Below, one piece after another: positions 1 through 64,000 of a DNA stretch of 64,000 bases. Source of the stretch: a virus (taxonomy: Duplodnaviria > Caudoviricetes); IMG/VR virus record IMGVR_UViG_3300020434_000055; one strand, written 5' to 3'. The first letter of the stretch is position 1; the number at the start of each line of letters is the position of its first letter. The translations under genes were made by a program, and so were the position numbers. The notes beneath the pieces were generated by a model, which was not told the origin of the DNA, ran no database searches, and saw only the letters and a list, made by a program, of their open reading frames with translations.

Positions 1-1668
1 AACAATACTACAGATGCTCCAGTACAATCATACATAGATGATGGTGTATTAGGACAACCAACTTTCTCTGCAAGAGGAATTGACTTTGAAACTGCAAGTG
101 CAACAGTATCTGACGCAGGAAGCGAAAAAGTTATTACAGGTATTTCACAAGCAAATCCAATGGAAGTTACAGCCGTAGCTCATAATTTTGTTGATGGTCA
201 AAAAGTTGTATTTTCTGATATAGTTGGTATGACAGAATTAAATTCTGGTGTATATTTTTATATTAGATCTACAAGTGTAGATACATTTGCAGTTTACATT
301 GACTTTGATTTAAATAATGGATTAGATTCAACTAATTTCACAGCATACGTTTCAGGTGGTAAAGCAACAAGCTTCGGTGGATTTAGAGATGAATATCAAT
401 TTGGAAGATATCTTCAAGTAGAAGGATTAACAAAAGTACCTCAAGCAGGTTCTAATATAGAATTTGATGGCATTGGTTCTACAACATATCCTTATGCATA
501 TGATGTTCTAACTTCAAATAAAGAATTTTTAAAAGATGAAGTTGTTTCTTGGTTTGATAATACTGGTTATCCAGGTGTTCATTCTCAAGCAGAATTAGAT
601 AAGTGCGAAAGAGACGTAGGATATGAAATAGATGCGTTAGCACATGATTTAAAATTTGGCGGTAATACAGAAACAGTTAGGGTAGCAAAATTTTATTGGA
701 TTGGAACTAATACACAACTAGGCGTAGGTGAACAAGCCTATGCAGTTGCAGTTAATAATAAATTAAAAGAAATAATTAATGGTTATATTCTTACTAATAC
801 TGGTTGGTCAACAGAACAAACTCCAGTTGTTACTACTCAAACTACAACTGCATTTAATGGAGAAACTGGTACAATAGATAAAATTACAACATTAATTACA
901 AACTTTAATGATGTTATTGAAAATGGTTTAACATCATTACCAGCTACAATAGGATTAAATAATCCTTACTACAAAATAGTAAGTGTTAAAAATCAAGCAG
1001 GATCACAAGCTCCTTATTCAGCACTATTACAAATTAGTCCACAATTAAGTGTAGCACAATCACAAGAGCATGGTTCTCAAGTGACAATGAAATTTAGATA
1101 CAGTCAAGTTAGATTGACTGGTCATGACTTTTTGGATGTTGGTACTGGTGACACAGCTAACACCAATTATCCTGGAACACCTTTAAATGATCCAGATTCA
1201 GCTAATGAAGCCGTTGGAAGAGGTGGAGGTAGAGTATTCTTCTCCGCAACTGATCAAGACGGTAACTTTAAAGTTGGAGAATTATTCTCAGTACAACAAG
1301 CAACAGGTATTGCTACGTTGAATGCTGATGCATTTAATATTTCAGGATTACAAGAGCTTCAGTTAGGAGATCAAACATTAGGAGGCACTAGTGCCGCTAT
1401 TAATGAATTCTCCACTGACGGGACAATGGCGGCTAATAGTGATTCCATTGTACCAACACAACGGGCAATAAGAACTTATATCGCTTCACAAATTGGTGGT
1501 GGTGCAAGTTCTATTAACGTTAACTTGATAACTGCAGGATTAATTCAGATATCAGGCAATTCAATAAATACAACAACAGGAGTAAGCATCAATATTGCAA
1601 GTCCAGTTAATTTCCTTAAAGGGGTTAGCGGAGGACCATTGGCGATGAACTTCTTAATACATAGTTAA
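1..1668 (+). CDS. Virion structural/fibre-associated protein, 5'-truncated (frame open from base 1)
   Basis: Frame 1 has no stop from base 1 (NNTTDAPVQ...). It carries an ITGISQANPMEVTAVAHNFVDGQKV module, an NKEFLKDEV...KCERD...DLKFGGN helical module and a C-terminal GHDFLDVGTG...GRVFFSATDQDGNFKVG segment typical of T4-like marine phage structural proteins. Confidence 0.7.
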   Translation, partial: NNTTDAPVQSYIDDGVLGQPTFSARGIDFETASATVSDAGSEKVITGISQANPMEVTAVAHNFVDGQKVVFSDIVGMTELNSGVYFYIRSTSVDTFAVYIDFDLNNGLDSTNFTAYVSGGKATSFGGFRDEYQFGRYLQVEGLTKVPQAGSNIEFDGIGSTTYPYAYDVLTSNKEFLKDEVVSWFDNTGYPGVHSQAELDKCERDVGYEIDALAHDLKFGGNTETVRVAKFYWIGTNTQLGVGEQAYAVAVNNKLKEIINGYILTNTGWSTEQTPVVTTQTTTAFNGETGTIDKITTLITNFNDVIENGLTSLPATIGLNNPYYKIVSVKNQAGSQAPYSALLQISPQLSVAQSQEHGSQVTMKFRYSQVRLTGHDFLDVGTGDTANTNYPGTPLNDPDSANEAVGRGGGRVFFSATDQDGNFKVGELFSVQQATGIATLNADAFNISGLQELQLGDQTLGGTSAAINEFSTDGTMAANSDSIVPTQRAIRTYIASQIGGGASSINVNLITAGLIQISGNSINTTTGVSINIASPVNFLKGVSGGPLAMNFLIHS

Positions 1669-1682
1669 AGGAGAGAAAACAC

Positions 1683-2003
1683 ATGGCTTCAGGAAGATTA
1701 GGAAAAGCGGATTTGGTTGCCACTACTGATACTGTAGTATACACGTGTCCAGCGGATACATTTACCGTGGCCACCGTGTCTATCTGCAATAGAGGTAATC
1801 AAGTTATTACACTAAAAATGTCGGTGTCAGACTCAGGTACTCCAGATGCGTCAGAATATGTAGAATATGATACAGAAGTTCTGTCACACGGAGTATTAGA
1901 ACGAACTGGTTTAGTAATGAATGCTGGACAAAAGCTCGTTGTATGGTCTAACGCTGTAAATGTTAGTGCAGTAGTTATGGGTATTGAAACTGGTACTTCG
2001 TAA
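1683..2003 (+). CDS. Small virion protein following fibre gene (hypothetical)
   Basis: 106-aa beta-rich ORF with GGAGA SD, located in the structural cluster. Confidence 0.55.
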   Translation: MASGRLGKADLVATTDTVVYTCPADTFTVATVSICNRGNQVITLKMSVSDSGTPDASEYVEYDTEVLSHGVLERTGLVMNAGQKLVVWSNAVNVSAVVMGIETGTS

Positions 2004-2066
2004 TAATTACGTAGAATTAGCTTAAATAACATAAATAGTTAAAATAGATACAAAGGACATAGAAAA

Positions 2067-2399
2067 ATGGGAAGATATATATCAACAACTGGAACTGCTG
2101 GTGCTGTTACTAGAGAAGTCTCTACAACATACGCCGCATTAGTTAATGATAGAATTCTTGCTGACAGTACAGGTGGAGCATTTACAATAACTCTACCGGC
2201 AAATGCTGGTTTGTTAATTAATGATACAATTCAAATCATTGATGCAACATCTCAAACTGGCGTAAATGCAATAACTGTTGGAAGAAACGGATCATTAATT
2301 CAGGGAGTGGCAGAAGATTTAACTGTTGACTTACCTGGAGCGATAATGACTATGGTTTATACTGGTGCAACATACGGTTGGATCTTAGGTGCTGTATAA
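2067..2399 (+). CDS. Stand-alone tail-fibre-type domain protein
   Basis: DSTGGAFTITLP...IIDA...ITVGRNG.LIQG...DLTV...YTGATYGW pattern, familiar from phage tail fibre domains. AAGGA SD and an upstream TAAATA. Confidence 0.6.
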   Translation: MGRYISTTGTAGAVTREVSTTYAALVNDRILADSTGGAFTITLPANAGLLINDTIQIIDATSQTGVNAITVGRNGSLIQGVAEDLTVDLPGAIMTMVYTGATYGWILGAV

Positions 2400-2450
2400 G
2401 AATTATTATTAATTTTTTTACACAACAGTTTTATTTAGGAGAGTTAAGAG

Positions 2451-3440
2451 ATGAGTGCATTAAGCACAATGCTGACAACAAAAAAAGTAGGTTTTACCGA
2501 AGCCGAAGAACAGAATCTTGAGAAAGGAAGAATTTATACATATACTCAAGGGGCTAATTGGTCTAGACTTTGGTGCGGATTTTGTTTTCATCCTGAAGTA
2601 GCAGGAACAGTATATTTAGAATCATGGGGAGCTGGCGGTAGTGGCGGTAAAATGTGCTGTTGCGGTTTTGGCTTACCTGGTAACTCTGCGGCTTATGCCT
2701 ATAGAAAATTTGATCTAGGAGAAAATGGATTTATTTGCGGATGTACAGGTCAATCATGTGGTAATGCAGATACATTATGTCACAGAGGTTGTTCTGAACC
2801 AACGTTCATGAATATTTCTACTGGCTTAGGTGAATGTACTTGCGTTTGTACTCAAGGTGGTGCAGGCGGAGTTTCTTATTGTTCTACTAATACTTCATTT
2901 TATTGTTGTTTTGCGGCAAACGGTTTTTGTGCAACAAAAACTGATAACGATCACTGCGGATGGGTATGTAATATGTGCGATGGAAAACATATAGCTCAAG
3001 CATATTGCGGAGATGCAGGTTTTAATTGTCCAGGAAGAACTTCTTGTGTAGCGGCTTTTGGTTGTTACCCATTATGTATTTGTAATTTTACTCACTACGC
3101 ACCTACACCTGCAGGTATGTTTAGTAAAGAAGGAATGTATGTCGCTTTTAATACAGAAAACGATAACGGATTTTCATCATGGTCAGGACAAGGTGCACAC
3201 CAATTAGAAGCATCTTTAGGGGCTGGAAGATGGCCTACAGGTGGTATACCTTGGGCAACTTGCTGGGGAGCAAGTAAAGGTTGTCACTGTCAAATAGGTG
3301 AACCTTGTATACCTCACGTTCCAGTTGGAATGGGAGGACACGGATCAATGCCATGTCCACAAGTAAGAGATCACGCAAGTAGAGGAGGTCACGGTGGAGT
3401 ACGAATTAAATTTATTCGTAACGACGAACCGACTCAATAA
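2451..3440 (+). CDS. Cys/Gly-rich putative fibre-tip protein, paralogue 1
   Basis: WGAGGSG Gly-rich motif, CCCG, 31 Cys in 329 aa (hand count), C-terminal CPQVRDHASRGGHGGVRIKF; AGGAG SD. Confidence 0.6.
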   Translation: MSALSTMLTTKKVGFTEAEEQNLEKGRIYTYTQGANWSRLWCGFCFHPEVAGTVYLESWGAGGSGGKMCCCGFGLPGNSAAYAYRKFDLGENGFICGCTGQSCGNADTLCHRGCSEPTFMNISTGLGECTCVCTQGGAGGVSYCSTNTSFYCCFAANGFCATKTDNDHCGWVCNMCDGKHIAQAYCGDAGFNCPGRTSCVAAFGCYPLCICNFTHYAPTPAGMFSKEGMYVAFNTENDNGFSSWSGQGAHQLEASLGAGRWPTGGIPWATCWGASKGCHCQIGEPCIPHVPVGMGGHGSMPCPQVRDHASRGGHGGVRIKFIRNDEPTQ

Positions 3441-3452
3441 AGAGAGATTATT

Positions 3453-4466
3453 ATGCCAGCATCATCATTAACAGCATTATTACAAACGAAGTATGATTAC
3501 CCATTAGCTAATGAAACTAATTTAGAAACGGGACAGCTTTTTACATTTTATCCTAGTAATCAATATAGCACTAATTTTTGGTGTCATATTTGTTGGAAAC
3601 CACCAGCAAATGGTATAGCTACAATTGAAGTATGGGGTGCGGCTGGATCAGGTGCAGAAATGTGCTGTTGCGGTGGAGGAATTCCAGGCAATCCAGGCGG
3701 TTATTCTAGAAAAGTATTACCAGAATTTGGAGCATCTTGGGCCGATTGTTATATTTGTGCTCAGATAGGTTTATCTTGTAATAACACAGACGATTTATGT
3801 TACAGAGGAATGTCAGAACCAACTCAAGTTTGTTGGTTAGCTGGTGATTCCGATGGATGTATTTGTGCTCAAGGTGGTAGAGGTGGAACATCATTCTGCT
3901 CATCTAGTCCAGCAATGTATTGTTGTTACCTAACAAATGACTGGTGTGGTACACAAGCCGGTGGAGCAGGTTGCGGTATAATTTGTAATTACAGAGATGA
4001 TGGTGGTACAAATTATGACGGTGCAGATTATTGTGCATTTGCTTATGGTGGAGATGTAAACTGTTATGGCGGATTTAGTTGTATGTACTTTAAAAACTGT
4101 TATCCAAACTGTAACTGTAGACAAAATCCAGTAATTAGAATTCCACCAGGAATGATTTCAGAAAAAGGTGGACAAGTTCAATACGCAATGGATACATCTA
4201 ATCAAAGATCTTATTGGTCAGGAATGGGCGGAATTTTTGGAGTAATGGAACCATTAAATATGGCAACAAGAAATCCAACTCAAGGAGCTCCTTATAATGC
4301 TTGTTGGACAGGTAATGACTCTTGCGGATGTTATCAAGATCAAGGAGCAATTAACTTCTTCCCTGGAGGAATTCCAGGACAAGGTCCTACACCTTGCGAT
4401 GGTGTAAGAGATCACGCTTGGAGAGGCGGAAACGGAATAATGAGGATTAAATTTGTAGCTTCGTAA
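3453..4466 (+). CDS. Cys/Gly-rich putative fibre-tip protein, paralogue 2
   Basis: WGAAGSG, CCCG, 28 Cys in 337 aa, C-terminal CDGVRDHAWRGGNGIMRIKF. Confidence 0.6.
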   Translation: MPASSLTALLQTKYDYPLANETNLETGQLFTFYPSNQYSTNFWCHICWKPPANGIATIEVWGAAGSGAEMCCCGGGIPGNPGGYSRKVLPEFGASWADCYICAQIGLSCNNTDDLCYRGMSEPTQVCWLAGDSDGCICAQGGRGGTSFCSSSPAMYCCYLTNDWCGTQAGGAGCGIICNYRDDGGTNYDGADYCAFAYGGDVNCYGGFSCMYFKNCYPNCNCRQNPVIRIPPGMISEKGGQVQYAMDTSNQRSYWSGMGGIFGVMEPLNMATRNPTQGAPYNACWTGNDSCGCYQDQGAINFFPGGIPGQGPTPCDGVRDHAWRGGNGIMRIKFVAS

Positions 4467-4484
4467 AAAGGAGTAAATAGTATT

Positions 4485-5453
4485 ATGGCAACATTGAAAA
4501 AAATATTAGGTGAAAGAACAGCCGGAGGCGGTATAGAACAAAACATAGAAAAAGGTTATATCTATGCTTATTCTCCAGGTACTCAACATTCTAATTTTTG
4601 TAATGGAGTTTGCTGGACTGCACCTTCAAATGGTAAAGCAATTGTAGAAATTTGGGGAGCTGGTGGATCTGGTTCTCGTATGTGTTGTTGTGGTGATGGA
4701 TTACCAGGCAATGCAGGAGGTTATTCTAAGAAAACTCTTGCAATTACGGCAGATGATACTATTACAGCTTCTTTAGGAATGGCTTGTATGTCTCACCCAC
4801 TTTGTCACTCAGGTTGCGGTAGTCCAACTCAATTATGTTATGTAACAGCCGGTAGTAATGGAAATGGTTGTATGTGTGCTAGAGGTGGATATGGCGGGAA
4901 ATCAATGTGTACTACAGGTACATCTTTTTATTGCTGTTATTCCAACGAAGGATTTTGTTTCAAAAGATGTAACAATGACAATTGTGCATTAATTTGTAAC
5001 GTATGTTCTGGAGCATGGGAAGCCTTAGCATATGGTGGTGACGTAAACTGTTGTGGAGAAATAGGTTGCGTAAGTTATTTTGGATGTTGTCCTCACTGTA
5101 AATGTTTCTTTCAAAGACACGCACCTGTACCAGCAGGTATGTTTGCAGAAAATGGAGCGTTAATTACGTTCCAATCAGAATCAGATACGACTCCAATGTC
5201 GCAATGGTCAGGAAATCAATTATTCCAATATTATGCGTCCCTTAATTTGGCAACAAAAGCGCCAAGACAAGGAAATCCAAGATCATATTGTTGGAGATCA
5301 GACAGATCTTGTGGATGTTATGAATCACAAGGTTGTGCAAATTTATTGCCAGTTGGAGCTGGCGGATTAGGACCACTTGCTTGTCCTGATGTTAGAGACC
5401 ACGGAATTAGAGGTGGTCATGGAGGCGTTAGAATTAAATTTATAGCTTCATAA
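4485..5453 (+). CDS. Cys/Gly-rich putative fibre-tip protein, paralogue 3
   Basis: WGAGGSG, CCCG, 31 Cys in 322 aa, C-terminal CPDVRDHGIRGGHGGVRIKF; AGGAG SD. Confidence 0.6.
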   Translation: MATLKKILGERTAGGGIEQNIEKGYIYAYSPGTQHSNFCNGVCWTAPSNGKAIVEIWGAGGSGSRMCCCGDGLPGNAGGYSKKTLAITADDTITASLGMACMSHPLCHSGCGSPTQLCYVTAGSNGNGCMCARGGYGGKSMCTTGTSFYCCYSNEGFCFKRCNNDNCALICNVCSGAWEALAYGGDVNCCGEIGCVSYFGCCPHCKCFFQRHAPVPAGMFAENGALITFQSESDTTPMSQWSGNQLFQYYASLNLATKAPRQGNPRSYCWRSDRSCGCYESQGCANLLPVGAGGLGPLACPDVRDHGIRGGHGGVRIKFIAS

Positions 5454-5504
5454 TAAATATTAGTATTAACAGGAGTTAGATAAATAGTTTTATAGGAGAA
5501 CACA

Positions 5505-6161
5505 ATGACAGTTAGCGTAGCTTTTAATATTGAAATGCCAAATGAACCGTATGTAGATGATTTTTCAAACGGTGATGTTCATGCGTCAACATATATTGGA
5601 CATAAGTTTATTTCAGTTAGCGTAGATGCAGATGGATGGGTTATTAGTGTTTTATCAGAAGCAGATACAGAAGCAGGATTAGTAGAACAAGCTAAACCTA
5701 CACCTGAAAATCATACAGCATTAACAATTGATGGTACAGCAAATCCTTTTGAAGCGTCTTATGTATGTAGAAAATATACAACAGGTGCAGTAGCAAATTA
5801 CACAGAAAATTTAGGAACAACTGATGATAATGGAGATCCAGAAACGTGGGAATATACATGGCACGAAAACGGAGTTTTATCTCAAATTTACTTACACGGT
5901 ACATTAAAATACTCAGGTGGAGCATTTCAAAAACCTACAATGAGAATACACGCATTTGACCAAGCATCATTTAATGCATCAATGGGTCCTATGTCAGCAG
6001 GATTACAAGAAGCTCTTGATGCCGACTCGGCGAATCAAGTTTATTCAGCAGAGCAAAGACAAGCAATTATAGATCACAAAACATATGTAGATAACATTAC
6101 TACAAAATACGCGGCAGTTAAGCATTGGAAAGTTCCTTTCAAACCAATGCCTCACGTATAA
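5505..6161 (+). CDS. Hypothetical protein, possibly a fibre assembly chaperone
   Basis: 218-aa acidic ORF right after the fibre-like trio. Its C-terminal helix plus HWKVPFKPMP loosely resembles tail-fibre assembly chaperone ends. Confidence 0.4.
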   Translation: MTVSVAFNIEMPNEPYVDDFSNGDVHASTYIGHKFISVSVDADGWVISVLSEADTEAGLVEQAKPTPENHTALTIDGTANPFEASYVCRKYTTGAVANYTENLGTTDDNGDPETWEYTWHENGVLSQIYLHGTLKYSGGAFQKPTMRIHAFDQASFNASMGPMSAGLQEALDADSANQVYSAEQRQAIIDHKTYVDNITTKYAAVKHWKVPFKPMPHV

Positions 6162-6241
6162 TAGTTTAATACCTCACAATACAATTCAAAATTTTTAGGT
6201 AACAACATTCATACTTTATAAGTATAAGTGTTAACCTAATT

Positions 6242-7213
6242 ATGACTAAAAATAATCCAATATCTAGACCAAAAGCATTTTTTTTAAATGGAGGAATGGG
6301 CAGAATTATTTGTGCCATCCCTGCCCTTGAAAAATATTATGAAGAATCTGATGATAAAGATTTTATCATAGTAGTAGAAGGAATTCAAAATATTCTAAAT
6401 GGTCATCCAACTTTAGACGCTAGAACATATGATTATTCTCATAAAAATTTATTTCATACTAAACTTGTAAAAATGGATGTAGTAAGTTTAGAACCTTATA
6501 GAGTATGGGAATATTATAATCAAAAATGTAATATAATTCAAGCATTTGATATTTTAATTAATAATAAAGGTGTAAGAGAATTGCCTAAACCTAAAATTAA
6601 TTTGAGTAAAGAAGAATTAATGGCAGGAGAAAAAGCAATAAATGATATTAAAAAACAAATTAAAAAAGACAAAGTAATTATTATTCAACCCTTCGGTCGA
6701 GCAATTCAACAAATAGATAGTAGTTTTGTAGATAAATCTAACCGAAGTATGGAATTTAAAAATTTAAAAAATTTAATAAGAAAATTTCAGGAAAAAGATT
6801 ATGCAGTAGCTATAATGGCAGAATTTGGAATAGAATTTAAAGATGAAAAATATAAAGATGAAGTAGCAATGCCTGAAAAAATTGACTTAAGACAATGGAC
6901 AGCAATTATAAAATATGCTGATCAATTTTTAGGTTGTGACAGTGTAGGACAACATTTGTCTTATATAGTTGATACACCATGTACAGTTGTTATAGGACAA
7001 ACTTATCCTATTAACACATCATACCCTAAAACAAAAAATATTTCTATAATTGATATGGGACAACTAGAACGAGAATATGATCCAATAAGAATAACAGTAG
7101 ATGAAAGAGTTAGTAGACAAGGTGAAAAATTAATGTGGATGAGTAAAGAAATAGAAGATCTTGTTGTAAAAGTAGTATTAGGTGAAGAAACAATAGAGGA
7201 AGAAGATGAATAA
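6242..7213 (+). CDS. GT-B glycosyltransferase, GT9 (heptosyltransferase)-like, paralogue A
   Basis: N-terminal NGGMGRIICAIP, central IIIQPFG, C-terminal ADQFLGCDSVGQHLS...PCTVVIGQT (compare GT9 DSGxxHLA...PTVxLFGxT). Confidence 0.6.
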   Translation: MTKNNPISRPKAFFLNGGMGRIICAIPALEKYYEESDDKDFIIVVEGIQNILNGHPTLDARTYDYSHKNLFHTKLVKMDVVSLEPYRVWEYYNQKCNIIQAFDILINNKGVRELPKPKINLSKEELMAGEKAINDIKKQIKKDKVIIIQPFGRAIQQIDSSFVDKSNRSMEFKNLKNLIRKFQEKDYAVAIMAEFGIEFKDEKYKDEVAMPEKIDLRQWTAIIKYADQFLGCDSVGQHLSYIVDTPCTVVIGQTYPINTSYPKTKNISIIDMGQLEREYDPIRITVDERVSRQGEKLMWMSKEIEDLVVKVVLGEETIEEEDE

Positions 7214-9014
7214 AAAATCTGGATGGATTGCCGCAATTTCTAGAGGACATAATTCAGGAATATGTCTAATGAAAGATGGAGAAATTATTTTTGCAATTGA
7301 AGAAGAAAGATTATCAAGACACAAATATGATGGTGGTCCTTATATGAGTATGTTGGAAATATTAAAATATACAGACACTTTAGATTATTTAATTATAGCA
7401 CATACCCAACCATTAACTGATCCTTCTACTGGTAGAGTTGATTATACAGGTGATGATGTATATACAGGTTTAGCAAGAAAATTAGGATTGATAGATAGAA
7501 AAGTAGATTTAAAAAAACATCCTCAAGTAATAGATCTCAGTCATATTCATCACAAGTTACACGCCGCCTGTGCTTTTTATAGATCTGGATTTGATGAAGC
7601 GTGTGCGGTTATTTGTGATGGTGCAGGAACTTTTATGCCTATTAATAGTTCTCTTGTAGGTGATATGACAATGTTTGAAGTTGAATCTATATTTGATTGT
7701 TCTTATCCTAATAATATATTTACTGTATGGAAACATTATGGTACTGGTACAACATCTCCAGGTGCTCTTATGACACAACAATCAGACAAAATGGGAGAGC
7801 CTGGAAGAACTCATCAAGTATTATTGTCAGACAAGGCAGGAATTACTAAAGTTTATGAAGCAGTTACTCAATACTGTGGATTTTCTGCCATTGAAGCAGG
7901 AAAAACAATGGGATTATTTCCTTATGGAAAACCTAATGATAGAATCCCTAAACTTTTTCAACAAGAAGGAAGATTTTCACAATCTAATAGAAATGTAATT
8001 CTTCCTACATATCCAAATGCGGCTATAGTAAATGAACAAATGTATGAATATCTTAATAATGTACCTGAAAGTTGTTCTGATGTTTCTACATTAGATAATA
8101 GGAGAGATTTAGCATATGCTTGTCAAATAGAAACTCAAGCAGAATTATTAAAAGTAATTTACCAGGCTGTAAAAAGAACAGGTAGAAAAAATGTTGTATT
8201 ATCAGGTGGCTATGGATTAAATTGTGTAGCAAATTATTTTTATCTTGAATCTTTAAGAAAAGATGGAATTAATTTATTTGTTGAACCTGTGTCAAATGAC
8301 GCTGGAACAGCCATTGGAGCGGCTCTTTTATTTTATTATGCTTTGTCAGAGGATAAGACAAAAAGACCACTTACTACATTGTGTCAAGGTCCTGAAAGAA
8401 AATATACATTAGAACAAATACAAGAATTAACAAATAAAGAAGGTATTGAATTAGTAGATGCAAACGATAAAGATATAGTCAAATTAATGATAGAAAAAAA
8501 TATTGTTTCTATGTTTCAAGGAAAATCAGAGAGTGGACCTAGAGCATTAGGTAATAGAAGTATTTTATTTGATCCTACATTTAAAGATGGTAAAGATTTT
8601 GTTAATATAGTTAAACGTAGAGAATATTTTAGACCATTTGCAGGGTCTATATTACATGAACACGTACATGATTGGTTTGATTTAAGAGGAATGGAAGAAA
8701 GTCCTTTTATGATGTATGCTGTAAATTGTCAAGAAGGAATAGCAGAAAAAATTCCTAGCATTATACACATAGATGGTACTTGTAGAATACAAACAGTTAA
8801 AGAAGAACAAAATCCATTGTATTATAAATTAATTAAAGAGTTTTATGATCAAACAAAAATACCAATAGTGTTTAATACGTCATTTAATTTGGCAGGAGAA
8901 CCACTTGTAGAAACATTACAAGATGCTATATTAACTCTTGAACACTCTCTTTTAGAATATTTGTATCTTCCAGAATATGGAAAAATGATAAAGGTAAAAA
9001 ATGTCGAGAAATAG
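7206..9014 (+). CDS. O-carbamoyltransferase, NodU/CmcH/TobZ family
   Basis: All expected motifs present: GHNS...EEERLSR, HHKLHAACAF, CDGAG, GKTMGLFPYG, GGYGLNCVAN, NDAGTAIGAA, GPRALGNRSIL, KRREYFRPFA, HIDGTCRIQTV, NTSFNLAGEP. Confidence 0.93.
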   Translation: MNKKSGWIAAISRGHNSGICLMKDGEIIFAIEEERLSRHKYDGGPYMSMLEILKYTDTLDYLIIAHTQPLTDPSTGRVDYTGDDVYTGLARKLGLIDRKVDLKKHPQVIDLSHIHHKLHAACAFYRSGFDEACAVICDGAGTFMPINSSLVGDMTMFEVESIFDCSYPNNIFTVWKHYGTGTTSPGALMTQQSDKMGEPGRTHQVLLSDKAGITKVYEAVTQYCGFSAIEAGKTMGLFPYGKPNDRIPKLFQQEGRFSQSNRNVILPTYPNAAIVNEQMYEYLNNVPESCSDVSTLDNRRDLAYACQIETQAELLKVIYQAVKRTGRKNVVLSGGYGLNCVANYFYLESLRKDGINLFVEPVSNDAGTAIGAALLFYYALSEDKTKRPLTTLCQGPERKYTLEQIQELTNKEGIELVDANDKDIVKLMIEKNIVSMFQGKSESGPRALGNRSILFDPTFKDGKDFVNIVKRREYFRPFAGSILHEHVHDWFDLRGMEESPFMMYAVNCQEGIAEKIPSIIHIDGTCRIQTVKEEQNPLYYKLIKEFYDQTKIPIVFNTSFNLAGEPLVETLQDAILTLEHSLLEYLYLPEYGKMIKVKNVEK

Positions 9015-9951
9015 TGCTATCTTTTTAAATGGTGGAGCAGGAAGAATGCTCAATTCAATACCTGCTTTAGAGAATTATCAAAAAGAAAATCCGGATGATG
9101 ATTTTGTAATAGTTTGTGAAGGTGGTACAGATGTTTTAAAAGGACATCCAACGTTACATTTTAGAACTTATGATGCTTGGCATAAAAACATTTTTCAAGA
9201 AATTTTAAAAGATAGAAATATAATTAGTCCAGAACCTTATAGAATTTGGGAATACTATACTCAAAAATGTAGTCTTGCTCAAGCATATGACATTGCACTT
9301 AATAATAAAGGCATAAGAGAATTATCTAAACCTTCAATAAAATTAAGTAAAGATGAAATTTTATATGCTCGAAAAATGTTAACAGAAATAAAAAATAAGA
9401 CTAAAAAAGACAAAGTAATTATAGTACAACCATTTGGACGAGGTATTAAAAAAGAAGATAAAGATATAGTAGACATTACAGGTAGAAGTATTGAAATAAA
9501 AAATCTTTATAATATTGTAAGAAAATTGGCTAAAAATTACAGTATATTAGTTATGACTGAAGTAGCTTTAGAATTTAATAAGCATATGTCAACACCTATT
9601 GCTATGCCACCTAATGTTCATATTAGAATATGGATGGCTTTAATTAAACAATGTGATCACTTTTTAGGTTGTGATAGTGTAGGACAACATATTGCTTATG
9701 CTTTTGATAAAACTACTACAGCTATAATAGGGTCTACATACCCTATTAACACGTCATATCCTGACGAAGAAACGTTTGACATCATAGATTTGGGCAAAGA
9801 TGACCGAGTATATAGCCCTATAAGAATAACTGTAGATGAATTTTCTGACAGAATAAATGAAGGTATAATGGACATGGATGACCAGCAAGAACAAAGGATA
9901 ATTCAGTCAGTTAATAGAATGATAAAACACGGTAAAAATAACCAATCATAA
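9001..9951 (+). CDS. GT-B glycosyltransferase, GT9-like, paralogue B
   Basis: Aligns by eye with 6242..7213 over its length: NGGAGR, EPYRIWEYY, IIVQPFGR, FLGCDSVGQH, YPINTSYP, YSPIRITVDE. Confidence 0.6.
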   Translation: MSRNSAIFLNGGAGRMLNSIPALENYQKENPDDDFVIVCEGGTDVLKGHPTLHFRTYDAWHKNIFQEILKDRNIISPEPYRIWEYYTQKCSLAQAYDIALNNKGIRELSKPSIKLSKDEILYARKMLTEIKNKTKKDKVIIVQPFGRGIKKEDKDIVDITGRSIEIKNLYNIVRKLAKNYSILVMTEVALEFNKHMSTPIAMPPNVHIRIWMALIKQCDHFLGCDSVGQHIAYAFDKTTTAIIGSTYPINTSYPDEETFDIIDLGKDDRVYSPIRITVDEFSDRINEGIMDMDDQQEQRIIQSVNRMIKHGKNNQS

Positions 9952-10017
9952 CCCACTCCCCCACTCAACTCTATCCTAGTAAAATTGGTAAATACATAAT
10001 ATAGAAGGATTTTTCAA

Positions 10018-10434
10018 ATGTTTGATGTGTCAAGATTATTTGGTAAAGGCGACAAAAATACGTTGTTAATGAAAAATGGATTAAATTTTTCATACAGCGG
10101 CCCTTATACTGTGGTAGAAGAAGAGGTGGTTTTAGACCAATGGCACGTTAATACCTTCTGTACAGCAGAGTATACAATATCTGTAGATTACGATACAAAT
10201 AATAAAGAAATTATTAGATGTTTAATGGTAGCTAGTCCTGAAAATAGTTCTCTTACAATTTATGGTAGATCAAATTTAGGAAATGATTTAGTAAAATTAA
10301 CTAGTGCAGTTACTAATTCATATGTACAATTAAAAATAGACCCTGCAAATAAAACAGCAACAACAAAATATACAGGATCAAAAGTTATCTTTAAAGCAAC
10401 ATATTTTCAAACAATAAATGCTTTAAAACTTTAG
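10018..10434 (+). CDS. Hypothetical virion protein
   Basis: 138-aa beta-rich ORF in the structural region, with upstream GTAAATA and AAGGA SD. Confidence 0.5.
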   Translation: MFDVSRLFGKGDKNTLLMKNGLNFSYSGPYTVVEEEVVLDQWHVNTFCTAEYTISVDYDTNNKEIIRCLMVASPENSSLTIYGRSNLGNDLVKLTSAVTNSYVQLKIDPANKTATTKYTGSKVIFKATYFQTINALKL

Positions 10435-10468
10435 AAGGAAAACAAGATAAATATAGAGTGGACATAAA

Positions 10469-12658
10469 ATGGCAGTAAATTATAAACCTTTAGAATCGCA
10501 ATATGGTTATAAATCCCCAGGATTTGTTGTAGATGATACGGGTAATGTAACAGTAAGAACTGTAACCAGCACATATATTCCAACACCAGCTGAATCCGTA
10601 AATTTCATAGTTTCTGAAGATGCAAGTCAATTTACTATGGTGGCACCTTCAGCCGCATCTTATACTCCAACAGCCGCATCATATACACCTTCAACAGGAG
10701 TAATGGTATTAACTATTGGAACACATACTTTACAAGCTGGTAATAAAATTAAAATTGCCCCTAATAGTTTAACATTTACTTGTAACATGGACGGTCACGC
10801 TACTGAAAAAACATATCCAAGGGCAACTGGATCAGCCGCACCTGGTGGAGTAGATTATTTCTATGATAAAGAAATAACACTTACTGGTAGAACAGAAACA
10901 ACAATTACAATGAACGTTGGTGATACTAGTATATCAGGTAACAATCATCCACATACGTTTGTAAGAGCTACTGCTGATTGTGTAACTAATGAGTCTTTAG
11001 GAACTAATCCACTTCTTTCTTTAGAAAGAGGACAAAGTTATGTTTTTAAACTTAATGAATTAAGTTCTTTAACATTTAATACATTTTCACCTGACGGTAA
11101 TAATCCTTTAGTTCCAGGAAATCTTTTTAATGATGGTTTAAAACACGTTACAACTATTACAGGAAATACACTTGTATCTGGTACTTTAACATTTGCTCAA
11201 TCTTGGCAACAAGAAACAGATTATAATAGATCTGTATCTATAGTTGTACCTGATACTGCAAATACTCCTTTACAAGGAAAACAAATACCTGTAGTTATAA
11301 GTTTGCATAATACAAATAAAACAATGGGGAATGGTATTGCAAACATTACATATATGACAGACAAAATTTTAATTGCTCCTCAAGGTTATAATAATGAATG
11401 GAATGTTGGTTATCAAACTAGTAAAGCAAATGATATTGCATTTCTTGATAGCATTATAGAAGAATTAGAAAAGTATGACAATGTAGATACTACAGCTATT
11501 ACAATAGTAGGTAAAGGTAATGGCGGACAGTTAGCACATCAATATGGTTTACAAACAACAAAAACAAATGTTACAAACATAGTAATTGAGTCAGCATTAT
11601 TTCACGAAGATCAATACAGAAAAGATACTAATACGTTTTATGGAATGAATTTAACAAATTTAGGAGATTCAACAGTTGTATCTTGGTCGGCTGTATCAGT
11701 TTTACCTAAAAATATTTTAATGTTTCACGGTGAGGTAGATTTAGTTTTTCCTTATAATGGTGGAACTGTAAGTGGTCAAACTTTTACTAACGCAGAAGAT
11801 ACTATATATGGTTGGGCAAAAGCAAATAATACAGCTGAAGCACAATTAAGCAACTCTGGTGTTACACAATCAGATGGGTCAAACTTATTCTCATATAATT
11901 CTGGTGATGTTCAAATGTATGGATTTCCTAATATAGCACAAAATTGGGACGCATTTCTAACATCAGTTCAAGCAAAAATAAATGCTTTAGCAACACCTAA
12001 TTCTTATTTGAATATTCCAGTAATTACAGATACTACTGAAGGTGATGCACAAGGAAAAGCAACAGGACTTACAACGTGGGAAGTTCCAGTAGATGCTCCA
12101 GATGTATTATTTTATGGAAATAGTAATCGAAATCCTTATGGATCAGTTGCTATTACTAACCCAACTCTTGTAGGAATAGGATCTTTTAGTTCTATTCTTA
12201 ATACAGGAAATTTCTTTAGTTCAGGTGAAGATGCAATTATAACAATGAGTCCAACAGGTACTGGTACTGTAACTATTTCTCCAGCAGGTGGTGGATTTGT
12301 AAACAATGTAAATGTTAATGCAACTAATTTAACAGTAGGTGGAGAAGTAACTATAACACCTAATGAAGATGTAACTATAAGCCCACAAGTAAATGGTACG
12401 TTAGCAATGAACCCTTTATCAAGAGGTGAAATGAATAATATGAATATAGGAGGTTCTATAGCAGGAGATGGGTCTTTTTCTAGTTTAGTTTCTAGCGGAG
12501 GAACGTTAAATAACACTACAATTGGTGTAACTACACCTGCAAATGCTGGGTTCTTAACTGCTACGGCGGAAAACGTTCCGACAGATAAAAAGGACTTAGG
12601 TAATAAAGCGTATATTGATAATACCTCAATGGTATATTCAATTGCATTAGGAGTATAA
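10469..12658 (+). CDS. Virion/fibre protein with internal alpha/beta-hydrolase (PHB-depolymerase/esterase-like) domain lacking catalytic residues
   Basis: N-terminal YTPSTGVMVLTIGTH...LTFTCNMDG...YPR module; central PVVISLH...APQG...W...DIAF...VD...GKGNGG...MFHG..D.VFPYNGG; C-terminal fibre-like region ending YSIALGV. Confidence 0.65.
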   Translation: MAVNYKPLESQYGYKSPGFVVDDTGNVTVRTVTSTYIPTPAESVNFIVSEDASQFTMVAPSAASYTPTAASYTPSTGVMVLTIGTHTLQAGNKIKIAPNSLTFTCNMDGHATEKTYPRATGSAAPGGVDYFYDKEITLTGRTETTITMNVGDTSISGNNHPHTFVRATADCVTNESLGTNPLLSLERGQSYVFKLNELSSLTFNTFSPDGNNPLVPGNLFNDGLKHVTTITGNTLVSGTLTFAQSWQQETDYNRSVSIVVPDTANTPLQGKQIPVVISLHNTNKTMGNGIANITYMTDKILIAPQGYNNEWNVGYQTSKANDIAFLDSIIEELEKYDNVDTTAITIVGKGNGGQLAHQYGLQTTKTNVTNIVIESALFHEDQYRKDTNTFYGMNLTNLGDSTVVSWSAVSVLPKNILMFHGEVDLVFPYNGGTVSGQTFTNAEDTIYGWAKANNTAEAQLSNSGVTQSDGSNLFSYNSGDVQMYGFPNIAQNWDAFLTSVQAKINALATPNSYLNIPVITDTTEGDAQGKATGLTTWEVPVDAPDVLFYGNSNRNPYGSVAITNPTLVGIGSFSSILNTGNFFSSGEDAIITMSPTGTGTVTISPAGGGFVNNVNVNATNLTVGGEVTITPNEDVTISPQVNGTLAMNPLSRGEMNNMNIGGSIAGDGSFSSLVSSGGTLNNTTIGVTTPANAGFLTATAENVPTDKKDLGNKAYIDNTSMVYSIALGV

Positions 12659-12662
12659 TTAA

Positions 12663-15600
12663 ATGGCTAAAAAGAAATTAAAAAATTATATATTTCAAAA
12701 AGGAATTCCTAAAACCGGGAATAACTATCCTATTGCTTGGAATCTACTTGATAAAAACGTAGAATATCTTAAAGATGAAATGTTAGGATATATTAAAGCC
12801 AGCTCAGCTAGAGATACTGCTATTAATTTATATCCTAATTTAGATTCTAGAATTACAAATAATAAAGAATATATTAAAGATGAAGTTGCATCTTGGGTTT
12901 CAGCACGAGTTATTCAAAATGTGGCACCATTTGCTGGTTATACAAAAGCGGCTAATGTTATAGAAGATGATGTTGATGCAGTAATAACTGCTGTTGCACG
13001 TGACGTTAGATATAATGGAAATGAACAAATAAGAGCACAAATAGAAACATATTTTATTGATGGAACACTTCAATTAGCTAATGGTGGCGATCCAGAAATA
13101 GCTTATCTAACTCAAGCTAGAACAATTATAACAGATTTCATTGCAACAGGAGCCACATATTCAAGTACTCAAAATGCAACAACTCAAGATCTAACAGGAT
13201 CAAATGGTGAATCAGGTGGAATAACTGAATTTACTACTAAAGCAAATCAAGTAATTGATACGATTGATAATGGAATTATACAAACTCCAGCTCTTTCTAG
13301 TAGCCCTTATGTATTTGAAAACTTTACTTACGATAAAAGTAAGTGCGATAGAGATTACCAATTTGTTTTAGATGCATTTTTAAATGATTTACGTTATAAT
13401 GGAAATAAATCAACAAGATATATTTCTTCTAAATTTTGGGTTGGATCAACACCTCAATTAGATGGAGATAGACAACCTGAAATACAAACACAATATTGGA
13501 TTAGAGATTTTATAAACAATTATATTTTTACTAATGTAGATGCTTCTAATCAATCTCCTAATGCAAGTACTATTATAAATGCTAATAAAGAATTTATAGG
13601 AGATGAAGTTGCGGCTTGGTTTGATGCAACATATCCAGGTGTTCATAGTCAAACAGAAATAGATAAGTGCGAAAGAGATTCTAAGTTTAATATCGAAGCA
13701 ATAGCACATGATATACAATATGGTGGTAATTCAGAAATAGTTAGAACAGCTAAAAAATATTGGGAAGGTGCCGCTTTAACATTATATCCAAATGAAAGAA
13801 CTTATGCAGTTGCAGTTAATAATAAAATAGAAGAAATTATTAATGGCTATATTCTTACTAATACTCCATGGACGTCATTACAAAGTCCAAGTGTAACTAT
13901 ACAAACAATGGGATCAGGTGAAGGTAGTGCTACTGCTAAAGTAACATCTTTCATCCAAATTCTTAATGCTGTAACATTAAATGGCGTAGGACAACTTCCA
14001 GTAGAAGTACATACTACTTCACATCAAGATCCTATAACTTCTGTTCAATTTACAGATGACAATACATCTGAAAGTCTAGCGTCTAATAGAATATCTACGC
14101 TTTCTTTTATTATTTCTGATGTAATGGAAAATGGATTAGATAATTTACCAGCTTTAGAAAGAAATGAAGTATCTAGTATAAGAGCAGTTGATCCAGCTGG
14201 AAAAATTAAACATGAAGATATTTTATTAGTTACTAATACTACAAGAAATACTGTATTATACAATTTTGCTGACCCTTCTATGGGTTGTGAAGTAGAATAT
14301 GACAGAGGACTAACTGGCAGTTCTCATACAGAGCTTGTTGAAGATACAGATTTTCCTTCTTTCTTAGAAGGTGCAGATACAATATCTACAATATTTTTTA
14401 ACGTAGATACTAGTACACACGAAAACACAGATAGTATACAAGCCTTTATAGAAGCTACAGAACTTAGAGTAAGACCATTTGATTTTGGTACAGATGCAAT
14501 TGAAAGATATAGAATTGCAAAACCTCAATCAATGATTGACGCTGACTTTGAGTATGGTCTTCAGCCAACAAAATGGCAAGCCATTTCAACACAAAGAGGT
14601 TATCCATCAATTTACGAAGTACCGGGTACAGATATTGACGTTGAATCAGTAACAACTGACGCATCAACTAGTACTCAAGGTATAGGTGCTTCATTAATAA
14701 CTGTAAACACAACAGGTCCTCATAACTTGGATGTTGGAGCTCCTATTTCAATTATAGGATTTGCAGGTTCAGGTGTAGAAGGTACAGGTAGAGCAACAGG
14801 ATCATTTGTTGTACATACTATTCCTACAAATAAACAATTAACTTATTATGCTAAAGCTAAAGTTGGTACTTCTGCTGGTGCAGTAATTTCTACAAAATTT
14901 ACTCAAATGCGTAGAGCCGCATTTTATACTGGGGCAGATTTAGGAGAACCAAGTTTTTCTGTTGCAAGTAATGGATCAAGTGGTGCTGTTGTTACATCAA
15001 TAGGCGCAATTCAAGGAGAAACAGTTTTAGCATTTACAGGAACACCTCCTCCTACTGGTGCACCTATTACTGGAACAGGTGTCGCAACAGGTACTCAAGT
15101 TACAGCGATTCAAGGAACAGGTGGAGCCATAGCAACACCAAAAATTAGTGGTGATTATGCCTCAGGAACATCACAAATAAATGTTGTTGATGCATCAGGT
15201 ATAGTTCAAAACTCTGTAATGGATAGAGGAGATGGTTATGCAACAACTATTATAAGTGTTGTAGGTCAAACTTTAGTTTTATCAACTCCATTAAATGGAG
15301 CTTTGATAGGTGATCAAACAGTTTATCCTGAAGTTGCTGGAACTAATGCAACGCCGGCAGGACTTGAGGCAACGTTTAATGTAACCTGGGCAGGTGGAAA
15401 CTATACTGTAACTCTTATTAATACTGGAAATGATTATGTAGTTGGAGATGCAATAGTTATTTTAGGAAATATGTTAAGTGGTACTACTCCTGAAAACGAT
15501 CTTATAATATCAGTAGATGAAGTAGATACTGCAGGAGAAATTCTTGCTTTTACATTTACAGGAGTCTCTTTTGGAGGAACAGGAAGTCTTTCAGGAATAA

Positions 15601-18600
15601 GTGGTACTGTAGCAGGTGGCACCGGAACAGGTGGAACATTTGCATTAACTAAAGATGCTGGAACATATACGATAGCATTAGAAGATAAAACTTACACAGG
15701 TCTTACAGCTACATACGCCGGTAATATATATACTGCTACTACTTGGGACATAACTGTATTAAATGGGGCTTATACTGTCCACACAGTAAACACTTCAGGA
15801 ACAGGACATATTGTAAACGATAAACTTGAAATTTCTGGAGGAAGTTTTGGTGGAAGTTCGGCTAATAATATAGTAATCACAGTTACCAGTGTAGATGGTA
15901 CAGGACAAATTACAGGACATACTATTGTAGGTACTGCTCCAGATATTATTGAATCATATATTAGTCCAGTATGGTCAACAGCAGGTGGTGGAACACTTGC
16001 AACTTTTACTATAACTAGAACAGGTACAGTATATACAGCACAAGTAACAACTCCTGGGGCTGGATTTGCAGTAAGTGATACTGTAGTAATTGATGGAGCA
16101 CTTTTAGGTGGTGCATCAACAACAAATGATTGTACTTTAACTATTAATACAATAGGTGGATCTGGTGACATTTTAACACTTACTCCAACAGGTACAGCAG
16201 TTAATACAAAAGATTTTACAGAAGTTTCTTCATCAGGTTATATAGGAACTGGAGCACAATTTAGTGTTACTAATGTAGTTGGGGCTACTACTTATAGTAG
16301 TATTACTGCAACATCATTAGGAGAAAAATATGGAATAGGACAAGAATTAATAATACTAGGATCAAGTTTAGGCGGTACTGACGGTGTACATGATTTAACT
16401 CTTGCATTAACAGGACCTTTAGGGGCCAATGATGCTGTAGTAGATCAACAATGGACAGACAGTGGTGCGGCACAACCAGGTCCTGAAACAAAAAATTATA
16501 CAGTAAATGATTTATTATTAGCTGGAGGAGTATCCTTAGGAGGTACAGCACCAACTAATGATGCATATGTTACAGTTACAAGTGTAGATGCAAATGGATC
16601 TATTACTGGTATGTCTATAGCAGGTACAGGAACAGATGCTAACGTAGATTATGTTAGTCCAGCATGGACAACATCAGGTTCAGGTGTAGATGCAACGTTT
16701 AGTGTAAACAGAACAGGAACAACATATTCAGTTTCAGTAACAGGTACAGGCTCAGGTTTTGCCGCAACAGATACAGTAACTTTTGCAGGAGATTTACTTG
16801 GTGGTGCTACAACTGCCAATGATTGTACTATTACAGTTGACTCAGTTAGTGCTGGAGCAATTGCTACAATAAGTGCCGCGGCAGGAACATCAGTAAACAC
16901 TCAAACTTTTTCACCAGCATCAATATCTGCAAGAGTAGGTACATCGGCCACTTTTGATGTTGACATAGCAGGTGGAAATTATACAGTATCTTTGAATCAA
17001 GGAGGATCAAATTATTGGGTTGGTCAAGAAATTACACTTCCTGGTACAATATTATATGGTAGTTCAACAGCAAATGATTTAGTAATTACTATTACAGCCA
17101 TTGATGCTGTTGCCACAGGTGTCATTACAACATTTAATTCGGCGGGAAGTGCCAATACTGGAACAGGTGGAATATCTACTGTTATGAGCGGTCAAAATAG
17201 AGCAATGACAGGAGTAGGTGGTACGTTTAGTGTAACAAGATCTTATTCAGAAGATTCTTCAACAACATATACTGAATGTCAAGTAACTTCTCCAGGTTCT
17301 AATTATAACGTAGGAGACAGACTTACTATATCAGGAGCAAGTTTAGGTGGAACTACACCAGCCAATGATCTCGAAGTTTTAGTTCAAGCAGTAAGTTCAG
17401 CAGGAGCCGTAACAGCAAATACTCACTCAGGTACTGCTATAGTAGGAACGGGTGTAACAGTTTATTCAAGTATAACGATATCTGATGCAACAACGACAAG
17501 TATTCCAAATGGAACTACATTAACTTATACTGCGATAGCAACTATGGAAGTAACTTTCTTAACTCCACATGGATTAGTTCCAGGTGCAGGATTCCTTGTA
17601 ACAATTGGATCTGATGACGGATCTAATAATCATATATTAGCATCAGGACCAGGTCTTGTTACAGAAATTCCTTCTCCTACGAAATTTAGATATCAGGTTA
17701 GATCTCCAGGAACAATTACAGATGCTCAATGGTCAGGATTCGTATATGTTAGACCAGATTCATTCTTTGTACATAGACCATTTGATGGAGGTGTTATGTT
17801 AGGAACAGGTGGACCACAACATGGTGCACAGGCGATAAGACAATCTAAAAAATATATTAGATATCAATCAGGTAAAGGTATTATGTATACAACAGGTGCC
17901 TTGTTTGCTCCATCTTATGATATTTTAAATGTTGTAGCAGATGGTAAAGCAGTAGGATCAGTAATAACAATTACTACAGATGAAATTGATCACGGACTAC
18001 AAGTTGGTGCAATAATAAAATTAATAGGAATAACACAACAAGAATATAATGATACCTATACAATAACTCAAATTATAAGTGAAAGAGTATTTAAAACTAC
18101 TGCACAAAGTACTTTAAGTATATTACAACCTGAATTTTCTGATCAACCTCAAGTATCATTAAAAAATTGGAATGGTGCAACAGTAAGATCAGGAATATTT
18201 GATGATCAAAACGGAATTTTTTGGGAATATGATGGTGTAAATCTTGCACTTACACAAAGAACAGCTACAAGACAATTAGCAGGTACAATTGCAGTAACAC
18301 CTGATTCTAATACAGTAAATGGTACAGGTACAAGATTTAGAGAACAATTAAAATCTGGTGATAGAATAGTAATAAGAGGTATGACTCACGTTGTATCGAA
18401 CGTTTCTTCTAACACAGAGATGTATGTAACTCCAGATTATAGAGGAGTTAATCCTTCTTCAGGTGTTAAAAGTTGTTTAATACTTGACAAAAAAACTAAA
18501 CAAAGTGACTGGAATTTAGATAAAGTAGATGGAACAGGACCTAGTGGTTATGATTTAGATGTCTCTAAGATGCAGATGGTAGGAATTCAAATGTCCTGGT

Positions 18601-20198
18601 ATGGTGCTGGATTTATTGATTACATGACAAGAGGTGGTGATGGTAACTTTATTTTCTGTCACAGAATGAGAAATTCTAACGTAAACACAGAAGCATATAT
18701 GAGAACAGGTAACCAACCTGTGCGTTATGAAGTTACAAATGAAGGTGCTAATGGTAAACTTTCAGCTGATATAAGTGCTGGAGAAACAACAATAAGACTA
18801 TTAGATACTTCATTCTTTCCACCAGCTGGCGGAACACTTTATATAGATAATGAAATTATTACATATACAGGAATTAACGGAAATAGATTAACAGGATGTA
18901 CTAGAGCAACTCAATTAACAAACTTTACTTCCGGTTCAATTAGATCATATTCAGCAGGAGCGGCGGCAGAACACTTTAGAAACACTGGAGTGGTATTAAT
19001 TAGTAATACATCAAGTCCAATTATATCACACTGGGGTTCATCTTATATAACAGATGGAGATTTTGATGAAGAACGTGGATATCTGTTTAGTTATTCAGCG
19101 ACAGCTTTAGCTTTATCAACTATAAGACAAACCGTGTTCCTAATAAGATTAGCACCGTCAATTGCAAATGCTTTAACTGGTGACCTGGGAGATAGAGACT
19201 TACTTAATAGAGCCCAATTGCTACTTGATGGTTTAGAAATAACATCTGAACCTACATCAGGTGCAGGTAATGGATCATTAGTTGTACAAGGAGTTATTAA
19301 TCCACAAAACTATCCATTAGATCCAAGTGATATAGGTTGGACGGGATTAACAGGAACAGCTCAAGGTGGTCAACCATCATTTGCCCAAATAGCGGCAGGT
19401 GGTTCGGTTAACTGGAACGGTGGAGCTACTCAAACTACACAAACAGCGGCAACATCGGCTATCATTACAACTGATGTAACAAACAACTGGTGGAACATGG
19501 GTTCTTGGTATAATAATTATTCATACTGGTTAAAAGAAGATGGCCCAGGTAACAATAATGGTTTCGCGGATAGAAATATTAAAGTAGGAGATAATGTAAG
19601 TGGTGGTAACTTTCCTGCAGGTACAGTTATTACAGAGCTTTATGAATATTCTTATTACTTCCTAGCATACTACAGTCAAAATCACGGTGGTATTCCTATG
19701 GCAACAACTATTACGTTTTCTATGGGTGGTGATTTAACTAATACAAACTACTTGTATATGGATCCTACTCAGTGGGAATCCTCAAATGCCACATCAGGTA
19801 CAGAATTGCAAGATACTAATTTCCCAGCTGGTACATCAGTTATTAGTGTGGATCCTAAAGCAAGATATGGTCCAGTAAGTACTGGTACAGAATATTACAA
19901 AGTAACGTTTTCACAAACGTCAACTGGAACAATTAATGCAGGTGCAAATGTTACGTTCTTATTTGGTAATCCACCATATGCACAACCGGGAGAAACGATC
20001 TTTTCATTCGTTGCACAACCGGGAGAAAGAGCAACATTATCACTTAATCAAATCAAGGAATTGACTAACACTACACTTGGTGGTCGAGGAGCATTTCCAA
20101 ATGGTCCAGATGCGTTAGCTATTAACGTATATAGAACAGCAGGTTCAGGTGATGTAGCTGGTACAGTTACATTACGTTGGTCAGAAGCTCAAGCGTAA
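12663..20198 (+). CDS. Giant (2511 aa) virion structural protein, Thr/Gly/Ser-rich
   Basis: Long ORF with N-terminal helical repeats, a SMIDADFEYGLQPTKW motif, eight internal GGTxPxND-type repeats and a C-terminal HRPFDGGV...RQSKKYIRYQSGKG region. Confidence 0.75.
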   Translation: MAKKKLKNYIFQKGIPKTGNNYPIAWNLLDKNVEYLKDEMLGYIKASSARDTAINLYPNLDSRITNNKEYIKDEVASWVSARVIQNVAPFAGYTKAANVIEDDVDAVITAVARDVRYNGNEQIRAQIETYFIDGTLQLANGGDPEIAYLTQARTIITDFIATGATYSSTQNATTQDLTGSNGESGGITEFTTKANQVIDTIDNGIIQTPALSSSPYVFENFTYDKSKCDRDYQFVLDAFLNDLRYNGNKSTRYISSKFWVGSTPQLDGDRQPEIQTQYWIRDFINNYIFTNVDASNQSPNASTIINANKEFIGDEVAAWFDATYPGVHSQTEIDKCERDSKFNIEAIAHDIQYGGNSEIVRTAKKYWEGAALTLYPNERTYAVAVNNKIEEIINGYILTNTPWTSLQSPSVTIQTMGSGEGSATAKVTSFIQILNAVTLNGVGQLPVEVHTTSHQDPITSVQFTDDNTSESLASNRISTLSFIISDVMENGLDNLPALERNEVSSIRAVDPAGKIKHEDILLVTNTTRNTVLYNFADPSMGCEVEYDRGLTGSSHTELVEDTDFPSFLEGADTISTIFFNVDTSTHENTDSIQAFIEATELRVRPFDFGTDAIERYRIAKPQSMIDADFEYGLQPTKWQAISTQRGYPSIYEVPGTDIDVESVTTDASTSTQGIGASLITVNTTGPHNLDVGAPISIIGFAGSGVEGTGRATGSFVVHTIPTNKQLTYYAKAKVGTSAGAVISTKFTQMRRAAFYTGADLGEPSFSVASNGSSGAVVTSIGAIQGETVLAFTGTPPPTGAPITGTGVATGTQVTAIQGTGGAIATPKISGDYASGTSQINVVDASGIVQNSVMDRGDGYATTIISVVGQTLVLSTPLNGALIGDQTVYPEVAGTNATPAGLEATFNVTWAGGNYTVTLINTGNDYVVGDAIVILGNMLSGTTPENDLIISVDEVDTAGEILAFTFTGVSFGGTGSLSGISGTVAGGTGTGGTFALTKDAGTYTIALEDKTYTGLTATYAGNIYTATTWDITVLNGAYTVHTVNTSGTGHIVNDKLEISGGSFGGSSANNIVITVTSVDGTGQITGHTIVGTAPDIIESYISPVWSTAGGGTLATFTITRTGTVYTAQVTTPGAGFAVSDTVVIDGALLGGASTTNDCTLTINTIGGSGDILTLTPTGTAVNTKDFTEVSSSGYIGTGAQFSVTNVVGATTYSSITATSLGEKYGIGQELIILGSSLGGTDGVHDLTLALTGPLGANDAVVDQQWTDSGAAQPGPETKNYTVNDLLLAGGVSLGGTAPTNDAYVTVTSVDANGSITGMSIAGTGTDANVDYVSPAWTTSGSGVDATFSVNRTGTTYSVSVTGTGSGFAATDTVTFAGDLLGGATTANDCTITVDSVSAGAIATISAAAGTSVNTQTFSPASISARVGTSATFDVDIAGGNYTVSLNQGGSNYWVGQEITLPGTILYGSSTANDLVITITAIDAVATGVITTFNSAGSANTGTGGISTVMSGQNRAMTGVGGTFSVTRSYSEDSSTTYTECQVTSPGSNYNVGDRLTISGASLGGTTPANDLEVLVQAVSSAGAVTANTHSGTAIVGTGVTVYSSITISDATTTSIPNGTTLTYTAIATMEVTFLTPHGLVPGAGFLVTIGSDDGSNNHILASGPGLVTEIPSPTKFRYQVRSPGTITDAQWSGFVYVRPDSFFVHRPFDGGVMLGTGGPQHGAQAIRQSKKYIRYQSGKGIMYTTGALFAPSYDILNVVADGKAVGSVITITTDEIDHGLQVGAIIKLIGITQQEYNDTYTITQIISERVFKTTAQSTLSILQPEFSDQPQVSLKNWNGATVRSGIFDDQNGIFWEYDGVNLALTQRTATRQLAGTIAVTPDSNTVNGTGTRFREQLKSGDRIVIRGMTHVVSNVSSNTEMYVTPDYRGVNPSSGVKSCLILDKKTKQSDWNLDKVDGTGPSGYDLDVSKMQMVGIQMSWYGAGFIDYMTRGGDGNFIFCHRMRNSNVNTEAYMRTGNQPVRYEVTNEGANGKLSADISAGETTIRLLDTSFFPPAGGTLYIDNEIITYTGINGNRLTGCTRATQLTNFTSGSIRSYSAGAAAEHFRNTGVVLISNTSSPIISHWGSSYITDGDFDEERGYLFSYSATALALSTIRQTVFLIRLAPSIANALTGDLGDRDLLNRAQLLLDGLEITSEPTSGAGNGSLVVQGVINPQNYPLDPSDIGWTGLTGTAQGGQPSFAQIAAGGSVNWNGGATQTTQTAATSAIITTDVTNNWWNMGSWYNNYSYWLKEDGPGNNNGFADRNIKVGDNVSGGNFPAGTVITELYEYSYYFLAYYSQNHGGIPMATTITFSMGGDLTNTNYLYMDPTQWESSNATSGTELQDTNFPAGTSVISVDPKARYGPVSTGTEYYKVTFSQTSTGTINAGANVTFLFGNPPYAQPGETIFSFVAQPGERATLSLNQIKELTNTTLGGRGAFPNGPDALAINVYRTAGSGDVAGTVTLRWSEAQA
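15350..17450 (+). repeat. Eight degenerate protein-level repeats (roughly 80-120 aa spacing) in the giant structural protein
   Basis: Recurring (L/I)xxxGxxLGGxxxxND(L/C)x(I/V)T(V/I): LSGTTPENDL, FGGSSANNI, LGGASTTNDC, LGGTDGVHDL, LGGTAPTNDA, LGGATTANDC, LYGSSTANDL, LGGTTPANDL. Boundaries are approximate. Confidence 0.75.
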
Positions 20199-20591
20199 TT
20201 ATTTCTTTTCAGGATTATTTTTAGAATCTTTTTGACTATCACCTTTAACAATTCTATAATTGTCATCAGAATGATCAGGAGTACTAACTTCAGATACACT
20301 ACCGGAATTACTCATACATACTAATTGATGTGGTTGGCAAGGAGGATTATGCCAAGAGTCGCCTTCTTTTAATTCTTGAGAATATAAAGTTGCATCTTTA
20401 GTATCAATCCAATTTAATTTAAATACACCATTGTTTACAAACCAAGTTTCATCTTTATCTTTATGAAAATGCATACTAAATTTTGCTCCTTTTTTAGTAA
20501 ACACCATAATTTTTCCACAGTACTTTTCATTAGAAGCCCATATTAATTCATAGCCCCAACCCATTTCTCGTTTACCTGTTTTATTGATCAT
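20199..20591 (-). CDS. Cupin-fold sugar isomerase/epimerase-like protein
   Basis: Lies on the minus strand (track label wrong; plus strand 20199 reads TTA). GWGYE.IW...FSMHFHKDKDETW...HNPPCQPHQL cupin metal motifs. Confidence 0.7.
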   Translation of the reverse strand: MINKTGKREMGWGYELIWASNEKYCGKIMVFTKKGAKFSMHFHKDKDETWFVNNGVFKLNWIDTKDATLYSQELKEGDSWHNPPCQPHQLVCMSNSGSVSEVSTPDHSDDNYRIVKGDSQKDSKNNPEKK

Positions 20592-21396
20592 TTACAAATT
20601 CCTTAACGGTTTTCCAATTAATGTCTATATGTTTATTTAATTTTGTCAAATCGGCGCAAGTATAACTTTGATATTGATTGCTTAAATTTAATGGCATAGG
20701 TATAGTTTCTATTTTAGCATTGTATTTTTTAGCGATAATTCCAGCTATTCTTAAAAAACTAGTAGTCTTACCAGTACCTACATTAAAAATACCACTAACA
20801 TCTTTTTTTAACATTTGTTCATGTACAGTACATACATCATCTACACAAACAAAATCTCTAAGATAATTTTCACTATTTTCAAAAATTTTAATTACTTTAT
20901 CTTCTTTAGCTTGTTTTGTAAATTTAGTTATAGGTGATGCTTGATCTTTTTTATGTTCTTCGTCAGAACCATATACATTAAAATATCTAAATCCTTGAAC
21001 AAGGACATCAAATTGGTCCACAGATTCAATAAAACGATCAAACAAATATTTGCTCCATGCATATGGATTCATTGGAGACACAGGACCATCTTCTGTAAAT
21101 GTACTTTGACCTCCATAAACACTAGCAGAACTGGCATATTGAAAATTTGTTCCCATAGTATCACATAATTGTAACAATCTCATACTAAAATCATAATTTT
21201 GTGTTAATATTTTTTTAACATTAGTTTCTGTAGTAGTTGCAATTGCGCCTAAATGTATTACCCAATCATATTTTGATGGATCTGGCACAACATTTTCTAC
21301 ATAAGAATAACCTTTTACAGTATGTCCTTTAGACTCTAAATGTTTAGATAAGTTTTTTCCTATAAATCCATTATGTCCTGTTATTAATATGTTCAT
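20581..21396 (-). CDS. hldD: ADP-L-glycero-D-manno-heptose 6-epimerase
   Basis: Minus strand; likely start MNILITGHNGFIG at 21396 (TAATG overlap). YASSASVYG, PYAWSKYLFD, GFRYFNVYG...HK, RDFVCVDDV, GIFNVGTG..SF and YQSYTCADL match HldD/RfaD. Confidence 0.85.
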   Translation of the reverse strand: MNILITGHNGFIGKNLSKHLESKGHTVKGYSYVENVVPDPSKYDWVIHLGAIATTTETNVKKILTQNYDFSMRLLQLCDTMGTNFQYASSASVYGGQSTFTEDGPVSPMNPYAWSKYLFDRFIESVDQFDVLVQGFRYFNVYGSDEEHKKDQASPITKFTKQAKEDKVIKIFENSENYLRDFVCVDDVCTVHEQMLKKDVSGIFNVGTGKTTSFLRIAGIIAKKYNAKIETIPMPLNLSNQYQSYTCADLTKLNKHIDINWKTVKEFVNDQ

Positions 21397-22001
21397 TAAT
21401 ATCCTGTCTTTTTCTCTCCCCAAGGTCTAGTTTTTTCTGCTACACTTTCGGGGATAGTTAAATGTGCATAGGTACTATCAGGTACCGGTATAAAATTAAT
21501 ATTAATTGCCATTCTACTTTTTACATCTGTACAAGTAGATCCAGAATGCATCATATAACTAGGAAAAATAACCATTGAATTTTCTACACTTGGTATTTTT
21601 GTACCATCTTCAAATTCAGTGTATCCATCATTTGTATTAATATAAAGAATTGCTGTAACACAACAAGGAGTTACTGTATCAACATGATAACCATGAGTAA
21701 CAAGTTTATCTTGTCTAGTAACAAGATTTGCTTTAACTCTAATAAAAGTTATTGGATCTAATAATGCAAAAACAGGAATTAGAGCTTCCCAATTAGATTC
21801 ATTTGTAACAATTCTATTACTTTCTTGAAATACGTGTGTAAATTGAAATTGGTATTTTTCAGTATCTGGTAATATGTGCATATCATCTACTACATTAGAA
21901 TTATAATACCAAGGAAAATTAAGACCCATGATAAGTTCTTGTAACCTTTTAAAGTGCTCAATTGATAATGCGTTTGGTAATTGGATTATTTTATTGTTCA
22001 T
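21396..22001 (-). CDS. 2OG-Fe(II) oxygenase (phage type)
   Basis: HVD...TAILYINTNDGYTEF...ENSMVIFPSYMMHSG...R pattern (HxD...H...R). Confidence 0.8.
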   Translation of the reverse strand: MNNKIIQLPNALSIEHFKRLQELIMGLNFPWYYNSNVVDDMHILPDTEKYQFQFTHVFQESNRIVTNESNWEALIPVFALLDPITFIRVKANLVTRQDKLVTHGYHVDTVTPCCVTAILYINTNDGYTEFEDGTKIPSVENSMVIFPSYMMHSGSTCTDVKSRMAININFIPVPDSTYAHLTIPESVAEKTRPWGEKKTGY

Positions 22002-23232
22002 TTTTAATTTTTTCTATTATGTCACTTGTAGAATGTCCTTCTATTCTTGGAAAAATTCTAACTTCTGCAAGTTCATTTCCTACGGTTGTTTGTACTGTCC
22101 AATCTCCCCCTTTTACTATAATATCTGGCATAACTTCTTTCATAAGTTTGTGTGGATTATCTTCTTCAAAAACTTTAACTTCGTCTACCCACGGTAACAT
22201 CATTAATTGTTTAACTCTTTTATCTTCATTATTAATAGGTCTATCCGGACCTTTTATTTTTTTAACACTATCGTCACTATTAATTCCAACAATTAATTTT
22301 TTACCTAAACTTTTTGCATATTTTAATAATTCTAAATGACCTATATGTAAAATATCAAATACTCCATTAGTAAAAATAACTCCTTTTTGTAAATCATTTA
22401 AAGTAACAGGTACAACACCACGTTGTTCTACGTTTCTAGCTGATGCCGTACACGCCAATTTACAACATTCAAATACATTAATATCTTTGGATATACCATA
22501 AGCTAATACACTTAAAAATGTGTCTCCTGCACCTGTAACATCTGCAACATCTTTTGCTTTTTCTTTTAATAAAGAATATTCACCTGTAGTACATAATACA
22601 TGAGCACCATTACTACCATCAGTAACTATTAACCATGTCCATTGATGTTCTCGCATAAATTTAAGAGCATCAGTAATTGAAAATACACTATTCCATTCGT
22701 TATATTCTTTCATATTTGGTTTAACAATATATGCTCCATCATAGGTATCTGCACTTTGTTTTGGATCAACTATTACATATTTTGTTTTTTTTAATAATTT
22801 AGATATTGTATCTTTTTTAATAACACCTTTATTATAATCACTAACAATTACTATATCATTTTCATTACAATCAACTGTAACTTCATTAGAATAATCTTCT
22901 TCTTTATCTAATCTTAAAACGTGTTTACCACCTTGACCTATTATCCTTGTTTTAGTAGTTGTAATAGAATGATCATAATTTAATTTAGGATGTATTTCTT
23001 GATTTAAAAATAATTTTATTAATTTTTTACCTGGATCATCTTGTCCTATTGCTCCATATAATTCACAAGGTACCTTTAAATTTGCAATATTAACTGCAAC
23101 ATTTCCAGCACCTCCTATACTATATTTTTTATTATTCTCTTTTATAACTAATACAGGTCCTTCAGGTGAAACTCTTTCTGCATTTCCTTCTATCCATATA
23201 TCTAACATAACATCACCAATTATTTTAATCAT
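21991..23232 (-). CDS. hldE: Bifunctional heptose 7-phosphate kinase / heptose 1-phosphate nucleotidyltransferase
   Basis: N-terminal IGDVMLD...RVSPEGPV, GGAGNVA, SDYNKG, VDPK, KPN..E, DVTGAGDT (PfkB kinase); C-terminal TNGVFDILHIGH, VGINSD.SV..KG..RP, KGGDW. Confidence 0.93.
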   Translation of the reverse strand: MIKIIGDVMLDIWIEGNAERVSPEGPVLVIKENNKKYSIGGAGNVAVNIANLKVPCELYGAIGQDDPGKKLIKLFLNQEIHPKLNYDHSITTTKTRIIGQGGKHVLRLDKEEDYSNEVTVDCNENDIVIVSDYNKGVIKKDTISKLLKKTKYVIVDPKQSADTYDGAYIVKPNMKEYNEWNSVFSITDALKFMREHQWTWLIVTDGSNGAHVLCTTGEYSLLKEKAKDVADVTGAGDTFLSVLAYGISKDINVFECCKLACTASARNVEQRGVVPVTLNDLQKGVIFTNGVFDILHIGHLELLKYAKSLGKKLIVGINSDDSVKKIKGPDRPINNEDKRVKQLMMLPWVDEVKVFEEDNPHKLMKEVMPDIIVKGGDWTVQTTVGNELAEVRIFPRIEGHSTSDIIEKIKNEQ

Positions 23233-23660
23233 ACTATAAATTTAACCATTTTAAAAACTGTTTCTAATTTTGTTTGATTGGTTTTATTTTGTAATGTTTT
23301 TCTTAATCCTTGATGCAAAGGTTTAGGCCATCTACCAAAAGCTACCCAAGAATAACCATCATGTTCTTTATTTAATTTAGGTATAAATTCATCTTTTACT
23401 AAACAAAGATATGTATGGTATAAGAAATTTTCATCATTACTAATGAATGTTTCCATAGGAATAGTTTTAACAATTTGTTGATTACCGATTTCTTCTTTAA
23501 TTTCTCTTTTCAATCCTTCCCAAGGATTTTCGGAAGTTGTTGTTCCTCCAACTAACCCCCAAACGTGACTTTGCTTACTTTGTGTCCTATGTAATAACAA
23601 AAATCGCTGAGTATTAAGGGTATAGAAAAGTGCTCCGCAACCAATTATTCTCTGGGTCAT
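23229..23660 (-). CDS. Nudix hydrolase
   Basis: Exact Nudix box GX5EX7REUXEEXG (GGTTTSENPWEGLKREIKEEIG). Confidence 0.88.
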   Translation of the reverse strand: MTQRIIGCGALFYTLNTQRFLLLHRTQSKQSHVWGLVGGTTTSENPWEGLKREIKEEIGNQQIVKTIPMETFISNDENFLYHTYLCLVKDEFIPKLNKEHDGYSWVAFGRWPKPLHQGLRKTLQNKTNQTKLETVFKMVKFIV

Positions 23661-23673
23661 GTAAATAATTATC

Positions 23674-25137
23674 TTAAAGAGTAATAGACCAGGTTCCTTT
23701 ACGATACTCTCCTTCGAAACTTAATATCCATTGTGTGCCATCCCATTTATATTGGATGCCTGTATTAAGGTTTGTAACGTATGTAGGTGTGAATACTGTT
23801 GAATCATCTAAATTATTAGCACTTGCATTAAAAATTACTGTCCAATCTGTTCCATTCCATTCTATAATATCATTAGCTTCTGCTACAAAGTCTGCATTAC
23901 CAGTACCTTTCCATGCATCTGCACCATCAGTATTACTTACATCACCGATAGGTCCTAATAATAAAAGTCTTTGACCTGCTACTTTTGTAGATGTAGGATT
24001 ATATGTTACCGGATCAATTATAAAATCTACTGTACCTCTTGCATCTGCATATCCTTGAATATCAGTATCGGTAGGAATAGTATCTGCGTCCCAGTTTACA
24101 ATTAATTGATTTTCATTTAAACTGTTAATTGCAAATGTTCCACTAATTCTTGTAGAAACATCTAACCTATTAAGATACAATGTGCTTAAACTTGCTTGAT
24201 ATATTCCAGGTAATCTCTCTAGTAATGCATTCCAATTGACATTTCCTACAACACCTCTGTCTACTATTTGAGCTATATTATTCATTACAAGAATATCATA
24301 TTGTATACCTGTAGTTCCTATAACACTATCAACATCTGCTTTAACAACTTTACTAGTGTCAATAGTACCGTCTGCACTTTTTACAATATCTGCTTTAATA
24401 TCTTTGCCATAATCATCTTGATAGGCTTGTAATTCAGGCATAGACTGACTAAGGTCAATGTTACCTGTTTTTTCATTGTATATGCTAGTAATAATTTGAG
24501 TAATAACTCCTAATTTTTTAACTTTAGTAGGAGGACTAATCCAAATAGGTGTTGTAAAACCTAAAGTAGCTATATCTATTTCGCTTTCTGCTCCCACTGG
24601 AATTGTTCTTCCACTAAACTGTACACTTGTTAAATCCACTACACTTAAACTAGTCCAATCAATATAATTGTCTGTAGTTTGGATTTCTAAACTTGGATTG
24701 AATAACATTAAAACTTGTTCTAAAATTTGTAATTTTTGTTCAGTATTTGTAGACCATATATCACAATTTACATTTAACGTATAAGGTGTTGGCATTAATC
24801 TTTCTACAGTATAATTTGATCCTTGAACATTAAGATATTCTTTATTGGAATCATCATAAGCACGTTCTCGTAAATGAATTTTACTAACATAAGTAGCATC
24901 TGCTAATCTGTCTCTAGCCATTTCTAAACCATTAACATAAATTCCCATTCTAGGAGCAGAAGGAATTTTATTTTCTGAATTATCTCTTATGATATGACCA
25001 ACTTGTCTAGAAATATCACCATACATGACAGGTATTTGTTTTAGATTTCCATCACCATCTTTATAGCTAAAGTTACTCATTAGTCTAATAATTTGAGTGA
25101 TATATCGTCTTATCTGTCCGTCGTAAAAAAATTGCAT
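23674..25137 (-). CDS. Tail terminator / sheath stabiliser (T4 gp15-like) with C-terminal extension
   Basis: FYDGQIRRY...IPVMYG...PRM...YTL...DIW...QKLQILEQVLMLFNP, located beside the neck genes. Confidence 0.7.
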   Translation of the reverse strand: MQFFYDGQIRRYITQIIRLMSNFSYKDGDGNLKQIPVMYGDISRQVGHIIRDNSENKIPSAPRMGIYVNGLEMARDRLADATYVSKIHLRERAYDDSNKEYLNVQGSNYTVERLMPTPYTLNVNCDIWSTNTEQKLQILEQVLMLFNPSLEIQTTDNYIDWTSLSVVDLTSVQFSGRTIPVGAESEIDIATLGFTTPIWISPPTKVKKLGVITQIITSIYNEKTGNIDLSQSMPELQAYQDDYGKDIKADIVKSADGTIDTSKVVKADVDSVIGTTGIQYDILVMNNIAQIVDRGVVGNVNWNALLERLPGIYQASLSTLYLNRLDVSTRISGTFAINSLNENQLIVNWDADTIPTDTDIQGYADARGTVDFIIDPVTYNPTSTKVAGQRLLLLGPIGDVSNTDGADAWKGTGNADFVAEANDIIEWNGTDWTVIFNASANNLDDSTVFTPTYVTNLNTGIQYKWDGTQWILSFEGEYRKGTWSITL

Positions 25138-25292
25138 TATTTTTTCTCTATTTTAGATTTTTCATTTGTTTTTTTAGTTGCTGGTTCATAAAAAGTTCTA
25201 ACTTTGCCCATATATTTTCGAGTAACTTTTTTAAGTCCAACGGCTTTTTCTGTGCCTGGTATAGGAATGCCCCATAATTCTCTAATCATCAT
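25137..25292 (-). CDS. Small basic protein (51 aa), not in ORF track
   Basis: MMIRELWGIPIPGTEKAVGLKKVTRKYMGKVRTFYEPATKKTNEKSKIEKK; TAATG overlaps with both neighbours. Confidence 0.65.
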   Translation of the reverse strand: MMIRELWGIPIPGTEKAVGLKKVTRKYMGKVRTFYEPATKKTNEKSKIEKK

Positions 25293-26449
25293 TAATTGTC
25301 TGCCTTAGGTTTAAGTGCTTTAGATAAACTTTGTCTTTCAGTTACAGTTTCTCCACCTATTTGATTAGTTGCTGTATTATTAATAAACGTACCTTTTTGT
25401 GTAGCTCTTGTGTCTGTATTAGTTAATGTCATTCTTACACCATCTTCCATTTTAACCCATCTAGTCTTATCAAATCTAAATAATCTATTTGGTAAAAAGT
25501 CTGTTCTTAAGAAATAATCACCTTTAATTGCACTTGTTGGAAAAGTAATTCCATGACCAAATACTTCACCATTAGGTGCAATTCCATCACCTACTAAATA
25601 ACCTTGATATCCTGATCTATCAGGTGTTTGATTAACTCTGTCTGCTAATTCGTTTTGTGTACTAGCATCTAATTCATTTGTATCAGTAGTAACAAGCTCA
25701 GTATTACCTTTAGCATCTGTTTGTAATGTGTATAAATGACTAGTTTCATATCCACTTTTTGTAGTATCAGCTTCTGCTTGAGCAACAACAGCCTCATTAA
25801 TTTGCATTTCTTTTTCATATGTGGATAGTACATCTCTAAGTGTTTGACTTGATCCTTCTTGTGCAGGTAAATCAAGTATGCCTTTAAATTCTTGGCTGTC
25901 TACTATTTGTTTTAATTTTACTCTATATAAATGAGGATACCATGATACACTAAATCCTTCTGCCGCCCTGCTTATATCTTCTACTACATAGTATCTTTTT
26001 AATGCTAAATTAAAATCATTAAGGGCGTATTCGTCTTTTAAATGAGGTAATTCAAATACATCTCCCGGCATTATTTTTCGTCCTAACGTTTCTACAGAAG
26101 TTGATATAGGAATAGTCATAAACAATGTATCATTTTGTAAAAACAAACCAAACTGGCTCATATCAAAATCTATATCTGCTACATTGTATATTCCTCTTAA
26201 TGTATAAACACTTGAATCGTATTTTCTATCACGATTTTCAAGAAATAACATATCTTGAATGTTAGTTTCTTTTACAGCATTATATCTAGGTTGTGTAGCT
26301 GTAGCTTCTTCTTCTTCAGGATTCCTTGGACCTAGGTATTTGTGTACAAATACATCAGTGCCCCCTACAGTAAACATCTCATTAACTGTTCTATCTAAGA
26401 AGGCGTAGTCCTGTCCTTTTTCCGGTTTATATAGACTTATTCTTGGCAT
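25292..26449 (-). CDS. Neck / head-closure protein (T4 gp14-like)
   Basis: Divergent from gp13; ENRDRKYD...FGLFLQND...GDVFELPH pattern. Confidence 0.65.
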   Translation of the reverse strand: MPRISLYKPEKGQDYAFLDRTVNEMFTVGGTDVFVHKYLGPRNPEEEEATATQPRYNAVKETNIQDMLFLENRDRKYDSSVYTLRGIYNVADIDFDMSQFGLFLQNDTLFMTIPISTSVETLGRKIMPGDVFELPHLKDEYALNDFNLALKRYYVVEDISRAAEGFSVSWYPHLYRVKLKQIVDSQEFKGILDLPAQEGSSQTLRDVLSTYEKEMQINEAVVAQAEADTTKSGYETSHLYTLQTDAKGNTELVTTDTNELDASTQNELADRVNQTPDRSGYQGYLVGDGIAPNGEVFGHGITFPTSAIKGDYFLRTDFLPNRLFRFDKTRWVKMEDGVRMTLTNTDTRATQKGTFINNTATNQIGGETVTERQSLSKALKPKADN

Positions 26450-26455
26450 ACGTTA

Positions 26456-26461
26456 TATTTA
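26456..26461 (-). promoter_or_regulatory. T4-like late promoter core TAAATA, 6 nt before gp14-like ATG
   Basis: Minus strand reads AATAAATA-TAACGT-ATG; no SD. Confidence 0.6.
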
Positions 26462-26480
26462 TTCTTAGGCAGGACGTTGA

Positions 26481-26486
26481 TAAATA
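26481..26486 (+). promoter_or_regulatory. T4-like late promoter core TAAATA (gp13)
   Basis: GATAAATA in the short divergent intergenic region. Confidence 0.5.
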
Positions 26487-26503
26487 TCTATAGAGAACAT
26501 ATT

Positions 26504-27262
26504 ATGGCAGATTTAGCAACACAAAAACAAGAAATATTCGACTACGTATACAATATGCTGGGCGGTGGCATGGTAGAAGTAGAGCTAGATCCAGCACATT
26601 ATGAAACAGCTTTACAAGATTCATTTGACAGATTCCGTCAAAGAGCAGATAATTCAGTAGAAGAAAGCTATATGTTTCTTACAACAGTAATAGACCAAAA
26701 TGCCTACACCTTAGCTAATGAAGTAATAGAAGTAAAAAAAATATATAGACGTTCAATTGGGTCACGAACGGGTGGAGGAGATGGCGGTACATTATTTGAA
26801 CCATTTAATTTAGCATATACAAACACATATCTTCTCGCTAGTACTAACATGGGAGGTTTAGCAACTTATAATATGTTTGCACAATTCCAAGAACTTGTGG
26901 GAAGAATGTTTGGTAGCTTTATTGAATTTAAATGGAACACTACAACTAAAGAATTAACTCTCTTACAACGACCTCGTTCAGACGAAGAATTACTATTATA
27001 TTGTTACAATTTTCGTCCAGATTCCGAATTAATGAAAGATTACCTAGTCAAAGAATGGCTTAAAAGACATACCCTTGCATTATGCAAAATATCACTAGGC
27101 CAAGCAAGAGGCAAGTTTGCCACTATTGCTGGACCACAAGGAGGAGCCGCATTAAACGGTGATTCTTTAAAACAAGAAGGTCAAGCCGAACTTGAAAAAC
27201 TTGATGAAGAACTAAAAACGCAAGTTGGTGGTGGTCAAGGGTATCATTTCACAATTGGTTAA
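26504..27262 (+). CDS. Neck protein / head-tail adaptor (T4 gp13-like)
   Basis: LGGGMVEVELDPAHY...WLKRHTLALCKISLGQARGKF...GPQGGAALNGDSLKQEG. The ATG at 26504 is preferred over the track's TTG start. Confidence 0.8.
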   Translation: MADLATQKQEIFDYVYNMLGGGMVEVELDPAHYETALQDSFDRFRQRADNSVEESYMFLTTVIDQNAYTLANEVIEVKKIYRRSIGSRTGGGDGGTLFEPFNLAYTNTYLLASTNMGGLATYNMFAQFQELVGRMFGSFIEFKWNTTTKELTLLQRPRSDEELLLYCYNFRPDSELMKDYLVKEWLKRHTLALCKISLGQARGKFATIAGPQGGAALNGDSLKQEGQAELEKLDEELKTQVGGGQGYHFTIG

Positions 27263-27271
27263 TAATAACAT

Positions 27272-27300
27272 TTGACATTCGCATAAATTTCCGTTATACT
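27272..27300 (+). promoter_or_regulatory. Sigma70-type promoter (dNMP kinase)
   Basis: TTGACA-17 nt-TATACT, then 6 nt to ATG at 27307. Confidence 0.75.
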
Positions 27301-27306
27301 TTATAA

Positions 27307-27900
27307 ATGATTATAGGTATTTGCGGTCTCATGGGTAGTGGAAAAGACACCATAGCCGATCATCTTATTCAAGAGCATCAATTTAAAAAAATATCATTCG
27401 CAGATAAATTAAAAGAATCTGTTGCTACAATGTTTGATTGGGATAGAACTATGCTTGACGGTCAAACAGATGAAAGTAGACAATGGCGAGAAAAACCAGA
27501 TGAATATTGGTCTAAAGAAGTAGGCAAATCTATTACTCCAAGATTTGTATTACAAAAATTTGGTACAGAATGTATGCGTGATAATTTTTATGACGGTATA
27601 TGGGTTAGTATGACTAAAAAGAAAATTTTAGATAATCCTAATACTAACTGGGTTGTTCCTGATGTTAGATTTGAAAATGAAGTTAAAATGATTAAAAGTA
27701 TCAATGGTCAAGTATGGTGGGTAAAAAGAGGTGAATTACCTACATGGTTTAGAGTTTATCAAGACATAGGTGTAGAACCTAAAGATGTACATCCTAGTGA
27801 ATGGTCTTGGGCAAAGGCTAATTTTGATAAAGTTTTAGATAATAATTCTACTATGGATAATCTTAAAAATCAGGTACAAGATCACCTTGTTTCCACTTAA
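27307..27900 (+). CDS. Deoxynucleoside monophosphate kinase (T4 gp1-like)
   Basis: MIIGICGLMGSGKDT P-loop, SFADKLK, TPRFVLQKFGTECMR, DVRFENE, HPSE. Confidence 0.88.
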   Translation: MIIGICGLMGSGKDTIADHLIQEHQFKKISFADKLKESVATMFDWDRTMLDGQTDESRQWREKPDEYWSKEVGKSITPRFVLQKFGTECMRDNFYDGIWVSMTKKKILDNPNTNWVVPDVRFENEVKMIKSINGQVWWVKRGELPTWFRVYQDIGVEPKDVHPSEWSWAKANFDKVLDNNSTMDNLKNQVQDHLVST

Positions 27901-28204
27901 ATCCTTCTTTATGTAATGTTCTTTGACAGTTGGCGCATACTGTTTTAAGATTTTTAAAGTTACAATTATTCATATGTCCATCAATATGAAACACATTAAA
28001 TTGTATTGGGTACTCACTTTTATACCCACACTTGTCACATTTACTTTTCATACGATAACCAGCATTATGCCATTTAGGCATACCATGATTGGCTCCACCA
28101 TATCTAATACAAGCTTCGCATTTACTTCTATAAAAGATTATATCCTTCTTATGATAGTTAATTGCACATGGATACTTGTTACAAACTTTACATAAAGGTC
28201 TCAT
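27863..28204 (-). CDS. Zn-finger / HNH-like small protein
   Basis: Three CxxC pairs, then CDKCG...FHIDGHMNNCNFKNLKTVCANC (HNH-type beta-beta-alpha-metal signature). Confidence 0.7.
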   Translation of the reverse strand: MRPLCKVCNKYPCAINYHKKDIIFYRSKCEACIRYGGANHGMPKWHNAGYRMKSKCDKCGYKSEYPIQFNVFHIDGHMNNCNFKNLKTVCANCQRTLHKEGFKWKQGDLVPDF

Positions 28205-28210
28205 ATAGCT

Positions 28211-28216
28211 TATTTA
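28211..28216 (-). promoter_or_regulatory. Late promoter core TAAATA, 6 nt before HNH-like ATG
   Basis: Minus strand reads GTAAATA-AGCTAT-ATG. Confidence 0.55.
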
Positions 28217-28276
28217 CCTGCCCTTTTCTGGCCCTTTTCATTTAGTAATTATAACCTGTCTTTTATGTAATAAGCA

Positions 28277-28282
28277 TAAATA
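28277..28282 (+). promoter_or_regulatory. Late promoter core TAAATA (sheath)
   Basis: CATAAATA upstream of the AGGAG SD and sheath ATG. Confidence 0.5.
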
Positions 28283-28318
28283 ACGTTAACAAAGGAATTA
28301 TAAGCAGGAGATTATAAA

Positions 28319-31300
28319 ATGGCATTAGTTTCACCAGGAGTACAAGTAAGCGTAATAGACGAAAGTTTCTATACACCGGCCGAACCAGGCACGGTGCCAA
28401 TGATATTCGTTGCATCAGCACAAGATAAAACATCAAGTTCAGGAACAGGAACAGCATCAGGCACAACAGCCGCAAATGCTGGTAAAGTTAATCTAATTAC
28501 TTCTCAAAGAGAGTTAGCAGAAACATTTGGTGATCCTACATTTACTAAAGATGGTAATAATAATCCTATACATGGTGGTGAACTTAATGAATGGGGACTA
28601 CAAGCGGCTTACTCTTATTTAGGTGTAGCCAACAGAGCTTATGTTGTTAGAGCGGCAGTTGATACTGGAGAATTAAATGCTTCTGCAACAACACCAGCGG
28701 CTAACCCTCCATCAGGAACTTATTGGCTAGATACTGCTAATACAGAATGGGGAGTATTTGTTTGGAATGGTAATGCGTCAACTACTACAGGTGGACAAAC
28801 ATTTACAAAACATGATCCAATAGTTATAACTGACAAAACAAATTGCGTAGGAGGTGTTGCAGGTGCAGTACCTAAAACTTCAATAGGAGCAGTTGGTGAT
28901 TATGCCATTAATGCTACTACTACGTATAACGATTTATATTTTAAAAAGCATGATGGAACTTGGCAAAAAGTTGCTTCTGCAGGATGGAAACAAAGTAATC
29001 CTGCTATAATTGGTGCAACATCAAATCCAACTATTACTAATGGTAAGACTATGACTCTTAATGGTAATAATGTTACTGCTTCAGGAACTACTTTAGATGC
29101 TTTAGTTACAGAAATAAACACTAATAATCCACACGCAGGTATTAAAGCTAAAAATCTTGATAACAAATTAGCAATTTATTCAGACGGTTCTCAAGCTGGT
29201 CCTTTAGATACTAAAGTGACAATTGTAGACGGTACAGGACTAATGGCAGAAGTAGGAATTACTGCTTCAACTGGTGATGGTTATAAAATACCAGCATACA
29301 ATACTTCTACTCACACTAACGTTCCAGCATTTAAAGGAACTCTAGGTAATGATGGAATGGCGTCAGGCGCTATTTGGCTTAAAACAACTAGTCCAAATTT
29401 AGGTGCAAATTGGAAAGTTAAGAAATTTAATGATACTACTAAACTTTGGGAAGACGTAAGTGCTTCATTATACTCTAGCAATGAATCTGCATTATATAGT
29501 TTAGATTTATCTGGAGGAGGAGTAAATCTTCCAGTTGGTACATTATACGTTAATACAGTAAATGGTCAAACTGGCGAAGCTGATTTTAAACTTTTCAGAC
29601 GAGCAAACACAGGTTCAACAACAATTACATCAAGTGCAATAGCAACACAATTAACAGCGGCTACATATGCAGTTACTATAGAAGAATCAATAGTAGGAGC
29701 AGAAGCTCTTGCTTCTAAGACTTTTAGTGTAACAACTACTGCGGCAACTACTGATGCTGATGTATTAGCAGGCGAAATTAATAACGCAAGTTTTACAAAT
29801 GTTAGTGCTAGTGTTGATACACTTAACAGAGTTGTAATAACTCACAATGATGGTGGAGAAATTAAAATTACTGACACAGATGGATTAATAGCTCTAGCAG
29901 GAATAACACAAGATTCAACTAACGTAACATATGAACCAGGTATAGATCCAGCTAGTCCTCCTACTCCTAGAGTATATAGAGGATCTAATTGGGGAGCATT
30001 AACACATAATTCTTCTTCAACAGCTCCTACTTCACTTGCAACAGATGGACAACTTTGGTATTCATCTATTGTTGACCAAGCAGATATTATGGAACATACA
30101 GGTGCTAAATGGGATGGTTATTTAACTGTAAATGCAAACACAGATCCAGCAGGACCACAAGTTTCTGCTACAGCACCAACTACACAATCAGATGCTACAG
30201 CTCTTGTAGATAGAGATTTATGGATTGATTCAAGTGATTTAGAAAACTATCCTAAAATTTCTAGATGGAATGCAAGTACATTAAAATGGGTAGCAGTAGA
30301 TAATTCAGATCAAACAACAGAAGATGGTATTGTATTTGCAGATAGTAGATCAAGTACAGCAGGCGCAGATGAAACAGATGCTACAATTGTTGCTTTACTA
30401 ACTAGCGATTTTGTAGATACAGATGCACCAGATCCAGCATTATATCCAAAAGGAACTTTACTTTTCAATACACGTAGAAGTGGATTTAATGTTAAGAAAT
30501 TTGCAAGAAATCATGTAGACACTACAGCTAACAATCTTAGAATGGGTAGTGCATCTATGAGTGGTTATTATGCTCACAGATGGGTTACAGAATCAGCTAA
30601 TAATTCAGATGGTTCAGGTTCATTTGGACGAAGATCACAAAGAAAAGTTGTTGTACAATCACTTCAAGCATTGGTTAATGCTAATCAAGAAATTAGAGAT
30701 GATGAATCAAGAATATTCAACGTAGTTGCTTGTCCTGGTTATCCAGAACTAATAGGTGAATTGGTTAGTCTTAATAATGACAGAAACTTGTCAGCATTTA
30801 TAGTTGGTGATTCACCAATGAGATTAACATCAGATGCAACGTCATTAAACAACTGGGCAACTAACGTTAGTTCAGCAACTGAAGACAATGACAATGGTCT
30901 TGTAACTAACGACGATTATCTTGGAGTGTTTTATCCATCAGGATTTACAAGTGATAATTTTGGTAACAACGTTGTTGTTCCACCAAGTCACATGATGCTT
31001 AGAACAATTGCTTTAAGTGATCAAGTTTCATTTCCATGGTTTGCTCCAGCAGGTACAAGACGAGGAGGAATTACAAACGCTAGTTCAACTGGATATATAG
31101 ATTCAGAAGGAGAATTTGTAAGTTCTCCATTAAATGAAGGTCAAAGAGACACTTTATATTCTAGCAATGTTAATCCACTTACTTTTATAACAGGTGCTGG
31201 TTTAGTTAATTATGGACAAAAAACTAGAGCAGGTGGTACTTCATCTTTAGACAGAATTAACGTATCAAGATTAGTAATTTACTTAAGAAGTCAATTAAAC

Positions 31301-31567
31301 AAATTGGCTAGACCTTTTGTATTTGAACCTAATGATAAAATTACAAGAGATGAAATAAAAGCACAGGCAGATAGCTTATTACTTGAATTAGTAGGTAACA
31401 GAGCATTATATGACTTCTTAGTAGTGTGTGATGAATCAAATAACACACCTTCAAGAATTGACAGAAACGAACTATATTTAGATATAGCAATTGAACCAGT
31501 AAAAGCAATAGAATTTATATACATTCCATTGAGACTTAAAAATACTGGCGAAATAGCTGGTTTATAA
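28319..31567 (+). CDS. Contractile tail sheath protein (T4 gp18-like) with large insertion domains
   Basis: MALVSPGVQVSVIDES start; C-terminal PWFAPAGTRRG, NVNPL, GQKT, SLDRINVSRL, FEPND..TR, CDESNNTPSRIDRNEL..DIAIEPVKAIEFIYI. Confidence 0.95.
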   Translation: MALVSPGVQVSVIDESFYTPAEPGTVPMIFVASAQDKTSSSGTGTASGTTAANAGKVNLITSQRELAETFGDPTFTKDGNNNPIHGGELNEWGLQAAYSYLGVANRAYVVRAAVDTGELNASATTPAANPPSGTYWLDTANTEWGVFVWNGNASTTTGGQTFTKHDPIVITDKTNCVGGVAGAVPKTSIGAVGDYAINATTTYNDLYFKKHDGTWQKVASAGWKQSNPAIIGATSNPTITNGKTMTLNGNNVTASGTTLDALVTEINTNNPHAGIKAKNLDNKLAIYSDGSQAGPLDTKVTIVDGTGLMAEVGITASTGDGYKIPAYNTSTHTNVPAFKGTLGNDGMASGAIWLKTTSPNLGANWKVKKFNDTTKLWEDVSASLYSSNESALYSLDLSGGGVNLPVGTLYVNTVNGQTGEADFKLFRRANTGSTTITSSAIATQLTAATYAVTIEESIVGAEALASKTFSVTTTAATTDADVLAGEINNASFTNVSASVDTLNRVVITHNDGGEIKITDTDGLIALAGITQDSTNVTYEPGIDPASPPTPRVYRGSNWGALTHNSSSTAPTSLATDGQLWYSSIVDQADIMEHTGAKWDGYLTVNANTDPAGPQVSATAPTTQSDATALVDRDLWIDSSDLENYPKISRWNASTLKWVAVDNSDQTTEDGIVFADSRSSTAGADETDATIVALLTSDFVDTDAPDPALYPKGTLLFNTRRSGFNVKKFARNHVDTTANNLRMGSASMSGYYAHRWVTESANNSDGSGSFGRRSQRKVVVQSLQALVNANQEIRDDESRIFNVVACPGYPELIGELVSLNNDRNLSAFIVGDSPMRLTSDATSLNNWATNVSSATEDNDNGLVTNDDYLGVFYPSGFTSDNFGNNVVVPPSHMMLRTIALSDQVSFPWFAPAGTRRGGITNASSTGYIDSEGEFVSSPLNEGQRDTLYSSNVNPLTFITGAGLVNYGQKTRAGGTSSLDRINVSRLVIYLRSQLNKLARPFVFEPNDKITRDEIKAQADSLLLELVGNRALYDFLVVCDESNNTPSRIDRNELYLDIAIEPVKAIEFIYIPLRLKNTGEIAGL

Positions 31568-31572
31568 TAGGA

Positions 31573-31578
31573 TAAATA
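31573..31578 (+). promoter_or_regulatory. Late promoter core TAAATA (tail tube)
   Basis: GATAAATA followed by AGGAG SD. Confidence 0.5.
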
Positions 31579-31597
31579 TTAATAGGAGATTATAAAA

Positions 31598-32224
31598 ATG
31601 AGTATATCAACATTATCAAAGATTACAGTACCTTTGAGTTCTAATCAAAGTTCTAGTAACCAAGGCCTATTAATGCCTAAGTTACAATATCGTTTTAGAG
31701 TAACTTTAGAAAACTTTGGTGTATCTACTCCTACTACTGAACTTACTAAACAAGTTCAGGATGTGATGAGACCTAATTTAAGTTTTGAAAAAACAACTAT
31801 TGATGTTTATAATTCAAAAGTATATCTTGCAGGTAAGCATACTTGGGAGCCAATTACTTTAACATTAAGAGAAGATGTTGCAAACAATGTTCAAAAATTA
31901 GTAGGCGAACAATTGCAGAAACAATTCGATTTCTTCGAACAATCTGCGGCGGCATCTGGAGCAGATTACAAATTTGTAACTAGAATTGAAATAACAGATG
32001 GAGCTAACGGAGCCAATGTAGTTAATGTTTTAGAAACATGGGAATTATATGGTTGTTATCTTGATTCTGCAAATTACAATACTTTAGCATATAACACTAG
32101 CGAACCAGTAACTGTAACACTTTCTATTGTATACGACAATGCTATACAAACACCACAAGGTTCAGGTGTAGGAACATCTGTAGGAAGAACAGTAAACACT
32201 TTAATTACTGGTGGCGGCGCATAA
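31598..32224 (+). CDS. Tail tube protein (T4 gp19-like)
   Basis: Follows the sheath; PKLQYRFRV, KVYLAGKHTWEPITLTLRED, ETWELYGC...YD pattern. Confidence 0.85.
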   Translation: MSISTLSKITVPLSSNQSSSNQGLLMPKLQYRFRVTLENFGVSTPTTELTKQVQDVMRPNLSFEKTTIDVYNSKVYLAGKHTWEPITLTLREDVANNVQKLVGEQLQKQFDFFEQSAAASGADYKFVTRIEITDGANGANVVNVLETWELYGCYLDSANYNTLAYNTSEPVTVTLSIVYDNAIQTPQGSGVGTSVGRTVNTLITGGGA

Positions 32225-32253
32225 TAACAAAATTTAAAATTCCACTAATAGAG

Positions 32254-32276
32254 GAGGCGCTAAGGCGCCTTTTTTA
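32254..32276 (+). terminator. Rho-independent terminator after tail tube
   Basis: AGGCGC-TAAG-GCGCCT stem-loop followed by a T-run. Confidence 0.8.
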
Positions 32277-32301
32277 TTCTCTACCCTGTTTTTCTACTCG
32301 A

Positions 32302-32307
32302 TAAATA
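32302..32307 (+). promoter_or_regulatory. Late promoter core TAAATA, 6 nt before ATG 32314
   Basis: GATAAATA-CTGTAT-ATG, immediately after the terminator. Confidence 0.65.
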
Positions 32308-32313
32308 CTGTAT

Positions 32314-33462
32314 ATGGCAAACTTACTAAACGGATTTTTAGATAACTTAAAAAGTGGTATATTAGGACCTAAAGGTAATTTAGGTGACTTTGCTCATGCG
32401 GCTAGACTGTATGTAGATGACAGTTTTAGACTTGCTCCAAAGAGTAAATTTTTATATCACGTAACATTTAACATTAATGATAGTGCTGGTATAACTGATC
32501 CACCCTTAACAAATCATAAACATGAATTGAATATGTTAGTAAAACAGGTTGACTTACCTAAATATACAATTGATGTGGATATGGTTCAAGCATATAATAA
32601 GAAAAGAAAAATTCAAAAAAGAATTCAATATGATCCAGTAGCTATTTCATTTCATGATGACAATTATGGAGTAACTACTGCACTATGGGAATGTTATTAT
32701 AGATATTACTTTAAAGACGGTAACTATGGAGACACAATGACAGATGGTTCTCCTGATATGACATCACCACCTGCATATAAAAAACCTTATAATAGAGGAT
32801 TAACATATATGTCGTCTGAAATGAACAAATTTAATTTTGGATTAGACAATAATAGTCTTGCTCCATTTTTTCACAGTATTCAAATTTATCAAATGGCTAG
32901 AAAAACATATACTTGTTACACATTAGTTAACCCTATAATTTCTGGTTGGGAACATGATTCACTTTCTAATGAAGACACAGGTCCAGTACAAAATCGAATG
33001 AGAGTAGAATATGAAGCAGTATTTTATAGTCGGGGTCCAGTAAGTCAAGGTAAGGCACCTAAAACTTTTGCCGATCCTGCTCATTATGATAGAACTCCAA
33101 GTCCTAATTCATTAAGTGGTGGTGGTACAACAAGTGTATTTGGAACTGGTGGTATATTAGATGGTTTATTTGGTGGAGGAGGTTCAGGACCTAATACTTA
33201 CATAGGCAGTCAAGGAGGTAAGAGAGGAAAAATGACCTTAGGATCTATCATTAGGACTGCTAATAGAATTAGAAATTTGAAAAAATTAAGTAAAGATGGT
33301 TTAAGACAAGAAGGATTTAATATATTAGTAGGAGCAATTGGTAAAATAGGACAAACGGCAGATGCTTCTAAAGGTGTTGCAAATACACATCTTGGAAAAT
33401 CTATTAATAGTGTTAGAAGTGGAGTAGTAAAAGCAATCCAAAAAACAAACAAACTCATATAG
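32314..33462 (+). CDS. Tail-tube-fold baseplate protein (gp19/gp48/gp54-like)
   Basis: LVKQVDLPKYTI...YNKKR...IQYDPVAISFHDD...W.YY, LVNPIISGWEH, V.YE tube-fold pattern. Confidence 0.6.
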   Translation: MANLLNGFLDNLKSGILGPKGNLGDFAHAARLYVDDSFRLAPKSKFLYHVTFNINDSAGITDPPLTNHKHELNMLVKQVDLPKYTIDVDMVQAYNKKRKIQKRIQYDPVAISFHDDNYGVTTALWECYYRYYFKDGNYGDTMTDGSPDMTSPPAYKKPYNRGLTYMSSEMNKFNFGLDNNSLAPFFHSIQIYQMARKTYTCYTLVNPIISGWEHDSLSNEDTGPVQNRMRVEYEAVFYSRGPVSQGKAPKTFADPAHYDRTPSPNSLSGGGTTSVFGTGGILDGLFGGGGSGPNTYIGSQGGKRGKMTLGSIIRTANRIRNLKKLSKDGLRQEGFNILVGAIGKIGQTADASKGVANTHLGKSINSVRSGVVKAIQKTNKLI

Positions 33463-33471
33463 GATAAATTT

Positions 33472-33846
33472 ATGGCATTACCTAATACAAACATACCAAA
33501 TGAATCTAAAGACAGTTCAGCACCTGTTAAAGAATTTTTTAATAAATTTTTTACTGATCCTATAAATTTTCCTAGCAACCAAGTAGATGCAGTTGTTGGA
33601 TTTTTTGAATCTAGAGGCTTTGATAAAGTTGCTAGTAGAAGTACTGCAACAGTTTTATTACAACAAGCTAAATTAGATGGTGTTAATGTTTTTGAATTAG
33701 TTGACACATTAAAAGGTGTAGAATCTGCTAAACTCAGTTTTATGGTTACTGAAATTCTTAATCATAATAGATCAAAAATATCAACGTTAGGTTATAAAAT
33801 TACAAACCCAAACGAGTCTACTGAAAAAAGAAATATAGTGGTGTAA
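33472..33846 (+). CDS. Hypothetical protein (tail/baseplate cluster)
   Basis: 124-aa ORF with AGGA SD. Confidence 0.5.
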   Translation: MALPNTNIPNESKDSSAPVKEFFNKFFTDPINFPSNQVDAVVGFFESRGFDKVASRSTATVLLQQAKLDGVNVFELVDTLKGVESAKLSFMVTEILNHNRSKISTLGYKITNPNESTEKRNIVV

Positions 33847-33850
33847 GTCC

Positions 33851-34288
33851 ATGAAACGTTATATTAATGGTAGATTCAATCCAAAGAATCCTAGCAAATA
33901 CATAGGTAATAGATCACCTTTATATAGATCAAGTTGGGAATTTGCTTTCATGAGATTTTGTGATGAAAGTCCTAGTATTAGCAAATGGGCCAATGAAGCA
34001 ATTAAGATACCTTACAAACATCCTTTCACAGGAAAATTTTCAATATATGTTCCTGATTTTTTTATAGCATATACAGATAAAGCAGGTAAAAGTCATGCAG
34101 AAGTTGTAGAAATTAAACCAGAAAATCAAACTAGAAAAGAAAAATTAGGTGAAAGCAAAGCTAACAAAATACAATATGTTATTAATCAAGCTAAATGGAA
34201 TTCCGCTATGGCTTGGTGTAAAAATAAAGGTTTTAAATTTAGAGTAGTAAATGAAAAAGACCTTTTCCATACTGGAAGACGCGGTTAA
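33851..34288 (+). CDS. Head completion nuclease (T4 gp4-like, PD-(D/E)xK)
   Basis: G.F.PKNP.KY.G...YRSSWE..FM..CD....W..E...IPY...Y.PDF...EIKP..Q. Confidence 0.85.
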   Translation: MKRYINGRFNPKNPSKYIGNRSPLYRSSWEFAFMRFCDESPSISKWANEAIKIPYKHPFTGKFSIYVPDFFIAYTDKAGKSHAEVVEIKPENQTRKEKLGESKANKIQYVINQAKWNSAMAWCKNKGFKFRVVNEKDLFHTGRRG

Positions 34289-34317
34289 AATTCTAAATAA
34301 ATATAGTAGTATATAAT

Positions 34318-34824
34318 ATGACTAAAAAATTAGAAGAACTTTTAAACTTACCTGAATCTCAATCCATAGTAGATGAAGATAAAGCCAATGAGAAACAGGC
34401 TAAAGTTAAAGCAGAAGCAGAAAAAGAACAAATAACTACCAAAAGAGATATAGCAGAACTAGACAAAATAACTGCCGCTTTACCTAGAGTAGACGGATTA
34501 GGTTCATTAGGTGATACAGAATTAAATGATATTAGTTCTAAAGCCATAGATGCATATGAAGATTTAATGGATTTAGGTATGAACGTAGAAAGTAGGTACT
34601 CTTCTAGAGTGTTTGAAGTAGCAGGACAAATGCTCAAAACAGCCCTTGATTCCAAGGTAGCTAAAATAGACAAGAAGCTTAAAATGGTCGATTTACAGTT
34701 AAAGAAACAAAAACAAGACTCTAAACAAGGTACAGAAGACACTTCTAGCATAGTACAGGGCGAAGGATATGTTATATCTGACCGTAATAGTTTATTAGAG
34801 AAACTTAGAAAACTGGATAAATAA
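34318..34824 (+). CDS. Terminase small subunit (T4 gp16-like), putative
   Basis: Helical SRVFEVAGQMLKTALD...KKL...LQ...DRNSLL motif; lies upstream of the large subunit. Confidence 0.55.
   Translation: MTKKLEELLNLPESQSIVDEDKANEKQAKVKAEAEKEQITTKRDIAELDKITAALPRVDGLGSLGDTELNDISSKAIDAYEDLMDLGMNVESRYSSRVFEVAGQMLKTALDSKVAKIDKKLKMVDLQLKKQKQDSKQGTEDTSSIVQGEGYVISDRNSLLEKLRKLDK
34818..34823 (+). promoter_or_regulatory. Late promoter core TAAATA, 6 nt before ATG 34830
   Basis: GATAAATA-ATACGT-ATG. Confidence 0.55.
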
Positions 34825-34829
34825 TACGT

Positions 34830-35378
34830 ATGCAAATAGATTTTAAAAAATATATAGCAGAAAGTAAAAAAACTTACAATTTTAAAGTAGGTTTAGCAGG
34901 TATGTTAGCAGATGATACTGGTGATAGACTTGAATCTTTAATGCAAAAATTTAGTGTAGTTAACATGAGTAACGGTAAAAAAACACCTATTCAAAAGAAA
35001 GCATTAGATTTCCCTGCATTAGAAAATACAGAAGTTACATATTTTGACATTGAAGTTGAATATCCAACAACTACTTCTGTCCTTGAGCAATACTTAAAAG
35101 ATTCATTAGGACTACCTGCTAATCATGTAGTAGTTAGAAAACCTGGTGATCCTTTAGTTGCTATACAAGAAGAACCTAAAGCAAATGGAGATAAGAAAGC
35201 AAATTTAGAAAGTGACTATCCTAAAAGTGATTCTGCCGCAACAAAAACAGCAGGAGATTCAAGAGTAATGGAACTACTTAAAGAATTAGAAAAAGTTAGA
35301 AAAGATAGAGATGCACCTGATGCCGCTAAAGATGTTAAAGTTAATCCAGAAGGCAATAAAGGAATAATGGAGAAATAA
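34830..35378 (+). CDS. Hypothetical protein
   Basis: 182-aa ORF; no recognised motif. Confidence 0.55.
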   Translation: MQIDFKKYIAESKKTYNFKVGLAGMLADDTGDRLESLMQKFSVVNMSNGKKTPIQKKALDFPALENTEVTYFDIEVEYPTTTSVLEQYLKDSLGLPANHVVVRKPGDPLVAIQEEPKANGDKKANLESDYPKSDSAATKTAGDSRVMELLKELEKVRKDRDAPDAAKDVKVNPEGNKGIMEK

Positions 35379-35380
35379 AA

Positions 35381-35959
35381 ATGGATATTAGTGATTTTAA
35401 TATTAGAAAACATATAGAAAAGATAGACAAGATTCAAACTAAAGAACAGTTGAAAGAAGAAGCCGACAAAGCAAATATAAAAGAAGCGGCTCAAATTTCT
35501 ATTGCTGGCGACTCTGCAGACGAAGTTAATAACTTAATGCAAATTTTTAGAAATGCAGGTGTACAAGCTCCAGCTTCTATGTCACCTTGCGGAACAGAAG
35601 TTACACCAGACATGATTAATCAAGAACCAAAAGCTGATGAACCAGAAACTGGTGATGAAACATTAGATAAAATTTTAAGTCCTGAAGATGAACTAGCTTC
35701 AGAAGAAACTAAAGACGAAGTACCTGGTCAAGCAAGTACTACACCTGATCCTAAATATCAAGATGCACAATATATGACAAAAGATATTGCAGGTGGTATT
35801 AATAAAGCTAAAAAAACATATCCTAAAGTATCAGATGGTGATAATCCAATGGCAGTCAAAGAAAGACTTATTTCGGAATACCAAATGTTTAAAAATAAAA
35901 CAGAACCTCGTGGAACTGTAGTTACTGACGATATGATTAATCAAAAATCAACGAAATAG
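35381..35959 (+). CDS. Hypothetical acidic protein (possible head/scaffold-associated)
   Basis: 192-aa low-complexity acidic ORF with GGAG SD. Confidence 0.5.
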   Translation: MDISDFNIRKHIEKIDKIQTKEQLKEEADKANIKEAAQISIAGDSADEVNNLMQIFRNAGVQAPASMSPCGTEVTPDMINQEPKADEPETGDETLDKILSPEDELASEETKDEVPGQASTTPDPKYQDAQYMTKDIAGGINKAKKTYPKVSDGDNPMAVKERLISEYQMFKNKTEPRGTVVTDDMINQKSTK

Positions 35960-35996
35960 ACCCCCGAATATAATATTTCCTCCCCATAATCCACAA

Positions 35997-36002
35997 TAAA
36001 TA
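35997..36002 (+). promoter_or_regulatory. Late promoter core TAAATA, 5 nt before terminase ATG
   Basis: AATAAATA-CTGTT-ATG. Confidence 0.6.
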
Positions 36003-36007
36003 CTGTT

Positions 36008-37600
36008 ATGACAATGAGAAGTTTGGACGGTGTGTTAACTAAAAAGGCACATTTAAAAGAAAAATATACAGAAGAACAATTAAATGATGTCACTAAATGT
36101 GCAGATCATGACTTAGGATATAAAGTTTTTGCTAACAATTTCTTTTATATTCAACATCCTGTAAGAGGTAAATTATTATTCCAGCCTTTTGAATATCAAG
36201 ACAAACTATTACAAAGTTATCATTTACATAGATTTAATGTTAATATGTTACCTCGACAATGTGGAAAAACTACTTCAGCCGCTTGTTATCTATTGTGGTA
36301 TGCAATGTTTCATCCTGATCAAGTAATATTAATTGCCGCACATAAATTTGCAGGTGCTCAAGAAATTATGCAACGTATCCGTTATGCATATGAATTATGT
36401 CCAGATCATATTAGAGCAGGGGTAATAAATTATAATAAAGGGTCAATGGAATTTGATAATGGTAGTAGAATAGTAAGCACAACTACAACTACAAACACTG
36501 GAAGAGGTATGGCAATTTCATTATTATATTGTGATGAGTTTGCTTTCGTAAATGCAGGAATAGCCAGAGAATTTTGGACTTCAATTTCTCCAACATTAGC
36601 AACAGGAGGTAAAGCAATAGTTACATCAACACCTAACTCTGATGAAGATGTATTTGCAACATTATGGAAACAATCTCAAGACAAATTCGATGAAAATGGT
36701 AATGAATCAGAATTAGGTTCTAATGGTTTTTATGGTTTTACTGCTGGATGGGATGAACATCCTGAACGAGATGAAGTTTGGAAACAACAAGAATTAAGTA
36801 GAATAGGTGAAGAAAGATTTAGACGAGAGTACGGTTGCGAATTTTTAGTTTATGAAGAAACTTTAATTAATAGTATTTTCTTATCAACGTTAGAAGGTAA
36901 ACAGCCAATATTTAATATGGGGCAAACACGTTGGTATGAAAAAATTAATAAAGAAAGCACTTATGTAATAGCATTAGATCCTGCAATGGGTACTGGTGGA
37001 GATAATGCCGCCATTCAAGTTTTTGAATTACCATCCTATAACCAAGTTGCAGAATGGAAACATAATACAACTGCTATACCACAACAAATTAGAATTCTAA
37101 AAGACATAGCAAATTATATTAAAGATGAATCAGAAAATCCTAATGGTTCAAATATATATTGGAGTGTAGAAAATAATACAATAGGCGAGTCAGCATTATT
37201 AGTAATTCAAGACTTTGGTGAAGATTCTATACCAGGTATGCTTGTAAACGAACCTATTAGAAAAGGTCATATTAGAAGATTTAGAAAAGGATTTAATACA
37301 ACTCATAAAACTAAAGTTGTTGCCTGTGCAAGATTAAAATCAATGATTGAAAGAGGTAAGATGAAAATTAATAGTAAGCCTCTAGTTAGTGAACTCAAAT
37401 CATTTATAGCATCTGGTGTTACTTACAGAGCTAAAACAGGTGAGCATGATGACCTAGTTAGTGCATCATTATTAGCTATGAGAGTTATTCAAGTACTAAA
37501 AGATTGGGATCCTAAAATATATACGTCTTTCAGTCAAGCAGATGAAGATACTACAGAGAGGGTTATACCACTACCAATTTTTGTTAGCCACGTTAATTGA
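36008..37600 (+). CDS. Terminase large subunit (T4 gp17-like)
   Basis: PRQCGKTT Walker A, LLYCDEFAF Walker B, TSTPN, RFRREY.CEF, ALDPAMG.GGD, VENN, GEHDDLV nuclease motifs. Confidence 0.95.
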   Translation: MTMRSLDGVLTKKAHLKEKYTEEQLNDVTKCADHDLGYKVFANNFFYIQHPVRGKLLFQPFEYQDKLLQSYHLHRFNVNMLPRQCGKTTSAACYLLWYAMFHPDQVILIAAHKFAGAQEIMQRIRYAYELCPDHIRAGVINYNKGSMEFDNGSRIVSTTTTTNTGRGMAISLLYCDEFAFVNAGIAREFWTSISPTLATGGKAIVTSTPNSDEDVFATLWKQSQDKFDENGNESELGSNGFYGFTAGWDEHPERDEVWKQQELSRIGEERFRREYGCEFLVYEETLINSIFLSTLEGKQPIFNMGQTRWYEKINKESTYVIALDPAMGTGGDNAAIQVFELPSYNQVAEWKHNTTAIPQQIRILKDIANYIKDESENPNGSNIYWSVENNTIGESALLVIQDFGEDSIPGMLVNEPIRKGHIRRFRKGFNTTHKTKVVACARLKSMIERGKMKINSKPLVSELKSFIASGVTYRAKTGEHDDLVSASLLAMRVIQVLKDWDPKIYTSFSQADEDTTERVIPLPIFVSHVN

Positions 37601-37606
37601 TAAATA
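37601..37606 (+). promoter_or_regulatory. Late promoter core TAAATA, 6 nt before ATG 37613
   Basis: GATAAATA-CTGCAT-ATG. Confidence 0.6.
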
Positions 37607-37612
37607 CTGCAT

Positions 37613-39676
37613 ATGAACACAGAAGCAATAGCAAACGATTTATTCAACAAAGTTAGAGGTCGATTCCCTGCTGTTACGTTAGGGGATAAAGAAGGCAATG
37701 TGACTAATGAACCTACACAGGCCCGTTATTTTGACTTTGATTTTAAGGAGGCAGGAAAATCGTTAGGAAAGGTAAGTATTAGTATAGACGAGAAAGATGG
37801 TCTTGTAATACTACATAATACGGATTTTATAGAAAATTCCGACGAGGTAGTAAAGCATAAATGGTTTGAATTTCTTAAAGAATTAAGAAATTTTGCTAAA
37901 GCTAGAATGCTTAATTTTGATACAAGAGATATTACAAAAAGTAATCTAGAAAAAAGAGATTATGATTATTTGAGTAAATCTCGTAAAGAAGAAGGAGAAA
38001 GTGTGAGCGAATCTAATATATACGGAACAACAAAAACTAGTTTTCAACCTATTGGAAAAGCACGTTTAGTTATTAAACATTCTGCCCCAGTAGACATGAC
38101 AGTTGCTGGTGGAAGATCTCACAGAATAGAATCTATATTCATAGAAAGCCCTACAGGAGAAAGATTTAGATATCCTCTTAAACATCTTAATGGTGCTAGA
38201 GCAATGGCACAACATATTTCCAATGGTGGAGTTCCTTATGATGACTTTGGAAAACATATTTCAGGATTAAGTGAAGAACTTAATCAACTTAAAAAATTTA
38301 AATCTTATATAAATCGTTCAGCTGTAATGGCAGAAGGACTTTCAGGCTATCTAAGTATTGTAGATGAAAGAATAGAAGAAGTTAAAAATTCCTGCCAAAA
38401 ATTACAAAGAAGTTCTTATTATAATAACGCTGTTAAAGACTTTGTAGCAAGACAATACGAAGAAGTACCAGAAGAACTTAAACAAAATTGGATAGACGAA
38501 TTAACAATTAAAACTTTTAAAGAAGAATTAGAAGATGTATTTCCTTACATATACAAACTAATAGGTGAGAAAACAAAAACTCAAGAAGTTACAGCAGAAG
38601 ATTTTGAAGAAGCAGGATATCAAGGAGAAGTAGAACCACATATGCATCAATTTGATTTATCAGGTGACTTTGATCAAGAAAGAGGTGTATCAGATATTGA
38701 CGCACAACAAATTCAAAAACAATTAGCAGATTCAGGTATTACAGCAGAAGTTCATACAGACGAAATGAATTTTAAAGGTGTTCATATTCACACAATGTCA
38801 TCTAGAGAAGAAGTAGAGAAAGCATTAGGTGACATAGTAGAACGTATTGGCGGTATAGAAGATTTTGAAAAAATAATGAGTACTATTGTAGGTGAAGCAG
38901 AAAATGGTTTATTTTCATCTGATCCAACAGAAGCCAAACAAGCATTAGTAAAATTAAACAATTTAATGGGACGACATTTTCCTGCAGGAGTAAATGGTGT
39001 TAATGGTGTAGAAAGTTTACAAGGCGTTATAGATGACAAAGAACTAAACGACCAAATAGTTTCAATGGGTAGAGAAGATAGTGATGCCTGCATTAGAGGA
39101 ACAATATTAAATTATATCAAAGACAAAAGACCAGACATGGCTAATAGTATTAATACAGGTGATATGGAACCAGAAGAAACATTGACTTGGGAAAATATTA
39201 AACCTTATGTATCTGTACAAAGAGATGATAAAAATAAAGTTCAATATCATGTATTAGACAAAGATGAAAAAGATATATTTGTAACACATGATTCTAAAGA
39301 AGCAACACAATTTTTAAGAAAAAATTGGAAAGATTTAAGACAAGGTACAGCAAAACCAGAAATGCCAGCGGGTTGGGAAGATGACGATAAAGGTGTTGCT
39401 GTTATGAAAGGCCCAGATGGCAAAATTAGTTTAGAACCAAAAACTGATGAACCAGAAGAAGAACCAAAAGAAGATCCAAAAAATTTAGATGAATATATAA
39501 AAAGCTTCTTTGATTATACAACTAATAGTTTTCCAAAAGGAGAAACAGGTCTTTTGACATCAGTGCAAAAGAAATTTGGTGATGAACACGTAAGAAATGC
39601 TGAAGCTATAATCCAAAAATTAATGTTGGGCAAAGATAAAGAAATTAATAGAATAAAAAAATTAGCCGGCGTATAA
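37613..39676 (+). CDS. Large hypothetical protein (late, possibly head-associated)
   Basis: 687-aa ORF with acidic linker regions, ending INRIKKLAGV; no recognised catalytic motif. Confidence 0.55.
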   Translation: MNTEAIANDLFNKVRGRFPAVTLGDKEGNVTNEPTQARYFDFDFKEAGKSLGKVSISIDEKDGLVILHNTDFIENSDEVVKHKWFEFLKELRNFAKARMLNFDTRDITKSNLEKRDYDYLSKSRKEEGESVSESNIYGTTKTSFQPIGKARLVIKHSAPVDMTVAGGRSHRIESIFIESPTGERFRYPLKHLNGARAMAQHISNGGVPYDDFGKHISGLSEELNQLKKFKSYINRSAVMAEGLSGYLSIVDERIEEVKNSCQKLQRSSYYNNAVKDFVARQYEEVPEELKQNWIDELTIKTFKEELEDVFPYIYKLIGEKTKTQEVTAEDFEEAGYQGEVEPHMHQFDLSGDFDQERGVSDIDAQQIQKQLADSGITAEVHTDEMNFKGVHIHTMSSREEVEKALGDIVERIGGIEDFEKIMSTIVGEAENGLFSSDPTEAKQALVKLNNLMGRHFPAGVNGVNGVESLQGVIDDKELNDQIVSMGREDSDACIRGTILNYIKDKRPDMANSINTGDMEPEETLTWENIKPYVSVQRDDKNKVQYHVLDKDEKDIFVTHDSKEATQFLRKNWKDLRQGTAKPEMPAGWEDDDKGVAVMKGPDGKISLEPKTDEPEEEPKEDPKNLDEYIKSFFDYTTNSFPKGETGLLTSVQKKFGDEHVRNAEAIIQKLMLGKDKEINRIKKLAGV

Positions 39677-39703
39677 TCCTAAACAACTATCCAAAAAAAA
39701 TAC

Positions 39704-39760
39704 TTGACTAAATAAAAAAGTTAATATAGTATTGACATTATGTTCGTCTTGTGCTACATT
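39704..39760 (+). promoter_or_regulatory. Tandem sigma70-type promoters upstream of SSB
   Basis: TTGACT-17-TAGTAT (39704-39732) and TTGACA-17-TGcTACATT (39732-39760); AGGAGG SD before ATG 39807. Confidence 0.65.
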
Positions 39761-39806
39761 AACAATAAGGCACAATTAACAAAGGCTAAAAATAGGAGGC
39801 TTAATT

Positions 39807-40760
39807 ATGGCAACATTAGCAGACATTCGTGCTAAACTTAAAGAACAAGAAGCACGTTCAGGCGGAAGCCGATCAGGCGGGGACAACGCCATTTTTCCAT
39901 TTTGGAATCTAAAAGAAGGAGAGCAGGCAACTGTTCGTTTCTTGCCGGATGGAAATAAAGAAAACACTTTTTTCTGGAAAGAGCGATTGATGATTAAATT
40001 GCCCTTTCAAGGAGTCAAAGGTGATACAGACTCAAAACCAGTACAGGTACAAGTACCATGCATGGAAATGTATGGAGAATCTTGTCCTATACTAGCTGAG
40101 GTTAGAGGTTGGTTTAAAGATCCTAAATTAGAGGATATGGGAAGAAAATATTGGAAGAAAAGATCTTATATCTTTCAAGGTTTTGTCGGAACAAATCCTT
40201 TAAACGAGGAAACTACACCAGAAAATCCAATTAGAAGATTTATAATTGGACCACAAATTTTCCAAATTATCAAGGGTGCATTAATGGATCCTGATATGGA
40301 AGATTTGCCAACTGACTCAGTCAATGGTGTTGATTTTAGAATAATCAAAACTAGTAAAGGTGGTTACGCAGACTACTCAACTTCATCTTGGTCAAGAAAA
40401 TCTAGACCGTTATCTGAAGAAGAAACTAAATCAATTGAACAAAACAATTTGTTTAATTTGAGTGATTTCCTTCCAAAGAAACCATCAGAAGTTGATGTTA
40501 AGGTAATCAAAGAGATGTTTGAAGCATCTGTGGATGGCGAAGCATATGACCAAGAAAAATATGGTCAATACTTTAGACCAGCAGGTATTGGTTCTAGAAC
40601 AGGAGATCCTGTAGCAGTTCCAAAATCAAACACACCGGCTCCTGAGAGCAACAAAACTCAGGAAACATCTACGGCTAATACTAGTTCTACTAAATCATCA
40701 CAGCAGAATAGTAAGGCTGAAGACATACTGGCAATGATAAGAGCAAGACAACAAAAGTAG
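39807..40760 (+). CDS. Single-stranded DNA-binding protein (T4 gp32-like)
   Basis: VRFLPDG...CPIL..VR.W...YWKKRSYIFQGFV...G.DFRI.KTSKGGYADYSTS. Confidence 0.85.
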   Translation: MATLADIRAKLKEQEARSGGSRSGGDNAIFPFWNLKEGEQATVRFLPDGNKENTFFWKERLMIKLPFQGVKGDTDSKPVQVQVPCMEMYGESCPILAEVRGWFKDPKLEDMGRKYWKKRSYIFQGFVGTNPLNEETTPENPIRRFIIGPQIFQIIKGALMDPDMEDLPTDSVNGVDFRIIKTSKGGYADYSTSSWSRKSRPLSEEETKSIEQNNLFNLSDFLPKKPSEVDVKVIKEMFEASVDGEAYDQEKYGQYFRPAGIGSRTGDPVAVPKSNTPAPESNKTQETSTANTSSTKSSQQNSKAEDILAMIRARQQK

Positions 40761-40769
40761 TATGAAATT

Positions 40770-40797
40770 TATGGTGGGGATTTAATTCCCCACCGTA
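40770..40797 (+). other. Intergenic stem-loop between gp32 and uvsX
   Basis: TATGGTGGGGA-TTTAAT-TCCCCACCGTA, an 11-bp stem with one G-U pair and no downstream T-run. Confidence 0.65.
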
Positions 40798-40811
40798 GTT
40801 AGGAATTAAAA

Positions 40812-41876
40812 ATGGCAAACAAAGCATTTGACGTATCAAAGTTTAGAAAAAGTATAACAAAGAACATTCAAGGACTAGGCATAGGTTTTACCGATCCAAC
40901 AGATTGGATATCTACAGGTAACTTTGCATTAAATTATTTAATATCAGGAGATTTTAATAGAGGTATTCCATTAGGAAAAGTAACTGTATTAGCAGGTGAA
41001 CCACAAGCAGGTAAATCTTATATAGCATCAGGTAACATTGTTAAAGCGGCACAAGAACAAGGAATTTTTGTAATTTTAATAGATTCAGAAAACGCTTTAG
41101 ATGAAAAATGGTTACAAGCATTAGATGTAGATACAGATGATAAGAAACTTTTAAAATTAAGTTTATCTATGATTGATGATGTAGCAAAAACTATATCAAC
41201 ATTTATGAAAGATTACAAAGAACAATATTCAGAAAATAAAATAGATGCACCAAAAATTTTATTTGTAGTTGATAGTTTAGGTATGTTATTAACACCTACT
41301 GATGTTAAACAATTTGAAGAAGGCGATATGAAAGGTGATTTAGGACGAAAAGCAAAATCATTAACAGCACTTGTAAGAAATTGTGTTAATATGTTTGGTA
41401 GTTGGAATGTAGGACTTGTTGCAACAAATCATACTTATGCATCACAAGATATGTTTGATCCGGATGATAAAATATCAGGCGGACAAGGATTTATATATGC
41501 ATCAAGTATTGTAATTGCAATGAAAAAATTAAAATTAAAAGAAGATGAAGATGGTAATAAAATAACAGATGTACGTGGTATACGAGCATCTTGTAAAGTA
41601 ATGAAAACAAGATTTGCTAAACCATTTGAAGCAGTACAAGTTAAAATTCCATATGATACAGGAATGGATCCATATAGTGGATTAGTAGACTTATTTGAGA
41701 AAAAAGGCCTTTTAGTTAAATCAGGTAATAGATTAAAGTACGTAGATTCTAAAGGAAAAGAGTACTTAGAGTATAGAAAAGCATGGTCCGGAGATAAATT
41801 AAAGATGTTAATGGATGATTTTGACGCTATGCAAGATAATCCAACAGCAAAAGAAATTGACGACGAAACGGAGTAA
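40812..41876 (+). CDS. uvsX: RecA-like recombinase
   Basis: STGNFALNYLISG, GEPQAGKS P-loop, IDSENA, VVDSLGML, NHTY, SGGQGFIYASS, KTRFAKP. Confidence 0.9.
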   Translation: MANKAFDVSKFRKSITKNIQGLGIGFTDPTDWISTGNFALNYLISGDFNRGIPLGKVTVLAGEPQAGKSYIASGNIVKAAQEQGIFVILIDSENALDEKWLQALDVDTDDKKLLKLSLSMIDDVAKTISTFMKDYKEQYSENKIDAPKILFVVDSLGMLLTPTDVKQFEEGDMKGDLGRKAKSLTALVRNCVNMFGSWNVGLVATNHTYASQDMFDPDDKISGGQGFIYASSIVIAMKKLKLKEDEDGNKITDVRGIRASCKVMKTRFAKPFEAVQVKIPYDTGMDPYSGLVDLFEKKGLLVKSGNRLKYVDSKGKEYLEYRKAWSGDKLKMLMDDFDAMQDNPTAKEIDDETE

Positions 41877-41879
41877 ACT

Positions 41880-42113
41880 ATGCTAGACGCTAACAAAGTA
41901 ATAGAACTATGGCAGTTCTTTAAAGAATATCTAGATCAAAAACAAATAAAAATAATTGCAGAAAAATACGTTGATTTATTAGCAGACTACGGAGTTTCAG
42001 ATGTAGAATTACAAGATGCAATAGGTCATGATGACGATTTAGATGAAGCTATAAATTATTATTTAGATGTAGATAATGAGGATAAACACGACGACGAATT
42101 AGAGGATTATTAA
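41880..42113 (+). CDS. Small acidic hypothetical protein
   Basis: 77 aa, coupled to uvsY by TAATG. Confidence 0.6.
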   Translation: MLDANKVIELWQFFKEYLDQKQIKIIAEKYVDLLADYGVSDVELQDAIGHDDDLDEAINYYLDVDNEDKHDDELEDY

Positions 42114-42571
42114 TGTCAAATTGGTACACAATAATATCTAGAGACGTTGGAAAAATACCAGAAGCTATTCAACATTTTGAAACTGAATTACAAAGTGCAA
42201 GATATGAAATAAAAATTAAAGGTAGTGTTGAAAAACAATCAGCAGAGTTACCTGGTGTAGTAGAAAATAGATTTCATCAATTACAAGAAATAGAAGCAAT
42301 ATTAGAATATTTAAACATAGAATTAAGAAGATTAAGAAGCAAATTTTTCAAAAAATATTTAGAAAATTATCAAAGAGCACTATCTAGTAGAGACGTAGAA
42401 AAATATGTAGATGGTGAGCCAGACGTTGTAGACTACGAAAAAATTATTAATGAATTCGCGTTATTACGCAATAAATGGTTAGCTGTTACTAAAGGTTTAG
42501 ACCAAAAACAATGGCAATTAACTAACATTGTCAAATTAAGAGTAGCAGGTATGGAAGACGCTACCATATAA
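42113..42571 (+). CDS. uvsY: Recombination mediator
   Basis: Helical protein with KYLENYQRALSSRDVEKYVDGE and C-terminal QLTNIVKLRVAG; follows uvsX. Confidence 0.7.
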   Translation: MSNWYTIISRDVGKIPEAIQHFETELQSARYEIKIKGSVEKQSAELPGVVENRFHQLQEIEAILEYLNIELRRLRSKFFKKYLENYQRALSSRDVEKYVDGEPDVVDYEKIINEFALLRNKWLAVTKGLDQKQWQLTNIVKLRVAGMEDATI

Positions 42572-42615
42572 TAAATCCTCTCTAACATCCTTCAAATAAA
42601 TATTACAAAATAGCC

Positions 42616-43494
42616 ATGAATGAATTTAAATTACCAAAATTAGAAGGTAACAAACCTGTAGGACCAGATATAATCTATTTTAGTTGTGATCCTAAATATT
42701 GGCATGAGTATGGTTTTTATCTAGCTAAAAGTACTATACATTTTAATCCTGATATTTTTTTACATATTCATATTTTATATAATAATAAAATTGAACCTAT
42801 AACAAAAATTAATGGATATAAAATAACTTATTCGTATGAATGTGTAGATGATAATTTTGTAAATTCATTAATATTAACTCATGACAAAGGATTATTATCT
42901 CAAGGTTATAAAATACTTGAAACAATAAATGAAAAAGTAATTAAACGAAAAATATATTTTGCTAGTGCAAGATTTATTAGAATGAAAGAACTTTTTAAAG
43001 ATAAACAACACGTATTACAATTAGATGCCGATGGATTATGTCGTAAAAATTTTTCTATAGATGAATTTAGAGAAACTACTAAATTACCATCAGCAATGAG
43101 AAAACCAAAAGATCCTGATACATTAATTGCAAGTGCTATAACTCCGGGAACAGGTATTGAAAGTGCTAAATTTAAAAAAGAATTAGCTAATAAAATGACT
43201 GAGATTTTTACTAAACCAATTTATTGGTTTATAGATCAAACTGTATTAAGAGAAGTTTTTAGTAAAATTAAATTTGAATCTATTCCTTATAAATGGAATG
43301 CCTGGGGATTCAAAGACTTTGATATATTCAGTACTGCAAAAGGTCGAAAAAAAAATAATTGGCGATATCTTGATAGAAAAGTTAATTGGTTAACAATAAA
43401 CGAACAAAAAGAATATATTAGGAATACGTCAGAAGAAAGAAAACAAAGATTTCTTCGTAAGAAACAAAAGAAATTGTTATGGCTTAAAAAATGA
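42616..43494 (+). CDS. GT-A-like nucleotide-diphospho-sugar transferase
   Basis: ASARF...VLQLDADGL (DxD)...WFIDQTVL...WNAW. Confidence 0.6.
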   Translation: MNEFKLPKLEGNKPVGPDIIYFSCDPKYWHEYGFYLAKSTIHFNPDIFLHIHILYNNKIEPITKINGYKITYSYECVDDNFVNSLILTHDKGLLSQGYKILETINEKVIKRKIYFASARFIRMKELFKDKQHVLQLDADGLCRKNFSIDEFRETTKLPSAMRKPKDPDTLIASAITPGTGIESAKFKKELANKMTEIFTKPIYWFIDQTVLREVFSKIKFESIPYKWNAWGFKDFDIFSTAKGRKKNNWRYLDRKVNWLTINEQKEYIRNTSEERKQRFLRKKQKKLLWLKK

Positions 43495-44066
43495 AAGTAA
43501 CAGGTTATATAATTTATCTTCCAAACCATAAAAATAGTGTCCTATGGAGTGATGAAGCATTAAAATCTGGGAAAAAATATAATTGGAATTTACAATTATT
43601 TCCTGGCGTTGATGGCAAAAAAGAAACTCTTAAAGATTATGGTTTAACAATATATCAAAAAAATAAAAAATGTAAAAGATATATGTCTAGACCAGGCACA
43701 GCCGGTTGCTTTTTAAGTCAATGGCAGTTATGGAATATGTGTTATAATACTAATAAAACTATAGCAATATATGAGCATGATGTAATTTTTAAAAAGCCAA
43801 TGGAACAACAATATAAATTTAAAGATGTAATTAAATTAGAAGGATTTAAACCAAGTAAACCTGTTGTAGGTCAATGGTGGGAAGGTGCTAGAGCATATCT
43901 AATCACACCTAAAGGTGCTAAAAAAATAATTGATTGGACAAAACTTAATGGTGCTATGCCGGCAGATTGGATGTTAAACAATGGCATTGTTGATATAAAG
44001 TTTGATTCAAACGAAGCAGTTGTAATGAAACAAAGAGCTTTTAGTTTTACAAAGGATTTAAAATGA
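43491..44066 (+). CDS. Glycosyltransferase family 25-like
   Basis: YIIYL...FPGVDG...GTAGCFLSQW.LW...IYEHDV...GARAYLITPKGAKK...ADW. Confidence 0.75.
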   Translation: MKVTGYIIYLPNHKNSVLWSDEALKSGKKYNWNLQLFPGVDGKKETLKDYGLTIYQKNKKCKRYMSRPGTAGCFLSQWQLWNMCYNTNKTIAIYEHDVIFKKPMEQQYKFKDVIKLEGFKPSKPVVGQWWEGARAYLITPKGAKKIIDWTKLNGAMPADWMLNNGIVDIKFDSNEAVVMKQRAFSFTKDLK

Positions 44067-44923
44067 ATCAAAATTGGACTATGGATGTTAATTTTAGACA
44101 CGACCGTTTAAAGAAAAATCATCCAGAAGTGTTTAAAATGAAACGATTAATTTTTCAAGTTGCTGTTGGTACACCAAATAAATTATATGAACTTTGTATT
44201 AAAAGTGTAGCGGAATATTGTAAAAAATATCAAATAGAACATATAGTATTAAGAGAACCTAAATTAAGAATTCGACCAGACATTAATAGAACAGGAAGAA
44301 GTAAACAAGCCGTATCAAGACTAGGATACCTACCTATATATGAAAAAGAAAATGCATTTGAATACTTACGCACTCATGATCAAGTATGCATTGTTGATAG
44401 TGACATATACATTAAAGCAATAGCACCAAACATATTTGATTTATTACCTTTTGATTGTTCATTTGGGGGAGTTATTGAAAGACAAATGCCTCTTACAAAA
44501 AAATATTTTAACAAAATAAGAAAATATTCTAGAAATGCATTTAAAAATTTAACAGATGTTAATTGGAAATGGAATACAAATGGAGCAGAATTTTTTAATA
44601 TGGGTTTAATGTTAATGAATAAAAACATATTATGGTATCTTAAAAATGAAACGCCAAAACAATTTTTATCACGTCCGGAGTTTAAAGATTTTGTAGATGG
44701 TGTGGGTTTTTATAAATGGTCTACGGATCAAATGTTATTAAATTGGTGGGTAAAAACAGAAAAAATGACTGTTAAACATTTAGATTGGAAATGGAATGCT
44801 TTATATACAGCCGTTGAAGACAACAAATTAAAAGAAGCATACTTTGTACATTTCTTTTTAAAAGATTTATTACCTAACAAAGGTGAAGAAATAGAAAGTT
44901 TATTAAAAAAAATAAATGGTTAA
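44063..44923 (+). CDS. Glycosyltransferase family 8-like
   Basis: IVDSDIYI (DxD), FFNMGLML, STDQMLLN, WNAL, FVHF. Confidence 0.7.
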   Translation: MNQNWTMDVNFRHDRLKKNHPEVFKMKRLIFQVAVGTPNKLYELCIKSVAEYCKKYQIEHIVLREPKLRIRPDINRTGRSKQAVSRLGYLPIYEKENAFEYLRTHDQVCIVDSDIYIKAIAPNIFDLLPFDCSFGGVIERQMPLTKKYFNKIRKYSRNAFKNLTDVNWKWNTNGAEFFNMGLMLMNKNILWYLKNETPKQFLSRPEFKDFVDGVGFYKWSTDQMLLNWWVKTEKMTVKHLDWKWNALYTAVEDNKLKEAYFVHFFLKDLLPNKGEEIESLLKKING

Positions 44924-45380
44924 AACAAACGACTTATTATTGGGCTCCGATCATAGAGGAGTAATACTTAAAGAAGAAATATTAAGTTATGTTTCTCCTG
45001 AAAATGATGACGAGAATCCTACAAAATTTAATCTAGCAATAATACAAAATTTAAAACCACACGATACTAAAAAATCTGTCGACTATCCAGATATAGTTAA
45101 AAGGTTTGCATTTTATTTTAATGGTTATTCGCATGGTATATTAATATGTGGCTCAGGTTTTGGTGTATGTATGGCGGCTAATAGATTTAAACATATTAGA
45201 GCAGTAGTTTGTAGAGATGTTTATGATGTTGAGGCGGCACGTCAACACAATAATATGAATGTTATGTGTTTAGGCGCAGATTATACTGATCCTGATACAG
45301 CAAAATATATGGTAGAAGCATTTTTCGAAACAAAATTTGAAGGGGGAAGACATAAACGTAGAGTAAACAAATTATCATGA
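44916..45380 (+). CDS. rpiB: Ribose-5-phosphate isomerase B (RpiB/LacAB family)
   Basis: GSDHRG, DYPD, GILICGSGFGVCMAANRF..IRA..C, QHNNMNVMCLG, FEGGRH.RRV. Confidence 0.9.
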   Translation: MVKTNDLLLGSDHRGVILKEEILSYVSPENDDENPTKFNLAIIQNLKPHDTKKSVDYPDIVKRFAFYFNGYSHGILICGSGFGVCMAANRFKHIRAVVCRDVYDVEAARQHNNMNVMCLGADYTDPDTAKYMVEAFFETKFEGGRHKRRVNKLS

Positions 45381-46156
45381 TACACATAGTAAACAGAATA
45401 ATGAGTACTAGAATTCCTAATCTACGTTATACAATGCCAGGGTTTGGTGATGCAATACATACAATTCTTTTAGCTTACTTGTACGGTAAAGCACATAACG
45501 ATCAAGTCACAATGCATTTAGACAAAGACAAATATAATAAAGATAAACCAGGAACCCTTGCTCAATGTATTTCTTTGTTTCCAAAAAATAAAATTTTTGT
45601 AGAAGGACACGACAAGTGGTTTAAAGGAGATAAAGAATTTGTAGATTATATTACACAACTAAAAGGAAAATGTATTGGACATTATTATAAAGATTTTCCT
45701 AATAGTCATAGAGTACAACAAGTAGTAGAACCTTTCTTTTGGGCTGACGATTATCTTAATGGCGGGGATCCATGTTTACCAGCAGATGATATGAGTCATG
45801 AAGTAAAAATACCTAAAAAATTTATAACTGTACAATGGGACGCAGGTTCTAAAAACAGAATGCTATCTAGTCAACAAATTTCTGAAATACATGATTCTTT
45901 TAAAAAGAAAGGTTATGAAGTTCTTGTAGTTGGTGGACAAGCTCAAGGAAAATTAAGAAGATCATTAAAACATATAGGGTATGCAATGGCAAATGCAGAC
46001 TTTCATGTAGGTGTAGATAGTGGCTATATGCATTTAGCTCAACTATATTTTAAACCAGAAAACATCTACATATATACTAATAAAAAAGGAAAATGGGAAC
46101 ATCATTTATTAAGATTTCATAAAAACGGTTCCAAAGTTAACGAAAAATTTGTATGA
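45377..46156 (+). CDS. GT9 (heptosyltransferase)-like glycosyltransferase with canonical motifs
   Basis: PGFGDAIH near the N-terminus; ADFHVGVDSGYMHLAQ near the C-terminus. Confidence 0.65.
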   Translation: MIHIVNRIMSTRIPNLRYTMPGFGDAIHTILLAYLYGKAHNDQVTMHLDKDKYNKDKPGTLAQCISLFPKNKIFVEGHDKWFKGDKEFVDYITQLKGKCIGHYYKDFPNSHRVQQVVEPFFWADDYLNGGDPCLPADDMSHEVKIPKKFITVQWDAGSKNRMLSSQQISEIHDSFKKKGYEVLVVGGQAQGKLRRSLKHIGYAMANADFHVGVDSGYMHLAQLYFKPENIYIYTNKKGKWEHHLLRFHKNGSKVNEKFV

Positions 46157-46653
46157 GTATAGACACAATAAATCATAATAGTAATTCTTTTTACAGATTA
46201 CAAGCCGAAGGTTTTGCTTCAAAATTTGCATTTTCATTTGCAAAAGAACTTTGTAAAGGCGAAGGATTAGACATTGGTTGTCATAAAAAGGAATGGGCTT
46301 TACCTGGAGCTACACCTATAGATAAAATATTTGGTGACGAATGGTATGCAGAAAATCTTCCAAACAAAAAATATGATTATATTTTTTCTTCACATTGTTT
46401 AGAACATTTAGATGATTGGGTAGGAGCATTAGATTATTGGACTGAACATTTAAAAACAGGTGGAGTTATGTTTTTATATTTGCCTCATTATGAACAAACA
46501 TATTGGCGACCTTGGAATAATAGAAAACATATTCATATACTAGATCCTAAATATTTAAGAGACTATTTCAAAGCAAGACCTTTTCATAACATATGTGTAA
46601 CTGATGGATACGATTTAAATTATTCTTTTTACGCTATAGCGGAGAAAAAATAA
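46153..46653 (+). CDS. Class I SAM-dependent methyltransferase
   Basis: GLDIGC, YDYIFSSHCLEHL, LKTGGVMFLYLP. Confidence 0.85.
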   Translation: MSIDTINHNSNSFYRLQAEGFASKFAFSFAKELCKGEGLDIGCHKKEWALPGATPIDKIFGDEWYAENLPNKKYDYIFSSHCLEHLDDWVGALDYWTEHLKTGGVMFLYLPHYEQTYWRPWNNRKHIHILDPKYLRDYFKARPFHNICVTDGYDLNYSFYAIAEKK

Positions 46654-47225
46654 TGATGTTCGGTAAAAATCCAGGTACAGATAAAACCTGGATAAGAATT
46701 CCTAAAGATAGCATTGGTGCAGAATTAGGTGTATGGCGAGGAGATAGTTCTGTAAAATTTCTAAACAATGCAAAACACATACATTTAGTAGATAGTTGGA
46801 GTACTATACCATATGAAAACTCTGATGAATTTGGTAATTACCAAGCCTATCTTGATAGATATTCTATACTTGTAAAGTCTAATAATCCAGAAGATTTTCA
46901 AAAATACTATGACAAAATTTATAATAGTGTTGTTAAAAGATTTAAAAATAGTCCTGTAACAATTTATCGTATGTCAACTAAAGAATGGTTTGAAAGTTTT
47001 AAAGAAAAATTAGATTGGATATATGTAGACGCTAGTCATAGCTTTGAAGGTTGTTATTATGATTTAATTAATGCTGTAAAATTTATTAAGCCAGGAGGAA
47101 CTTTATTTGGTGATGATTATGGAGATAAAAAACCAAATGTAAAAAAAGCCGTAGATAAGTTTATTGCTGATACAGGTTATGAATTTAATAATTTTCATTT
47201 AGATCAATTTGAGGTAAAGATATAA
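46653..47225 (+). CDS. Class I SAM-dependent methyltransferase (Methyltransf_24-like)
   Basis: GAELGVWRG, LVDSW, LDWIYVDASHS, IKPGGTLFGDDY. Confidence 0.85.
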   Translation: MMFGKNPGTDKTWIRIPKDSIGAELGVWRGDSSVKFLNNAKHIHLVDSWSTIPYENSDEFGNYQAYLDRYSILVKSNNPEDFQKYYDKIYNSVVKRFKNSPVTIYRMSTKEWFESFKEKLDWIYVDASHSFEGCYYDLINAVKFIKPGGTLFGDDYGDKKPNVKKAVDKFIADTGYEFNNFHLDQFEVKI

Positions 47226-47770
47226 TGCACCCTACGTCAATGGAAAATATGCGTTTAGCAAAAACAAAAATACCTGATCTAGGAAATAATATAACAATAG
47301 TAGATGTAGGTGGTAGAGGAACAAAACAAATACCTGTTAGATCTTATCAAAAAGTTTTTAAAGACGTATACAAACATTATTACGTTGCTGACATCAATGA
47401 AGGTCCTGGTGTTACTCACATTATGCCAGAACAATACAAATTACCATTTGCAGATAATTCAATAGATTTAGTAGTATCTGGGCAAACATTAGAACACGTA
47501 AGGAACCCTTTTAAAATGATGACTGAAATAAAAAGAATTATAAAACCAAATAGATATATGATAATAATAGCACCAAGCACAGGACCAAATCATGATGATA
47601 TAGATTGTTGGCGTTTCATGGCTAACAGTTTTGAATCAATAGCTCAGGAATGTAATATTAAATTTATTGAATCTTGGATAACAAATGATGCTGTTTGTGA
47701 TAAAAAAAGTTATAGATTTGAAAGTAGACGAAATATTTGGTCAGATCATACATTCATAGGACAAAAATAA
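47225..47770 (+). CDS. Class I SAM-dependent methyltransferase
   Basis: IVDVGG, DLVVSGQTLEHVRNPF, IKPNRYMIIIAP, DCWRF. Confidence 0.8.
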   Translation: MHPTSMENMRLAKTKIPDLGNNITIVDVGGRGTKQIPVRSYQKVFKDVYKHYYVADINEGPGVTHIMPEQYKLPFADNSIDLVVSGQTLEHVRNPFKMMTEIKRIIKPNRYMIIIAPSTGPNHDDIDCWRFMANSFESIAQECNIKFIESWITNDAVCDKKSYRFESRRNIWSDHTFIGQK

Positions 47771-48471
47771 TGACAATGTCAAACAAAGATGCGGCGGAAT
47801 GGCAAAAACAATTAGACAAATTACAAATGTCTACTTTAAATGAATTGTTTTTAAAACATAAATGCCTTAAAGGTATAGACCTAAAATATGATGAAATTTA
47901 TGAAGCTGACTTTAAAAAATTAAGAAATGAACCAATTAATATATTAGAAATAGGTGTAGATCAAGGACGAAGTATAGCTGTTTGGTTAGATTATTTTCCT
48001 AATGCTAAAATTTATGCTATAGATATTTTTACAAGAATGCATGAATCTCGTATTAAATCTCTTAAAGACAACAGAGTACAATATTTAAAAATAGACAGCA
48101 CTCACCCAGATGTACACAATCAAGTTGCACAATGGAAAACTGAATTTGATATTGTAATAGATGATGGTAGACATACTCCCGAAGCAAATGCATTAACATT
48201 TAAAAGCATTGCTCCTTTTTTAAAACCAAATGGCATATATTACATAGAAGATATTTGGCCTATAGATCAAATGACTAAATCAGATCTTAAAAATTTAGGA
48301 TTTGATTTTAAAAAACAAATAGCTTGGGCTCAAAAATATCGTAAAGGAGAATTTACAGAGAACAAATGGAAAATGTTTATTAATACACTTAAAGGATATA
48401 AAATAAAAAAGTTCGACAATAGAAAAAAATGTAAACTATTAGATAGTTACATTTATAAAATTACAAAATGA
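47770..48471 (+). CDS. Sugar O-methyltransferase-like (class I SAM)
   Basis: ILEIGVDQG.S..VW.DYFPNA.IYAIDI, FDIVIDDGRH, LKPNGIYYIEDI. Start 47770 (TAATG overlap) preferred. Confidence 0.8.
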   Translation: MTMSNKDAAEWQKQLDKLQMSTLNELFLKHKCLKGIDLKYDEIYEADFKKLRNEPINILEIGVDQGRSIAVWLDYFPNAKIYAIDIFTRMHESRIKSLKDNRVQYLKIDSTHPDVHNQVAQWKTEFDIVIDDGRHTPEANALTFKSIAPFLKPNGIYYIEDIWPIDQMTKSDLKNLGFDFKKQIAWAQKYRKGEFTENKWKMFINTLKGYKIKKFDNRKKCKLLDSYIYKITK

Positions 48472-49136
48472 AAGCATTTATAATAACAATTTTTGACAAT
48501 GAAGATAGTGTTGCTTATAGTAATAATGTTATTAAATCAATTAAAGAAACAAATTCTGATTTAGAACCTATTGTTTATCCAGCTGTCACTCCAGCAACAA
48601 TGTGGAAAGTTGATTGGACATGGCCCTGGCATAAAAAGAAAATTTGTGAAAAAACAAAATTATTATTAAAACCATATAAAACGTATGATATGTATAAAAG
48701 AATTGCCGCGGCAGGTAGCCATTATGCTTTATGGAACAAATGTGTTAAATTAAATGAACCAATAGTAATTTGTGAACATGATGCATACTTTACTAGAAAA
48801 TTTACACCATTTGATTTTGAAGGAGGTTGTTTAGGATTAAATGATCCTGCAAAAGCTACACCAAAAGCAGAACTTTTTCATGACACATTAAAAAATTTAG
48901 GTGAAGGAATACACGAAGCACCTTGGGTAATGAAAAAAGAAATACCACAAGGAATGGCAGGTAATAGTACGTTTGTTATAAAACCATGGGCCGCAAAAGA
49001 AATAATTAAAGCACAAGACGAAATTGGTTGGTGGCCTAATGATGCCATAACTTGTAAACAACTTTTTCCATGGATTAAAGTCGCATATCCATATTATTCG
49101 AAAGTACAAAACATCAAATCAACTACATCATTATAA
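48468..49136 (+). CDS. Glycosyltransferase family 25-like
   Basis: IAAAGSHYALWNKC...IVICEHDAYF...GNSTFVIKPWAAK...PND. Confidence 0.7.
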   Translation: MKAFIITIFDNEDSVAYSNNVIKSIKETNSDLEPIVYPAVTPATMWKVDWTWPWHKKKICEKTKLLLKPYKTYDMYKRIAAAGSHYALWNKCVKLNEPIVICEHDAYFTRKFTPFDFEGGCLGLNDPAKATPKAELFHDTLKNLGEGIHEAPWVMKKEIPQGMAGNSTFVIKPWAAKEIIKAQDEIGWWPNDAITCKQLFPWIKVAYPYYSKVQNIKSTTSL

Positions 49137-49163
49137 AACTGGTTAATAAATATTGGTAATCCA

Positions 49164-49886
49164 ATGAGAATATTATTAACAGGTCATAAAGGTTTTATAG
49201 GTTCAGCTCTTTATAAAAGATTAGAAGAAAAAAATCATAAAATTTTTGGTATAGATACTAAAGCAAATTCAAACATTTTTACGGCAGAACTTCCGGAAGT
49301 TGATTTAGTTATTCATTTAGCCGCCATAGGTGGGGTAAGAGAATCATTGGCAGATCCTAAAAAATATTGGTCGGTTAATGTTGAAGGAACTAAAAGAATT
49401 ATAGAACATTATCAAAATACAAGAGTGTTATATGCTGGATCAAGTTCACAATATGAACCACATTTAAATCCTTATGCCGCTAGTAAAAATGCAATTGAAT
49501 ATATTCCTCATCCTAATTCTGTTGTAATGAGATTTCATACAGTTTATTCTGATACACCAAGATTTAATATGTTTTTTGACAAGTTATTAAATGGAAAATT
49601 AGAATATGTAACTAATCATAAAAGGGATTTCCTTCATATTGAAGACTTATGTGATGCAATACTAACTATTATTGACAATCCTTTTTTTAAAGGTCCCGTA
49701 GATATAGGCACAGGACAAAGTGTTAGGATACGAGATATAGCACCTAATTTACCAGTAAAAGAAATTACTTTAGGAGAAAGACTAGAAACATTAGCTGACA
49801 TTAGTAAAATGAAACAATTAGGATGGTCACCTAAATGGACAGTACAAAAATTTTTAACACAACAGGGATTTGATGTAAAATTATGA
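49164..49886 (+). CDS. NAD-dependent epimerase/dehydratase (extended SDR)
   Basis: TGHKGFIGS, VIHLAA, NVEGT, SSS.Y, PYAASK, RDFLHIEDL, DIGTG. Confidence 0.88.
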   Translation: MRILLTGHKGFIGSALYKRLEEKNHKIFGIDTKANSNIFTAELPEVDLVIHLAAIGGVRESLADPKKYWSVNVEGTKRIIEHYQNTRVLYAGSSSQYEPHLNPYAASKNAIEYIPHPNSVVMRFHTVYSDTPRFNMFFDKLLNGKLEYVTNHKRDFLHIEDLCDAILTIIDNPFFKGPVDIGTGQSVRIRDIAPNLPVKEITLGERLETLADISKMKQLGWSPKWTVQKFLTQQGFDVKL

Positions 49887-50233
49887 AAGCAGGAAAAATT
49901 TGGGGACAAACAGAATTAATACACGCAAATGGTGTATTAGAATTTCATAGAATAGATTTTAAAGCAGGTGGAGTTTGTTCTAAACACAAACACAAATATA
50001 AATGGAATGGCTTTTATGTTGTTTCAGGCAAAATGATTGTAAGAGTTTGGAAAGATGATCAAGGACTAGTAGATGAAACATTATTAAATGCTGGTGACTG
50101 GACAAGAATTAAACCAGGAGAATATCATCAATTTGAAGGAGTAGAAGATGGTATTGCTTTTGAATTATACTGGGCACAATTTGATCATGATGATATAGAA
50201 AGAGAATATTCCGGGTCTAAAAAAAATGATTAA
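49883..50233 (+). CDS. Cupin-fold protein
   Basis: KIWG...CSKHKHKYKWNGFYV...IKPGEYHQF. Confidence 0.7.
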   Translation: MKAGKIWGQTELIHANGVLEFHRIDFKAGGVCSKHKHKYKWNGFYVVSGKMIVRVWKDDQGLVDETLLNAGDWTRIKPGEYHQFEGVEDGIAFELYWAQFDHDDIEREYSGSKKND

Positions 50234-50903
50234 TGTTTTTATAGGATATGATAACAAAGAAAAAGTAGCGTTCAATGTACTATCGTATAGTATAATAAAA
50301 AATAGTACTAGACCTGTTGCTATTACTCCAGTTAATTTACAAAATATAAAAGATAACTTTACTAGAGAACGTAGTAATATAGAATCAACTGAATTTAGTT
50401 TTAGTAGATTTATAGTACCTCACCTTATGAATTATAAGGGGTGGGCATTGTTTATGGATTGTGACCAGTTAATGTTAACAGATATTGCTGAGTTATGGAG
50501 ATTAAGAGATGAACGTTATGCTGTACAAGTATGTAAGCACGATTATGTACCTAGAAAAGAACAGAAATTTTTAGGACAAGTACAAACAAAATATGAAAAG
50601 AAAAATTGGTCAAGTTTTATGTTAATGAATTGTGATAAATGTACAGCACTGACTCCTGATTATGTTAATAATGCAACAGGATTACAATTACATCAATTTA
50701 AATGGTTAGCAGATGAAAGTCTAATAGGTGATTTACCTTTAGAATGGAATTGGTTAGTTGGAGAATATGAAAAGAAAGATGATGTTAATAATGTTCATTT
50801 TACAGAAGGTGGACCTTGGTTTGTAGATTATTTGCATTGTGATTATGCAGACGAATGGCAAAAATTAAAACAAGAAACAACACAAACTAATTTAATAAAA
50901 TAG
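50226..50903 (+). CDS. GT-A glycosyltransferase (GT8-related)
   Basis: VFIGYD, STEFSFSRF..P, ALFMDCD, KNWSSFML, LPLEWNWLVG, HFTEGGPWF. Confidence 0.8.
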   Translation: MINVFIGYDNKEKVAFNVLSYSIIKNSTRPVAITPVNLQNIKDNFTRERSNIESTEFSFSRFIVPHLMNYKGWALFMDCDQLMLTDIAELWRLRDERYAVQVCKHDYVPRKEQKFLGQVQTKYEKKNWSSFMLMNCDKCTALTPDYVNNATGLQLHQFKWLADESLIGDLPLEWNWLVGEYEKKDDVNNVHFTEGGPWFVDYLHCDYADEWQKLKQETTQTNLIK

Positions 50904-50910
50904 GAATCAA

Positions 50911-51729
50911 ATGGCAAGATGGTACGCAGTTGATCATAAAGATGAAATCTTAAAAAATTGGATGGCGGGTATTAAACACGTTGTTGCAGAGCCATCTGAA
51001 TATAATCATTGGGATCATATAAAAGGTACCTCTATAGAAAATCCTGTATCCATTAGAGGAATGACCAATCATAAAATTATTCGTAATTGTTGGGCAACAA
51101 AAAGAGATTTTTATTACGTAGATACAGGATACATAGGTAATAATAAAAAAAGAAAAGAATGGCATAGAGTAGTTCTTAATAATGTTCAACATCGAAAAGT
51201 TATTGATGTTCCTTCTGACAGATTTGATTGGCTCTTTATGCATGATCCTGAACTTAAATTTCCCGGTTGGAGGAAGGACGGTCGAGCAATATTACTTGTA
51301 ACGCCTAGTCCTAAACCGTGTAGATTCTATAATGTAGACCGAGATAAATGGGTAGAAGATACTGTGAATACATTAAAGAAATATACAGATAGAGAAATTA
51401 TTATTAGAGAAAAAGTGGAAAGACGTTTAAGAGTAGGTACAGGTCACATATATACTCAAATAAGAAATGATGACATTTATGCTTTGGTCACTTATCAATC
51501 TATAGGAGCTATAGAAGGAATAATAAGAGGCGTTCCAGCATTTACTAGTGCTCCTACAGCCGCTGATTCTGTAAGCAATAAAGATTTAACAAAAATAGAA
51601 ACACCTTGGTATCCTGACGAAGAACAAATATATAAATGGCAAAAATGGTTAGCATATTGTCAATATACTTCTGCAGAATTATCAAATGGTAATGCATTAA
51701 GATTTATAAAAGACAAGGGATTAAAATAA
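50911..51729 (+). CDS. GT-B protein, capsule-biosynthesis (KpsS/KpsC)-like, copy 1
   Basis: YYVDTGY...W...G..ILLV.PS...REIIIREK...ALVTYQSIGAIEGIIRGVPAF...W...LAYCQYT..E. Confidence 0.5.
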   Translation: MARWYAVDHKDEILKNWMAGIKHVVAEPSEYNHWDHIKGTSIENPVSIRGMTNHKIIRNCWATKRDFYYVDTGYIGNNKKRKEWHRVVLNNVQHRKVIDVPSDRFDWLFMHDPELKFPGWRKDGRAILLVTPSPKPCRFYNVDRDKWVEDTVNTLKKYTDREIIIREKVERRLRVGTGHIYTQIRNDDIYALVTYQSIGAIEGIIRGVPAFTSAPTAADSVSNKDLTKIETPWYPDEEQIYKWQKWLAYCQYTSAELSNGNALRFIKDKGLK

Positions 51730-52682
51730 TGTTAAGAGTAGTTGCATATATGAGAGTAATACCGCCTGGAAATAAAAATCCACAAAAGCCTTTAATTATT
51801 AAAAATTTTATAGAAGGAGTAAACAGAGCAGGCGATCAAGGGCTAGTTATAAACTCATGGCAAATTGTAAATGCTGATGTATCAGTAATACAAGGTTTTG
51901 TACATAAAGATTCTAAACAAACACGACATTTACTTTTAAGAAAAAATGTTTATGAAAATCAAATAAAATTAAAGAAAAAATGTTTAATTGTTGATAGTAG
52001 TTTATTTTTATGGGCAGATCCTAAACAAGAAAAAACATATTTAAGATATGGCTTTAATGGAATTTTTCCAAATACAGCAGAATATTGTAATGAAACTCCT
52101 GATCCTGCGAGGTGGGAAAAAATTAAAAAAGATCTTAATGTAGATCTTAAACCTTGGAGAATTAATAAAAATGCAGGAGATTGGATTTTAATTTGTTGCC
52201 AACGAGATGGTGGTTGGAGTATGGATGGTACGCCAGTAATGCAATGGCTAACAGATGTTATTAGAAAAATTCGAAAATATTCTGGTAGAAGAATTAAAGT
52301 AAGATTTCACCCAGGGGACAAAAATACAGGACAACATCACCAACAAATAAGAAAATGGATAACGACAAATAGTAAAGATTATAGTAATGTTGGAATTAGT
52401 ACTTCAAAAGATATAAGAGATGAATATGCCGGTGCCTGTGCAGTTGTAGGTCATAACTCAAGTCCAACTGTATCTAGTGTTATAGAAGGAATACCTACTT
52501 TTGTAACTGATCCATTACGTGCTCAGTCATCTCCAGTTGCACATCATTCATTTGAATTTATAGAAAAACCTAAAGAATTTGATAGAACAGTATGGGTACA
52601 ACGAATGGCACAAATACATTGGACTTTAAATGAATTAAGAGATGGTACTGCTTGGAGACATTTAAGGAAATGGGTTAAATGA
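51729..52682 (+). CDS. GT-B protein, capsule-biosynthesis (KpsS/KpsC)-like, copy 2
   Basis: PWR...ILICCQ.DGGWS...IKVRFHPG...AVVGHNSSPTVSSVIEGIPTF...W...HW...E...G.AW. Confidence 0.5.
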   Translation: MLRVVAYMRVIPPGNKNPQKPLIIKNFIEGVNRAGDQGLVINSWQIVNADVSVIQGFVHKDSKQTRHLLLRKNVYENQIKLKKKCLIVDSSLFLWADPKQEKTYLRYGFNGIFPNTAEYCNETPDPARWEKIKKDLNVDLKPWRINKNAGDWILICCQRDGGWSMDGTPVMQWLTDVIRKIRKYSGRRIKVRFHPGDKNTGQHHQQIRKWITTNSKDYSNVGISTSKDIRDEYAGACAVVGHNSSPTVSSVIEGIPTFVTDPLRAQSSPVAHHSFEFIEKPKEFDRTVWVQRMAQIHWTLNELRDGTAWRHLRKWVK

Positions 52683-53518
52683 AAAATTATACAGTAGTAA
52701 CTACCTTTAATAAAAAAGGAATGGATTTATATGGACAAAAATTTATAAATTCTTTTAATAAAAATGTGGATGAAAGTATACCTTTAATAGTATATGCAGA
52801 AAATTGTAATCCAACAGGAGATAGTAGAACAACAATTTATAAGAGTGAAGTTATAACAGATTTAATGGCATTCAAAAATAAATGGAAAGATGTTCCTAAA
52901 GCAAATGGTATATGTCCTTTTCCTGAAAAGCGTCCACGAGATCATCATAAAAAATTTAAATGGGACGCTATAAGATTTTCAAATAAAGTTTATTCAGTAC
53001 TTCATGCTACAGAAGATAACACCCGCGATTGGGTAATATGGATGGATGCTGATATTGTTGTACATAGTATTTGGCCTATACAAGACTTTCTAAAATTATT
53101 CCCTGATGACAAATGGTTAACATATGTGGGTAGAGGACCAGGTTCACAAACTTGGCCTGAGTGTGGATTTTATGGAATGAATTTAAAACAACCTGCTTGT
53201 TTAGAATTTTTAAAAGAATTTAAACGTGTTTATGACGATCCTGAAAATGGTATTTTTTTATTATCAGAATGGCATGACTCTTTTGTTTTTGGAAAACTAT
53301 TAAATGATGCAAAACAACGTAATGCTAATGTGCTAGATTATAGTAAAAACATATACAACAGGACCGCAAAGACGGGCGGAGGCGGGCATCCATTCATTAA
53401 TTGCGTATTGGGTACATGGCTAGATCATTTAAAAGGTGATTCCAGAAAACAAAAAGGAACTAGTTTAAAAACAGATTTAATGAGACAAAGATCTGAAAAT
53501 TATTGGAAAACAATATGA
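52679..53518 (+). CDS. GT-A-like nucleotide-diphospho-sugar transferase
   Basis: VVTTF, WDAIRFSNKV, VIWMDADI (DxD), PECGF, EWHDSFVF, DHLKG. Confidence 0.65.
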   Translation: MKNYTVVTTFNKKGMDLYGQKFINSFNKNVDESIPLIVYAENCNPTGDSRTTIYKSEVITDLMAFKNKWKDVPKANGICPFPEKRPRDHHKKFKWDAIRFSNKVYSVLHATEDNTRDWVIWMDADIVVHSIWPIQDFLKLFPDDKWLTYVGRGPGSQTWPECGFYGMNLKQPACLEFLKEFKRVYDDPENGIFLLSEWHDSFVFGKLLNDAKQRNANVLDYSKNIYNRTAKTGGGGHPFINCVLGTWLDHLKGDSRKQKGTSLKTDLMRQRSENYWKTI

Positions 53519-54354
53519 AATTTGGCGTGTTTACAGAAAACGGATCTTTAAATAGTCTTCCCGTTTTTAACTCAGTTATAAATGGTTTATTAAAACAAGG
53601 ACATGAAGTAGTTCAAAATTCTATGGACGTAGATGTACCTGTTATATGGTCATTACTCTGGCACGGTCGTATGGCTCCAAATAAAACAATATGGGAAACT
53701 TTTCATTCACAAAATAAAAAAGTATTAGTAATAGAAGTTGGAAACATTAAAAGAAATCATACATGGAAAGTTGGTATAGATGGAATAAATCGAAAAGCAG
53801 ATTTTGGTCCAAAAAATAATGGACCAGATAGAGTAAACAAATTTAATTTAAAATATCTTCCTTGGAGAGAAAAAGGTGAACATATAATATTATGTGTTCA
53901 ACATGATAAAAGTGAACAATGGAAAAATATGCCACCTTTAAATCAATACATACACGAAACTATATGGGAAATAAGAAAATATACAAAAAGAAAAATAATA
54001 ATTAGGACCCATCCTAGATGTCCAGTTAAAATAAATTTAAGAGATGAAAAAGATGTAGGTATGCAGATGCCTAAATTAATTAAAGATAGTTATGATGATT
54101 TTGATTTAGATTTAAAAAATTGTTGGGCCGTAGTTAGTTGGAGTAGTAACCCAGGTCCTACAGCAATTCTTAATGGAATACCAGCATTTGTAGGAGAGCA
54201 GAGTCTTGCATATGACGTAGGAAACACTGATCTCGCCCACATAGAAGACCCTAAAATGCCCGACAGGCAACAATGGCTACAAGATTACGCATATACAGAG
54301 TGGACAACCAACGAAATAGCAGAAGGATTACCGTTTGAACGATTGACTTTTTGA
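53503..54354 (+). CDS. GT-B protein, capsule-biosynthesis (KpsS/KpsC)-like, copy 3
   Basis: LPWR..G.HIILCVQ...IIIRTHPR...AVVSWSSNPGPTAILNGIPAF...W...Y.EW...E...G. Confidence 0.5.
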   Translation: MENNMKFGVFTENGSLNSLPVFNSVINGLLKQGHEVVQNSMDVDVPVIWSLLWHGRMAPNKTIWETFHSQNKKVLVIEVGNIKRNHTWKVGIDGINRKADFGPKNNGPDRVNKFNLKYLPWREKGEHIILCVQHDKSEQWKNMPPLNQYIHETIWEIRKYTKRKIIIRTHPRCPVKINLRDEKDVGMQMPKLIKDSYDDFDLDLKNCWAVVSWSSNPGPTAILNGIPAFVGEQSLAYDVGNTDLAHIEDPKMPDRQQWLQDYAYTEWTTNEIAEGLPFERLTF

Positions 54355-54371
54355 CAATACCAAAGTATAAT
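54343..54371 (+). promoter_or_regulatory. Sigma70-type promoter
   Basis: TTGACT-17 nt-TATAAT, then 6 nt to ATG 54378. Confidence 0.75.
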
Positions 54372-54377
54372 ATAGGT

Positions 54378-55661
54378 ATGCAAAAAATCACAATAGAAGA
54401 GTGTTTAGAGATGATCGTAGGGTTGGGCGAAGAAGCCATAAACCCACCTTTTATATTGTTAAACAAGGACAAAAAAATACTAACTGATATTGCTAAAAAG
54501 GTTTATCGAGGAACAGCATTAACTGATAGACAATATGCTGTAATAAAAAAGCTTCTAGTTAATAATTATTCTACCCAATTTAAAAACAGAAAAATTGACA
54601 TTCACGTATCATCTACGATGTTGCGTAAAACATTACGACAAATAGATAGAAGTTCTTATATTAAAATTGGAAAATACAAAGACCATATATACAATCCTTT
54701 TGGATATGATACTTATAACGTAGATAAAGTTATTATAGTAAGATTTCCATTTAATATAGTTCTTAGTAAACTTATAGGAGAAATTAAAAAACTTTTTCCT
54801 TTACAAAGTTATTCTTCTAAAAGAAATGATAAAAACAAATATATATTTCCTTATACAGAACGCATAGCTTATAAAATAATTGATAGGTTTAAAAATAAAA
54901 TAAAAGATATAGATCCTTTATTATTAGAAATTCACAAACAATGTGAAGAAATAGATATTAATAAAGAAAAATATCTTCCTGGAATTTATGATTATAAAAT
55001 AAAATATTGTTCACCTAAAATATCTCAATTCTATACAGAAAAATTTGGTAACCCAGATTTAAGTAATCTTTATTTGTATAAAGATAGAAGTGAATATCTT
55101 GGATTAAAACATTTTAATAATGCACATCTTGAAGAATCATTAAAGCCATTAGATGATTATACACAAAAAATTGTTATGCGTAAAACGTCAGTAATTACTT
55201 GTGATAAGAAAAAATGGAACCCTTTCCAAATAATTAAGACAATGTTTACTTTAAAAAGACTTCCTTTATTAATTGTTTTACCTGTATTTCCTAAACAAAG
55301 TCCTATTAATAATTTAATTCAATCCTTTAATATTTTAAAGAATTTTGTCAATCCAAAAGACATTTCGGTTTTGTTTAGATTAGAAAACGTTAACGATGGT
55401 ATCGCATTTAACGAATTTGTACGAGATAATGGTCTCAATAATAAACTTGCAAATAATACAAAAATAGTGTACATTAATAATAAAAAGATTCCAAAACCTT
55501 TATTGAAATCTAGCTGGAGACCTGAAGGAGTATTATGTCTAGATACTACAAGGAATTACAGCAAAGTAAATCAGTTTGAGGAAGAATTTGATTTGGTTAT
55601 TCAATATAGTAGCGAGGAACATACTCCTTGGAATCCTTATTTTGTTGTAGAAAGCATATGA
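54378..55661 (+). CDS. Hypothetical protein upstream of helicase
   Basis: Long Lys/Ile-rich ORF. ATG 54378 is preferred because the track's TTG start lies inside the promoter. ATGA overlap with the helicase. Confidence 0.55.
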   Translation: MQKITIEECLEMIVGLGEEAINPPFILLNKDKKILTDIAKKVYRGTALTDRQYAVIKKLLVNNYSTQFKNRKIDIHVSSTMLRKTLRQIDRSSYIKIGKYKDHIYNPFGYDTYNVDKVIIVRFPFNIVLSKLIGEIKKLFPLQSYSSKRNDKNKYIFPYTERIAYKIIDRFKNKIKDIDPLLLEIHKQCEEIDINKEKYLPGIYDYKIKYCSPKISQFYTEKFGNPDLSNLYLYKDRSEYLGLKHFNNAHLEESLKPLDDYTQKIVMRKTSVITCDKKKWNPFQIIKTMFTLKRLPLLIVLPVFPKQSPINNLIQSFNILKNFVNPKDISVLFRLENVNDGIAFNEFVRDNGLNNKLANNTKIVYINNKKIPKPLLKSSWRPEGVLCLDTTRNYSKVNQFEEEFDLVIQYSSEEHTPWNPYFVVESI

Positions 55662-57112
55662 GTTGCAGAATTATTATAAGTGATGAGGTAAACATAAAAA
55701 TAGAAGGTTTACCTGTAGACGTAAGAAGAAAAATAGCAAATACTTTAAAATGGGAAGTCCCATACGCAAGATATCTTCCACAATATAAATTAGGAAGATG
55801 GGATGGTAAAATTGGTTTCTTTGGTTTAGGGGGCAGTGGATATGTTAATCATATAGATAAAATTATCGATTTACTTCAAAAACAAGGAGTACAAGTAGAC
55901 GAAATTGACGACAAAAGAAAGAAATATGATTTAAAATTTGCACCAATAGATAAAAATTATTTTGGAAATAAGACTTGGCCTAAAGGTCATATTTGTGAAG
56001 GACAAAAAATTGTACTTCGCGACTATCAAGTAGAGGTTGTTAATAATTTTATAAAAGTACCTCAATCACTTCAAGAAGTTGCCACTGGTGCAGGTAAAAC
56101 AATTGTTACTGCTTGTTTATCTAGTTTATGTGAAAGGCTTGGACGAACTGTAGTAATAGTACCTAACAAAAGTTTAGTTACACAAACTGAAGAAGATTAT
56201 ATTAATGTAGGTCTAGACGTAGGCGTATACTTTGGTGATCGTAAAGAATTAAACAAAACTCATACTATATGTACTTGGCAATCTTTAAATGTATTAGATA
56301 AAAAAGCAAAAGAAGGAACATCAGTTCTTACACTTTCACAATTTTTAAGTGGTGTACAAACATTAATAATAGATGAAGTACATCAAGCAAAAGCGGATGT
56401 TTTAAAAAAATTATTGACACATCATTTAAAAAATTCTCCAGTAAGATGGGGATTAACAGGAACAATTCCAAAAGAACAATTTGAATTTCAAAGTTTATTA
56501 GTTGCTATAGGTCCTGTTATTAATCAAATATCTGCAAAAGAATTACAGGATAAAGGCATACTTTCTAAATGTCATGTTAATGTAGTACAATTAATTGATA
56601 CTGAAGTGCATAGAACATATCAAGAAGAATTAAAATATTTGGTTACAACTCCTGGCAGATTAAAATATATAGCAAAACTTATAAGCAAAATTAAAGACAC
56701 AGGGAATACACTTATATTAATAGATAGATTAATTGCTGGAGAAAAATTATCAAAATTAATTCCTGATAGTGTTTTTATTAAAGGAGAAACAAAATTACAA
56801 GATAGAAAAGATCAATATGATGAAATTTCTAGTGCAAACAATAAAGTAATAGTTGCAACATATGGCGTTGCATCTATTGGTATTAACATACCTAGAATAT
56901 TTAATTTAGTATTAATAGAAGCAGGTAAATCATTTATAAGAGTTATACAATCAATTGGCAGAGGCATACGAAAGGCACAAGACAAAAATTTTGTACAAAT
57001 ATGGGATATAACATCATCTTGTAAGTTTGCTAAAAGACATCTTACACGAAGAAAGAAATTTTATAAAGAAGCAGAGTATCCTTTCACAGTAGAAAAAGTA
57101 CAATGGAATTAG
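55658..57112 (+). CDS. uvsW: SF2 DNA helicase
   Basis: LRDYQ, VATGAGKT, DEVH, GLTGT, VATYGVASIGINIP, QSIGRGIR, HL..RKKFY..AEY. Confidence 0.85.
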   Translation: MSCRIIISDEVNIKIEGLPVDVRRKIANTLKWEVPYARYLPQYKLGRWDGKIGFFGLGGSGYVNHIDKIIDLLQKQGVQVDEIDDKRKKYDLKFAPIDKNYFGNKTWPKGHICEGQKIVLRDYQVEVVNNFIKVPQSLQEVATGAGKTIVTACLSSLCERLGRTVVIVPNKSLVTQTEEDYINVGLDVGVYFGDRKELNKTHTICTWQSLNVLDKKAKEGTSVLTLSQFLSGVQTLIIDEVHQAKADVLKKLLTHHLKNSPVRWGLTGTIPKEQFEFQSLLVAIGPVINQISAKELQDKGILSKCHVNVVQLIDTEVHRTYQEELKYLVTTPGRLKYIAKLISKIKDTGNTLILIDRLIAGEKLSKLIPDSVFIKGETKLQDRKDQYDEISSANNKVIVATYGVASIGINIPRIFNLVLIEAGKSFIRVIQSIGRGIRKAQDKNFVQIWDITSSCKFAKRHLTRRKKFYKEAEYPFTVEKVQWN

Positions 57113-57122
57113 CACAGAAAGA

Positions 57123-57317
57123 ATGGAACTTTGTAATTATAAATGTACAGTAACAAAAGGTAAAAAGGAAGTAGTATGGCATTATAGTTTGCCATATAAA
57201 ATGATAGAGGAAGAAGTTGATCAACATTATAAAGAAGGTGCTGACGCAGTAGAATTAGAAATGATTACACAAAAAGAGTTTGATGATTTATTACCAAAGG
57301 AAAAAAATTTAAAATGA
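57123..57317 (+). CDS. Small hypothetical protein
   Basis: 64 aa, ATGA overlap with the next gene. Confidence 0.55.
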   Translation: MELCNYKCTVTKGKKEVVWHYSLPYKMIEEEVDQHYKEGADAVELEMITQKEFDDLLPKEKNLK

Positions 57318-57820
57318 GAATATTAACATTAGAAAACGAAACGTTTTTATTAAACAAATTACCAGAACACGTCTCTGATGATATGTGTTTTTCTGTTTTA
57401 GATAATAGTAACCCTAAAGAACCTGACTTCTTTTTTATTCCATTAATTTATATAGAAAGTTTTAGTAGTCCTGCTATTGTTTTAGATATAGGTGGTAATG
57501 AATTAATAATGCCTTTAGATTGGAGTATAGGTGTAGGTGATAAAGAGGATAGTACTTCTGTAGAAGTAGTACCACTAACAAGTATAGCTGATCGAGGTTT
57601 TCAAACATTTTTATTCAATCCTTTAAATGGATTTAAAGCGGAATTTATGGATGTTAAAGTATTAAATTTCTATAATGATATTAAATGGTATTTCCCTAAA
57701 GTAAAAAATAATCAATTAATATCTACACCAATCACAGTAGGGAAAGAACCCTTATGTGCATTTTTTGTTAAAGATATATCAAGACAATGTGAAACTATTG
57801 AATATGGATTATTATTGTGA
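57314..57820 (+). CDS. Hypothetical protein
   Basis: 168-aa beta-rich ORF coupled within the operon. Confidence 0.6.
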   Translation: MRILTLENETFLLNKLPEHVSDDMCFSVLDNSNPKEPDFFFIPLIYIESFSSPAIVLDIGGNELIMPLDWSIGVGDKEDSTSVEVVPLTSIADRGFQTFLFNPLNGFKAEFMDVKVLNFYNDIKWYFPKVKNNQLISTPITVGKEPLCAFFVKDISRQCETIEYGLLL

Positions 57821-58083
57821 GGAAGAGAAAAAAAGTAAAAAAACATAAAGATAGTATTACAATTAAGGCACCTTTTTTAATGTTACCGTCAAATAAAGGA
57901 AGCAAAAAAGAACCAGTATGGCTAACACATGATTACTTACCACAACTTATAGAGTTAATTAAATCAAAAGATTTATCTTTGAAAGAAATACAAACATTAC
58001 CAAAAGGTCAAATTAAAATTTCTTTTCATGATCCCAGACATACAACTTTATTTGGATTACATTATGACAAAAATAAACACTAA
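57817..58083 (+). CDS. Small basic hypothetical protein
   Basis: 88 aa, GTG start overlapping the previous stop. Confidence 0.5.
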   Translation: MRKRKKVKKHKDSITIKAPFLMLPSNKGSKKEPVWLTHDYLPQLIELIKSKDLSLKEIQTLPKGQIKISFHDPRHTTLFGLHYDKNKH

Positions 58084-58357
58084 AAAAGAAATAGTAGCTG
58101 AAAAATTAGGAATAAAATATATTTACGAATCACCAGATGGTGGCGAAACTGTATATGCTCGTGAAGTAGGCAATTATACAGACGAAAGAGTTATGGTATC
58201 TAAAAGTTCGAAGGCGCATATAGACGAAGAATTCAGAAGACGTCATCGTTACATTACACCAGAAGCAGTTAAATTATGTTGGAAACATAAAGGATTGCAA
58301 AAAGCCTGGGAAAAGTATATAATGTTATTGGAGTTATATGGTCATTCAGAAGAATAA
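58064..58357 (+). CDS. Hypothetical protein
   Basis: YIYESPDGGETVYARE motif; ATG 58064 preferred. Confidence 0.55.
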   Translation: MTKINTKKEIVAEKLGIKYIYESPDGGETVYAREVGNYTDERVMVSKSSKAHIDEEFRRRHRYITPEAVKLCWKHKGLQKAWEKYIMLLELYGHSEE

Positions 58358-58817
58358 ATTGCCGTTAAAGGATATTCTTGCGGCTATAGATATGAAAGCC
58401 AAAAATATTTGGGACGAGTTTTCTGATGTAGAACAAAAACAAATAGGTTTTTATATATTGAATAGGTATGCAAGTTCAGTAGTAGGCAAAAAAGAAGATA
58501 AAGAATTAGTCCTTTTAAAAACAAATGAATATTATAATAAAAACTTTTTTGCTTTATCTAGACATAAAAAATTATTATGGTACTTACTTTGTATGACTGC
58601 AAGTAGTAAGAAAAAGATTACATTTCATCCATGGATAGGATATAAACATAAAGATCATGGAAGTAAATCAAAAGTAGTTAAGTTTTTAAAAAATTTATAT
58701 CCTACTAAAAAGGAAGATGAAATAGAATTATTGGCAAAAATAAATTCAATTAGTGACGTAAAAACATTAGCAATGGATTTTGGTATGTCAAAGGAAGATA
58801 TTCGAAAAGTTTTATGA
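58338..58817 (+). CDS. Clamp loader small subunit (T4 gp62-like)
   Basis: DILAAID...YILNR..S...NEYYN...H.KL.W..L...FHPWI...LYP...E pattern. Confidence 0.65.
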   Translation: MVIQKNKLPLKDILAAIDMKAKNIWDEFSDVEQKQIGFYILNRYASSVVGKKEDKELVLLKTNEYYNKNFFALSRHKKLLWYLLCMTASSKKKITFHPWIGYKHKDHGSKSKVVKFLKNLYPTKKEDEIELLAKINSISDVKTLAMDFGMSKEDIRKVL

Positions 58818-59497
58818 TAGATAGATTACATTCATGCAAATATTGTAGTGCAAAATTTACTAAAGAAAAAACATTAGCAGTACATATGTGTGAACAAAAA
58901 AGAAGATTTTTACAAAAAGATGAAAGAAGAGTGCAACTAGGTTATCAAACTTTTATTAGATTTTATCAACTATGTCAAAAAATGAAAAACATAAAAACAT
59001 ATGAAGAGTTTTGTAAAAGTCCTTACTATACAGCATTTGTTAAATTTGGTAGTTTTTTAAGTAATGTTAAACCTTTATATCCAGACAAGTATATTGATTA
59101 TGTTGTTACTAGTGGAGTAAAACTTGATCATTGGTGTAGAGAAGAATTATATGACAAATATTCTACAAATTTAATTTTAAAAGAAAAAATGGAAACTGCT
59201 GTTGAACGTTCTATTAAAACTATGATGGATTGGGGAGAAGAAAAAGAAGCACAATGGCAAGATTATTTTAGATATGCAAGTTTGAATAGAGCAACACAAG
59301 ATATTAGAGATGGAAAAATATCACCTTGGTTAGTATTAAATTGTAAAACAGGTAAAACTATGATGAATAACTTTAACGATGAACAACTAACAATAGTTAG
59401 TCATATAATGGATCCTAAACATTGGATCGTAAGATTTAAAAGACTTCCAGCAGATATTGAAATGGTTAAAGAAGTTTCAAAGAAAGCAAATTTATAA
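58814..59497 (+). CDS. Hypothetical protein with N-terminal zinc finger
   Basis: CKYCSAKFTKEKTLAVHMCE (C2H/C-type finger). Confidence 0.55.
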   Translation: MIDRLHSCKYCSAKFTKEKTLAVHMCEQKRRFLQKDERRVQLGYQTFIRFYQLCQKMKNIKTYEEFCKSPYYTAFVKFGSFLSNVKPLYPDKYIDYVVTSGVKLDHWCREELYDKYSTNLILKEKMETAVERSIKTMMDWGEEKEAQWQDYFRYASLNRATQDIRDGKISPWLVLNCKTGKTMMNNFNDEQLTIVSHIMDPKHWIVRFKRLPADIEMVKEVSKKANL

Positions 59498-59625
59498 TGA
59501 CAACAAATACTACTAAAACATATGCCAAAGGAAGATATCGTATAAAACAATATTATACTGATCAGAATTTATGGAAAACAACAAAAACTCTTATTAAAAA
59601 GAAGAAACCTAAAAAGAAAAAATGA
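59497..59625 (+). CDS. Small Lys-rich protein (42 aa), not in ORF track
   Basis: MTTNTTKTYAKGRYRIKQYYTDQNLWKTTKTLIKKKKPKKKK; TAATG and ATGA overlaps on both sides. Confidence 0.55.
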   Translation: MTTNTTKTYAKGRYRIKQYYTDQNLWKTTKTLIKKKKPKKKK

Positions 59626-59915
59626 AAAATATTAAAGTAAAAATTGAAGTATTTCGAAGCATGGATTTAGATTTCATGCAAGTTAAAGAATGGATTATTA
59701 GTTTATATCCTAATACTTTAACAATAAAAGATAGAACTTGTGAATCTATTGCTGACGAATTGTTTATGGAAATACAAAAGAAATATCCAAAAAGAGATGT
59801 TCTAATAGAGGTTACTGATGAAAGTGATTGTGGTTCATCAGCATTATATCCTAAAGATCCAATTAATATTTTTAATCCAAATCAAAAAACCATAGTTATA
59901 AAATGCCAGATATAG
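59622..59915 (+). CDS. Degenerate QueD/PTPS-like (T-fold) protein lacking the His motif
   Basis: IEVF...DLDFMQVKEWI..LY...TCESIADEL...YP.R.V.IEV..E..CG resembles the C-terminal half of phage QueD-like proteins. Confidence 0.4.
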   Translation: MKNIKVKIEVFRSMDLDFMQVKEWIISLYPNTLTIKDRTCESIADELFMEIQKKYPKRDVLIEVTDESDCGSSALYPKDPINIFNPNQKTIVIKCQI

Positions 59916-60481
59916 ATATAGACTTTGCAGATAGATCTATTTTATTAGATAAAGTTAAACACAGAATTGCTAAATTAGATTCTGGTAAGAAACATAATAC
60001 TGGTGTATACTTTACAGAAGTACCACACGATCCAGTAAACAATTTATGTACACTTGATTATGAACAAGCAGAAAAAAGAGGATATTTTAAAATAGATTGT
60101 CTGAACGTTAGCATTTATAAAGATATTAAAGATGAAAAACATCTTAATAAATTAATGAATACAGAACCATTGTGGGAATTATTAGAAGCAAAAGAGTTTG
60201 TAGATCAAATTTTTCATATTAATGGACACGTAGAAATATTAAAAAAACTTAAACCTACAAACATAGAACAATTAGCGGCAGTTTTAGCAATTATACGACC
60301 AGCAAAAAGACATTTGATTAAACAAAATTGGGATGAAATAGATGAACAAGTATGGAAAAAACCTACAGACGGAAGTTACTTTTTTAAAAAATCTCACGCA
60401 ACTTCATATGCAATGGCAGTAGTAGTGCATATGAATCTTATATGCGAACAATTAAAAGGAAATAATGACCAAAAGTCATAA
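59903..60481 (+). CDS. Miniature DNA polymerase III alpha (DnaE)-like protein
   Basis: PDIDIDF, KHNTG, GYFKIDCLNV, KP..IEQLAAVLAIIRP and YFFKKSHATSYA match DnaE palm/finger motifs, all within 192 aa. Confidence 0.75.
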   Translation: MPDIDIDFADRSILLDKVKHRIAKLDSGKKHNTGVYFTEVPHDPVNNLCTLDYEQAEKRGYFKIDCLNVSIYKDIKDEKHLNKLMNTEPLWELLEAKEFVDQIFHINGHVEILKKLKPTNIEQLAAVLAIIRPAKRHLIKQNWDEIDEQVWKKPTDGSYFFKKSHATSYAMAVVVHMNLICEQLKGNNDQKS

Positions 60482-60755
60482 AAAAAGAAGTCTAGTTAAA
60501 ACTCTTACATGGAGAATTTTGGCAACTACAGATACATTTTTAATAAGTTGGCTTATTACAGGTGCAATAACTTTAGCAGGTGCTATTGCAGGTATAGAAG
60601 TCGTAACTAAAATGGTTTTATATTACCTACACGAAAGAGGATGGAATAAAATTAAATGGGCAAAAGAACCTGGACCTGAAGAACATACAACTATATTTCC
60701 TTATTTTGATTTTCCACATGAACTTCCAAGTTCAAAACATGATAAGAAAGATTAA
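60465..60755 (+). CDS. DUF2061-like small membrane protein
   Basis: RSLVKTLTWR...T..ISWLITG...IAGIE...K..LYY.HER.W..I.W. Confidence 0.75.
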   Translation: MTKSHKKRSLVKTLTWRILATTDTFLISWLITGAITLAGAIAGIEVVTKMVLYYLHERGWNKIKWAKEPGPEEHTTIFPYFDFPHELPSSKHDKKD

Positions 60756-61165
60756 TTTTCTTTTTCTTTTGCTTTTGCAATATGTCGTTCAATAAAATCT
60801 CTAGGTTTTCTAACTAATTGAACTGATCTTCTTTTTGTTCTTTTTACAGCAAGGTTGTTTAAATTAGTAATGTGCCCCATTTTTACTGTAACATCTTTAG
60901 TATTCATTATCATTAAAATTTCCCTATAGGATGACATTTCTTTTCTTAAAAATATACCAATAGGAATCATTCTATTAGACTCCCACCACCATGTTTTGCA
61001 CAAAGCAACAAAGTCTGCTTTTTGTGTATCAGTTTTAAGGTCTTGATATATGTACATACTGGTGATTGCGTGGTCCTGATTGTTGATTACGCCGACATAT
61101 TCTTTGCCGCCGTACTCTACTACGCTGATGAATGGAAAGTCTTTCTTTATGTCCTCTTTAATCAT
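60752..61165 (-). CDS. Hypothetical protein
   Basis: 137 aa, convergent with the DUF2061 gene; FPFISVVEYGGKEYVGVI...WWWESNR.IPI. Confidence 0.6.
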   Translation of the reverse strand: MIKEDIKKDFPFISVVEYGGKEYVGVINNQDHAITSMYIYQDLKTDTQKADFVALCKTWWWESNRMIPIGIFLRKEMSSYREILMIMNTKDVTVKMGHITNLNNLAVKRTKRRSVQLVRKPRDFIERHIAKAKEKEN

Positions 61166-61203
61166 TCTAATTTCTAATAAATACGTTATATTGATGGTGT
61201 ATT

Positions 61204-61989
61204 ATGCAACTTATACGAAGATATTTATTAAATAATAGAATAGTGCTTACTGCGAATTTGGCAGGAGAGGTAACGAGGTATAGATCCGTGTATCAAAGAA
61301 ATGTAAATGTTTATAGAAATATCGACAATGTCCTTCAATTTGAAGTTAAAAATGCTGACGAAAAGGCTGTAAGTATCCTTAATACCTACACACCTAAGTT
61401 TAAAATGTGGGATGAAAACAGCACTCTTGTTGTTGAAAAAGATGGAACAGTTATAGAAACATCTACCCCTAACAAAGTAGGTCAATTTACTGTAAATGTA
61501 AGCGAAAATGATCTATTAAATCTTAAATCACAATACCTACGTTATAGTATCTACTTGTATAATACAAGTACTACTGAAAACGTTTTAACTTATCCTAATA
61601 CACATTTTGCAAGTCAAGGAACAGTATTTCTTGATACAAAAGAATTCCCAGGACCAAAAGATTCACATTCAGTTGCAACGTTTGTTCAAGCACAAAATGA
61701 CCCTGCTATATGGAATTCATCTACTGTTAATGCAGAACCAACTATAAATGGAAATTCAGCTCTTCATACAGTAGCATACTATACTACAGATGCTGAAGGC
61801 ACACTAACAGTTCAAGGTACTTTAGACAATCAAGTTGGTGCTGGAACAAATTGGACAGATATAAATGTAACCAATTTAGTTGCCGCAGACACACTTCAAT
61901 ATGTAAATTTTAATGGCGTGTTTAGTCATCTAAGATTTAGCCATGAAATAACTGCTGGTACAATAGACAAAATATTAGTTCGAAATTAA
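61204..61989 (+). CDS. Hypothetical virion-like beta-sandwich protein
   Basis: 261 aa with upstream AATAAATA (61176-61183). Confidence 0.55.
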   Translation: MQLIRRYLLNNRIVLTANLAGEVTRYRSVYQRNVNVYRNIDNVLQFEVKNADEKAVSILNTYTPKFKMWDENSTLVVEKDGTVIETSTPNKVGQFTVNVSENDLLNLKSQYLRYSIYLYNTSTTENVLTYPNTHFASQGTVFLDTKEFPGPKDSHSVATFVQAQNDPAIWNSSTVNAEPTINGNSALHTVAYYTTDAEGTLTVQGTLDNQVGAGTNWTDINVTNLVAADTLQYVNFNGVFSHLRFSHEITAGTIDKILVRN

Positions 61990-62018
61990 TTGACTTTTCA
62001 TTAAAATAGTTTTATAAT
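61990..62018 (+). promoter_or_regulatory. Sigma70-type promoter (primase)
   Basis: TTGACT-17 nt-TATAAT, then 6 nt to ATG 62025. Confidence 0.75.
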
Positions 62019-62024
62019 ATATGC

Positions 62025-63008
62025 ATGAATATCGTTTATGATGCATTATTAATTCACTTACCCCAAAAAAGAAAACAAACACCTAGCGGATGGCTATCTT
62101 TTAATGCTCCATGTTGTCAACATATGGGAACGACAGCTGATACAAGACAACGAGGAGGCTTAATTGGTAGTGCAGATGAAGGTATAAGCTACCATTGTTT
62201 TAATTGTGGCTTTACAGCAAGTTGGAGAGTTGGTAGAAATTTATCATATAAAATGAAAAAGTTCATGAGATGGCTTAATATGCCAGATGAACAAATTACT
62301 AAATTGGCATTAGCAGTTTTACAAATCAAAACAGATACAGTAGGATATCAAGCAATAACCCAATTACCAAAATTTAAGAACAAAGAACTTCCTGACGGAG
62401 CAAAACCATTACACGAATGGACAGAGCAAGACAAATACTTTTATAAAGTTTTAGAATATGTGGACAAAAGAAGTTTAAAGTTAGTTGATTATGAGTTTTA
62501 TTGGTCTAATAATAGTGGTTACAGAGATAGATTAATCATTCCTTTTTATTATCAATCACGTATAGTAGGGTATACTGCTAGAAGAGTTACCCACACAGAT
62601 AAAGTAAAATATCTATCTGAACAACAGCCAGGATACGTTTTTAACATTGATGCCCAAGATGATGATAGAAAATATGTAATAGCAGTAGAAGGACCTATAG
62701 ATGCAATTACTATAGATAGTGTTGCACTATTAGGAAGTGAAGTTAAAGATCAACAATCTGTATTATTAAACAGTTTAGGTAAGCACGTTATAGTAGTACC
62801 TGATAGAGATGACGCTGGACAAAAGCTAGTTCAAGATGCTCTGAACTTGGGATGGAGCGTGAGTATGCCTGATTGGGATCATGATATTAAAGATATTTCT
62901 GACGCTGTTGGTAAATACGGTCGACTACATACGTTGTATGCAATTATAAAAAACGCACAGGACTCACAATTAAAGATAAAGTTAAGGATGAAAAAATGGT
63001 TTATATAA
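62025..63008 (+). CDS. DNA primase (T4 gp61-like, zinc finger + TOPRIM)
   Basis: NAPCCQH...YHCFNCG zinc finger, RLIIPFY...GYTAR, VEGPIDA, VPDRDDAG, KDISD. Confidence 0.85.
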   Translation: MNIVYDALLIHLPQKRKQTPSGWLSFNAPCCQHMGTTADTRQRGGLIGSADEGISYHCFNCGFTASWRVGRNLSYKMKKFMRWLNMPDEQITKLALAVLQIKTDTVGYQAITQLPKFKNKELPDGAKPLHEWTEQDKYFYKVLEYVDKRSLKLVDYEFYWSNNSGYRDRLIIPFYYQSRIVGYTARRVTHTDKVKYLSEQQPGYVFNIDAQDDDRKYVIAVEGPIDAITIDSVALLGSEVKDQQSVLLNSLGKHVIVVPDRDDAGQKLVQDALNLGWSVSMPDWDHDIKDISDAVGKYGRLHTLYAIIKNAQDSQLKIKLRMKKWFI

Positions 63009-63118
63009 GAAAGTTTTTTTTGTTCTTATTCTCTCCTATAACTAAATTTCTAGAACGCAGAAATCATAAGAAGAAGATTAAAGAACTACAAAAACGAGAT
63101 CCTTTTATATACAAGTAG
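62996..63118 (+). CDS. Small protein (40 aa), not in ORF track
   Basis: MVYIRKFFLFLFSPITKFLERRNHKKKIKELQKRDPFIYK fills the gap between the primase and the carbamoyltransferase. Confidence 0.5.
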   Translation: MVYIRKFFLFLFSPITKFLERRNHKKKIKELQKRDPFIYK

Positions 63119-63122
63119 GACA

Positions 63123-64000
63123 ATGATAATTTGGGGAATAACAGGTAACAGTCACGATGCCAGTCTAGCAGTAATGAAGTGGAGTCCTAATGGTTTAACA
63201 GATCATTATACACTTAAACTTCTTTGGGCAGGACTCTCTAGAGATTTTAGTGGTAAACCTGGAGATCCTACTTTAAGCAATAGGATGTTAGCTCATGTAA
63301 GATCAAATGCATTATGGGCCCACCCAGCAAAAATTATTTGGTATGAAAAACCATTTTTAAAAAGTTTACGACAACTATGGGCAGGTCAAGGATTCACATT
63401 TACAGAAAATAATATTAAAGAATTTTTACGAACAAAAGGAATATTTCAACCTGTTGAATATGCAAAACATCATCATAGTCATGCGGCATACGGATATTTT
63501 ACTTCACCTTTTTCTGAAAAAAATGCCGCAATAGTTGTACTAGACAGTATAGGAGAGTTTCAAACATTTACTATTTGGCATGGCAAAGGGGATCATTTAA
63601 AACAAGTATACTCACAAAGTTATCCGCATAGTGTTGGATTATTTTATAGTGCTATGACACAACGAATAGGATTTAAAGCTAACGCAGAAGAACATAAAAC
63701 AGAACGACTTGCTAAAAAAGGCAACTGGAGAGTTCACTATAGAAAATTTATGGAAGAAATAGTTTTATCAAAATTGCCTTTTAAATTAAGAGAAAATTTA
63801 CATAGAGGAGCTAATTGGTGGAGACCTGAATTAAATTCAGAAGAAGATTTAGCCAACATAGCGGCAACTACTCAAAAGATTTTTGAACAAACATTAGTTT
63901 GTATTAGTAGCTGGTGTCAAATGCATATTAAGGCGAGCAATATAGTTTTTGTAGGTGGGTGTGCATTAAACAAAAGTGCAATAAAACATTTGGAACACAT
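63123..64000 (+). CDS. Second NodU-family carbamoyltransferase, 3'-truncated by window end
   Basis: Hand translation from ATG 63123 (AGGA SD) is open to the window end: IWGITGNSHDASLAV, HHHSHAAYGYFTSPF, VLDSIGE, YPHSVGLFYS..TQRIGF..N.EEHK, NIAA.TQ..FE, GGCALN. Confidence 0.85.
   Translation, partial: MIIWGITGNSHDASLAVMKWSPNGLTDHYTLKLLWAGLSRDFSGKPGDPTLSNRMLAHVRSNALWAHPAKIIWYEKPFLKSLRQLWAGQGFTFTENNIKEFLRTKGIFQPVEYAKHHHSHAAYGYFTSPFSEKNAAIVVLDSIGEFQTFTIWHGKGDHLKQVYSQSYPHSVGLFYSAMTQRIGFKANAEEHKTERLAKKGNWRVHYRKFMEEIVLSKLPFKLRENLHRGANWWRPELNSEEDLANIAATTQKIFEQTLVCISSWCQMHIKASNIVFVGGCALNKSAIKHLEH

Follow-up and report, generated by a model that had tools for sequence, protein, structure and literature searches.

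Our analysis of a 64,000-nucleotide stretch of DNA (the window) from an uncultured, marine, T4-like jumbo phage, whose large terminase is closest to that of the Pseudomonas jumbo phage PA5oct (53% identity), identified approximately 25 sugar-building genes lying in operons with a late-gene motif at their head. They form three sets: a GT9/carbamoyltransferase cassette among the tail-fibre genes, a heptose cassette in the neck operon and an island between the uvsX and uvsW genes. Our tentative explanation, which we put slightly short of an even chance, is that these are three separately inherited late sugar modules for a fibre-linked carbamoyl-heptose decoration, with a fibre protein as the candidate acceptor. 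The strongest new evidence is the placement of the GT9/carbamoyltransferase pair in one fibre block, which is arranged as follows:

160-1668, plus strand: C-terminal part of a tail-fibre protein, where the conserved fibre block begins (phrog_9851 tail fibre, E 1.8e-52)
1683-2399, plus strand: two small conserved proteins (106 and 110 aa) after the fibre gene, present in 64/80 GT9-like loci, with an ATAAATA box at 2031
2451-5453, plus strand: three Cys/Gly-rich paralogues of 329, 337 and 322 aa (phrog_4205; weak Gly_rich_2 match)
5480-6161, plus strand: late-type box (5480-5486) and a 218-aa protein heading the GT9/carbamoyltransferase unit (L004 homologue, ~61% identity)
6242-7213, plus strand: GT9-fold glycosyltransferase a (phrog_8954, E 1.7e-124; Pfam GT9 19.1 bits)
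7206-9014, plus strand: NodU/CmcH-type carbamoyltransferase (Carbam_trans_C 192.8 bits, Carbam_trans_N 101.5 bits)
9001-9951, plus strand: GT9-fold glycosyltransferase b (phrog_8954; Pfam GT9 21.1 bits)
10018-10434, plus strand: conserved 138-aa protein directly 3' of the cassette, in 76/80 GT9-like loci, with no family match
10469-20198, plus strand: 729-aa and 2511-aa Ser/Thr/Gly-rich virion proteins (phrog_5838 virion structural protein, E 1e-234)

All 80 IMG/VR loci of the GT9-like family lie inside this block, and 78 of them carry the carbamoyltransferase, 65 a homologue of the tail-fibre protein and 68 the giant 2511-aa fibre protein, while ORFs of like Cys/Gly composition occur in 69 (exactly three in 60 of those). 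A search of 185,579 species genomes for the family returned 8 MAG contigs as sole matches, and the 6 that are long enough to show neighbours all have the same fibre-block genes. The family was found in no bacterial LPS locus, only in the phage fibre block. The block with its GT9/carbamoyltransferase genes is also present in seven cultured cyanophages (including P-SSM2 and S-SSM7, which have Cys/Gly-rich ORFs as well), all seven of which also possess HldE- and HldD-like genes, and the tail-fibre protein shares 48-63% identity with the cyanophage and MAG-contig copies. Since this one gene set is always found among tail-fibre genes, a fibre protein is probably coated with a modified seven-carbon sugar. 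The structural neighbours are, as the original prediction had it, rich in Thr/Ser or Cys: Ser and Thr make up 22% of the 2511-aa protein, and the three paralogues (40-44% mutual identity) contain 8-10% Cys and 15-16% Gly. The latter are candidate fibre-tip proteins and candidate acceptors.

The two GT9-like proteins (51% identical) fall under the Pfam GT9 cut-off of 22 bits and under all other curated GT9 thresholds. The structure model of copy b (pLDDT 82.7) retrieved GT9 structures at PDB ranks 1-29 and 31 (E 1e-11 to 3e-7) and, among Swiss-Prot models, heptosyltransferases in 20 of the 21 leading places, and its D225-S226-x-G228-x-H230 motif is invariant. NodU is the best NCBIfam match of the carbamoyltransferase, which is 62% identical to the S-SSM7 enzyme. 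Fold search and Pfam carbamoyltransferase scores thus uphold the cassette as first proposed, and the enzyme calls in general withstood the HMM and structure checks.

The heptose cassette closes the neck operon, which reads on the minus strand:

26456-26462, minus strand: late-type box (ATAAATA) at the operon head
25292-26449, minus strand: virion protein upstream of the gp15-like gene (phrog_11591)
23674-25137, minus strand: gp15-like sheath stabiliser (T4-gp15_tss 85.3 bits)
23229-23660, minus strand: NUDIX hydrolase (NUDIX 53.8 bits)
21991-23232, minus strand: HldE-like bifunctional heptose-7-P kinase and heptose-1-P adenylyltransferase (PfkB 103.1 bits, CTP_transf_like 75.1 bits; best NCBIfam match HldE, 318 bits, under the 521 cut-off)
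21396-22001, minus strand: 2OG-Fe(II)-oxygenase-like protein, a weak call (PF13640 23.5 bits, cut-off 27)
20581-21423, minus strand: HldD-like ADP-heptose 6-epimerase relative, an SDR (best match TIGR02197, 237.6 bits, under the 274.6-bit cut-off)
20199-20591, minus strand: cupin, the last gene of the cassette (Cupin_2 32.5 bits)

The proposed coupling of hldE, hldD and cupin to the neck genes is confirmed, with the gp15-like and virion protein genes upstream of NUDIX and the heptose genes and with overlapping junctions. In P-SSM2 and Sf-FS3 the epimerase is also adjoined by a 2OG or P4H-like gene. The NUDIX gene belongs to the neck operon and not to the heptose cassette, being kept (54% identity) in a relative, G007, which is without the heptose genes.

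The third module spans 42616-54354 and comprises 17 ORFs, one more than originally counted:

40812-42571, plus strand: left border, a UvsX-like recombinase (RecA 57.7 bits) and a conserved 152-aa gene, fixed in >25 relatives
42596-43494, plus strand: late-type box (42596-42602) and first island gene (292 aa, basic)
43491-44066, plus strand: GT25 glycosyltransferase (PF01755 51.3 bits, cut-off 24)
44063-44923, plus strand: GT8-like glycosyltransferase, called through its homologues
44916-45380, plus strand: RpiB-type sugar-phosphate isomerase (LacAB_rpiB 139.5 bits)
45377-46156, plus strand: 259-aa protein with a GT9-type D-S-G-x-x-H motif, a weak call (PF01075 20.2 bits over 32 residues)
46153-48471, plus strand: four class-I SAM methyltransferases (Methyltransf_23 48.5, Methyltransf_24 50.1, Methyltransf_11 41.1 and Methyltransf_24 39.9 bits)
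48468-49136, plus strand: second GT25 glycosyltransferase (PF01755 37.9 bits)
49146-50233, plus strand: internal late-type box (49146-49152), SDR epimerase/reductase (Epimerase 94 bits) and cupin (Cupin_2 34.2 bits)
50226-50903, plus strand: GT8-like glycosyltransferase of the conserved island core (PF01501 24.0 bits, cut-off 24.3)
50911-52682, plus strand: two β-Kdo-transferase-like paralogues (272 and 317 aa) of retaining-type fold, called by paralogy, alignment and fold
52679-53518, plus strand: 279-aa island core protein, conserved in relatives, a possible GT-A transferase
53503-54354, plus strand: third β-Kdo-transferase-like paralogue (283 aa), called by structure model and fold search
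54351-57112, plus strand: right border, a basic 436-aa protein (no match found) and a UvsW-like helicase (ResIII, DEAD, Helicase_C)

The right border is translationally coupled to the island through overlapping junctions. The methyltransferases, which show weak TylF and rhamnosyl-O-MT/CmcI matches, RpiB, the SDR and the cupin were all as predicted, and these and the two GT25 enzymes score above Pfam cut-offs. The glycosyltransferase calls are GT25, GT8-like (borderline or through homologues) and Kdo-transferase-like, whereas the supposed third GT9-like enzyme, the island's one link to heptose, reduces to that 32-residue motif match (hhalign against the GT9-like profile, E 0.062), and its GT9 identity, including an Atlas result, is a lead only. 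For the 44063-44923 protein there are 2104 homologues in metagenomes, among them several with PF01501 or with an LPS glycosyltransferase name, and the GT8-like protein of the core is found at 42-48% identity in nearly all relatives. For the third Kdo-like paralogue (pLDDT 87.8), the top 23 PDB fold matches are WbbB, KpsC and KrkA (E from 7e-8), and matches to AFDB clusters that bear the name 'capsule polysaccharide biosynthesis protein' reach E 3e-20. The Q-x-D motif, followed ~35 residues on by H-P, is kept in two of the three paralogues, the 272-aa one having lost both. Atlas feature neighbours of the 279-aa protein include GT8/Nucleotid_trans clusters, again a lead only, and searches of Pfam, PHROGs, NCBIfam and PDB sequences gave nothing for the first island protein (42616-43494). 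The island's conserved core has Kdo-transferase-like and GT8-like character rather than heptose chemistry.

Promoter-like motifs place all three modules in transcription units of one type. The predicted TAAATA late motif does head the neck and island modules, but the actual box is ATAAATA and it heads the unit of the fibre cassette too. Sixteen of its 18 copies lie ≤60 nt upstream of ORF starts, a zone that makes up 3.1% of the sequence, and they head the units beginning at 5505, 26449 (minus strand), 42616 and 49164; as there is no further copy between the 5480-5486 box and 9951, the GT9/carbamoyltransferase cassette falls within the unit from 5505. The box also precedes the genes for sheath, tube and terminase along with other structural genes, and is absent at the head of the gp32, uvsX and primase genes, a motif distribution which suggests that the modules are expressed late.

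The modules do not travel together. In G007, a relative with the same gene order, the GT9 block and NUDIX are retained, and the HldE-2OG-HldD-cupin genes and the entire island are absent, while G011 and G003 have an island and no HldE behind gp15. Island gene content is hypervariable between relatives; the RpiB gene is present or absent within the population, being absent from the closest relative (L009), and one RNA-library contig skips it (44905-45369). The three modules are thus separable, gained and lost independently, and this, together with the chemistry of the island core, contradicts the earlier idea of one integrated system with one chemistry.

In our preferred reading, the modules would be expressed late in infection, when HldE, the 2OG-oxygenase-like protein, the HldD-like SDR and the cupin would convert host heptose-7-phosphate to an ADP-heptose-type donor, probably a tailored stereoisomer or hydroxylated form, with the host supplying the GmhA (isomerase) and GmhB (phosphatase) steps. 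The two GT9-fold transferases would then transfer heptose to an acceptor whose synthesis coincides with theirs in time and place, most likely one of the co-inherited Cys/Gly-rich fibre-tip proteins or a neighbouring fibre protein, and the NodU-type enzyme would O-carbamoylate the transferred heptose. The GT25, GT8-like and β-Kdo-transferase-like enzymes and methyltransferases of the island may build a second, LOS-core-like, methylated glycan that either extends the virion glycan or goes onto another acceptor. Enzyme identities, the late-type box, the restriction of the GT9-like family to the fibre block and the lack of membrane or export parts argue for fibre decoration; the LPS-type GT9 fold, the LPS/LOS-core families of the island, independent gain and loss of modules and the sub-threshold 2OG call argue against it, and we hold the reading with reserve.

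It is unlikely, in our assessment, that the modules instead remodel the host envelope, building an altered LPS/LOS core or Kdo-linked capsule anchor on the inner side of the host membrane and so changing the cell surface, for example in a way that blocks superinfection or keeps progeny off debris. GT8, GT9, GT25 and Kdo-transferase-like enzymes are LPS/LOS-core and capsule-linker families, many proteins of the island share a basic charge and solubility with peripheral Waa enzymes, and the variable gene content resembles surface-glycan loci. This is also the published reading of cyanophage 'LPS genes' (PMC7824862, PMC3037559), carbamoyl-heptose is known in LPS core (PMC8005017), and the GT9-like fold is nearer to lipid-acting LPS heptosyltransferases than to protein-acting TibC/Aah. 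Against this, every module stands behind a late-type box inside or beside structural operons, the GT9-like family was found only in the phage fibre block, no protein of the three modules has a transmembrane segment or is a membrane or export component, and no flippase, polymerase or ligase was found in the window. Marine Synechococcus LPS is not known to contain heptose or Kdo, so that in cyanophage hosts the usual acceptor would be missing.

The targets may also be split, the fibre and heptose cassettes acting on the virion and the island on, for example, host LPS core or DNA. The independent inheritance of the modules, the different chemistry and basic protein make-up of the island core and its location, 22 kb distant and next to genes of recombination and replication, would fit; the island also stands behind this late-type box, in two copies, and we regard split targets as improbable. 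Rather less probable still is a small soluble glycoside, a secondary metabolite made by the carbamoyltransferase, 2OG, cupin, methyltransferase and heptose genes, as Iyer et al. read the S-SSM6a cyanophage cluster of carbamoyltransferase, halogenase, 2OG and cupin (PMC7824862). All module enzymes are soluble and the S-SSM7 cluster has a tryptophan halogenase and second Nol gene, but the window holds no halogenase, NRPS/PKS or aglycone-forming genes, and the strict placement between fibre genes (80/80 loci) would be left unexplained. Very improbable is DNA hypermodification, with heptose, Kdo or hexose added to modified bases against restriction: phage GT-B enzymes that attach heptose or Kdo to 5hmC have been described (bioRxiv 10.1101/2023.12.21.572611), the island, with its basic proteins, lies between uvsX and uvsW, and a T4 gp1-like dNMP kinase is encoded at 27307-27900, yet there is no hydroxymethylase, TET/JBP or cytosine methyltransferase in the window, no thymidylate-synthase-family gene in five related contigs (all fragments) and no T4 glucosyltransferase among the 50 PDB matches listed for GT9-like b, and no known DNA glycan calls for as many enzymes as the ~9 transferases, four methyltransferases and carbamoyltransferase present here.

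Among known systems, the retaining β-Kdo transferases WbbB (GT99), KpsC (GT107) and KrkA are the best structural matches of the three island paralogues, at a sequence identity of 13-16% and with no match of the paralogue profile to PDB sequences; unlike them, one phage paralogue is without both motifs, donor and acceptor are putative and the window contains no CMP-Kdo synthesis genes. Mycobacteriophages and the chlorovirus PBCV-1 decorate their structural proteins with virus-encoded soluble glycosyltransferases, PBCV-1 also with a sugar methyltransferase; those systems use other enzyme families and sugars and are experimentally shown, whereas the one described here is predicted. TibC/Aah (BAHT), which O-glycosylate protein from ADP-heptose, are the precedent for heptose on proteins and share the GT9 fold. 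The likeness to the TibC/AAH-type enzymes first cited is the weaker one, since the phage fold is closer to LPS-type GT9 (TM 0.6-0.67, compared with ~0.5 to TibC/Aah) and aligns to TibC/Aah from residue ~98 onward, so that the N-terminal extension is absent; NCBIfam gave weak LPS-heptosyltransferase matches only, with no BAHT model listed.

In the Pseudomonas LPS core, GT9 enzymes (WaaC/WaaF) and the heptose carbamoyltransferase WapO are established chemistry with the same logic of ADP-heptose donor, GT9-fold transferases and heptose O-carbamoylation (PMC8005017), whereas the phage GT9-like proteins are sub-threshold and found in the fibre block only, the acceptor is a candidate and heptose kinases were not found. 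The closest relatives are the clusters of P-SSM2, S-SSM7 and S-SM2 (T4-GC 302-308), published as 'LPS genes' of unknown function (PMC3037559). These cyanophages belong to another phage lineage, have a split rather than fused HldE and, compared with them, our phage has no GmhA, a second GT9-like copy, a heptose cassette appended to the neck operon and a separate uvsX/uvsW island. Nevertheless, the genes are homologous (GT9-like 43-50%, carbamoyltransferase 46-62%, HldD-like 40-45%, cupin 37-38% (P-SSM2 and S-SSM7) and HldE parts 27-41% identity) and share the same neighbourhood, likewise lying between tail-fibre and neck genes with Cys/Gly-rich proteins upstream.

The cassette that the original prediction had placed among the fibre genes, two GT9-like enzymes on either side of a carbamoyltransferase, is present at 6242-9951 and consists of:

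6242-7213: GT9-like protein (GT9a)
7206-9014: carbamoyltransferase
9001-9951: GT9-like protein (GT9b)

Both GT9-like proteins match phrog_8954 (E 1e-124 to 1e-135), and the GT9-like family numbers 4,755 metagenomic proteins. A GT9-like profile matched 568 IMG/VR stretches, and in all 80 of the loci examined among them the GT9/carbamoyltransferase part lay inside the fibre-tip gene block. Carbamoyltransferase was found at 78 of these 80 loci, the 138-aa protein at 76, the giant protein at 68 and the fibre C-terminus at 65, while Cys/Gly-rich ORFs were present at 69 (exactly three at 60 loci). Close and distant relatives share one order. The fibre C-terminus is followed by a pair of ~105-aa proteins, then by Cys/Gly-rich paralogues (two or three) and GT9-like proteins (one or two), and after these come the carbamoyltransferase, a ~135-aa protein and a giant fibre protein. 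A pattern scan with two peptide motifs across 185,579 prokaryote species (one genome each) returned eight loci only, all on MAG contigs, and none in a bacterial LPS locus; all six contigs long enough to reveal neighbours carried genes of the same phage block. Given this absence from bacterial LPS loci and the phage-block context throughout, the GT9-like family looks phage-specific and fibre-tied. MAG contigs with the fibre block, one of them 335 kb long, are assigned to unrelated bacterial and archaeal taxa ('Neomarinimicrobiota' for stretches L176 and L181, 'Methanobacteriota' for L175 and L179) and are probably mis-binned jumbo-phage contigs. The proteins around the cassette have the predicted composition, Thr/Ser-rich in the 2511-aa giant protein (12663-20198) and Cys-rich in the smaller paralogues. 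The giant protein contains many repeats of ~90 aa and shares a segment (51% identity over 167 residues) with the fibre protein at 160-1668, the N-terminal part of which matches an E1_FCCH domain.

PF01075 scores of 19.1 and 21.1 bits for the cassette pair, and of 20.2 bits for a protein at 45377-46156, narrowly miss the cut-off of 22, and the NCBIfam models for RfaQ, heptosyltransferase I and heptosyltransferase III score 17-22 bits, far below their cut-offs of 170-467. The family profile found no GT9 chain among PDB sequences, and it was fold search alone that worked. When a model based on 18 members of the family (pLDDT 82.7) was searched, GT9 structures (3tov, WaaF, WaaC, TibC) occupied PDB ranks 1-29 and 31 (E 1e-11 to 3e-7), other GT-B families began at ~1e-5, and heptosyltransferases made up 20 of the 21 top Swiss-Prot models. 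The predicted structure thus has a GT-B fold with GT9 enzymes as its nearest structural relatives. GT9 is defined by a C-terminal D-[ST]-G-x-x-H donor-site motif; the family carries D-S-x-G-x-H, with D225, S226, G228 and H230 invariant in 18/18 members, in the same stretch that matches PF01075. The N-terminal catalytic Asp of WaaC is Asp13, and the N-terminal loop of the GT9-like family reads F-x-N-G-G-A-G-R. Protein heptosyltransferases of the TibC/Aah type (BAHT) have an N-terminal extension, an iron-binding Cys motif and a dodecameric assembly, whereas the 316-aa GT9-like protein aligns only from BAHT residue ~90-128 onwards and so lacks the extension; the NCBIfam matches listed for it are weak LPS-heptosyltransferase ones only. 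The carbamoyltransferase passes both domain cut-offs (Carbam_trans_N 101.5 bits against 24, Carbam_trans_C 192.8 against 27) and falls under the NodU equivalog cut-off (135 against 1000). A binding prediction for GT9b with the Cys/Gly-rich protein at 4485-5453 scored 0.22 against a mark of 0.32, a value that speaks neither for nor against binding.

A source of the sugar donor is suggested by the heptose cassette, which had been predicted to be coupled to the neck genes and is found at the end of their operon, with overlapping gene junctions, as:

26449 to 20199, minus strand: virion protein, gp15, NUDIX, HldE-like, 2OG-oxygenase-like, HldD-like SDR, cupin

The HldE-like protein contains both expected domains (PfkB at residues 4-273, CTP_transf_like at 287-391), and its top NCBIfam match is HldE at 318 bits, the next unrelated family being ribokinase at 61 bits. 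It misses the equivalog cut-off (318 against 521; domain I, 223 against 345; domain II, 150 against 181.5), as does the HldD-like protein, whose top match TIGR02197 begins at residue 50 and scores 237.6 bits against 274.6 (GalE 74). Both are therefore divergent relatives, and the substrate of the HldE-like enzyme is a presumptive assignment. No SIS or HAD family, and hence no GmhA isomerase or GmhB phosphatase, was found among the 60 window ORFs scanned, whereas the cyanophage clusters carry GmhA. HldD-like and HldE-like genes accompany GT9-like genes in all seven cultured carriers (S-SSM6a, S-SSM7, S-CAM1, S-CAM3, Sf-FS3, P-SSM2 and P-SSM5), and in P-SSM2 and S-SSM7 the heptose genes share one cluster in the fibre-to-neck interval (nucleotidyltransferase, kinase, GmhA, cupin, epimerase). 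This co-occurrence, together with the shared cluster, supports an ADP-heptose-type donor for the GT9-like enzymes. The cupin accompanies the heptose cassette in both of these cyanophage clusters, and a 2OG oxygenase (P-SSM2), or a 2OG or P4H-like gene (P-SSM2, Sf-FS3), adjoins the epimerase; the travelling cupin and this neighbour suggest that the heptose may be tailored. The window's own 2OG-oxygenase-like protein (21396-22001) is a weak call that found nothing in a single-sequence PDB search. A collagen-like route (2OG hydroxylase plus GT25) was rejected, the oxygenase call being weak and the 2511-aa protein having no Gly-X-Y repeats. NUDIX was likewise discarded as a heptose-pathway member because G007, a related contig, keeps it without the heptose genes.

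The cassettes also appear to share their regulation with virion genes. The T4 late promoter TATAAATA was rejected for this phage since the window holds 0 copies against 16.7 expected by chance, and it was replaced by ATAAATA preceded by A, C or G, a T at -1 seeming to be strongly avoided. ATAAATA occurs 18 times, with 16 of the copies falling within 60 nt upstream of a same-strand ORF start, a zone that makes up 3.1% of the sequence. It precedes sheath, tube, terminase and other structural genes, is absent upstream of gp32, uvsX and the primase gene, and stands upstream of the units starting at 5505 (a unit that continues into the GT9 cassette), 26449 (minus strand, neck and heptose genes), 42616 and 49164. 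The late motif foreseen at the head of the heptose cassette and of the island between uvsX and uvsW is therefore in place, and as the same box heads structural genes and all three modules, the modules seem to be wired like structural genes, from which we infer late timing. At 26450-26490 the neck operon is separated from the gene at 26477 by two ATAAATA boxes, back to back on opposite strands; the one on the plus strand falls within the listed TTG-start ORF, so the true start of this gene is probably further downstream.

The island itself was predicted correctly, with 17 ORFs in 42616-54354 rather than the 16 genes first counted. Its proteins that exceed curated thresholds are two GT25 enzymes, four SAM methyltransferases, RpiB, an SDR and a cupin; the GT25 pair (PF01755 51.3 and 37.9 bits against 24) is partial in both cases, covering the N-terminal half of the profile. 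Three paralogues were placed by fold search:

50911-51729, plus strand: Kdo-transferase-like paralogue
51729-52682, plus strand: Kdo-transferase-like paralogue
53503-54354, plus strand: Kdo-transferase-like paralogue (modelled)

The best structure matches of the model (pLDDT 87.8) are the retaining β-Kdo transferases WbbB, KpsC and KrkA, and it also matches "capsule polysaccharide biosynthesis" clusters, so that in predicted fold the paralogues are closest to retaining β-Kdo transferases (GT99/GT107); here too the alignment profile found nothing meaningful among PDB sequences and fold search alone worked. The nucleophile Asp of such enzymes is D232 in WbbB and D160 in KpsC. The Q-x-D and H-P motifs are kept in 51729-52682 and 53503-54354 and are gone from 50911-51729, which may be inactive or have acquired a new role. 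The prediction of about nine further GT-like proteins was close: five are well supported (two GT25, three Kdo-transferase-like), and the GT8-like pair is borderline (50226-50903) or indirect (44063-44923, in a large marine family whose members bear a GT8 domain). The protein at 52679-53518, a possible GT from an Atlas look-up, is a weakly called lead, and 45377-46156 is a weak call from the GT9 motif alone. Most island proteins had no match in PHROGs or NCBIfam, single-sequence PDB searches with 42616-43494, 44063-44923 and 54351-55661 gave no match, and a scan of the island for sigma-70 promoters and terminators did no better than shuffled sequence. Pieces of the island occur at 100% identity in RNA-library contigs, which are silent on transcription, strand and timing. 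RpiB (44916-45380) is variably present in the population, being absent from the closest relative (L009) and from one marine RNA-library contig that joins 44905 to 45369. Five related contigs (G002, G003, G004, G006, G010) carry an open frame of 259-293 aa within their island region or close to it. The frame has a cytidylyltransferase-like domain, with 36-47% identity to residues 277-376 of HldE, and in all but G004 it directly follows uvsX; the island of the window has no counterpart.

The modules come and go separately among relatives. G007 (stretches L171-L174), a 223-kb syntenic contig with a UvsX 73% identical, is a naturally occurring variant within this phage clade. It retains the GT9 fibre block, gp15, NUDIX and a stretch of 159 residues that matches the 54351-55661 protein, has ~1.2 kb in place of HldE-2OG-HldD-cupin, and has only ~1.3 kb from the gene after uvsX to the helicase, the whole island being missing (contig positions 22,300-24,100 and 44,980-46,160 for the two sites). 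G011 and G003 have the island and no HldE behind gp15, and G002, G006 and G010 have all three modules. The island's borders are fixed across >25 relatives, as is a core of GT8-like, Kdo-transferase-like, 52679-like and 54351-like genes; its first half (42616-50233) is variable and fully common only to the closest relative. Such independent gain and loss does not support the single integrated system with one chemistry that the original prediction had proposed.

The phage is an uncultured marine one of T4-like type (gp15, tail sheath, large terminase, gp32, UvsX, UvsW-like helicase, primase), and 50,697 phage records contained no close DNA match. Its large terminase is nearest to the Pseudomonas jumbo phage PA5oct group (53% identity), and UvsX has relatives in at least 599 IMG/VR stretches, the best 80 of them 73-94% identical, which points to a clade abundant in the environment. 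Related contigs of 203-268 kb are rated only 57-75% complete, implying a jumbo genome. Amid the structural genes, between tube-region genes and terminase, lies a TnsA-like endonuclease (33851-34288; 68.8 bits; relatives 54-59% identical), and the neck/sheath interval holds a T4 gp1-like deoxynucleotide monophosphate kinase (27307-27900; 42% identical in G007).

What was observed in the original prediction is thus confirmed, and its interpretation is supported only in part. Our best reading, held tentatively, is of a carbamoyl-heptose decoration linked to the fibre, with the variable glycan island standing apart from it; this is a real possibility that falls somewhat short of probable. The strict fibre context of the cassette argues for a virion target, as do the late-type wiring of the modules and the absence of any flippase, polymerase or ligase among their enzymes, all of which are soluble. 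Remodelling of the host envelope is the published interpretation (PMC7824862; PMC3037559 leaves function open), and it fits both the enzyme families, which are those of LPS/LOS core and capsule linkers, and the basic character of many island proteins. Iyer et al. read the S-SSM6a cluster as making a secondary metabolite (PMC7824862), an unlikely role for the modules here. Modification of DNA by the transferases is improbable, for although heptose and Kdo on 5hmC are already known (bioRxiv 10.1101/2023.12.21.572611), the 64-kb window has no base-modifying enzyme; the absence of the thymidylate-synthase/hydroxymethylase family from five related contigs, all fragments, adds little. Returning to fibre decoration, a fuller version, rather unlikely as a whole, is that marine T4-like phages share a widespread protein-glycosylation system in which the phage-specific GT9-fold enzymes and carbamoyltransferase would put carbamoyl-heptose on the Cys/Gly-rich fibre-tip adhesins. 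The swappable island of this jumbo phage would then lengthen the glycan with sugars of Kdo-like, hexose and O-methyl type, and the virion would gain an LOS-like coat, variable between strains, that would tune adsorption or conceal the fibre.

An apparently phage-only, fibre-fixed GT9/carbamoyltransferase pair replaces a vague annotation with a specific hypothesis, testable on cultured S-SSM7, S-CAM1, S-CAM3 and P-SSM2, and the separable island offers a natural experiment in glycan diversification. Heptosylated fibre proteins, if real, would add a new type to the known virion modifications and would matter for how some of the sea's most abundant viruses recognise their hosts. The nearest known chemistry is found in the inner core of Pseudomonas, in which heptose is attached by GT9 enzymes and the second heptose is then a substrate for carbamoylation by WapO (PMC8005017). 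The nearest known homologues of the modules are the "LPS genes" of large marine cyanophages, the role of which has been open since 2005-2010, with even stuffer DNA having been asked about (PMC3037559). The window is of this same functionally unsolved kind, here in a new phage lineage and with an unusually large island of Kdo-transferase-like and methyltransferase genes.

Follow-up and report, generated by a model that had tools for sequence, protein, structure and literature searches.

A putative glycosylation and carbamoylation cassette among the tail-fibre genes of a marine T4-like phage

The window analysed here, a 64,000-nucleotide stretch of DNA from a marine T4-like phage, carries three intact, overlapping plus-strand open reading frames in which the gene for a carbamoyltransferase (CT) lies between two genes for GT9-fold glycosyltransferase-like proteins, GTa and GTb (Table 1). 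We put at about an even chance the reading that this cassette decorates a fibre-module protein with carbamoyl-heptose during assembly, and we are likewise evenly poised on the view that it supplies the transfer and tailoring steps of a glycan-decoration module which the phage encodes within its tail-fibre (host-recognition) gene block.

Table 1. Features of the cassette and its surroundings, with positions in the window
Feature	Position	Strand	Basis
Three tandem Cys/Gly-rich paralogues, 329, 337 and 322 aa	2451..5453	+	Composition, phrog_4205, AF2 model
218-aa protein, head of candidate transcription unit	5505..6161	+	TAAATA motifs at 5454 and 5481
GTa, GT9-fold glycosyltransferase-like protein, 323 aa	6242..7213	+	ORF, phrog_8954, conserved positions
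GTa stop / CT start overlap, 8 bp, ATGAATAA	7206..7213	+	Sequence read directly
CT, NodU/CmcH/TobZ-family O-carbamoyltransferase, complete two-domain, 602 aa	7206..9014	+	Pfam, PDB relatives, motifs
CT stop / GTb start overlap, 14 bp, ATG...TAG	9001..9014	+	Sequence read directly
GTb, GT9-fold glycosyltransferase-like protein, 316 aa	9001..9951	+	AF2 model, motif alignment
138-aa protein, downstream of cassette	10018..10434	+	Synteny; own TAAATA motif at 9989; weak Cadherin-like beta-sandwich match
Two fibre / virion structural proteins, 729 and 2511 aa	10469..20198	+	PHROG tail fibre and virion structural matches
NDP-heptose supply genes: cupin, HldD-like epimerase, 2OG-Fe(II) oxygenase, bifunctional HldE-like kinase/nucleotidyltransferase, NUDIX	20199..23660	-	Pfam, NCBIfam

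Gene structures and protein families

An earlier note on this DNA had described a carbamoyltransferase gene sandwiched between two glycosyltransferase genes with 8-bp and 14-bp overlaps, and both the reading frames and the letters at the two junctions bear this out. The outer genes are indeed paralogues (51% identity across 306 residues, E = 5e-116), and the middle enzyme is the complete NodU-family protein it was said to be, with near-full-length matches to the two domain families tested (PF02543 and PF16861): Carbam_trans_N at 101.5 bits (cut-off 24, E = 8e-29) and Carbam_trans_C at 192.8 bits (cut-off 27, E = 4e-57). Its PDB relatives are 7xb6, NovN, TobZ and GdmN (E = 1e-51 to 1e-43). The His/Asp metal site and the GPRALGNRS, KxRExFRPFA and HxDGTxR motifs are all present in the window CT and align to 7xb6; after the TobZ structure, we take the metal site to belong to the Kae1-like domain and the three motifs to the YrdC-like domain. 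Across 21 CT orthologues (57-84% identity), H15, H115/H116/H119, D138, D365, GPRALGNR, K470/R472/R476 and H521/D523 are invariant.

The CT thus shares its YrdC-like plus Kae1-like two-domain architecture and conserved motifs with the O-carbamoyltransferases TobZ, NodU, NovN and GdmN, the first three of which carbamoylate sugar hydroxyls. However, the substrates of these enzymes are antibiotics or Nod factors, and the phage protein scores 135 bits against the NodU equivalog model (NCBIfam NF041651; curated cut-off 1000), so it belongs to a separate subfamily as a family member but no NodU orthologue. Thiol carbamoylation, which had been raised by analogy with HypF, finds no support in this NodU/TobZ-type O-carbamoyltransferase: the HypF model TIGR00143 gives 18.7 bits (cut-off 466), HypF_C_2 matches below its cut-off (E = 0.0016), and acylphosphatase and zinc-finger domains were not found with Pfam.

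GTa and GTb both match phrog_8954, GTa at E = 2e-124. The AF2 model of GTb (pLDDT 96.7) has a predicted fold that is specifically GT9-like, with Z = 24.6 to 3tov, 21.7 to WaaF, 20.2 to TibC and 19.4 to WaaC, and a range of 24.6-19.0 over GT9 structures versus at most 13.1 for all other GT-B structures. The Pfam GT9 (PF01075) threshold is missed (19.1 bits for GTa and 21.1 for GTb versus a gathering score of 22), so the label "GT9-like" given earlier holds for the predicted fold and for the one motif DSxGxH and does not extend to Pfam membership. This donor-binding motif of GTb aligns to WaaC D261-H266; in a profile alignment GiDSvgqHiA falls on svDTGLSHLT of WaaC and tnDSGLMHVA of WaaF, and D225 and H230 (D225-S-x-G-x-H230) are invariant in 79/79 family members. 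GTa retains 29 of 30 family-conserved positions, for instance GGxGR, EPY, D158, RS and DSxGxH.

GTb Arg15 aligns to WaaC Asp13 in a low-scoring stretch (dGGaGRv versus SSMGDV), and Arg stands at this position in 75 of 79 members, both window paralogues included. Asp13 in the G-D loop of WaaC is presumably the N-terminal catalytic Asp that acts as base; with Arg in its place, catalysis would depart from that of the GT9 enzymes known so far, if it takes place at all. The family profile yielded merely 603 cluster representatives among 1.84 billion proteins, so this is a small family of its own, and so far it is known from phages only.

Linkage to Cys/Gly-rich fibre genes

The Cys-rich trio noticed earlier upstream of the cassette contains 31, 28 and 31 Cys, with Gly at about 16%. 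The fold in a Cys/Gly-rich AF2 model (pLDDT 76.7) most resembles the cyanophage Pam3 fibre (Z = 15.8), then the Bxb1 tail tip (Z = 12.5) and the ALK/LTK glycine-rich domain (Z = 8.4-9.6; next match 4.8). The trio would be virion proteins of the fibre or tail-tip type, and they are candidate substrates.

The earlier proposal depended on the cassette being linked to Cys-rich genes in related genomes, and this linkage is tight: Cys/Gly-rich ORFs accompany the cassette in all 63 viral loci with enough upstream DNA to check, and phrog_4205, which represents these proteins, occurs in 5/5 GT-positive versus 0/10 GT-negative cultured cyanomyoviruses. The pattern need not reflect a functional tie; it could come from a single mobile fibre module passed on with its gene order intact. 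Of 80 loci, 77 have CT less than 5 kb from GT; the remaining three are truncated. The GT-CT-GT order itself is confined to one clade (26/80 loci), with GT-CT, or GT followed by one or two other genes and then CT, in the others, and the three-component complex that had been envisaged is left without support. All examined contexts of the GT family are phage structural modules, and they come from four unrelated phage types: T4-like marine phages; the Vibrio schitovirus SBP1, with GT between two tail-fibre genes; a GT8 fusion immediately 3' of three Collar-domain fibre genes; and a podovirus-like contig where GT has putative capsid-region genes on one side and an adaptor gene on the other.

The 218-aa gene is kept directly before GT in the window's clade and in some other loci. 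Its product had been thought a possible chaperone, a suggestion that found no backing in Pfam and PHROG searches, which gave no match and detected no chaperone domain. Low-Cys genes between or after the Cys/Gly-rich genes of relatives do carry Phage_tail_APC, and Tfa-type chaperones are interleaved with the Cys/Gly-rich genes there. The 138-aa gene comes next after the cassette in most related loci and in some matches the start of a longer ORF.

A late-type TAAATA motif is about tenfold enriched upstream of genes; none precedes the three cassette genes, and the motif stands before the 218-aa gene instead. To judge from the sequence, the cassette is probably transcribed by read-through from this upstream late-promoter-like motif, together with the late structural genes. 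Exact-match contigs from four RNA libraries span both gene junctions, and such contigs are no proof of transcription or timing.

Heptose supply and known systems

Genes resembling HldE and HldD lie 10 kb from the cassette, a gene context from which we infer ADP-L,D- or D,D-heptose as the GT donor. Their best NCBIfam matches are HldE (318 bits, cut-off 521; rfaE_dom_I 223 versus 345 and rfaE_dom_II 150 versus 181.5) and heptose_epim (237.6, cut-off 274.6), far above runner-up families at just 61 and 74 bits; HldE, HldD and CT all fall under their equivalog cut-offs. The window yielded no homologue of GmhA or GmhB. A heptose kinase and nucleotidyltransferase occur within a few kb in 7/7 GT-positive cultured cyanophages, and the distant GT homologues of Vibrio and Aeromonas phages are absent among HldE matches in the phage collection.

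The earlier note knew of no characterised equivalent, which overlooks two chemical precedents and a set of annotated orthologues. The first precedent is 7-O-carbamoylation of heptose in the Pseudomonas LPS core, where WaaC/WaaF and the putative carbamoyltransferase WapO (PA5005) give 7-O-carbamoyl-HepII (PMC8005017). The two systems have in common GT9-fold transferases, a carbamoyltransferase-family enzyme and a supply of ADP-heptose, with carbamoylated heptose as the expected product. Unlike the Pseudomonas enzymes, which act on Kdo2-lipid A, an acceptor missing in cyanobacteria, the phage GTs have Arg at WaaC Asp13, score below the Pfam GT9 threshold and are encoded among tail-fibre genes, with no waa cluster.

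The second is protein O-heptosylation by the bacterial autotransporter heptosyltransferases (BAHT) TibC/Aah (4rap, 4rb4). There a GT9-fold enzyme takes heptose from ADP-heptose and attaches it to an adhesin (TibA/AIDA-I) whose gene lies beside its own. The fold match to the GTb model has Z of about 20 over some 265 residues, at roughly 11% sequence identity. TibC, however, is longer by about 90 residues at its N-terminus and assembles into an iron-containing dodecamer; the GTb model aligns only to TibC 92-390, and the phage proteins (316-323 aa) lack an extension of this type. Carbamoylation is not known in these systems, which modify Ser-rich beta-helices rather than Cys/Gly-rich domains. Freeman et al. 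(cited in PMC12801897) are said to have linked mycobacteriophage glycosyltransferase genes experimentally to virion-protein glycosylation in 2023. That system shares phage-encoded glycosyltransferase genes with ours and differs in its hosts and in that glycosylation is demonstrated there and proposed here. We know of no NDP-heptose pathway or carbamoyltransferase involved in it.

The orthologues, in P-SSM2 and S-SSM7, have been annotated since 2005-2010 as "LPS genes" with no role assigned: T4-GC 302/303, that is PSSM2_307/308 and SSSM7_120/121, are included in what Sullivan et al. (2005/2010) called "LPS gene clusters". In both phages, a member of the same GT family (43-50% identity) and the same CT follow Cys/Gly-rich genes and have heptose genes as neighbours. 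These phages differ in having a single GT rather than two flanking paralogues, and S-SSM7 continues with a 2OG oxygenase and a second CT. The published reading is "functional or stuffer DNA", or host LPS.

Proposed role and alternatives

Late in infection, the HldE- and HldD-like enzymes of the phage would make an NDP-heptose that the host, if it is a picocyanobacterium, would not supply. The two GT9-fold paralogues would add the sugar, as two residues in sequence or at two acceptor sites, to a fibre-module protein; the likeliest acceptors are the Cys/Gly-rich fibre-tip proteins, whose genes lie immediately upstream. The TobZ/NodU-type CT would use carbamoyl phosphate and ATP to place an O-carbamoyl group on a sugar hydroxyl. 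Part of the idea that the cassette glycosylates and then carbamoylates a virion substrate survives: gene context favours a fibre-module substrate, and the three-component complex and the thiol chemistry are left unsupported. To our knowledge, no glycan has been demonstrated on any cyanophage virion.

It seems to us rather unlikely that the GTs and CT make or modify a glycan of the host surface (LPS, O-chain or another glycolipid) in the course of infection, for instance to prevent superinfection or to keep progeny from adsorbing to lysing cells. An envelope role for such "LPS genes" has been proposed in the cyanophage and pelagimyophage literature (PMC3037559, PMC7029224, PMC12801897), and LPS cores are the substrates of WaaC and WaaF, known enzymes of GT9, with the Pseudomonas core heptose carbamoylated through WapO. 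A host-surface role also fits the window's second, larger sugar-gene cluster, which lies among replication genes and holds GT25, GT8, methyltransferases and a further carbamoyltransferase, and cyanophages without this GT family have heptose-pathway genes too, in "LPS-like" clusters distant from the fibres. However, cyanobacterial LPS contains neither Kdo nor heptose (PMC4390846) and hence offers no canonical GT9 acceptor, and the catalytic Asp of LPS heptosyltransferases is Arg in the phage GTs. The structural setting of every GT-family context examined, the exact match between GT presence or absence and Cys/Gly-rich fibre tips in 15 cultured phages, and the late-type motif upstream of the cassette also speak against an envelope role.

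The Arg substitution, and the location of GT genes among Tfa-type chaperone genes, would also suit GT9-fold proteins that are not enzymes and instead serve as nucleotide-sugar-binding or scaffold factors for folding or assembly of the Cys/Gly-rich tips, with the CT acting on another target; a GT9-fold non-enzymatic subunit of plant NDH complexes (7wff, 9grx) offers a precedent. We regard this as improbable, given that DSxGxH and about 25 more positions are invariant or nearly so in members down to 23% identity, that the coupling to CT is constant, that NDP-heptose genes lie nearby in all seven GT-positive cultured cyanophages and that a GT8 fusion exists. Heptosylation and carbamoylation of a modified base in phage DNA, or production of a diffusible carbamoylated glycoside, is very improbable: T4 DNA is glucosylated by GT-B enzymes, the characterised CT relatives all act on small molecules and the acceptor-site Arg might suit an anionic acceptor, but no base-hydroxymethylase or other hypermodification gene was found near the cassette, a recent survey of glycosylated cytosines found other enzyme families, and the GT family sits in structural modules rather than among nucleotide-metabolism genes in each phage type examined, a context that lends no support to the 5hmC-DNA alternative mentioned earlier.

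Decoration of a fibre-module protein can be taken one step further, to a tentative reading that we find possible yet on the whole doubtful. Here phage-only, Arg-for-Asp GT9-fold enzymes would put carbamoylated heptose, made by the phage itself because the host cannot make it, on the receptor-binding fibre tips of abundant ocean phages, so that the host-recognition surface would be partly a phage-built glycan. The glycan could even have an unusual linkage, for instance an S-linked one, given some 30 Cys per acceptor protein. For twenty years the "LPS genes" of these phages have been read as host-surface modifiers or stuffer DNA. Should part of them in fact decorate receptor-binding proteins of the phage itself, models of host range, of adsorption and of recognition between phage and grazer or phage and antibody would change. 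A phage-specific GT family that counts several thousand sequences would also gain a function, and the presence of NDP-heptose pathways in viruses, an open question in PMC11573728, would be explained. Few marine viruses are as abundant as T4-like cyanophages and their relatives, and copies nearly identical to this stretch turn up in marine metagenomes of at least seven studies.

Carbamoyltransferase and glycosyltransferases of the cassette

The three ORFs of the cassette (GTa, CT and GTb; see table) and both of their gene overlaps agree exactly with the earlier description. CT is, as the earlier note had it, a complete NodU-family enzyme: a full-length carbamoyltransferase of the NodU/CmcH/TobZ type with both domains entire. 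Its solved relatives (7xb6, NovN, TobZ and GdmN) are all O-carbamoyltransferases, and its His/Asp motifs (H15, H115/116/119, D138 and D365) as well as the motifs GPRALGNR, KxRExFRPFA and HxDGTxR are invariant in 21 orthologues. CT scores 135 bits against the NodU equivalog model (cut-off 1000) and, judged by its sequence, is a distinct O-carbamoyltransferase subfamily. Nothing indicates the HypF-like thiol carbamoylation that had also been raised, the HypF model giving 18.7 bits against a cut-off of 466. We also observed a second Carbam_trans_N domain (E 6e-26) that runs past the window end; this second CT is distant from the cassette CT and has little in common with it except the HHxxHA...D motif.

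The flanking glycosyltransferases had been described as paralogues, and GTa and GTb share 51% identity and both match phrog_8954. The Pfam GT9 model matches each of them under its gathering score, and a search of 1.84 billion proteins with the family profile gave no more than 603 cluster representatives; by these searches the family is small, separate and not mainstream GT9. AlphaFold modelling of GTb from an alignment of 79 diverse members reached very high confidence (pLDDT 96.7), and the solved structures nearest to the model are all GT9 (3tov, Z 24.6; WaaF, 21.7; TibC, 20.2; WaaC, 19.4), with a clear gap to other GT-B folds (Z ≤13.1). Profile alignment places the invariant DSxGxH motif of the family on the donor-binding D-T/S-G-x-x-H of WaaC and WaaF, and the N-terminal GGxGR loop on the S-M-G-D13 loop of WaaC, whose Asp13 we take to be the catalytic base. 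An Arg occupies the position of this Asp in 75 of the 79 family members and in both window paralogues. Given the sub-threshold Pfam matches, small family, GT9 fold, donor motif and Arg for Asp, we call these enzymes GT9-fold without counting them as members of GT9; they are probably NDP-heptose-using transferases whose acceptor-side chemistry is different. GTa retains 29 of the 30 positions conserved in the family, so both enzymes look functional. The window contains a third GT9-like ORF; it has nothing but the donor motif in common with the family (hhalign probability 67%) and was rejected as a member.

Coordinates of the cassette and of related features in the window and in compared loci
Feature	Locus	Coordinates	Strand	Detail
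Cys/Gly-rich trio	window	2451-5453	+	phrog_4205
TAAATA	window	5454, 5481	+	5' of 218-aa gene
218-aa gene	window	5505-6161		
GTa	window	6242-7213	+	323 aa
CT	window	7206-9014	+	602 aa
GTb	window	9001-9951	+	316 aa
Junctions in RNA contigs	window	7077-7315, 8942-9092		overlaps 7206-7213 (8 bp), 9001-9014 (14 bp)
TAAATA	window	9989	+	5' of 138-aa gene
138-aa gene	window	10018-10434		
TAAATA, further examples	window	10448, 28277, 31573, 32302, 35997, 37601	+	
Heptose supply genes	window	20199-23660	-	
HldE nucleotidyltransferase tail	window	21991-22035	-	FPRIEGHSTS
Second sugar cluster	window	42616-54354		two GT25, RpiB/LacAB-type sugar-phosphate isomerase, GT9-like ORF, four methyltransferases, second epimerase + cupin pair, GT8, several unknown-family genes
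Third GT9-like ORF	window	45377-46156		in second sugar cluster
Second CT	window	63123-63998		
CN-hydrolase	L047 (related locus)	9135-9956		directly 5' of GT
~272-299-aa gene	L047	10935-11834		between GT and CT
~272-299-aa genes	L031 (related locus)	10926-11819, 11819-12715		between GT and CT
~272-299-aa gene	L057 (related locus)	10965-11783		between GT and CT
MTS methyltransferase	L057	13576-14211		directly 3' of CT
2OG oxygenase	L065 (related locus)	10611-11168		between GT and CT
PSSM2_311	L002 (P-SSM2)	12811-13155		
S-SSM7_130	L001 (S-SSM7)	17695-18030		
gp066	L083 (vibriophage SBP1)	6998-7732		shortened GT member, 244 aa
P0265	L085 (metagenomic)	5270-6946		GT8 fused to GT9-fold family

Synteny and co-inheritance with the Cys/Gly-rich genes

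The window comes from the genome of a T4-like marine myovirus; among its gene products are tail sheath, tail tube, terminase, gp13- and gp15-like proteins, gp32 and UvsX, and we found no close DNA-level relative among cultured phages. At least seven studies (2014-2025) have marine or seawater metagenome runs with near-identical copies of positions 5400-10100 (93-100% of sampled words), and the phage lineage is therefore widespread.

Across 80 IMG/VR loci the block keeps the order fibre, two small proteins, two to three Cys/Gly-rich genes accompanied by chaperone-like genes, GT, zero to two others, CT, 138-aa protein, fibre and giant protein, with CT no more than 5 kb from GT in 77 loci and the other three truncated. 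The proposed linkage to Cys-rich genes is borne out by this viral gene-neighbourhood analysis, in which all loci with sufficient upstream DNA (63/63) have Cys/Gly-rich ORFs. Two GT paralogues are found in 26 of the 80 loci only, so the GT-CT-GT sandwich is clade-specific. The suggested three-component complex is unsupported, and the sandwich order is not kept beyond one clade; the complex prediction for CT with GTb (score 0.00) weighs neither for nor against it. Other clades have a 299-aa FGCSFT protein, a CN-hydrolase, a methyltransferase or a 2OG oxygenase around GT and CT. One of them carries one or two genes of ~272-299 aa between GT and CT without a Pfam or PHROG match, whose products start with FGCSFT, a motif reminiscent of SGNH/GDSL enzymes; a third GT paralogue was rejected for the ~299-aa genes (hhalign probability 0.9%).

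This layout recurs in the cultured phages P-SSM2 and S-SSM7, where heptose genes adjoin it, and their orthologues are annotated as T4-GC 302/303, function unknown (PMC3037559). Searches of whole phage records found phrog_4205, the Cys/Gly-rich family, in all five GT-positive cultured cyanomyoviruses (S-SSM7, P-SSM2, S-CAM1, S-CAM3 and Sf-FS3) and in none of ten GT-negative ones (S-SM2, S-T4, P-TIM68, Sf-CH8, Syn9, S-PM2, P-SSM4, P-HM1, S-SM1 and S-RSM4), a count that ignores relatedness. By this pattern, GT and phrog_4205 are gained and lost as one module, a finding that falls short of proving an enzyme-substrate pair. Heptose kinase and nucleotidyltransferase genes lie near GT in all GT-positive cultured cyanophages; the converse does not hold, S-SM2, S-T4 and P-TIM68 having heptose genes without this GT, in other clusters.

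Each protein of the upstream trio contains 28-31 Cys and ~16% Gly. On their structural model (pLDDT 76.7), the Cys/Gly-rich proteins are virion fibre-type proteins, with matches to the cyanophage Pam3 fibre (Z 15.8) and the mycobacteriophage Bxb1 tail tip (Z 12.5); the model also matches the ALK/LTK glycine-rich domain at Z 8.4-9.6, against 4.8 for the next-best match. Genes interleaved with the Cys/Gly-rich genes in related loci and S-SSM7 carry a Phage_tail_APC (Tfa) chaperone domain, which a domain search did not find in the 218-aa protein of the window.

Candidate transcription unit and putative heptose supply

The T4 late promoter consensus octamer TATAAATA has 0 copies in the window against 16.7 +/- 4.2 expected. 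Of its core, TAAATA, 19 of 36 plus-strand copies fall 3-60 nt 5' of gene starts, a zone making up 5.3% of the window, and the genes so preceded include sheath, tube and terminase. Several copies sit only 6-7 nt from ATG; leaders would then be very short, or the motif would act in translation initiation. TAAATA precedes the 218-aa and 138-aa genes and none of GTa, CT or GTb. Because there is also no terminator-like site among GTa, CT and GTb, we infer that the 218-aa gene and GTa-CT-GTb form a candidate late unit. Both cassette gene junctions are covered by exact-match contigs from four RNA libraries in three studies, which is compatible with transcription in nature and no proof of it.

The heptose supply genes, 10 kb downstream of the cassette, encode a cupin, an HldD-like epimerase, a 2OG oxygenase, a bifunctional HldE-like protein and a NUDIX protein; HldE and HldD are clearly the top NCBIfam matches, yet under equivalog cut-offs. 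A tblastn search of the window with the P-SSM2 and S-SSM7 proteins that carry the annotation 'phosphoheptose isomerase' (PSSM2_311 and S-SSM7_130) turned up neither GmhA nor GmhB. These proteins are 111-114 aa long, begin with a DxDGT motif, which is typical of HAD phosphatases, and seem closer to a GmhB-type phosphatase than to GmhA; tblastn likewise found no homologue of this HAD-like gene in the window. The conserved cupin ('cysteine dioxygenase') is a candidate for the missing isomerase. A lead from STTR5 towards CDP- or UDP-heptose synthesis by the window HldE was rejected, as the hallmark (F/L)XXGRSTT has Arg as its fifth residue (PMC11573728) and the window motif has His.

Candidate targets and the family in unrelated phages

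The cassette is real, conserved, phage-specific and glycan-tailoring, and its proposed targets are candidates. In the reading that we favour, and to which we give an even chance, assembly would include the addition of a carbamoylated heptose to a fibre-module protein, with the Cys/Gly-rich tips as the likeliest acceptor. The nearest parallels in logic are TibC/Aah, which heptosylate adhesins encoded alongside, and mycobacteriophage virion glycosylation, the latter reportedly described by Freeman et al. in 2023 (cited in PMC12801897). Our literature search found no paper proposing or showing fibre glycosylation in these phages. The closest chemistry is that of the Pseudomonas LPS inner core, in which heptose addition is the work of GT9 enzymes and 7-O-carbamoylation that of the putative WapO (PMC8005017). 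The published view, remodelling of the host envelope, is favoured by the second, larger sugar-gene cluster (42.6-54.4 kb), which lies between UvsX and helicase, and by the second CT at 63123; we consider it possible and rather unlikely. A non-catalytic role in assembly seems improbable to us, and modification of DNA or small molecules is very improbable; the enzymes of the glycosylated 5-hydroxycytosine paper (NAR 2026) are unrelated to those of the cassette.

Distant members of the GT family occupy structural modules of unrelated phages, and every context examined was a phage. In the N4-like Vibrio schitovirus vB_VspP_SBP1, gp066 keeps all motifs and is flanked by a tail-fibre gene and a 'tail family protein' gene. 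The GT8 fusion, on a metagenomic phage contig, follows directly after three Collar-domain tail-fibre genes. Another member is beside a GT8 gene, with putative capsid-region genes on one side and an adaptor gene on the other, and yet another is 5' of a portal gene. Members were also seen in ~30 further Vibrio phage records and in Aeromonas phage HJ05. The HldE matches in the phage collection did not include the Vibrio and Aeromonas phages with distant GT members, an absence that fits hosts making ADP-heptose themselves; cyanobacterial LPS, by contrast, has neither heptose nor Kdo (PMC4390846).

Follow-up and report, generated by a model that had tools for sequence, protein, structure and literature searches.

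A nucleotide-heptose-like cassette at the end of a putative late neck operon in uncultured marine jumbo phages

Known relatives and gene order of the block

Heptose genes beside gp14 have already been published for marine T4-like phages, in the pelagimyophage host recognition cluster, which includes rfaE (PMC7029224). A cassette homologous to the one described here lies in P-SSM2 between tail-fibre genes, downstream of a TATAAATA box. The neck genes have other relatives. Pseudomonas PA5oct-like jumbo phages share the 385-aa protein, gp15 and Nudix with our locus but lack the heptose genes, and Agrobacterium phage Atu_ph07 shares the first two of these three neck-module genes. The homologue of the 385-aa protein is immediately upstream of gp15 in PA5oct-like phages, whereas an endolysin gene separates the two in Atu_ph07. 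In phage Ettore, gp15 is followed by a Nudix gene whose product is 40% identical to that of our phage. Because PA5oct-like phages carry Nudix after gp15 without heptose genes, we take Nudix to be an ancestral gene of the neck module.

We analyzed a 64,000-nt stretch of DNA (the window) from an uncultured marine jumbo myophage. We interpret its minus-strand block 26463-20199 as one late transcription unit, with a probability of about 0.6; co-transcription, late timing, heptose as the product and the acceptor are all predicted from sequence. The first half of the unit would be the old neck module (385-aa virion protein, gp15 homologue and Nudix) and the second half a nucleotide-heptose cassette (HldE-like, HldD-like and metal cupin), to which a 2OG oxygenase was probably added in the window's clade.

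ORF calls placed eight minus-strand genes from 26449 to 20199 (Table 1). The first-pass annotation had described the series gp14, 51-aa ORF, gp15, Nudix, hldE, 2OG oxygenase, hldD and cupin, with overlapping junctions save one 13-nt gap. The ORFs and family matches agree with this series, and the seven junctions comprise six overlaps (1, 1, 4, 11, 1 and 11 nt) and a single 13-nt gap (23673-23661). The name gp14 given to the first gene proved to be a positional label only: the 385-aa protein had no Pfam or PDB match and no detectable link to T4 gp14, and its predicted structure was too poor for use. The 51-aa ORF is confined to the window's own clade. The gp15-like protein is ~32% identical to the Atu_ph07 and PA5oct-like proteins, and the Nudix box of the hydrolase is intact. 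The true start of the HldD-like gene is ATG 21396, not TTG 21423.

Table 1 Features of the block and of related loci in the window.
Feature	Position	Strand	Basis or remark
Late-type promoter box AATAAATA	26456..26463	-	Read from sequence; 6 nt ahead of ATG 26449
Virion structural protein, 385 aa, gp14 position	25292..26449	-	phrog_11591, E 1.2e-89
51-aa ORF	25137..25292	-	1-nt overlap with each neighbour; without family match
gp15-like tail sheath stabiliser / tail completion protein, 487 aa	23674..25137	-	PF16724, E 4.7e-24; phrog_11196, E 5e-78
Sole intergenic gap, with ATAATTA at 23672-23666	23661..23673	-	One mismatch relative to late box
Nudix hydrolase, 143 aa	23229..23660	-	PF00293, E 2.5e-14
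Fused HldE-like heptose-7-P kinase / heptose-1-P nucleotidyltransferase, 413 aa	21991..23232	-	PfkB and CTP_transf_like
2OG-Fe(II) oxygenase-like protein, 201 aa	21396..22001	-	PF13640, E 1e-4 (below cut-off); phrog_274, E 9e-45
HldD-like SDR epimerase, 271 aa from ATG 21396	20581..21396	-	TIGR02197
Metal-site cupin, 130 aa, final operon gene	20199..20591	-	PF07883, E 7e-8; phrog_7851, E 1e-32
Back-to-back late box (G)ATAAATA for divergent gp13-like gene	26480..26486	+	Gene ATG 26504
2511-aa fibre-like gene, convergent	12663..20198	+	Stop abuts cupin stop; end of fibre/host-recognition region
GT9-like / carbamoyltransferase / GT9-like cassette among fibre genes	6242..9951	+	Candidate sugar consumers

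The order neck protein, gp15, Nudix, HldE, HldD and cupin was fixed in all ~90 marine contigs, and the convergent fibre gene adjoins the cupin end in relatives too. The cupin belongs to this invariant core of the operon. Clade-variable parts are the 2OG oxygenase-like gene, an accessory of the window's clade that is missing from most relatives, and other inserts. The predicted heptose cassette has a fixed place at the distal end of the putative operon throughout a large and widespread marine family of uncultured jumbo phages.

Promoter boxes and transcription of the block

A TAAATA motif (26456-26461) had been claimed to head the operon. It was found there, at 26461-26456 within AATAAATA, with a 6-nt spacing to the ATG. 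Two further minus-strand TAAATA hexamers occur within the block (20639-20634 and 23374-23369), both as TTAAATA and neither near a start.

The heptamer ATAAATA is about threefold rarer in the window than expected by chance (18 copies, compared with 55 +/- 6 in shuffles), and 15 of the 18 copies have a same-strand start within 40 nt downstream. These starts belong to the sheath, the tube, both terminases, the fibre, the gp13-like protein, and the virion and neck proteins. The divergent gp13-like gene has a phrog_211 match (E 5.6e-33) and a weak match to T4 gp13 in the PDB (E 0.007). Of 69 sequences from relatives, 68 have an ATAAATA box at the head of the operon. Inside the operon, base composition predicts ~318 copies across the family (516 kb of coding strand), but internal copies were found in just 4 of 89 distinct clusters, all from one lineage. 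Homologues of T4 gp55 (E 2-4e-6) occur in three large relatives. In its distribution, ATAAATA behaves as a gp55-type (T4-type) late promoter, and AATAAATA would start transcription just ahead of the first ATG.

The block was also said to lack a terminator, and this was upheld by two minus-strand scans, the second of which recovered a textbook terminator outside the block, past the tail tube gene (~32244-32280), and so had a positive control. No terminator was found at the convergent junction 20198/20199 either. As the block has no terminator and its genes are nearly contiguous, RNA polymerase is expected to continue into the sugar genes. RNA-library contigs over the block were short (150-330 nt), of low depth and unstranded, and they covered the flanking plus-strand genes as well.

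A different schedule would follow if an unrecognised early or middle promoter within the block, not matching the sigma70 consensus, drove hldE alone, so that heptose synthesis preceded assembly. In its favour, two sigma70-like sites (10/12) lie on the coding strand of hldE (22859-22831 and 22358-22329). However, the next start lies 829 nt from the first of these and 327 nt from the second, and sigma70-like sites are no more numerous than in shuffles. Canonical sigma70 boxes of this phage are found ahead of the dNMP kinase and primase genes; the convincing ones score 11/12 and stand exactly 6 nt ahead of the ATG, and none such occurs in the block, where no sigma70-type promoter was found ahead of any internal start. 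There is also a 4-nt overlap between the hldE ATG and the Nudix stop, and every junction further downstream overlaps too. We therefore regard an early promoter for hldE as very improbable.

The 13-nt gap before Nudix bears on how many late starts there are. Of 31 distinct contexts from relatives, 24 conserve ATAATTA-N5-ATG there and five more have ATAA(G/C)TA or GTAAATA in its stead. The earlier claim of a single promoter stands as regards the late box at the head, but this conserved late-like box in the sole gap means that the one promoter may be two late starts, a second one ahead of Nudix being possible. In the stronger form of this idea, ATAATTA is functional as a variant late promoter that gives a leaderless-type start 5 nt ahead of the Nudix ATG. 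Nudix and the heptose genes would thereby have a late transcript to themselves, with little read-through reaching them from the neck promoter. The gap is non-coding, so coding constraint does not explain its conservation, it holds no Shine-Dalgarno sequence, and its geometry resembles the ATAAATA-N5/6-ATG of the proven-type boxes in the window. Against this, ATAATTA in the window has no general tie to starts (only 2 of 24 copies are near one), its mismatch affects a position that does not vary among the 18 ATAAATA copies, and translational coupling or re-initiation past the gp15 stop could equally conserve the gap. We consider a separate transcript of this kind a tentative alternative to one late unit; the timing is late under both.

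The sugar pathway and the role of the cupin

The HldE-like protein matched NF008454 (E 7e-95, 318 bits) and the HldD-like protein TIGR02197 (E 1.8e-70, 238 bits), both below the NCBIfam equivalog cut-offs (521 and 275 bits, respectively), which leaves some uncertainty about the substrate. Both proteins have intact catalytic motifs. The GAGD and HIGH motifs of the HldE-like protein are invariant, and its C-terminal motif is RIEGHSTS, with Arg at position -5. The HldD-like protein has the GxxGxxG and YxxxK motifs and shares 40% identity with the epimerases of P-SSM2 and P-TIM68. For both proteins, heptose models outperformed other kinase or epimerase models by at least 50 orders of magnitude in E-value. 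We infer that the product of the cassette is NDP-heptose.

GmhA and GmhB had been reported as missing from the window, in agreement with our Pfam scan, which found neither a SIS nor a HAD domain among 77 ORFs (every window ORF of at least 90 aa except the 2511-aa fibre gene). SIS-type GmhA was absent from the window, from ten partial relatives (one ~75% complete) and from two complete cyanophage genomes that carry the homologous cassette. A GmhB-like phosphatase was found in 2 of the 10 partial relatives and in neither cyanophage; in one clade (L017), a GmhB-like HAD gene is the last gene of the operon. With no GmhA and a patchy GmhB, the known pathway lacks steps here unless they are supplied by the host or the cupin.

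The first-pass annotation had offered the cupin and Nudix as possible replacements. For Nudix as a recruited GmhB substitute, the idea was rejected, as Nudix is ancestral to the neck module in PA5oct-like phages. For the cupin in place of GmhA, there is some support: it is part of the invariant core, its predicted fold is like that of phosphomannose isomerases (PMI), and no SIS gene was found in the relatives or the two cyanophages. The cupin model (pLDDT 89) has its best Swiss-Prot fold matches in the isomerase domains of ManC, AlgA and XanB (TM 0.72-0.77), and the sequence aligned with residues 367-442 of E. coli CpsB (hhalign, E 9.5e-5), where its His/His/Glu/His site falls on the type II PMI motif. 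The cupin thus looks like a type II mannose-6-phosphate isomerase in the model and the alignment.

The same cupin also resembles the CapF cupin domain (TM 0.73-0.75) and weakly matches WbuC (E 2e-4). The cassette could accordingly make an activated sugar other than glycero-manno-heptose, with the cupin acting as a CapF- or WbuC-like nucleotide-sugar epimerase partner of the SDR instead of an isomerase. The sub-threshold HldE and HldD scores, the 11-nt overlap of the hldD and cupin genes, and a second SDR-cupin pair at 49164-50233 point in this direction. However, the lead of the heptose models over their rivals, the GmhB-like phosphatase attached in some relatives and the match of the metal site to the CpsB motif make another sugar unlikely, and we retain heptose as the predicted product.

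Candidate consumers and acceptors of the sugar

The position of the heptose genes at the far end of a late neck operon suggests that the activated seven-carbon sugar is probably made during virion assembly. NDP-heptose from this stage would feed GT9-like transferases, whose genes are interspersed with fibre genes or located in a glycosyltransferase island, likewise behind late boxes. The cassette among the fibre genes has a late box upstream at 5480-5486, and three GT9-like proteins and the carbamoyltransferase lie downstream of late boxes. The GT9-like matches to PF01075 are at 19-21 bits, below the 22-bit cut-off, and the carbamoyltransferase is 46% identical to P-SSM2 gp308.

Late control had been claimed together with virion decoration. 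The first part is backed by the T4-type late box at the head, its purging from the interior and gp55 in relatives, but virion decoration is one of two live readings, the other being the published remodelling of the host envelope. The same operon would then have a different target: NDP-heptose and the GT9-like enzymes would remodel the host envelope late, leaving the virion undecorated, and this could stop progeny or competing phages from adsorbing to infected cells and debris. GT9 enzymes are classically builders of the LPS inner core, in line with such a target. Envelope remodelling is also the published interpretation of the P-SSM2 LPS clusters (PMC1079782) and of the host recognition cluster beside gp14 in pelagimyophages, rfaE included (PMC7029224). 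However, all the sugar genes examined here are in or beside fibre and neck genes, downstream of late boxes. Superinfection exclusion, moreover, is normally an early function. We consider the host envelope a possible but less probable target and favour virion fibre proteins as the putative acceptor. A precedent for the transfer of heptose from ADP-heptose to protein is aah of E. coli (PMC11461863).

Organization of the probable neck–heptose operon

ORF calling placed eight consecutive genes on the minus strand between positions 26449 and 20199, with neck genes leading and heptose genes following. The tight packing described in the first-pass annotation was reproduced: with the HldD-like gene starting at its ATG and not at an upstream TTG, neighboring genes overlap by 1, 1, 4, 11, 1 and 11 nt and are separated by one 13-nt gap. 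The stop codon of the cupin gene, the last of the block, abuts the stop of a convergent gene for a 2511-aa fibre-like protein, and no hairpin was found at this junction. The name gp14 was given earlier to the 385-aa protein at the head of the block. Pfam and PDB searches by sequence and by profile found no similarity to T4 gp14, and the AlphaFold model of this protein (pLDDT 42, from 26 sequences) was unusable. It is a candidate gp14 solely by position, beside the gp13-like and gp15-like genes.

Coordinates and supporting matches of the features discussed in the text
Feature	Position	Strand	Match or context
385-aa virion structural protein		minus	first gene of block; phrog_11591, E 1e-89
51-aa ORF		minus	second gene of block
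487-aa gp15 homologue (T4 tail sheath stabiliser)		minus	PF16724, E 4.7e-24, 85.3 bits vs 25-bit cut-off
143-aa Nudix hydrolase		minus	PF00293, 53.8 bits vs 21.1-bit cut-off
413-aa fused PfkB kinase / cytidylyltransferase-like protein		minus	HldE equivalogs best models, E 7e-95
201-aa 2OG-Fe(II) oxygenase-like protein		minus	
HldD-like SDR enzyme	start at ATG 21396	minus	best model ADP-glyceromanno-heptose 6-epimerase, E 1.8e-70
130-aa cupin		minus	last gene of block
Head box AATAAATA	26463-26456	minus	6 nt upstream of first ATG
Divergent region	26450-26503		54 nt; late boxes minus 26462-26456 (neck operon) and plus 26480-26486 (gp13-like gene, ATG 26504)
Gap element GATAATTA	23673-23666	minus	gp15/Nudix gap
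Internal TAAATA hexamers	20639, 23374	minus	both read TTAAATA
Antisense sigma70-like site	20232-20260	plus	TTGACT-17-TATAAT, 11/12; inside cupin 3' end
Antisense hairpin with T-run	22237-22262	plus	within hldE
Fibre-like genes and GT9/carbamoyltransferase cassette	1-20198		
Fibre-linked carbamoyltransferase	7206-9014		
HNH-endonuclease-like ORF	27863-28204	minus	113 aa
Intrinsic terminator	32244-32280	plus	7-bp G+C-rich stem, 4-nt loop, T-run
Late box after terminator	32301-32307		
TnsA-like endonuclease domain protein	33851-34288		PF08722, E 6e-19
RpiB/LacAB-family isomerase	44916-45380		PF02502, E 9e-41
Weakly GT9-like gene	45377-46156		
Second carbamoyltransferase (N-terminal domain)	63123-63998		PF02543, E 6e-26; runs off window end
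P-SSM2 gp311	L020:9113-9457		
P-TIM68 gp195	L019:10269-10607		

Functions of all enzymes of the block are assigned by homology and should be read as putative. Their motifs are intact, including the kinase GAGD, the nucleotidyltransferase HIGH, the GxxGxxG and YxxxK of the SDR enzyme, the Nudix box and the His/His/Glu/His site of the cupin. The Nudix box reads G-GTTTS-E-NPWEGLK-REIKEEIGN, against the consensus GX5EX7REUXEEXGU, and the closest PDB matches of this protein are generic MutT/NudI proteins. The HldE-like protein joins PF00294 (residues 4-273, E 2e-29) and PF01467 (residues 287-391, E 8e-21) in one chain. It scores under the NCBIfam equivalog cut-offs (NF008454, 318 vs 521 bits; TIGR02198, 223 vs 345; TIGR02199, 150 vs 181.5), but these three models are still by far its best matches. 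TGAGD and HIGH are invariant among four divergent family members. The HldD-like protein, about 40 aa shorter than E. coli HldD, has the nucleotide site GHNGFIG, the catalytic pair YAWSK and a PF01370 match (E 2e-35). It reaches 237.6 bits with TIGR02197, under the 274.6-bit cut-off, and the next-best unrelated model, GalE, reaches only E 8e-21.

The C-terminal motif of the HldE-like protein (xxxGxSTT) is RIEGHSTS, with a final Ser instead of Thr and an Arg at position -5. As summarized in a commentary (PMC11461863), Tang et al. (2024, Science) found that viruses encode working heptose nucleotidyltransferases, some of them fused to a kinase, and that Arg at -5 of (F/L)XXGXSTT gives CDP- and UDP-heptose synthesis. 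The enzyme of the window shares the -5 Arg with viral enzymes described there. Relatives have Thr, Lys, Ile or Met at this position; the ADP-specific-type Phe or Leu was never seen in the window or its relatives. Genomic context, promoter class and timing are not covered in the commentary.

A predicted late promoter and entry into the operon

The box at the head of the operon contains ATAAATA, a motif that is depleted in the window, with 18 copies against 55 +/- 6 in dinucleotide-preserving shuffles. Fifteen of the 18 copies lie at most 40 nt upstream of a start on the same strand, and none of the 21 single-base variants shows a comparable start association in the window. The genes behind these boxes encode the sheath, two tube-like proteins, the small and large terminase, virion proteins, a fibre-like protein and the gp13-like adaptor; two entry points of a glycosyltransferase island also stand behind them. 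The dNMP kinase and DNA primase genes are instead headed by near-consensus sigma70 boxes, exactly 6 nt before the ATG. Homologues of T4 gp55 were detected in the three largest records of relatives (E 2-4e-6). From these indirect lines (depletion, start association, gene classes and gp55 homologues), we conclude that (A/G)ATAAATA is the predicted late promoter of this phage family.

The comparison with T4 late units, which are defined by gp55 and the TATAAATA box, shows both likeness and difference. In both cases, an A/T-rich box precedes structural genes and multi-gene late units, predicted ones in the window, run across tightly packed genes; relatives of the window have gp55 homologues. However, the box of the window is one base shorter than that of T4, its consensus differs, and no copy of the exact T4 octamer occurs in the window. 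Often only 5-6 nt separate the box from the ATG, so that the mRNAs would be nearly leaderless. In the divergent region beside the neck operon, two late boxes stand back to back, an arrangement kept in relatives as distant as L017, a relative's record. An HNH-endonuclease-like ORF between the dNMP kinase and sheath genes, also kept in relatives, has its own GTAAATA box 6 nt upstream of its ATG.

Of 69 sequences of relatives, 68 have the late box at the head of the operon, although its flanks vary. Within the block, ATAAATA occurs in one lineage only among 89 distinct clusters (516 kb of coding strand), where about 318 copies would be expected from base composition. Among the arguments for entry into the block at its head, this purging is the strongest. 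The first-pass annotation had reported a single TAAATA; the copy at the head stands, but it had missed two more coding-strand hexamers inside the block. We rejected both as promoters: they are off consensus and not near starts. The block does not hold more sigma70-like sites than its shuffled versions do, and no such site is close to a start. The absence of a terminator, also claimed earlier, was borne out by two negative scans of the minus strand of the block, the second of which does detect a textbook terminator after the tail tube gene. That terminator is directly followed by a late box; the phage does use terminators between some late genes.

An internal entry point could lie in the only intergenic gap, between gp15 and the Nudix gene. 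The gap is conserved: ATAATTA stands 5 nt upstream of the ATG in 24 of 31 distinct contexts, and five further ones have ATAA(G/C)TA or GTAAATA. ATAATTA differs from the late box at one position, and its distance to the ATG is one that other late starts also show. It has no association with starts elsewhere in the window, and the gap holds no Shine-Dalgarno sequence. As the element is non-coding, its conservation calls for a reason, and it may be a weaker internal late promoter or a coupling signal. The hldE ATG overlaps the Nudix stop, so in either case the sugar genes would stay coupled to Nudix and in the late class.

Two antisense features inside the block were also considered. Of 42 relatives, 24 also have the sigma70-like site that lies in the cupin gene's 3' end. 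Codon counts explain it by the conserved peptide NYR..GDSQ and ordinary codon usage; it is probably a by-product. The terminator-like hairpin within hldE coincides with a conserved KGPDRP coding stretch, is lost in divergent relatives and is probably due to chance. Four marine RNA libraries, unstranded and with possible DNA carry-over, yielded contigs of 150-330 nt at depth 2-8 over neck genes, heptose genes and plus-strand flanks. One exact 206-nt contig, subject to the same reservations, spans the hldD/cupin overlap. The PA5oct transcriptome paper gives no timing for homologous genes (PMC7318152).

Relatives and history of the operon

The phage of the window is a member of a large, uncultured marine family. 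At least 472 IMG/VR stretches encode an HldE relative, as judged by a pattern scan. The cupin has 3862 homologues, the top ones 63-79% identical and in matching context, and the exact cupin of the window also lies on a 355,620-bp contig. Gene order is constant in about 90 distinct contigs: a divergent gp13-like gene, then virion protein, gp15, Nudix, HldE, HldD and cupin, then a convergent fibre gene. The 2OG oxygenase is an insert of the clade of the window, and other clades have other inserts. Some have two tryptophan-halogenase-like FAD enzymes between Nudix and HldE; others have unknown proteins of 104 and 233 aa, or of 211 and 113 aa plus a DoxX-like membrane protein. The operon of the L017 clade ends, after the cupin, with a gene for a GmhB-like HAD phosphatase. 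The insertion slots differ among clades (relatives' ENA/NCBI contigs L027-L031, L021-L026, and L017:11248-14476).

The nearest cultured relatives of the gp15-like protein, at about 32% identity, are from Agrobacterium phage Atu_ph07, Sinorhizobium phage Phosso and the Pseudomonas PA5oct group. PA5oct-like phages (Arenbergviridae) have the virion protein, gp15-like and Nudix genes in the same order (35%, 33% and 40% identity), and Atu_ph07 also has the divergent gp13-like neighbor. However, PA5oct-like phages carry no heptose genes after the Nudix gene; one more small gene ends their operon, followed by convergent genes. This distribution indicates that the neck-plus-Nudix operon is older and that the cassette was added at its 3' end.

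A comparable junction has been described in the host recognition cluster (HRC) of pelagimyophages and cyanomyophages, where hypervariable fibre, glycosyltransferase and LPS-type genes, including rfaE (= hldE), lie in the structural region and end at gp14 (Zaragoza-Solas et al. 2020, PMC7029224). The heptose genes of the window are likewise found where the fibre region and neck genes meet, the variable fibre and glycosyl island ends at the neck operon, and the accessory genes in the heptose block vary by clade. In contrast to the scattered genes of the HRC island, the window has a fixed HldE-HldD-cupin core, joined behind gp15 and Nudix to the 3' end of an oppositely oriented neck operon whose genes are related to those of PA5oct and Atu_ph07, not of Tevenvirinae-type phages. 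The HRC paper offers no analysis of transcription, and its preferred reading is that the host O-chain is modified.

LPS clusters of the cyanophage P-SSM2 were described by Sullivan et al. (2005, PMC1079782). The cassettes of P-SSM2 and P-TIM68 resemble that of the window in the kinase (31% identity), nucleotidyltransferase (41%), epimerase (40%), cupin (37%) and carbamoyltransferase (46%). Both cassettes lie between fibre genes. In P-SSM2, where these are tail-fibre genes, the cassette also includes an annotated 2OG oxygenase and is downstream of a TATAAATA box. Both cassettes differ from that of the window in having separate kinase and nucleotidyltransferase genes, in not being attached to the neck operon, and in a protein of 112-114 aa labelled phosphoheptose isomerase, which has no homologue in the window. 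This label, on P-SSM2 gp311 and P-TIM68 gp195, looks wrong. Neither protein has a SIS or other Pfam match; both match phrog_1238 and, more weakly, a polynucleotide-kinase/phosphatase PHROG (PNK/HAD-like), and they may be small HAD-type phosphatases.

The rfaE-containing HRC ending at gp14, the P-SSM2 clusters and the activity of viral heptose enzymes were already known (2020, 2005 and 2024, respectively). What is new is that an HldE-HldD-cupin core is firmly joined to a predicted late operon of neck and Nudix genes, and that this is so in another jumbo phage family, one related to PA5oct. Also new are the evidence for the promoter, the tailoring slots with their variable content and the apparently systematic absence of GmhA. 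The family is an unusually clean case: in hundreds of phage contigs from the ocean, the sugar genes are joined to a predicted late operon of structural genes.

Missing pathway steps and the use of the sugar

The block resembles the bacterial ADP-L-glycero-beta-D-manno-heptose pathway in its bifunctional HldE architecture, HldD-like SDR enzyme and intact catalytic motifs. It differs in the equivalog scores, which stay under the cut-offs, in the conserved cupin and Nudix genes that accompany it, and in its gaps: the window and the relatives searched lack GmhA, and only some relatives have GmhB-like genes. The earlier observation that GmhA and GmhB are missing from the window was confirmed, as Pfam found no SIS or HAD domain in the 77 ORFs of it that were scanned. 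A SIS gene was likewise absent from all 10 partial records of relatives, one of them about 75% complete, and from the two complete cyanophage genomes, P-SSM2 and P-TIM68, which also lack a TIGR00213 match.

For the phosphatase step, GmhB-like HAD genes were found in two of the 10 relatives' records, L017 and G008 (TIGR00213 E ~1e-26, 87-89 bits, under the 149.6-bit cut-off). In Tang et al., as relayed in PMC11461863, the phosphatase is reported absent from viruses, whereas in these records such a gene does occur. The suggestion of the first-pass annotation that the Nudix protein might replace GmhB is unlikely. In phages that lack heptose genes, the Nudix gene already belongs to the neck module as an ancestral member, and its being older than the cassette argues against such a role. 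Moreover, a phosphomonoester is not typical Nudix chemistry.

For the isomerase step, the cupin is a candidate, being the sole conserved enzyme without an assigned step. Its predicted model has a pLDDT of 89. The top 17 Swiss-Prot fold matches are all mannose-6-phosphate isomerase domains of ManC/AlgA/XanB (residues ~346-497, TM 0.72-0.77, rmsd mostly 1.3-2.3). His41, His43, Glu48 and His88 align with QxH..E..H, the type II isomerase motif, of E. coli CpsB. However, the hhalign probability for the cupin and CpsB was only 59%, no PF01050 match was found at E <= 0.01, and PDB fold matches ranged across quercetinase, oxalate decarboxylase, lyxose isomerase, KdgF and the epimerase cupin of CapF. 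Isomerization of sedoheptulose-7-P to manno-heptose-7-P would be the seven-carbon analogue of the ManC-type reaction; this analogy is our own, and the fold and motif evidence would also fit other activities. Our literature search found no published cupin-type sedoheptulose-7-P isomerase. Another candidate isomerase in this genome is an accessory gene of the RpiB/LacAB family in the glycosyltransferase island, whose end overlaps the start of a weakly GT9-like gene. We rejected it as a general answer because five relatives lack it although they have the core.

In a more speculative reading, HldE, HldD and the mannose-6-phosphate-isomerase-like cupin would form a self-contained, GmhA-free route to NDP-heptose, expressed only late and used by GT9-like transferases to heptosylate fibre or other virion proteins. 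We give this reading as a whole a probability of roughly one in five. The cupin would isomerize sedoheptulose-7-P, and the phosphatase step would fall to the host, to a promiscuous enzyme or, in some clades, to the HAD gene. The setting may be hosts whose own envelope has no heptose.

The window encodes three weakly GT9-like proteins. The genes of two lie on either side of the fibre-linked carbamoyltransferase, the third is in the glycosyltransferase island, and late boxes stand upstream of all three. The GT9/carbamoyltransferase cassette and the fibre-like genes are convergent with the neck operon. The placement of the GT9-like genes behind late boxes and the parallel with P-SSM2 fit decoration of virion proteins. 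The published reading of such genes is remodelling of host LPS (PMC1079782, PMC7029224), and our observations are compatible with that reading too. Precedents for sugar on virions and for heptose on protein exist. The capsid and tail proteins of mycobacteriophages are reported to be glycosylated (Freeman et al. 2023, as cited in PMC12619734). In E. coli, aah uses ADP-heptose as donor for protein O-heptosylation (as cited in PMC11461863). The transferases of the window are only weakly GT9-like.

The case as a whole, with its purged promoter motif and its variable tailoring genes in a fixed core, makes two questions directly testable: whether marine phage virions are heptosylated, and whether a cupin can take over the first step of the heptose pathway from the SIS-type isomerase. 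Glycosylated virions, if confirmed, would bear on host range, on the reading of the "LPS genes" of marine phages and on auxiliary-gene annotation.

Where the window ends, a second carbamoyltransferase gene adjoins the primase gene, well away from the fibre-linked copy. A protein with a TnsA-like endonuclease domain is encoded among the tail and terminase genes.
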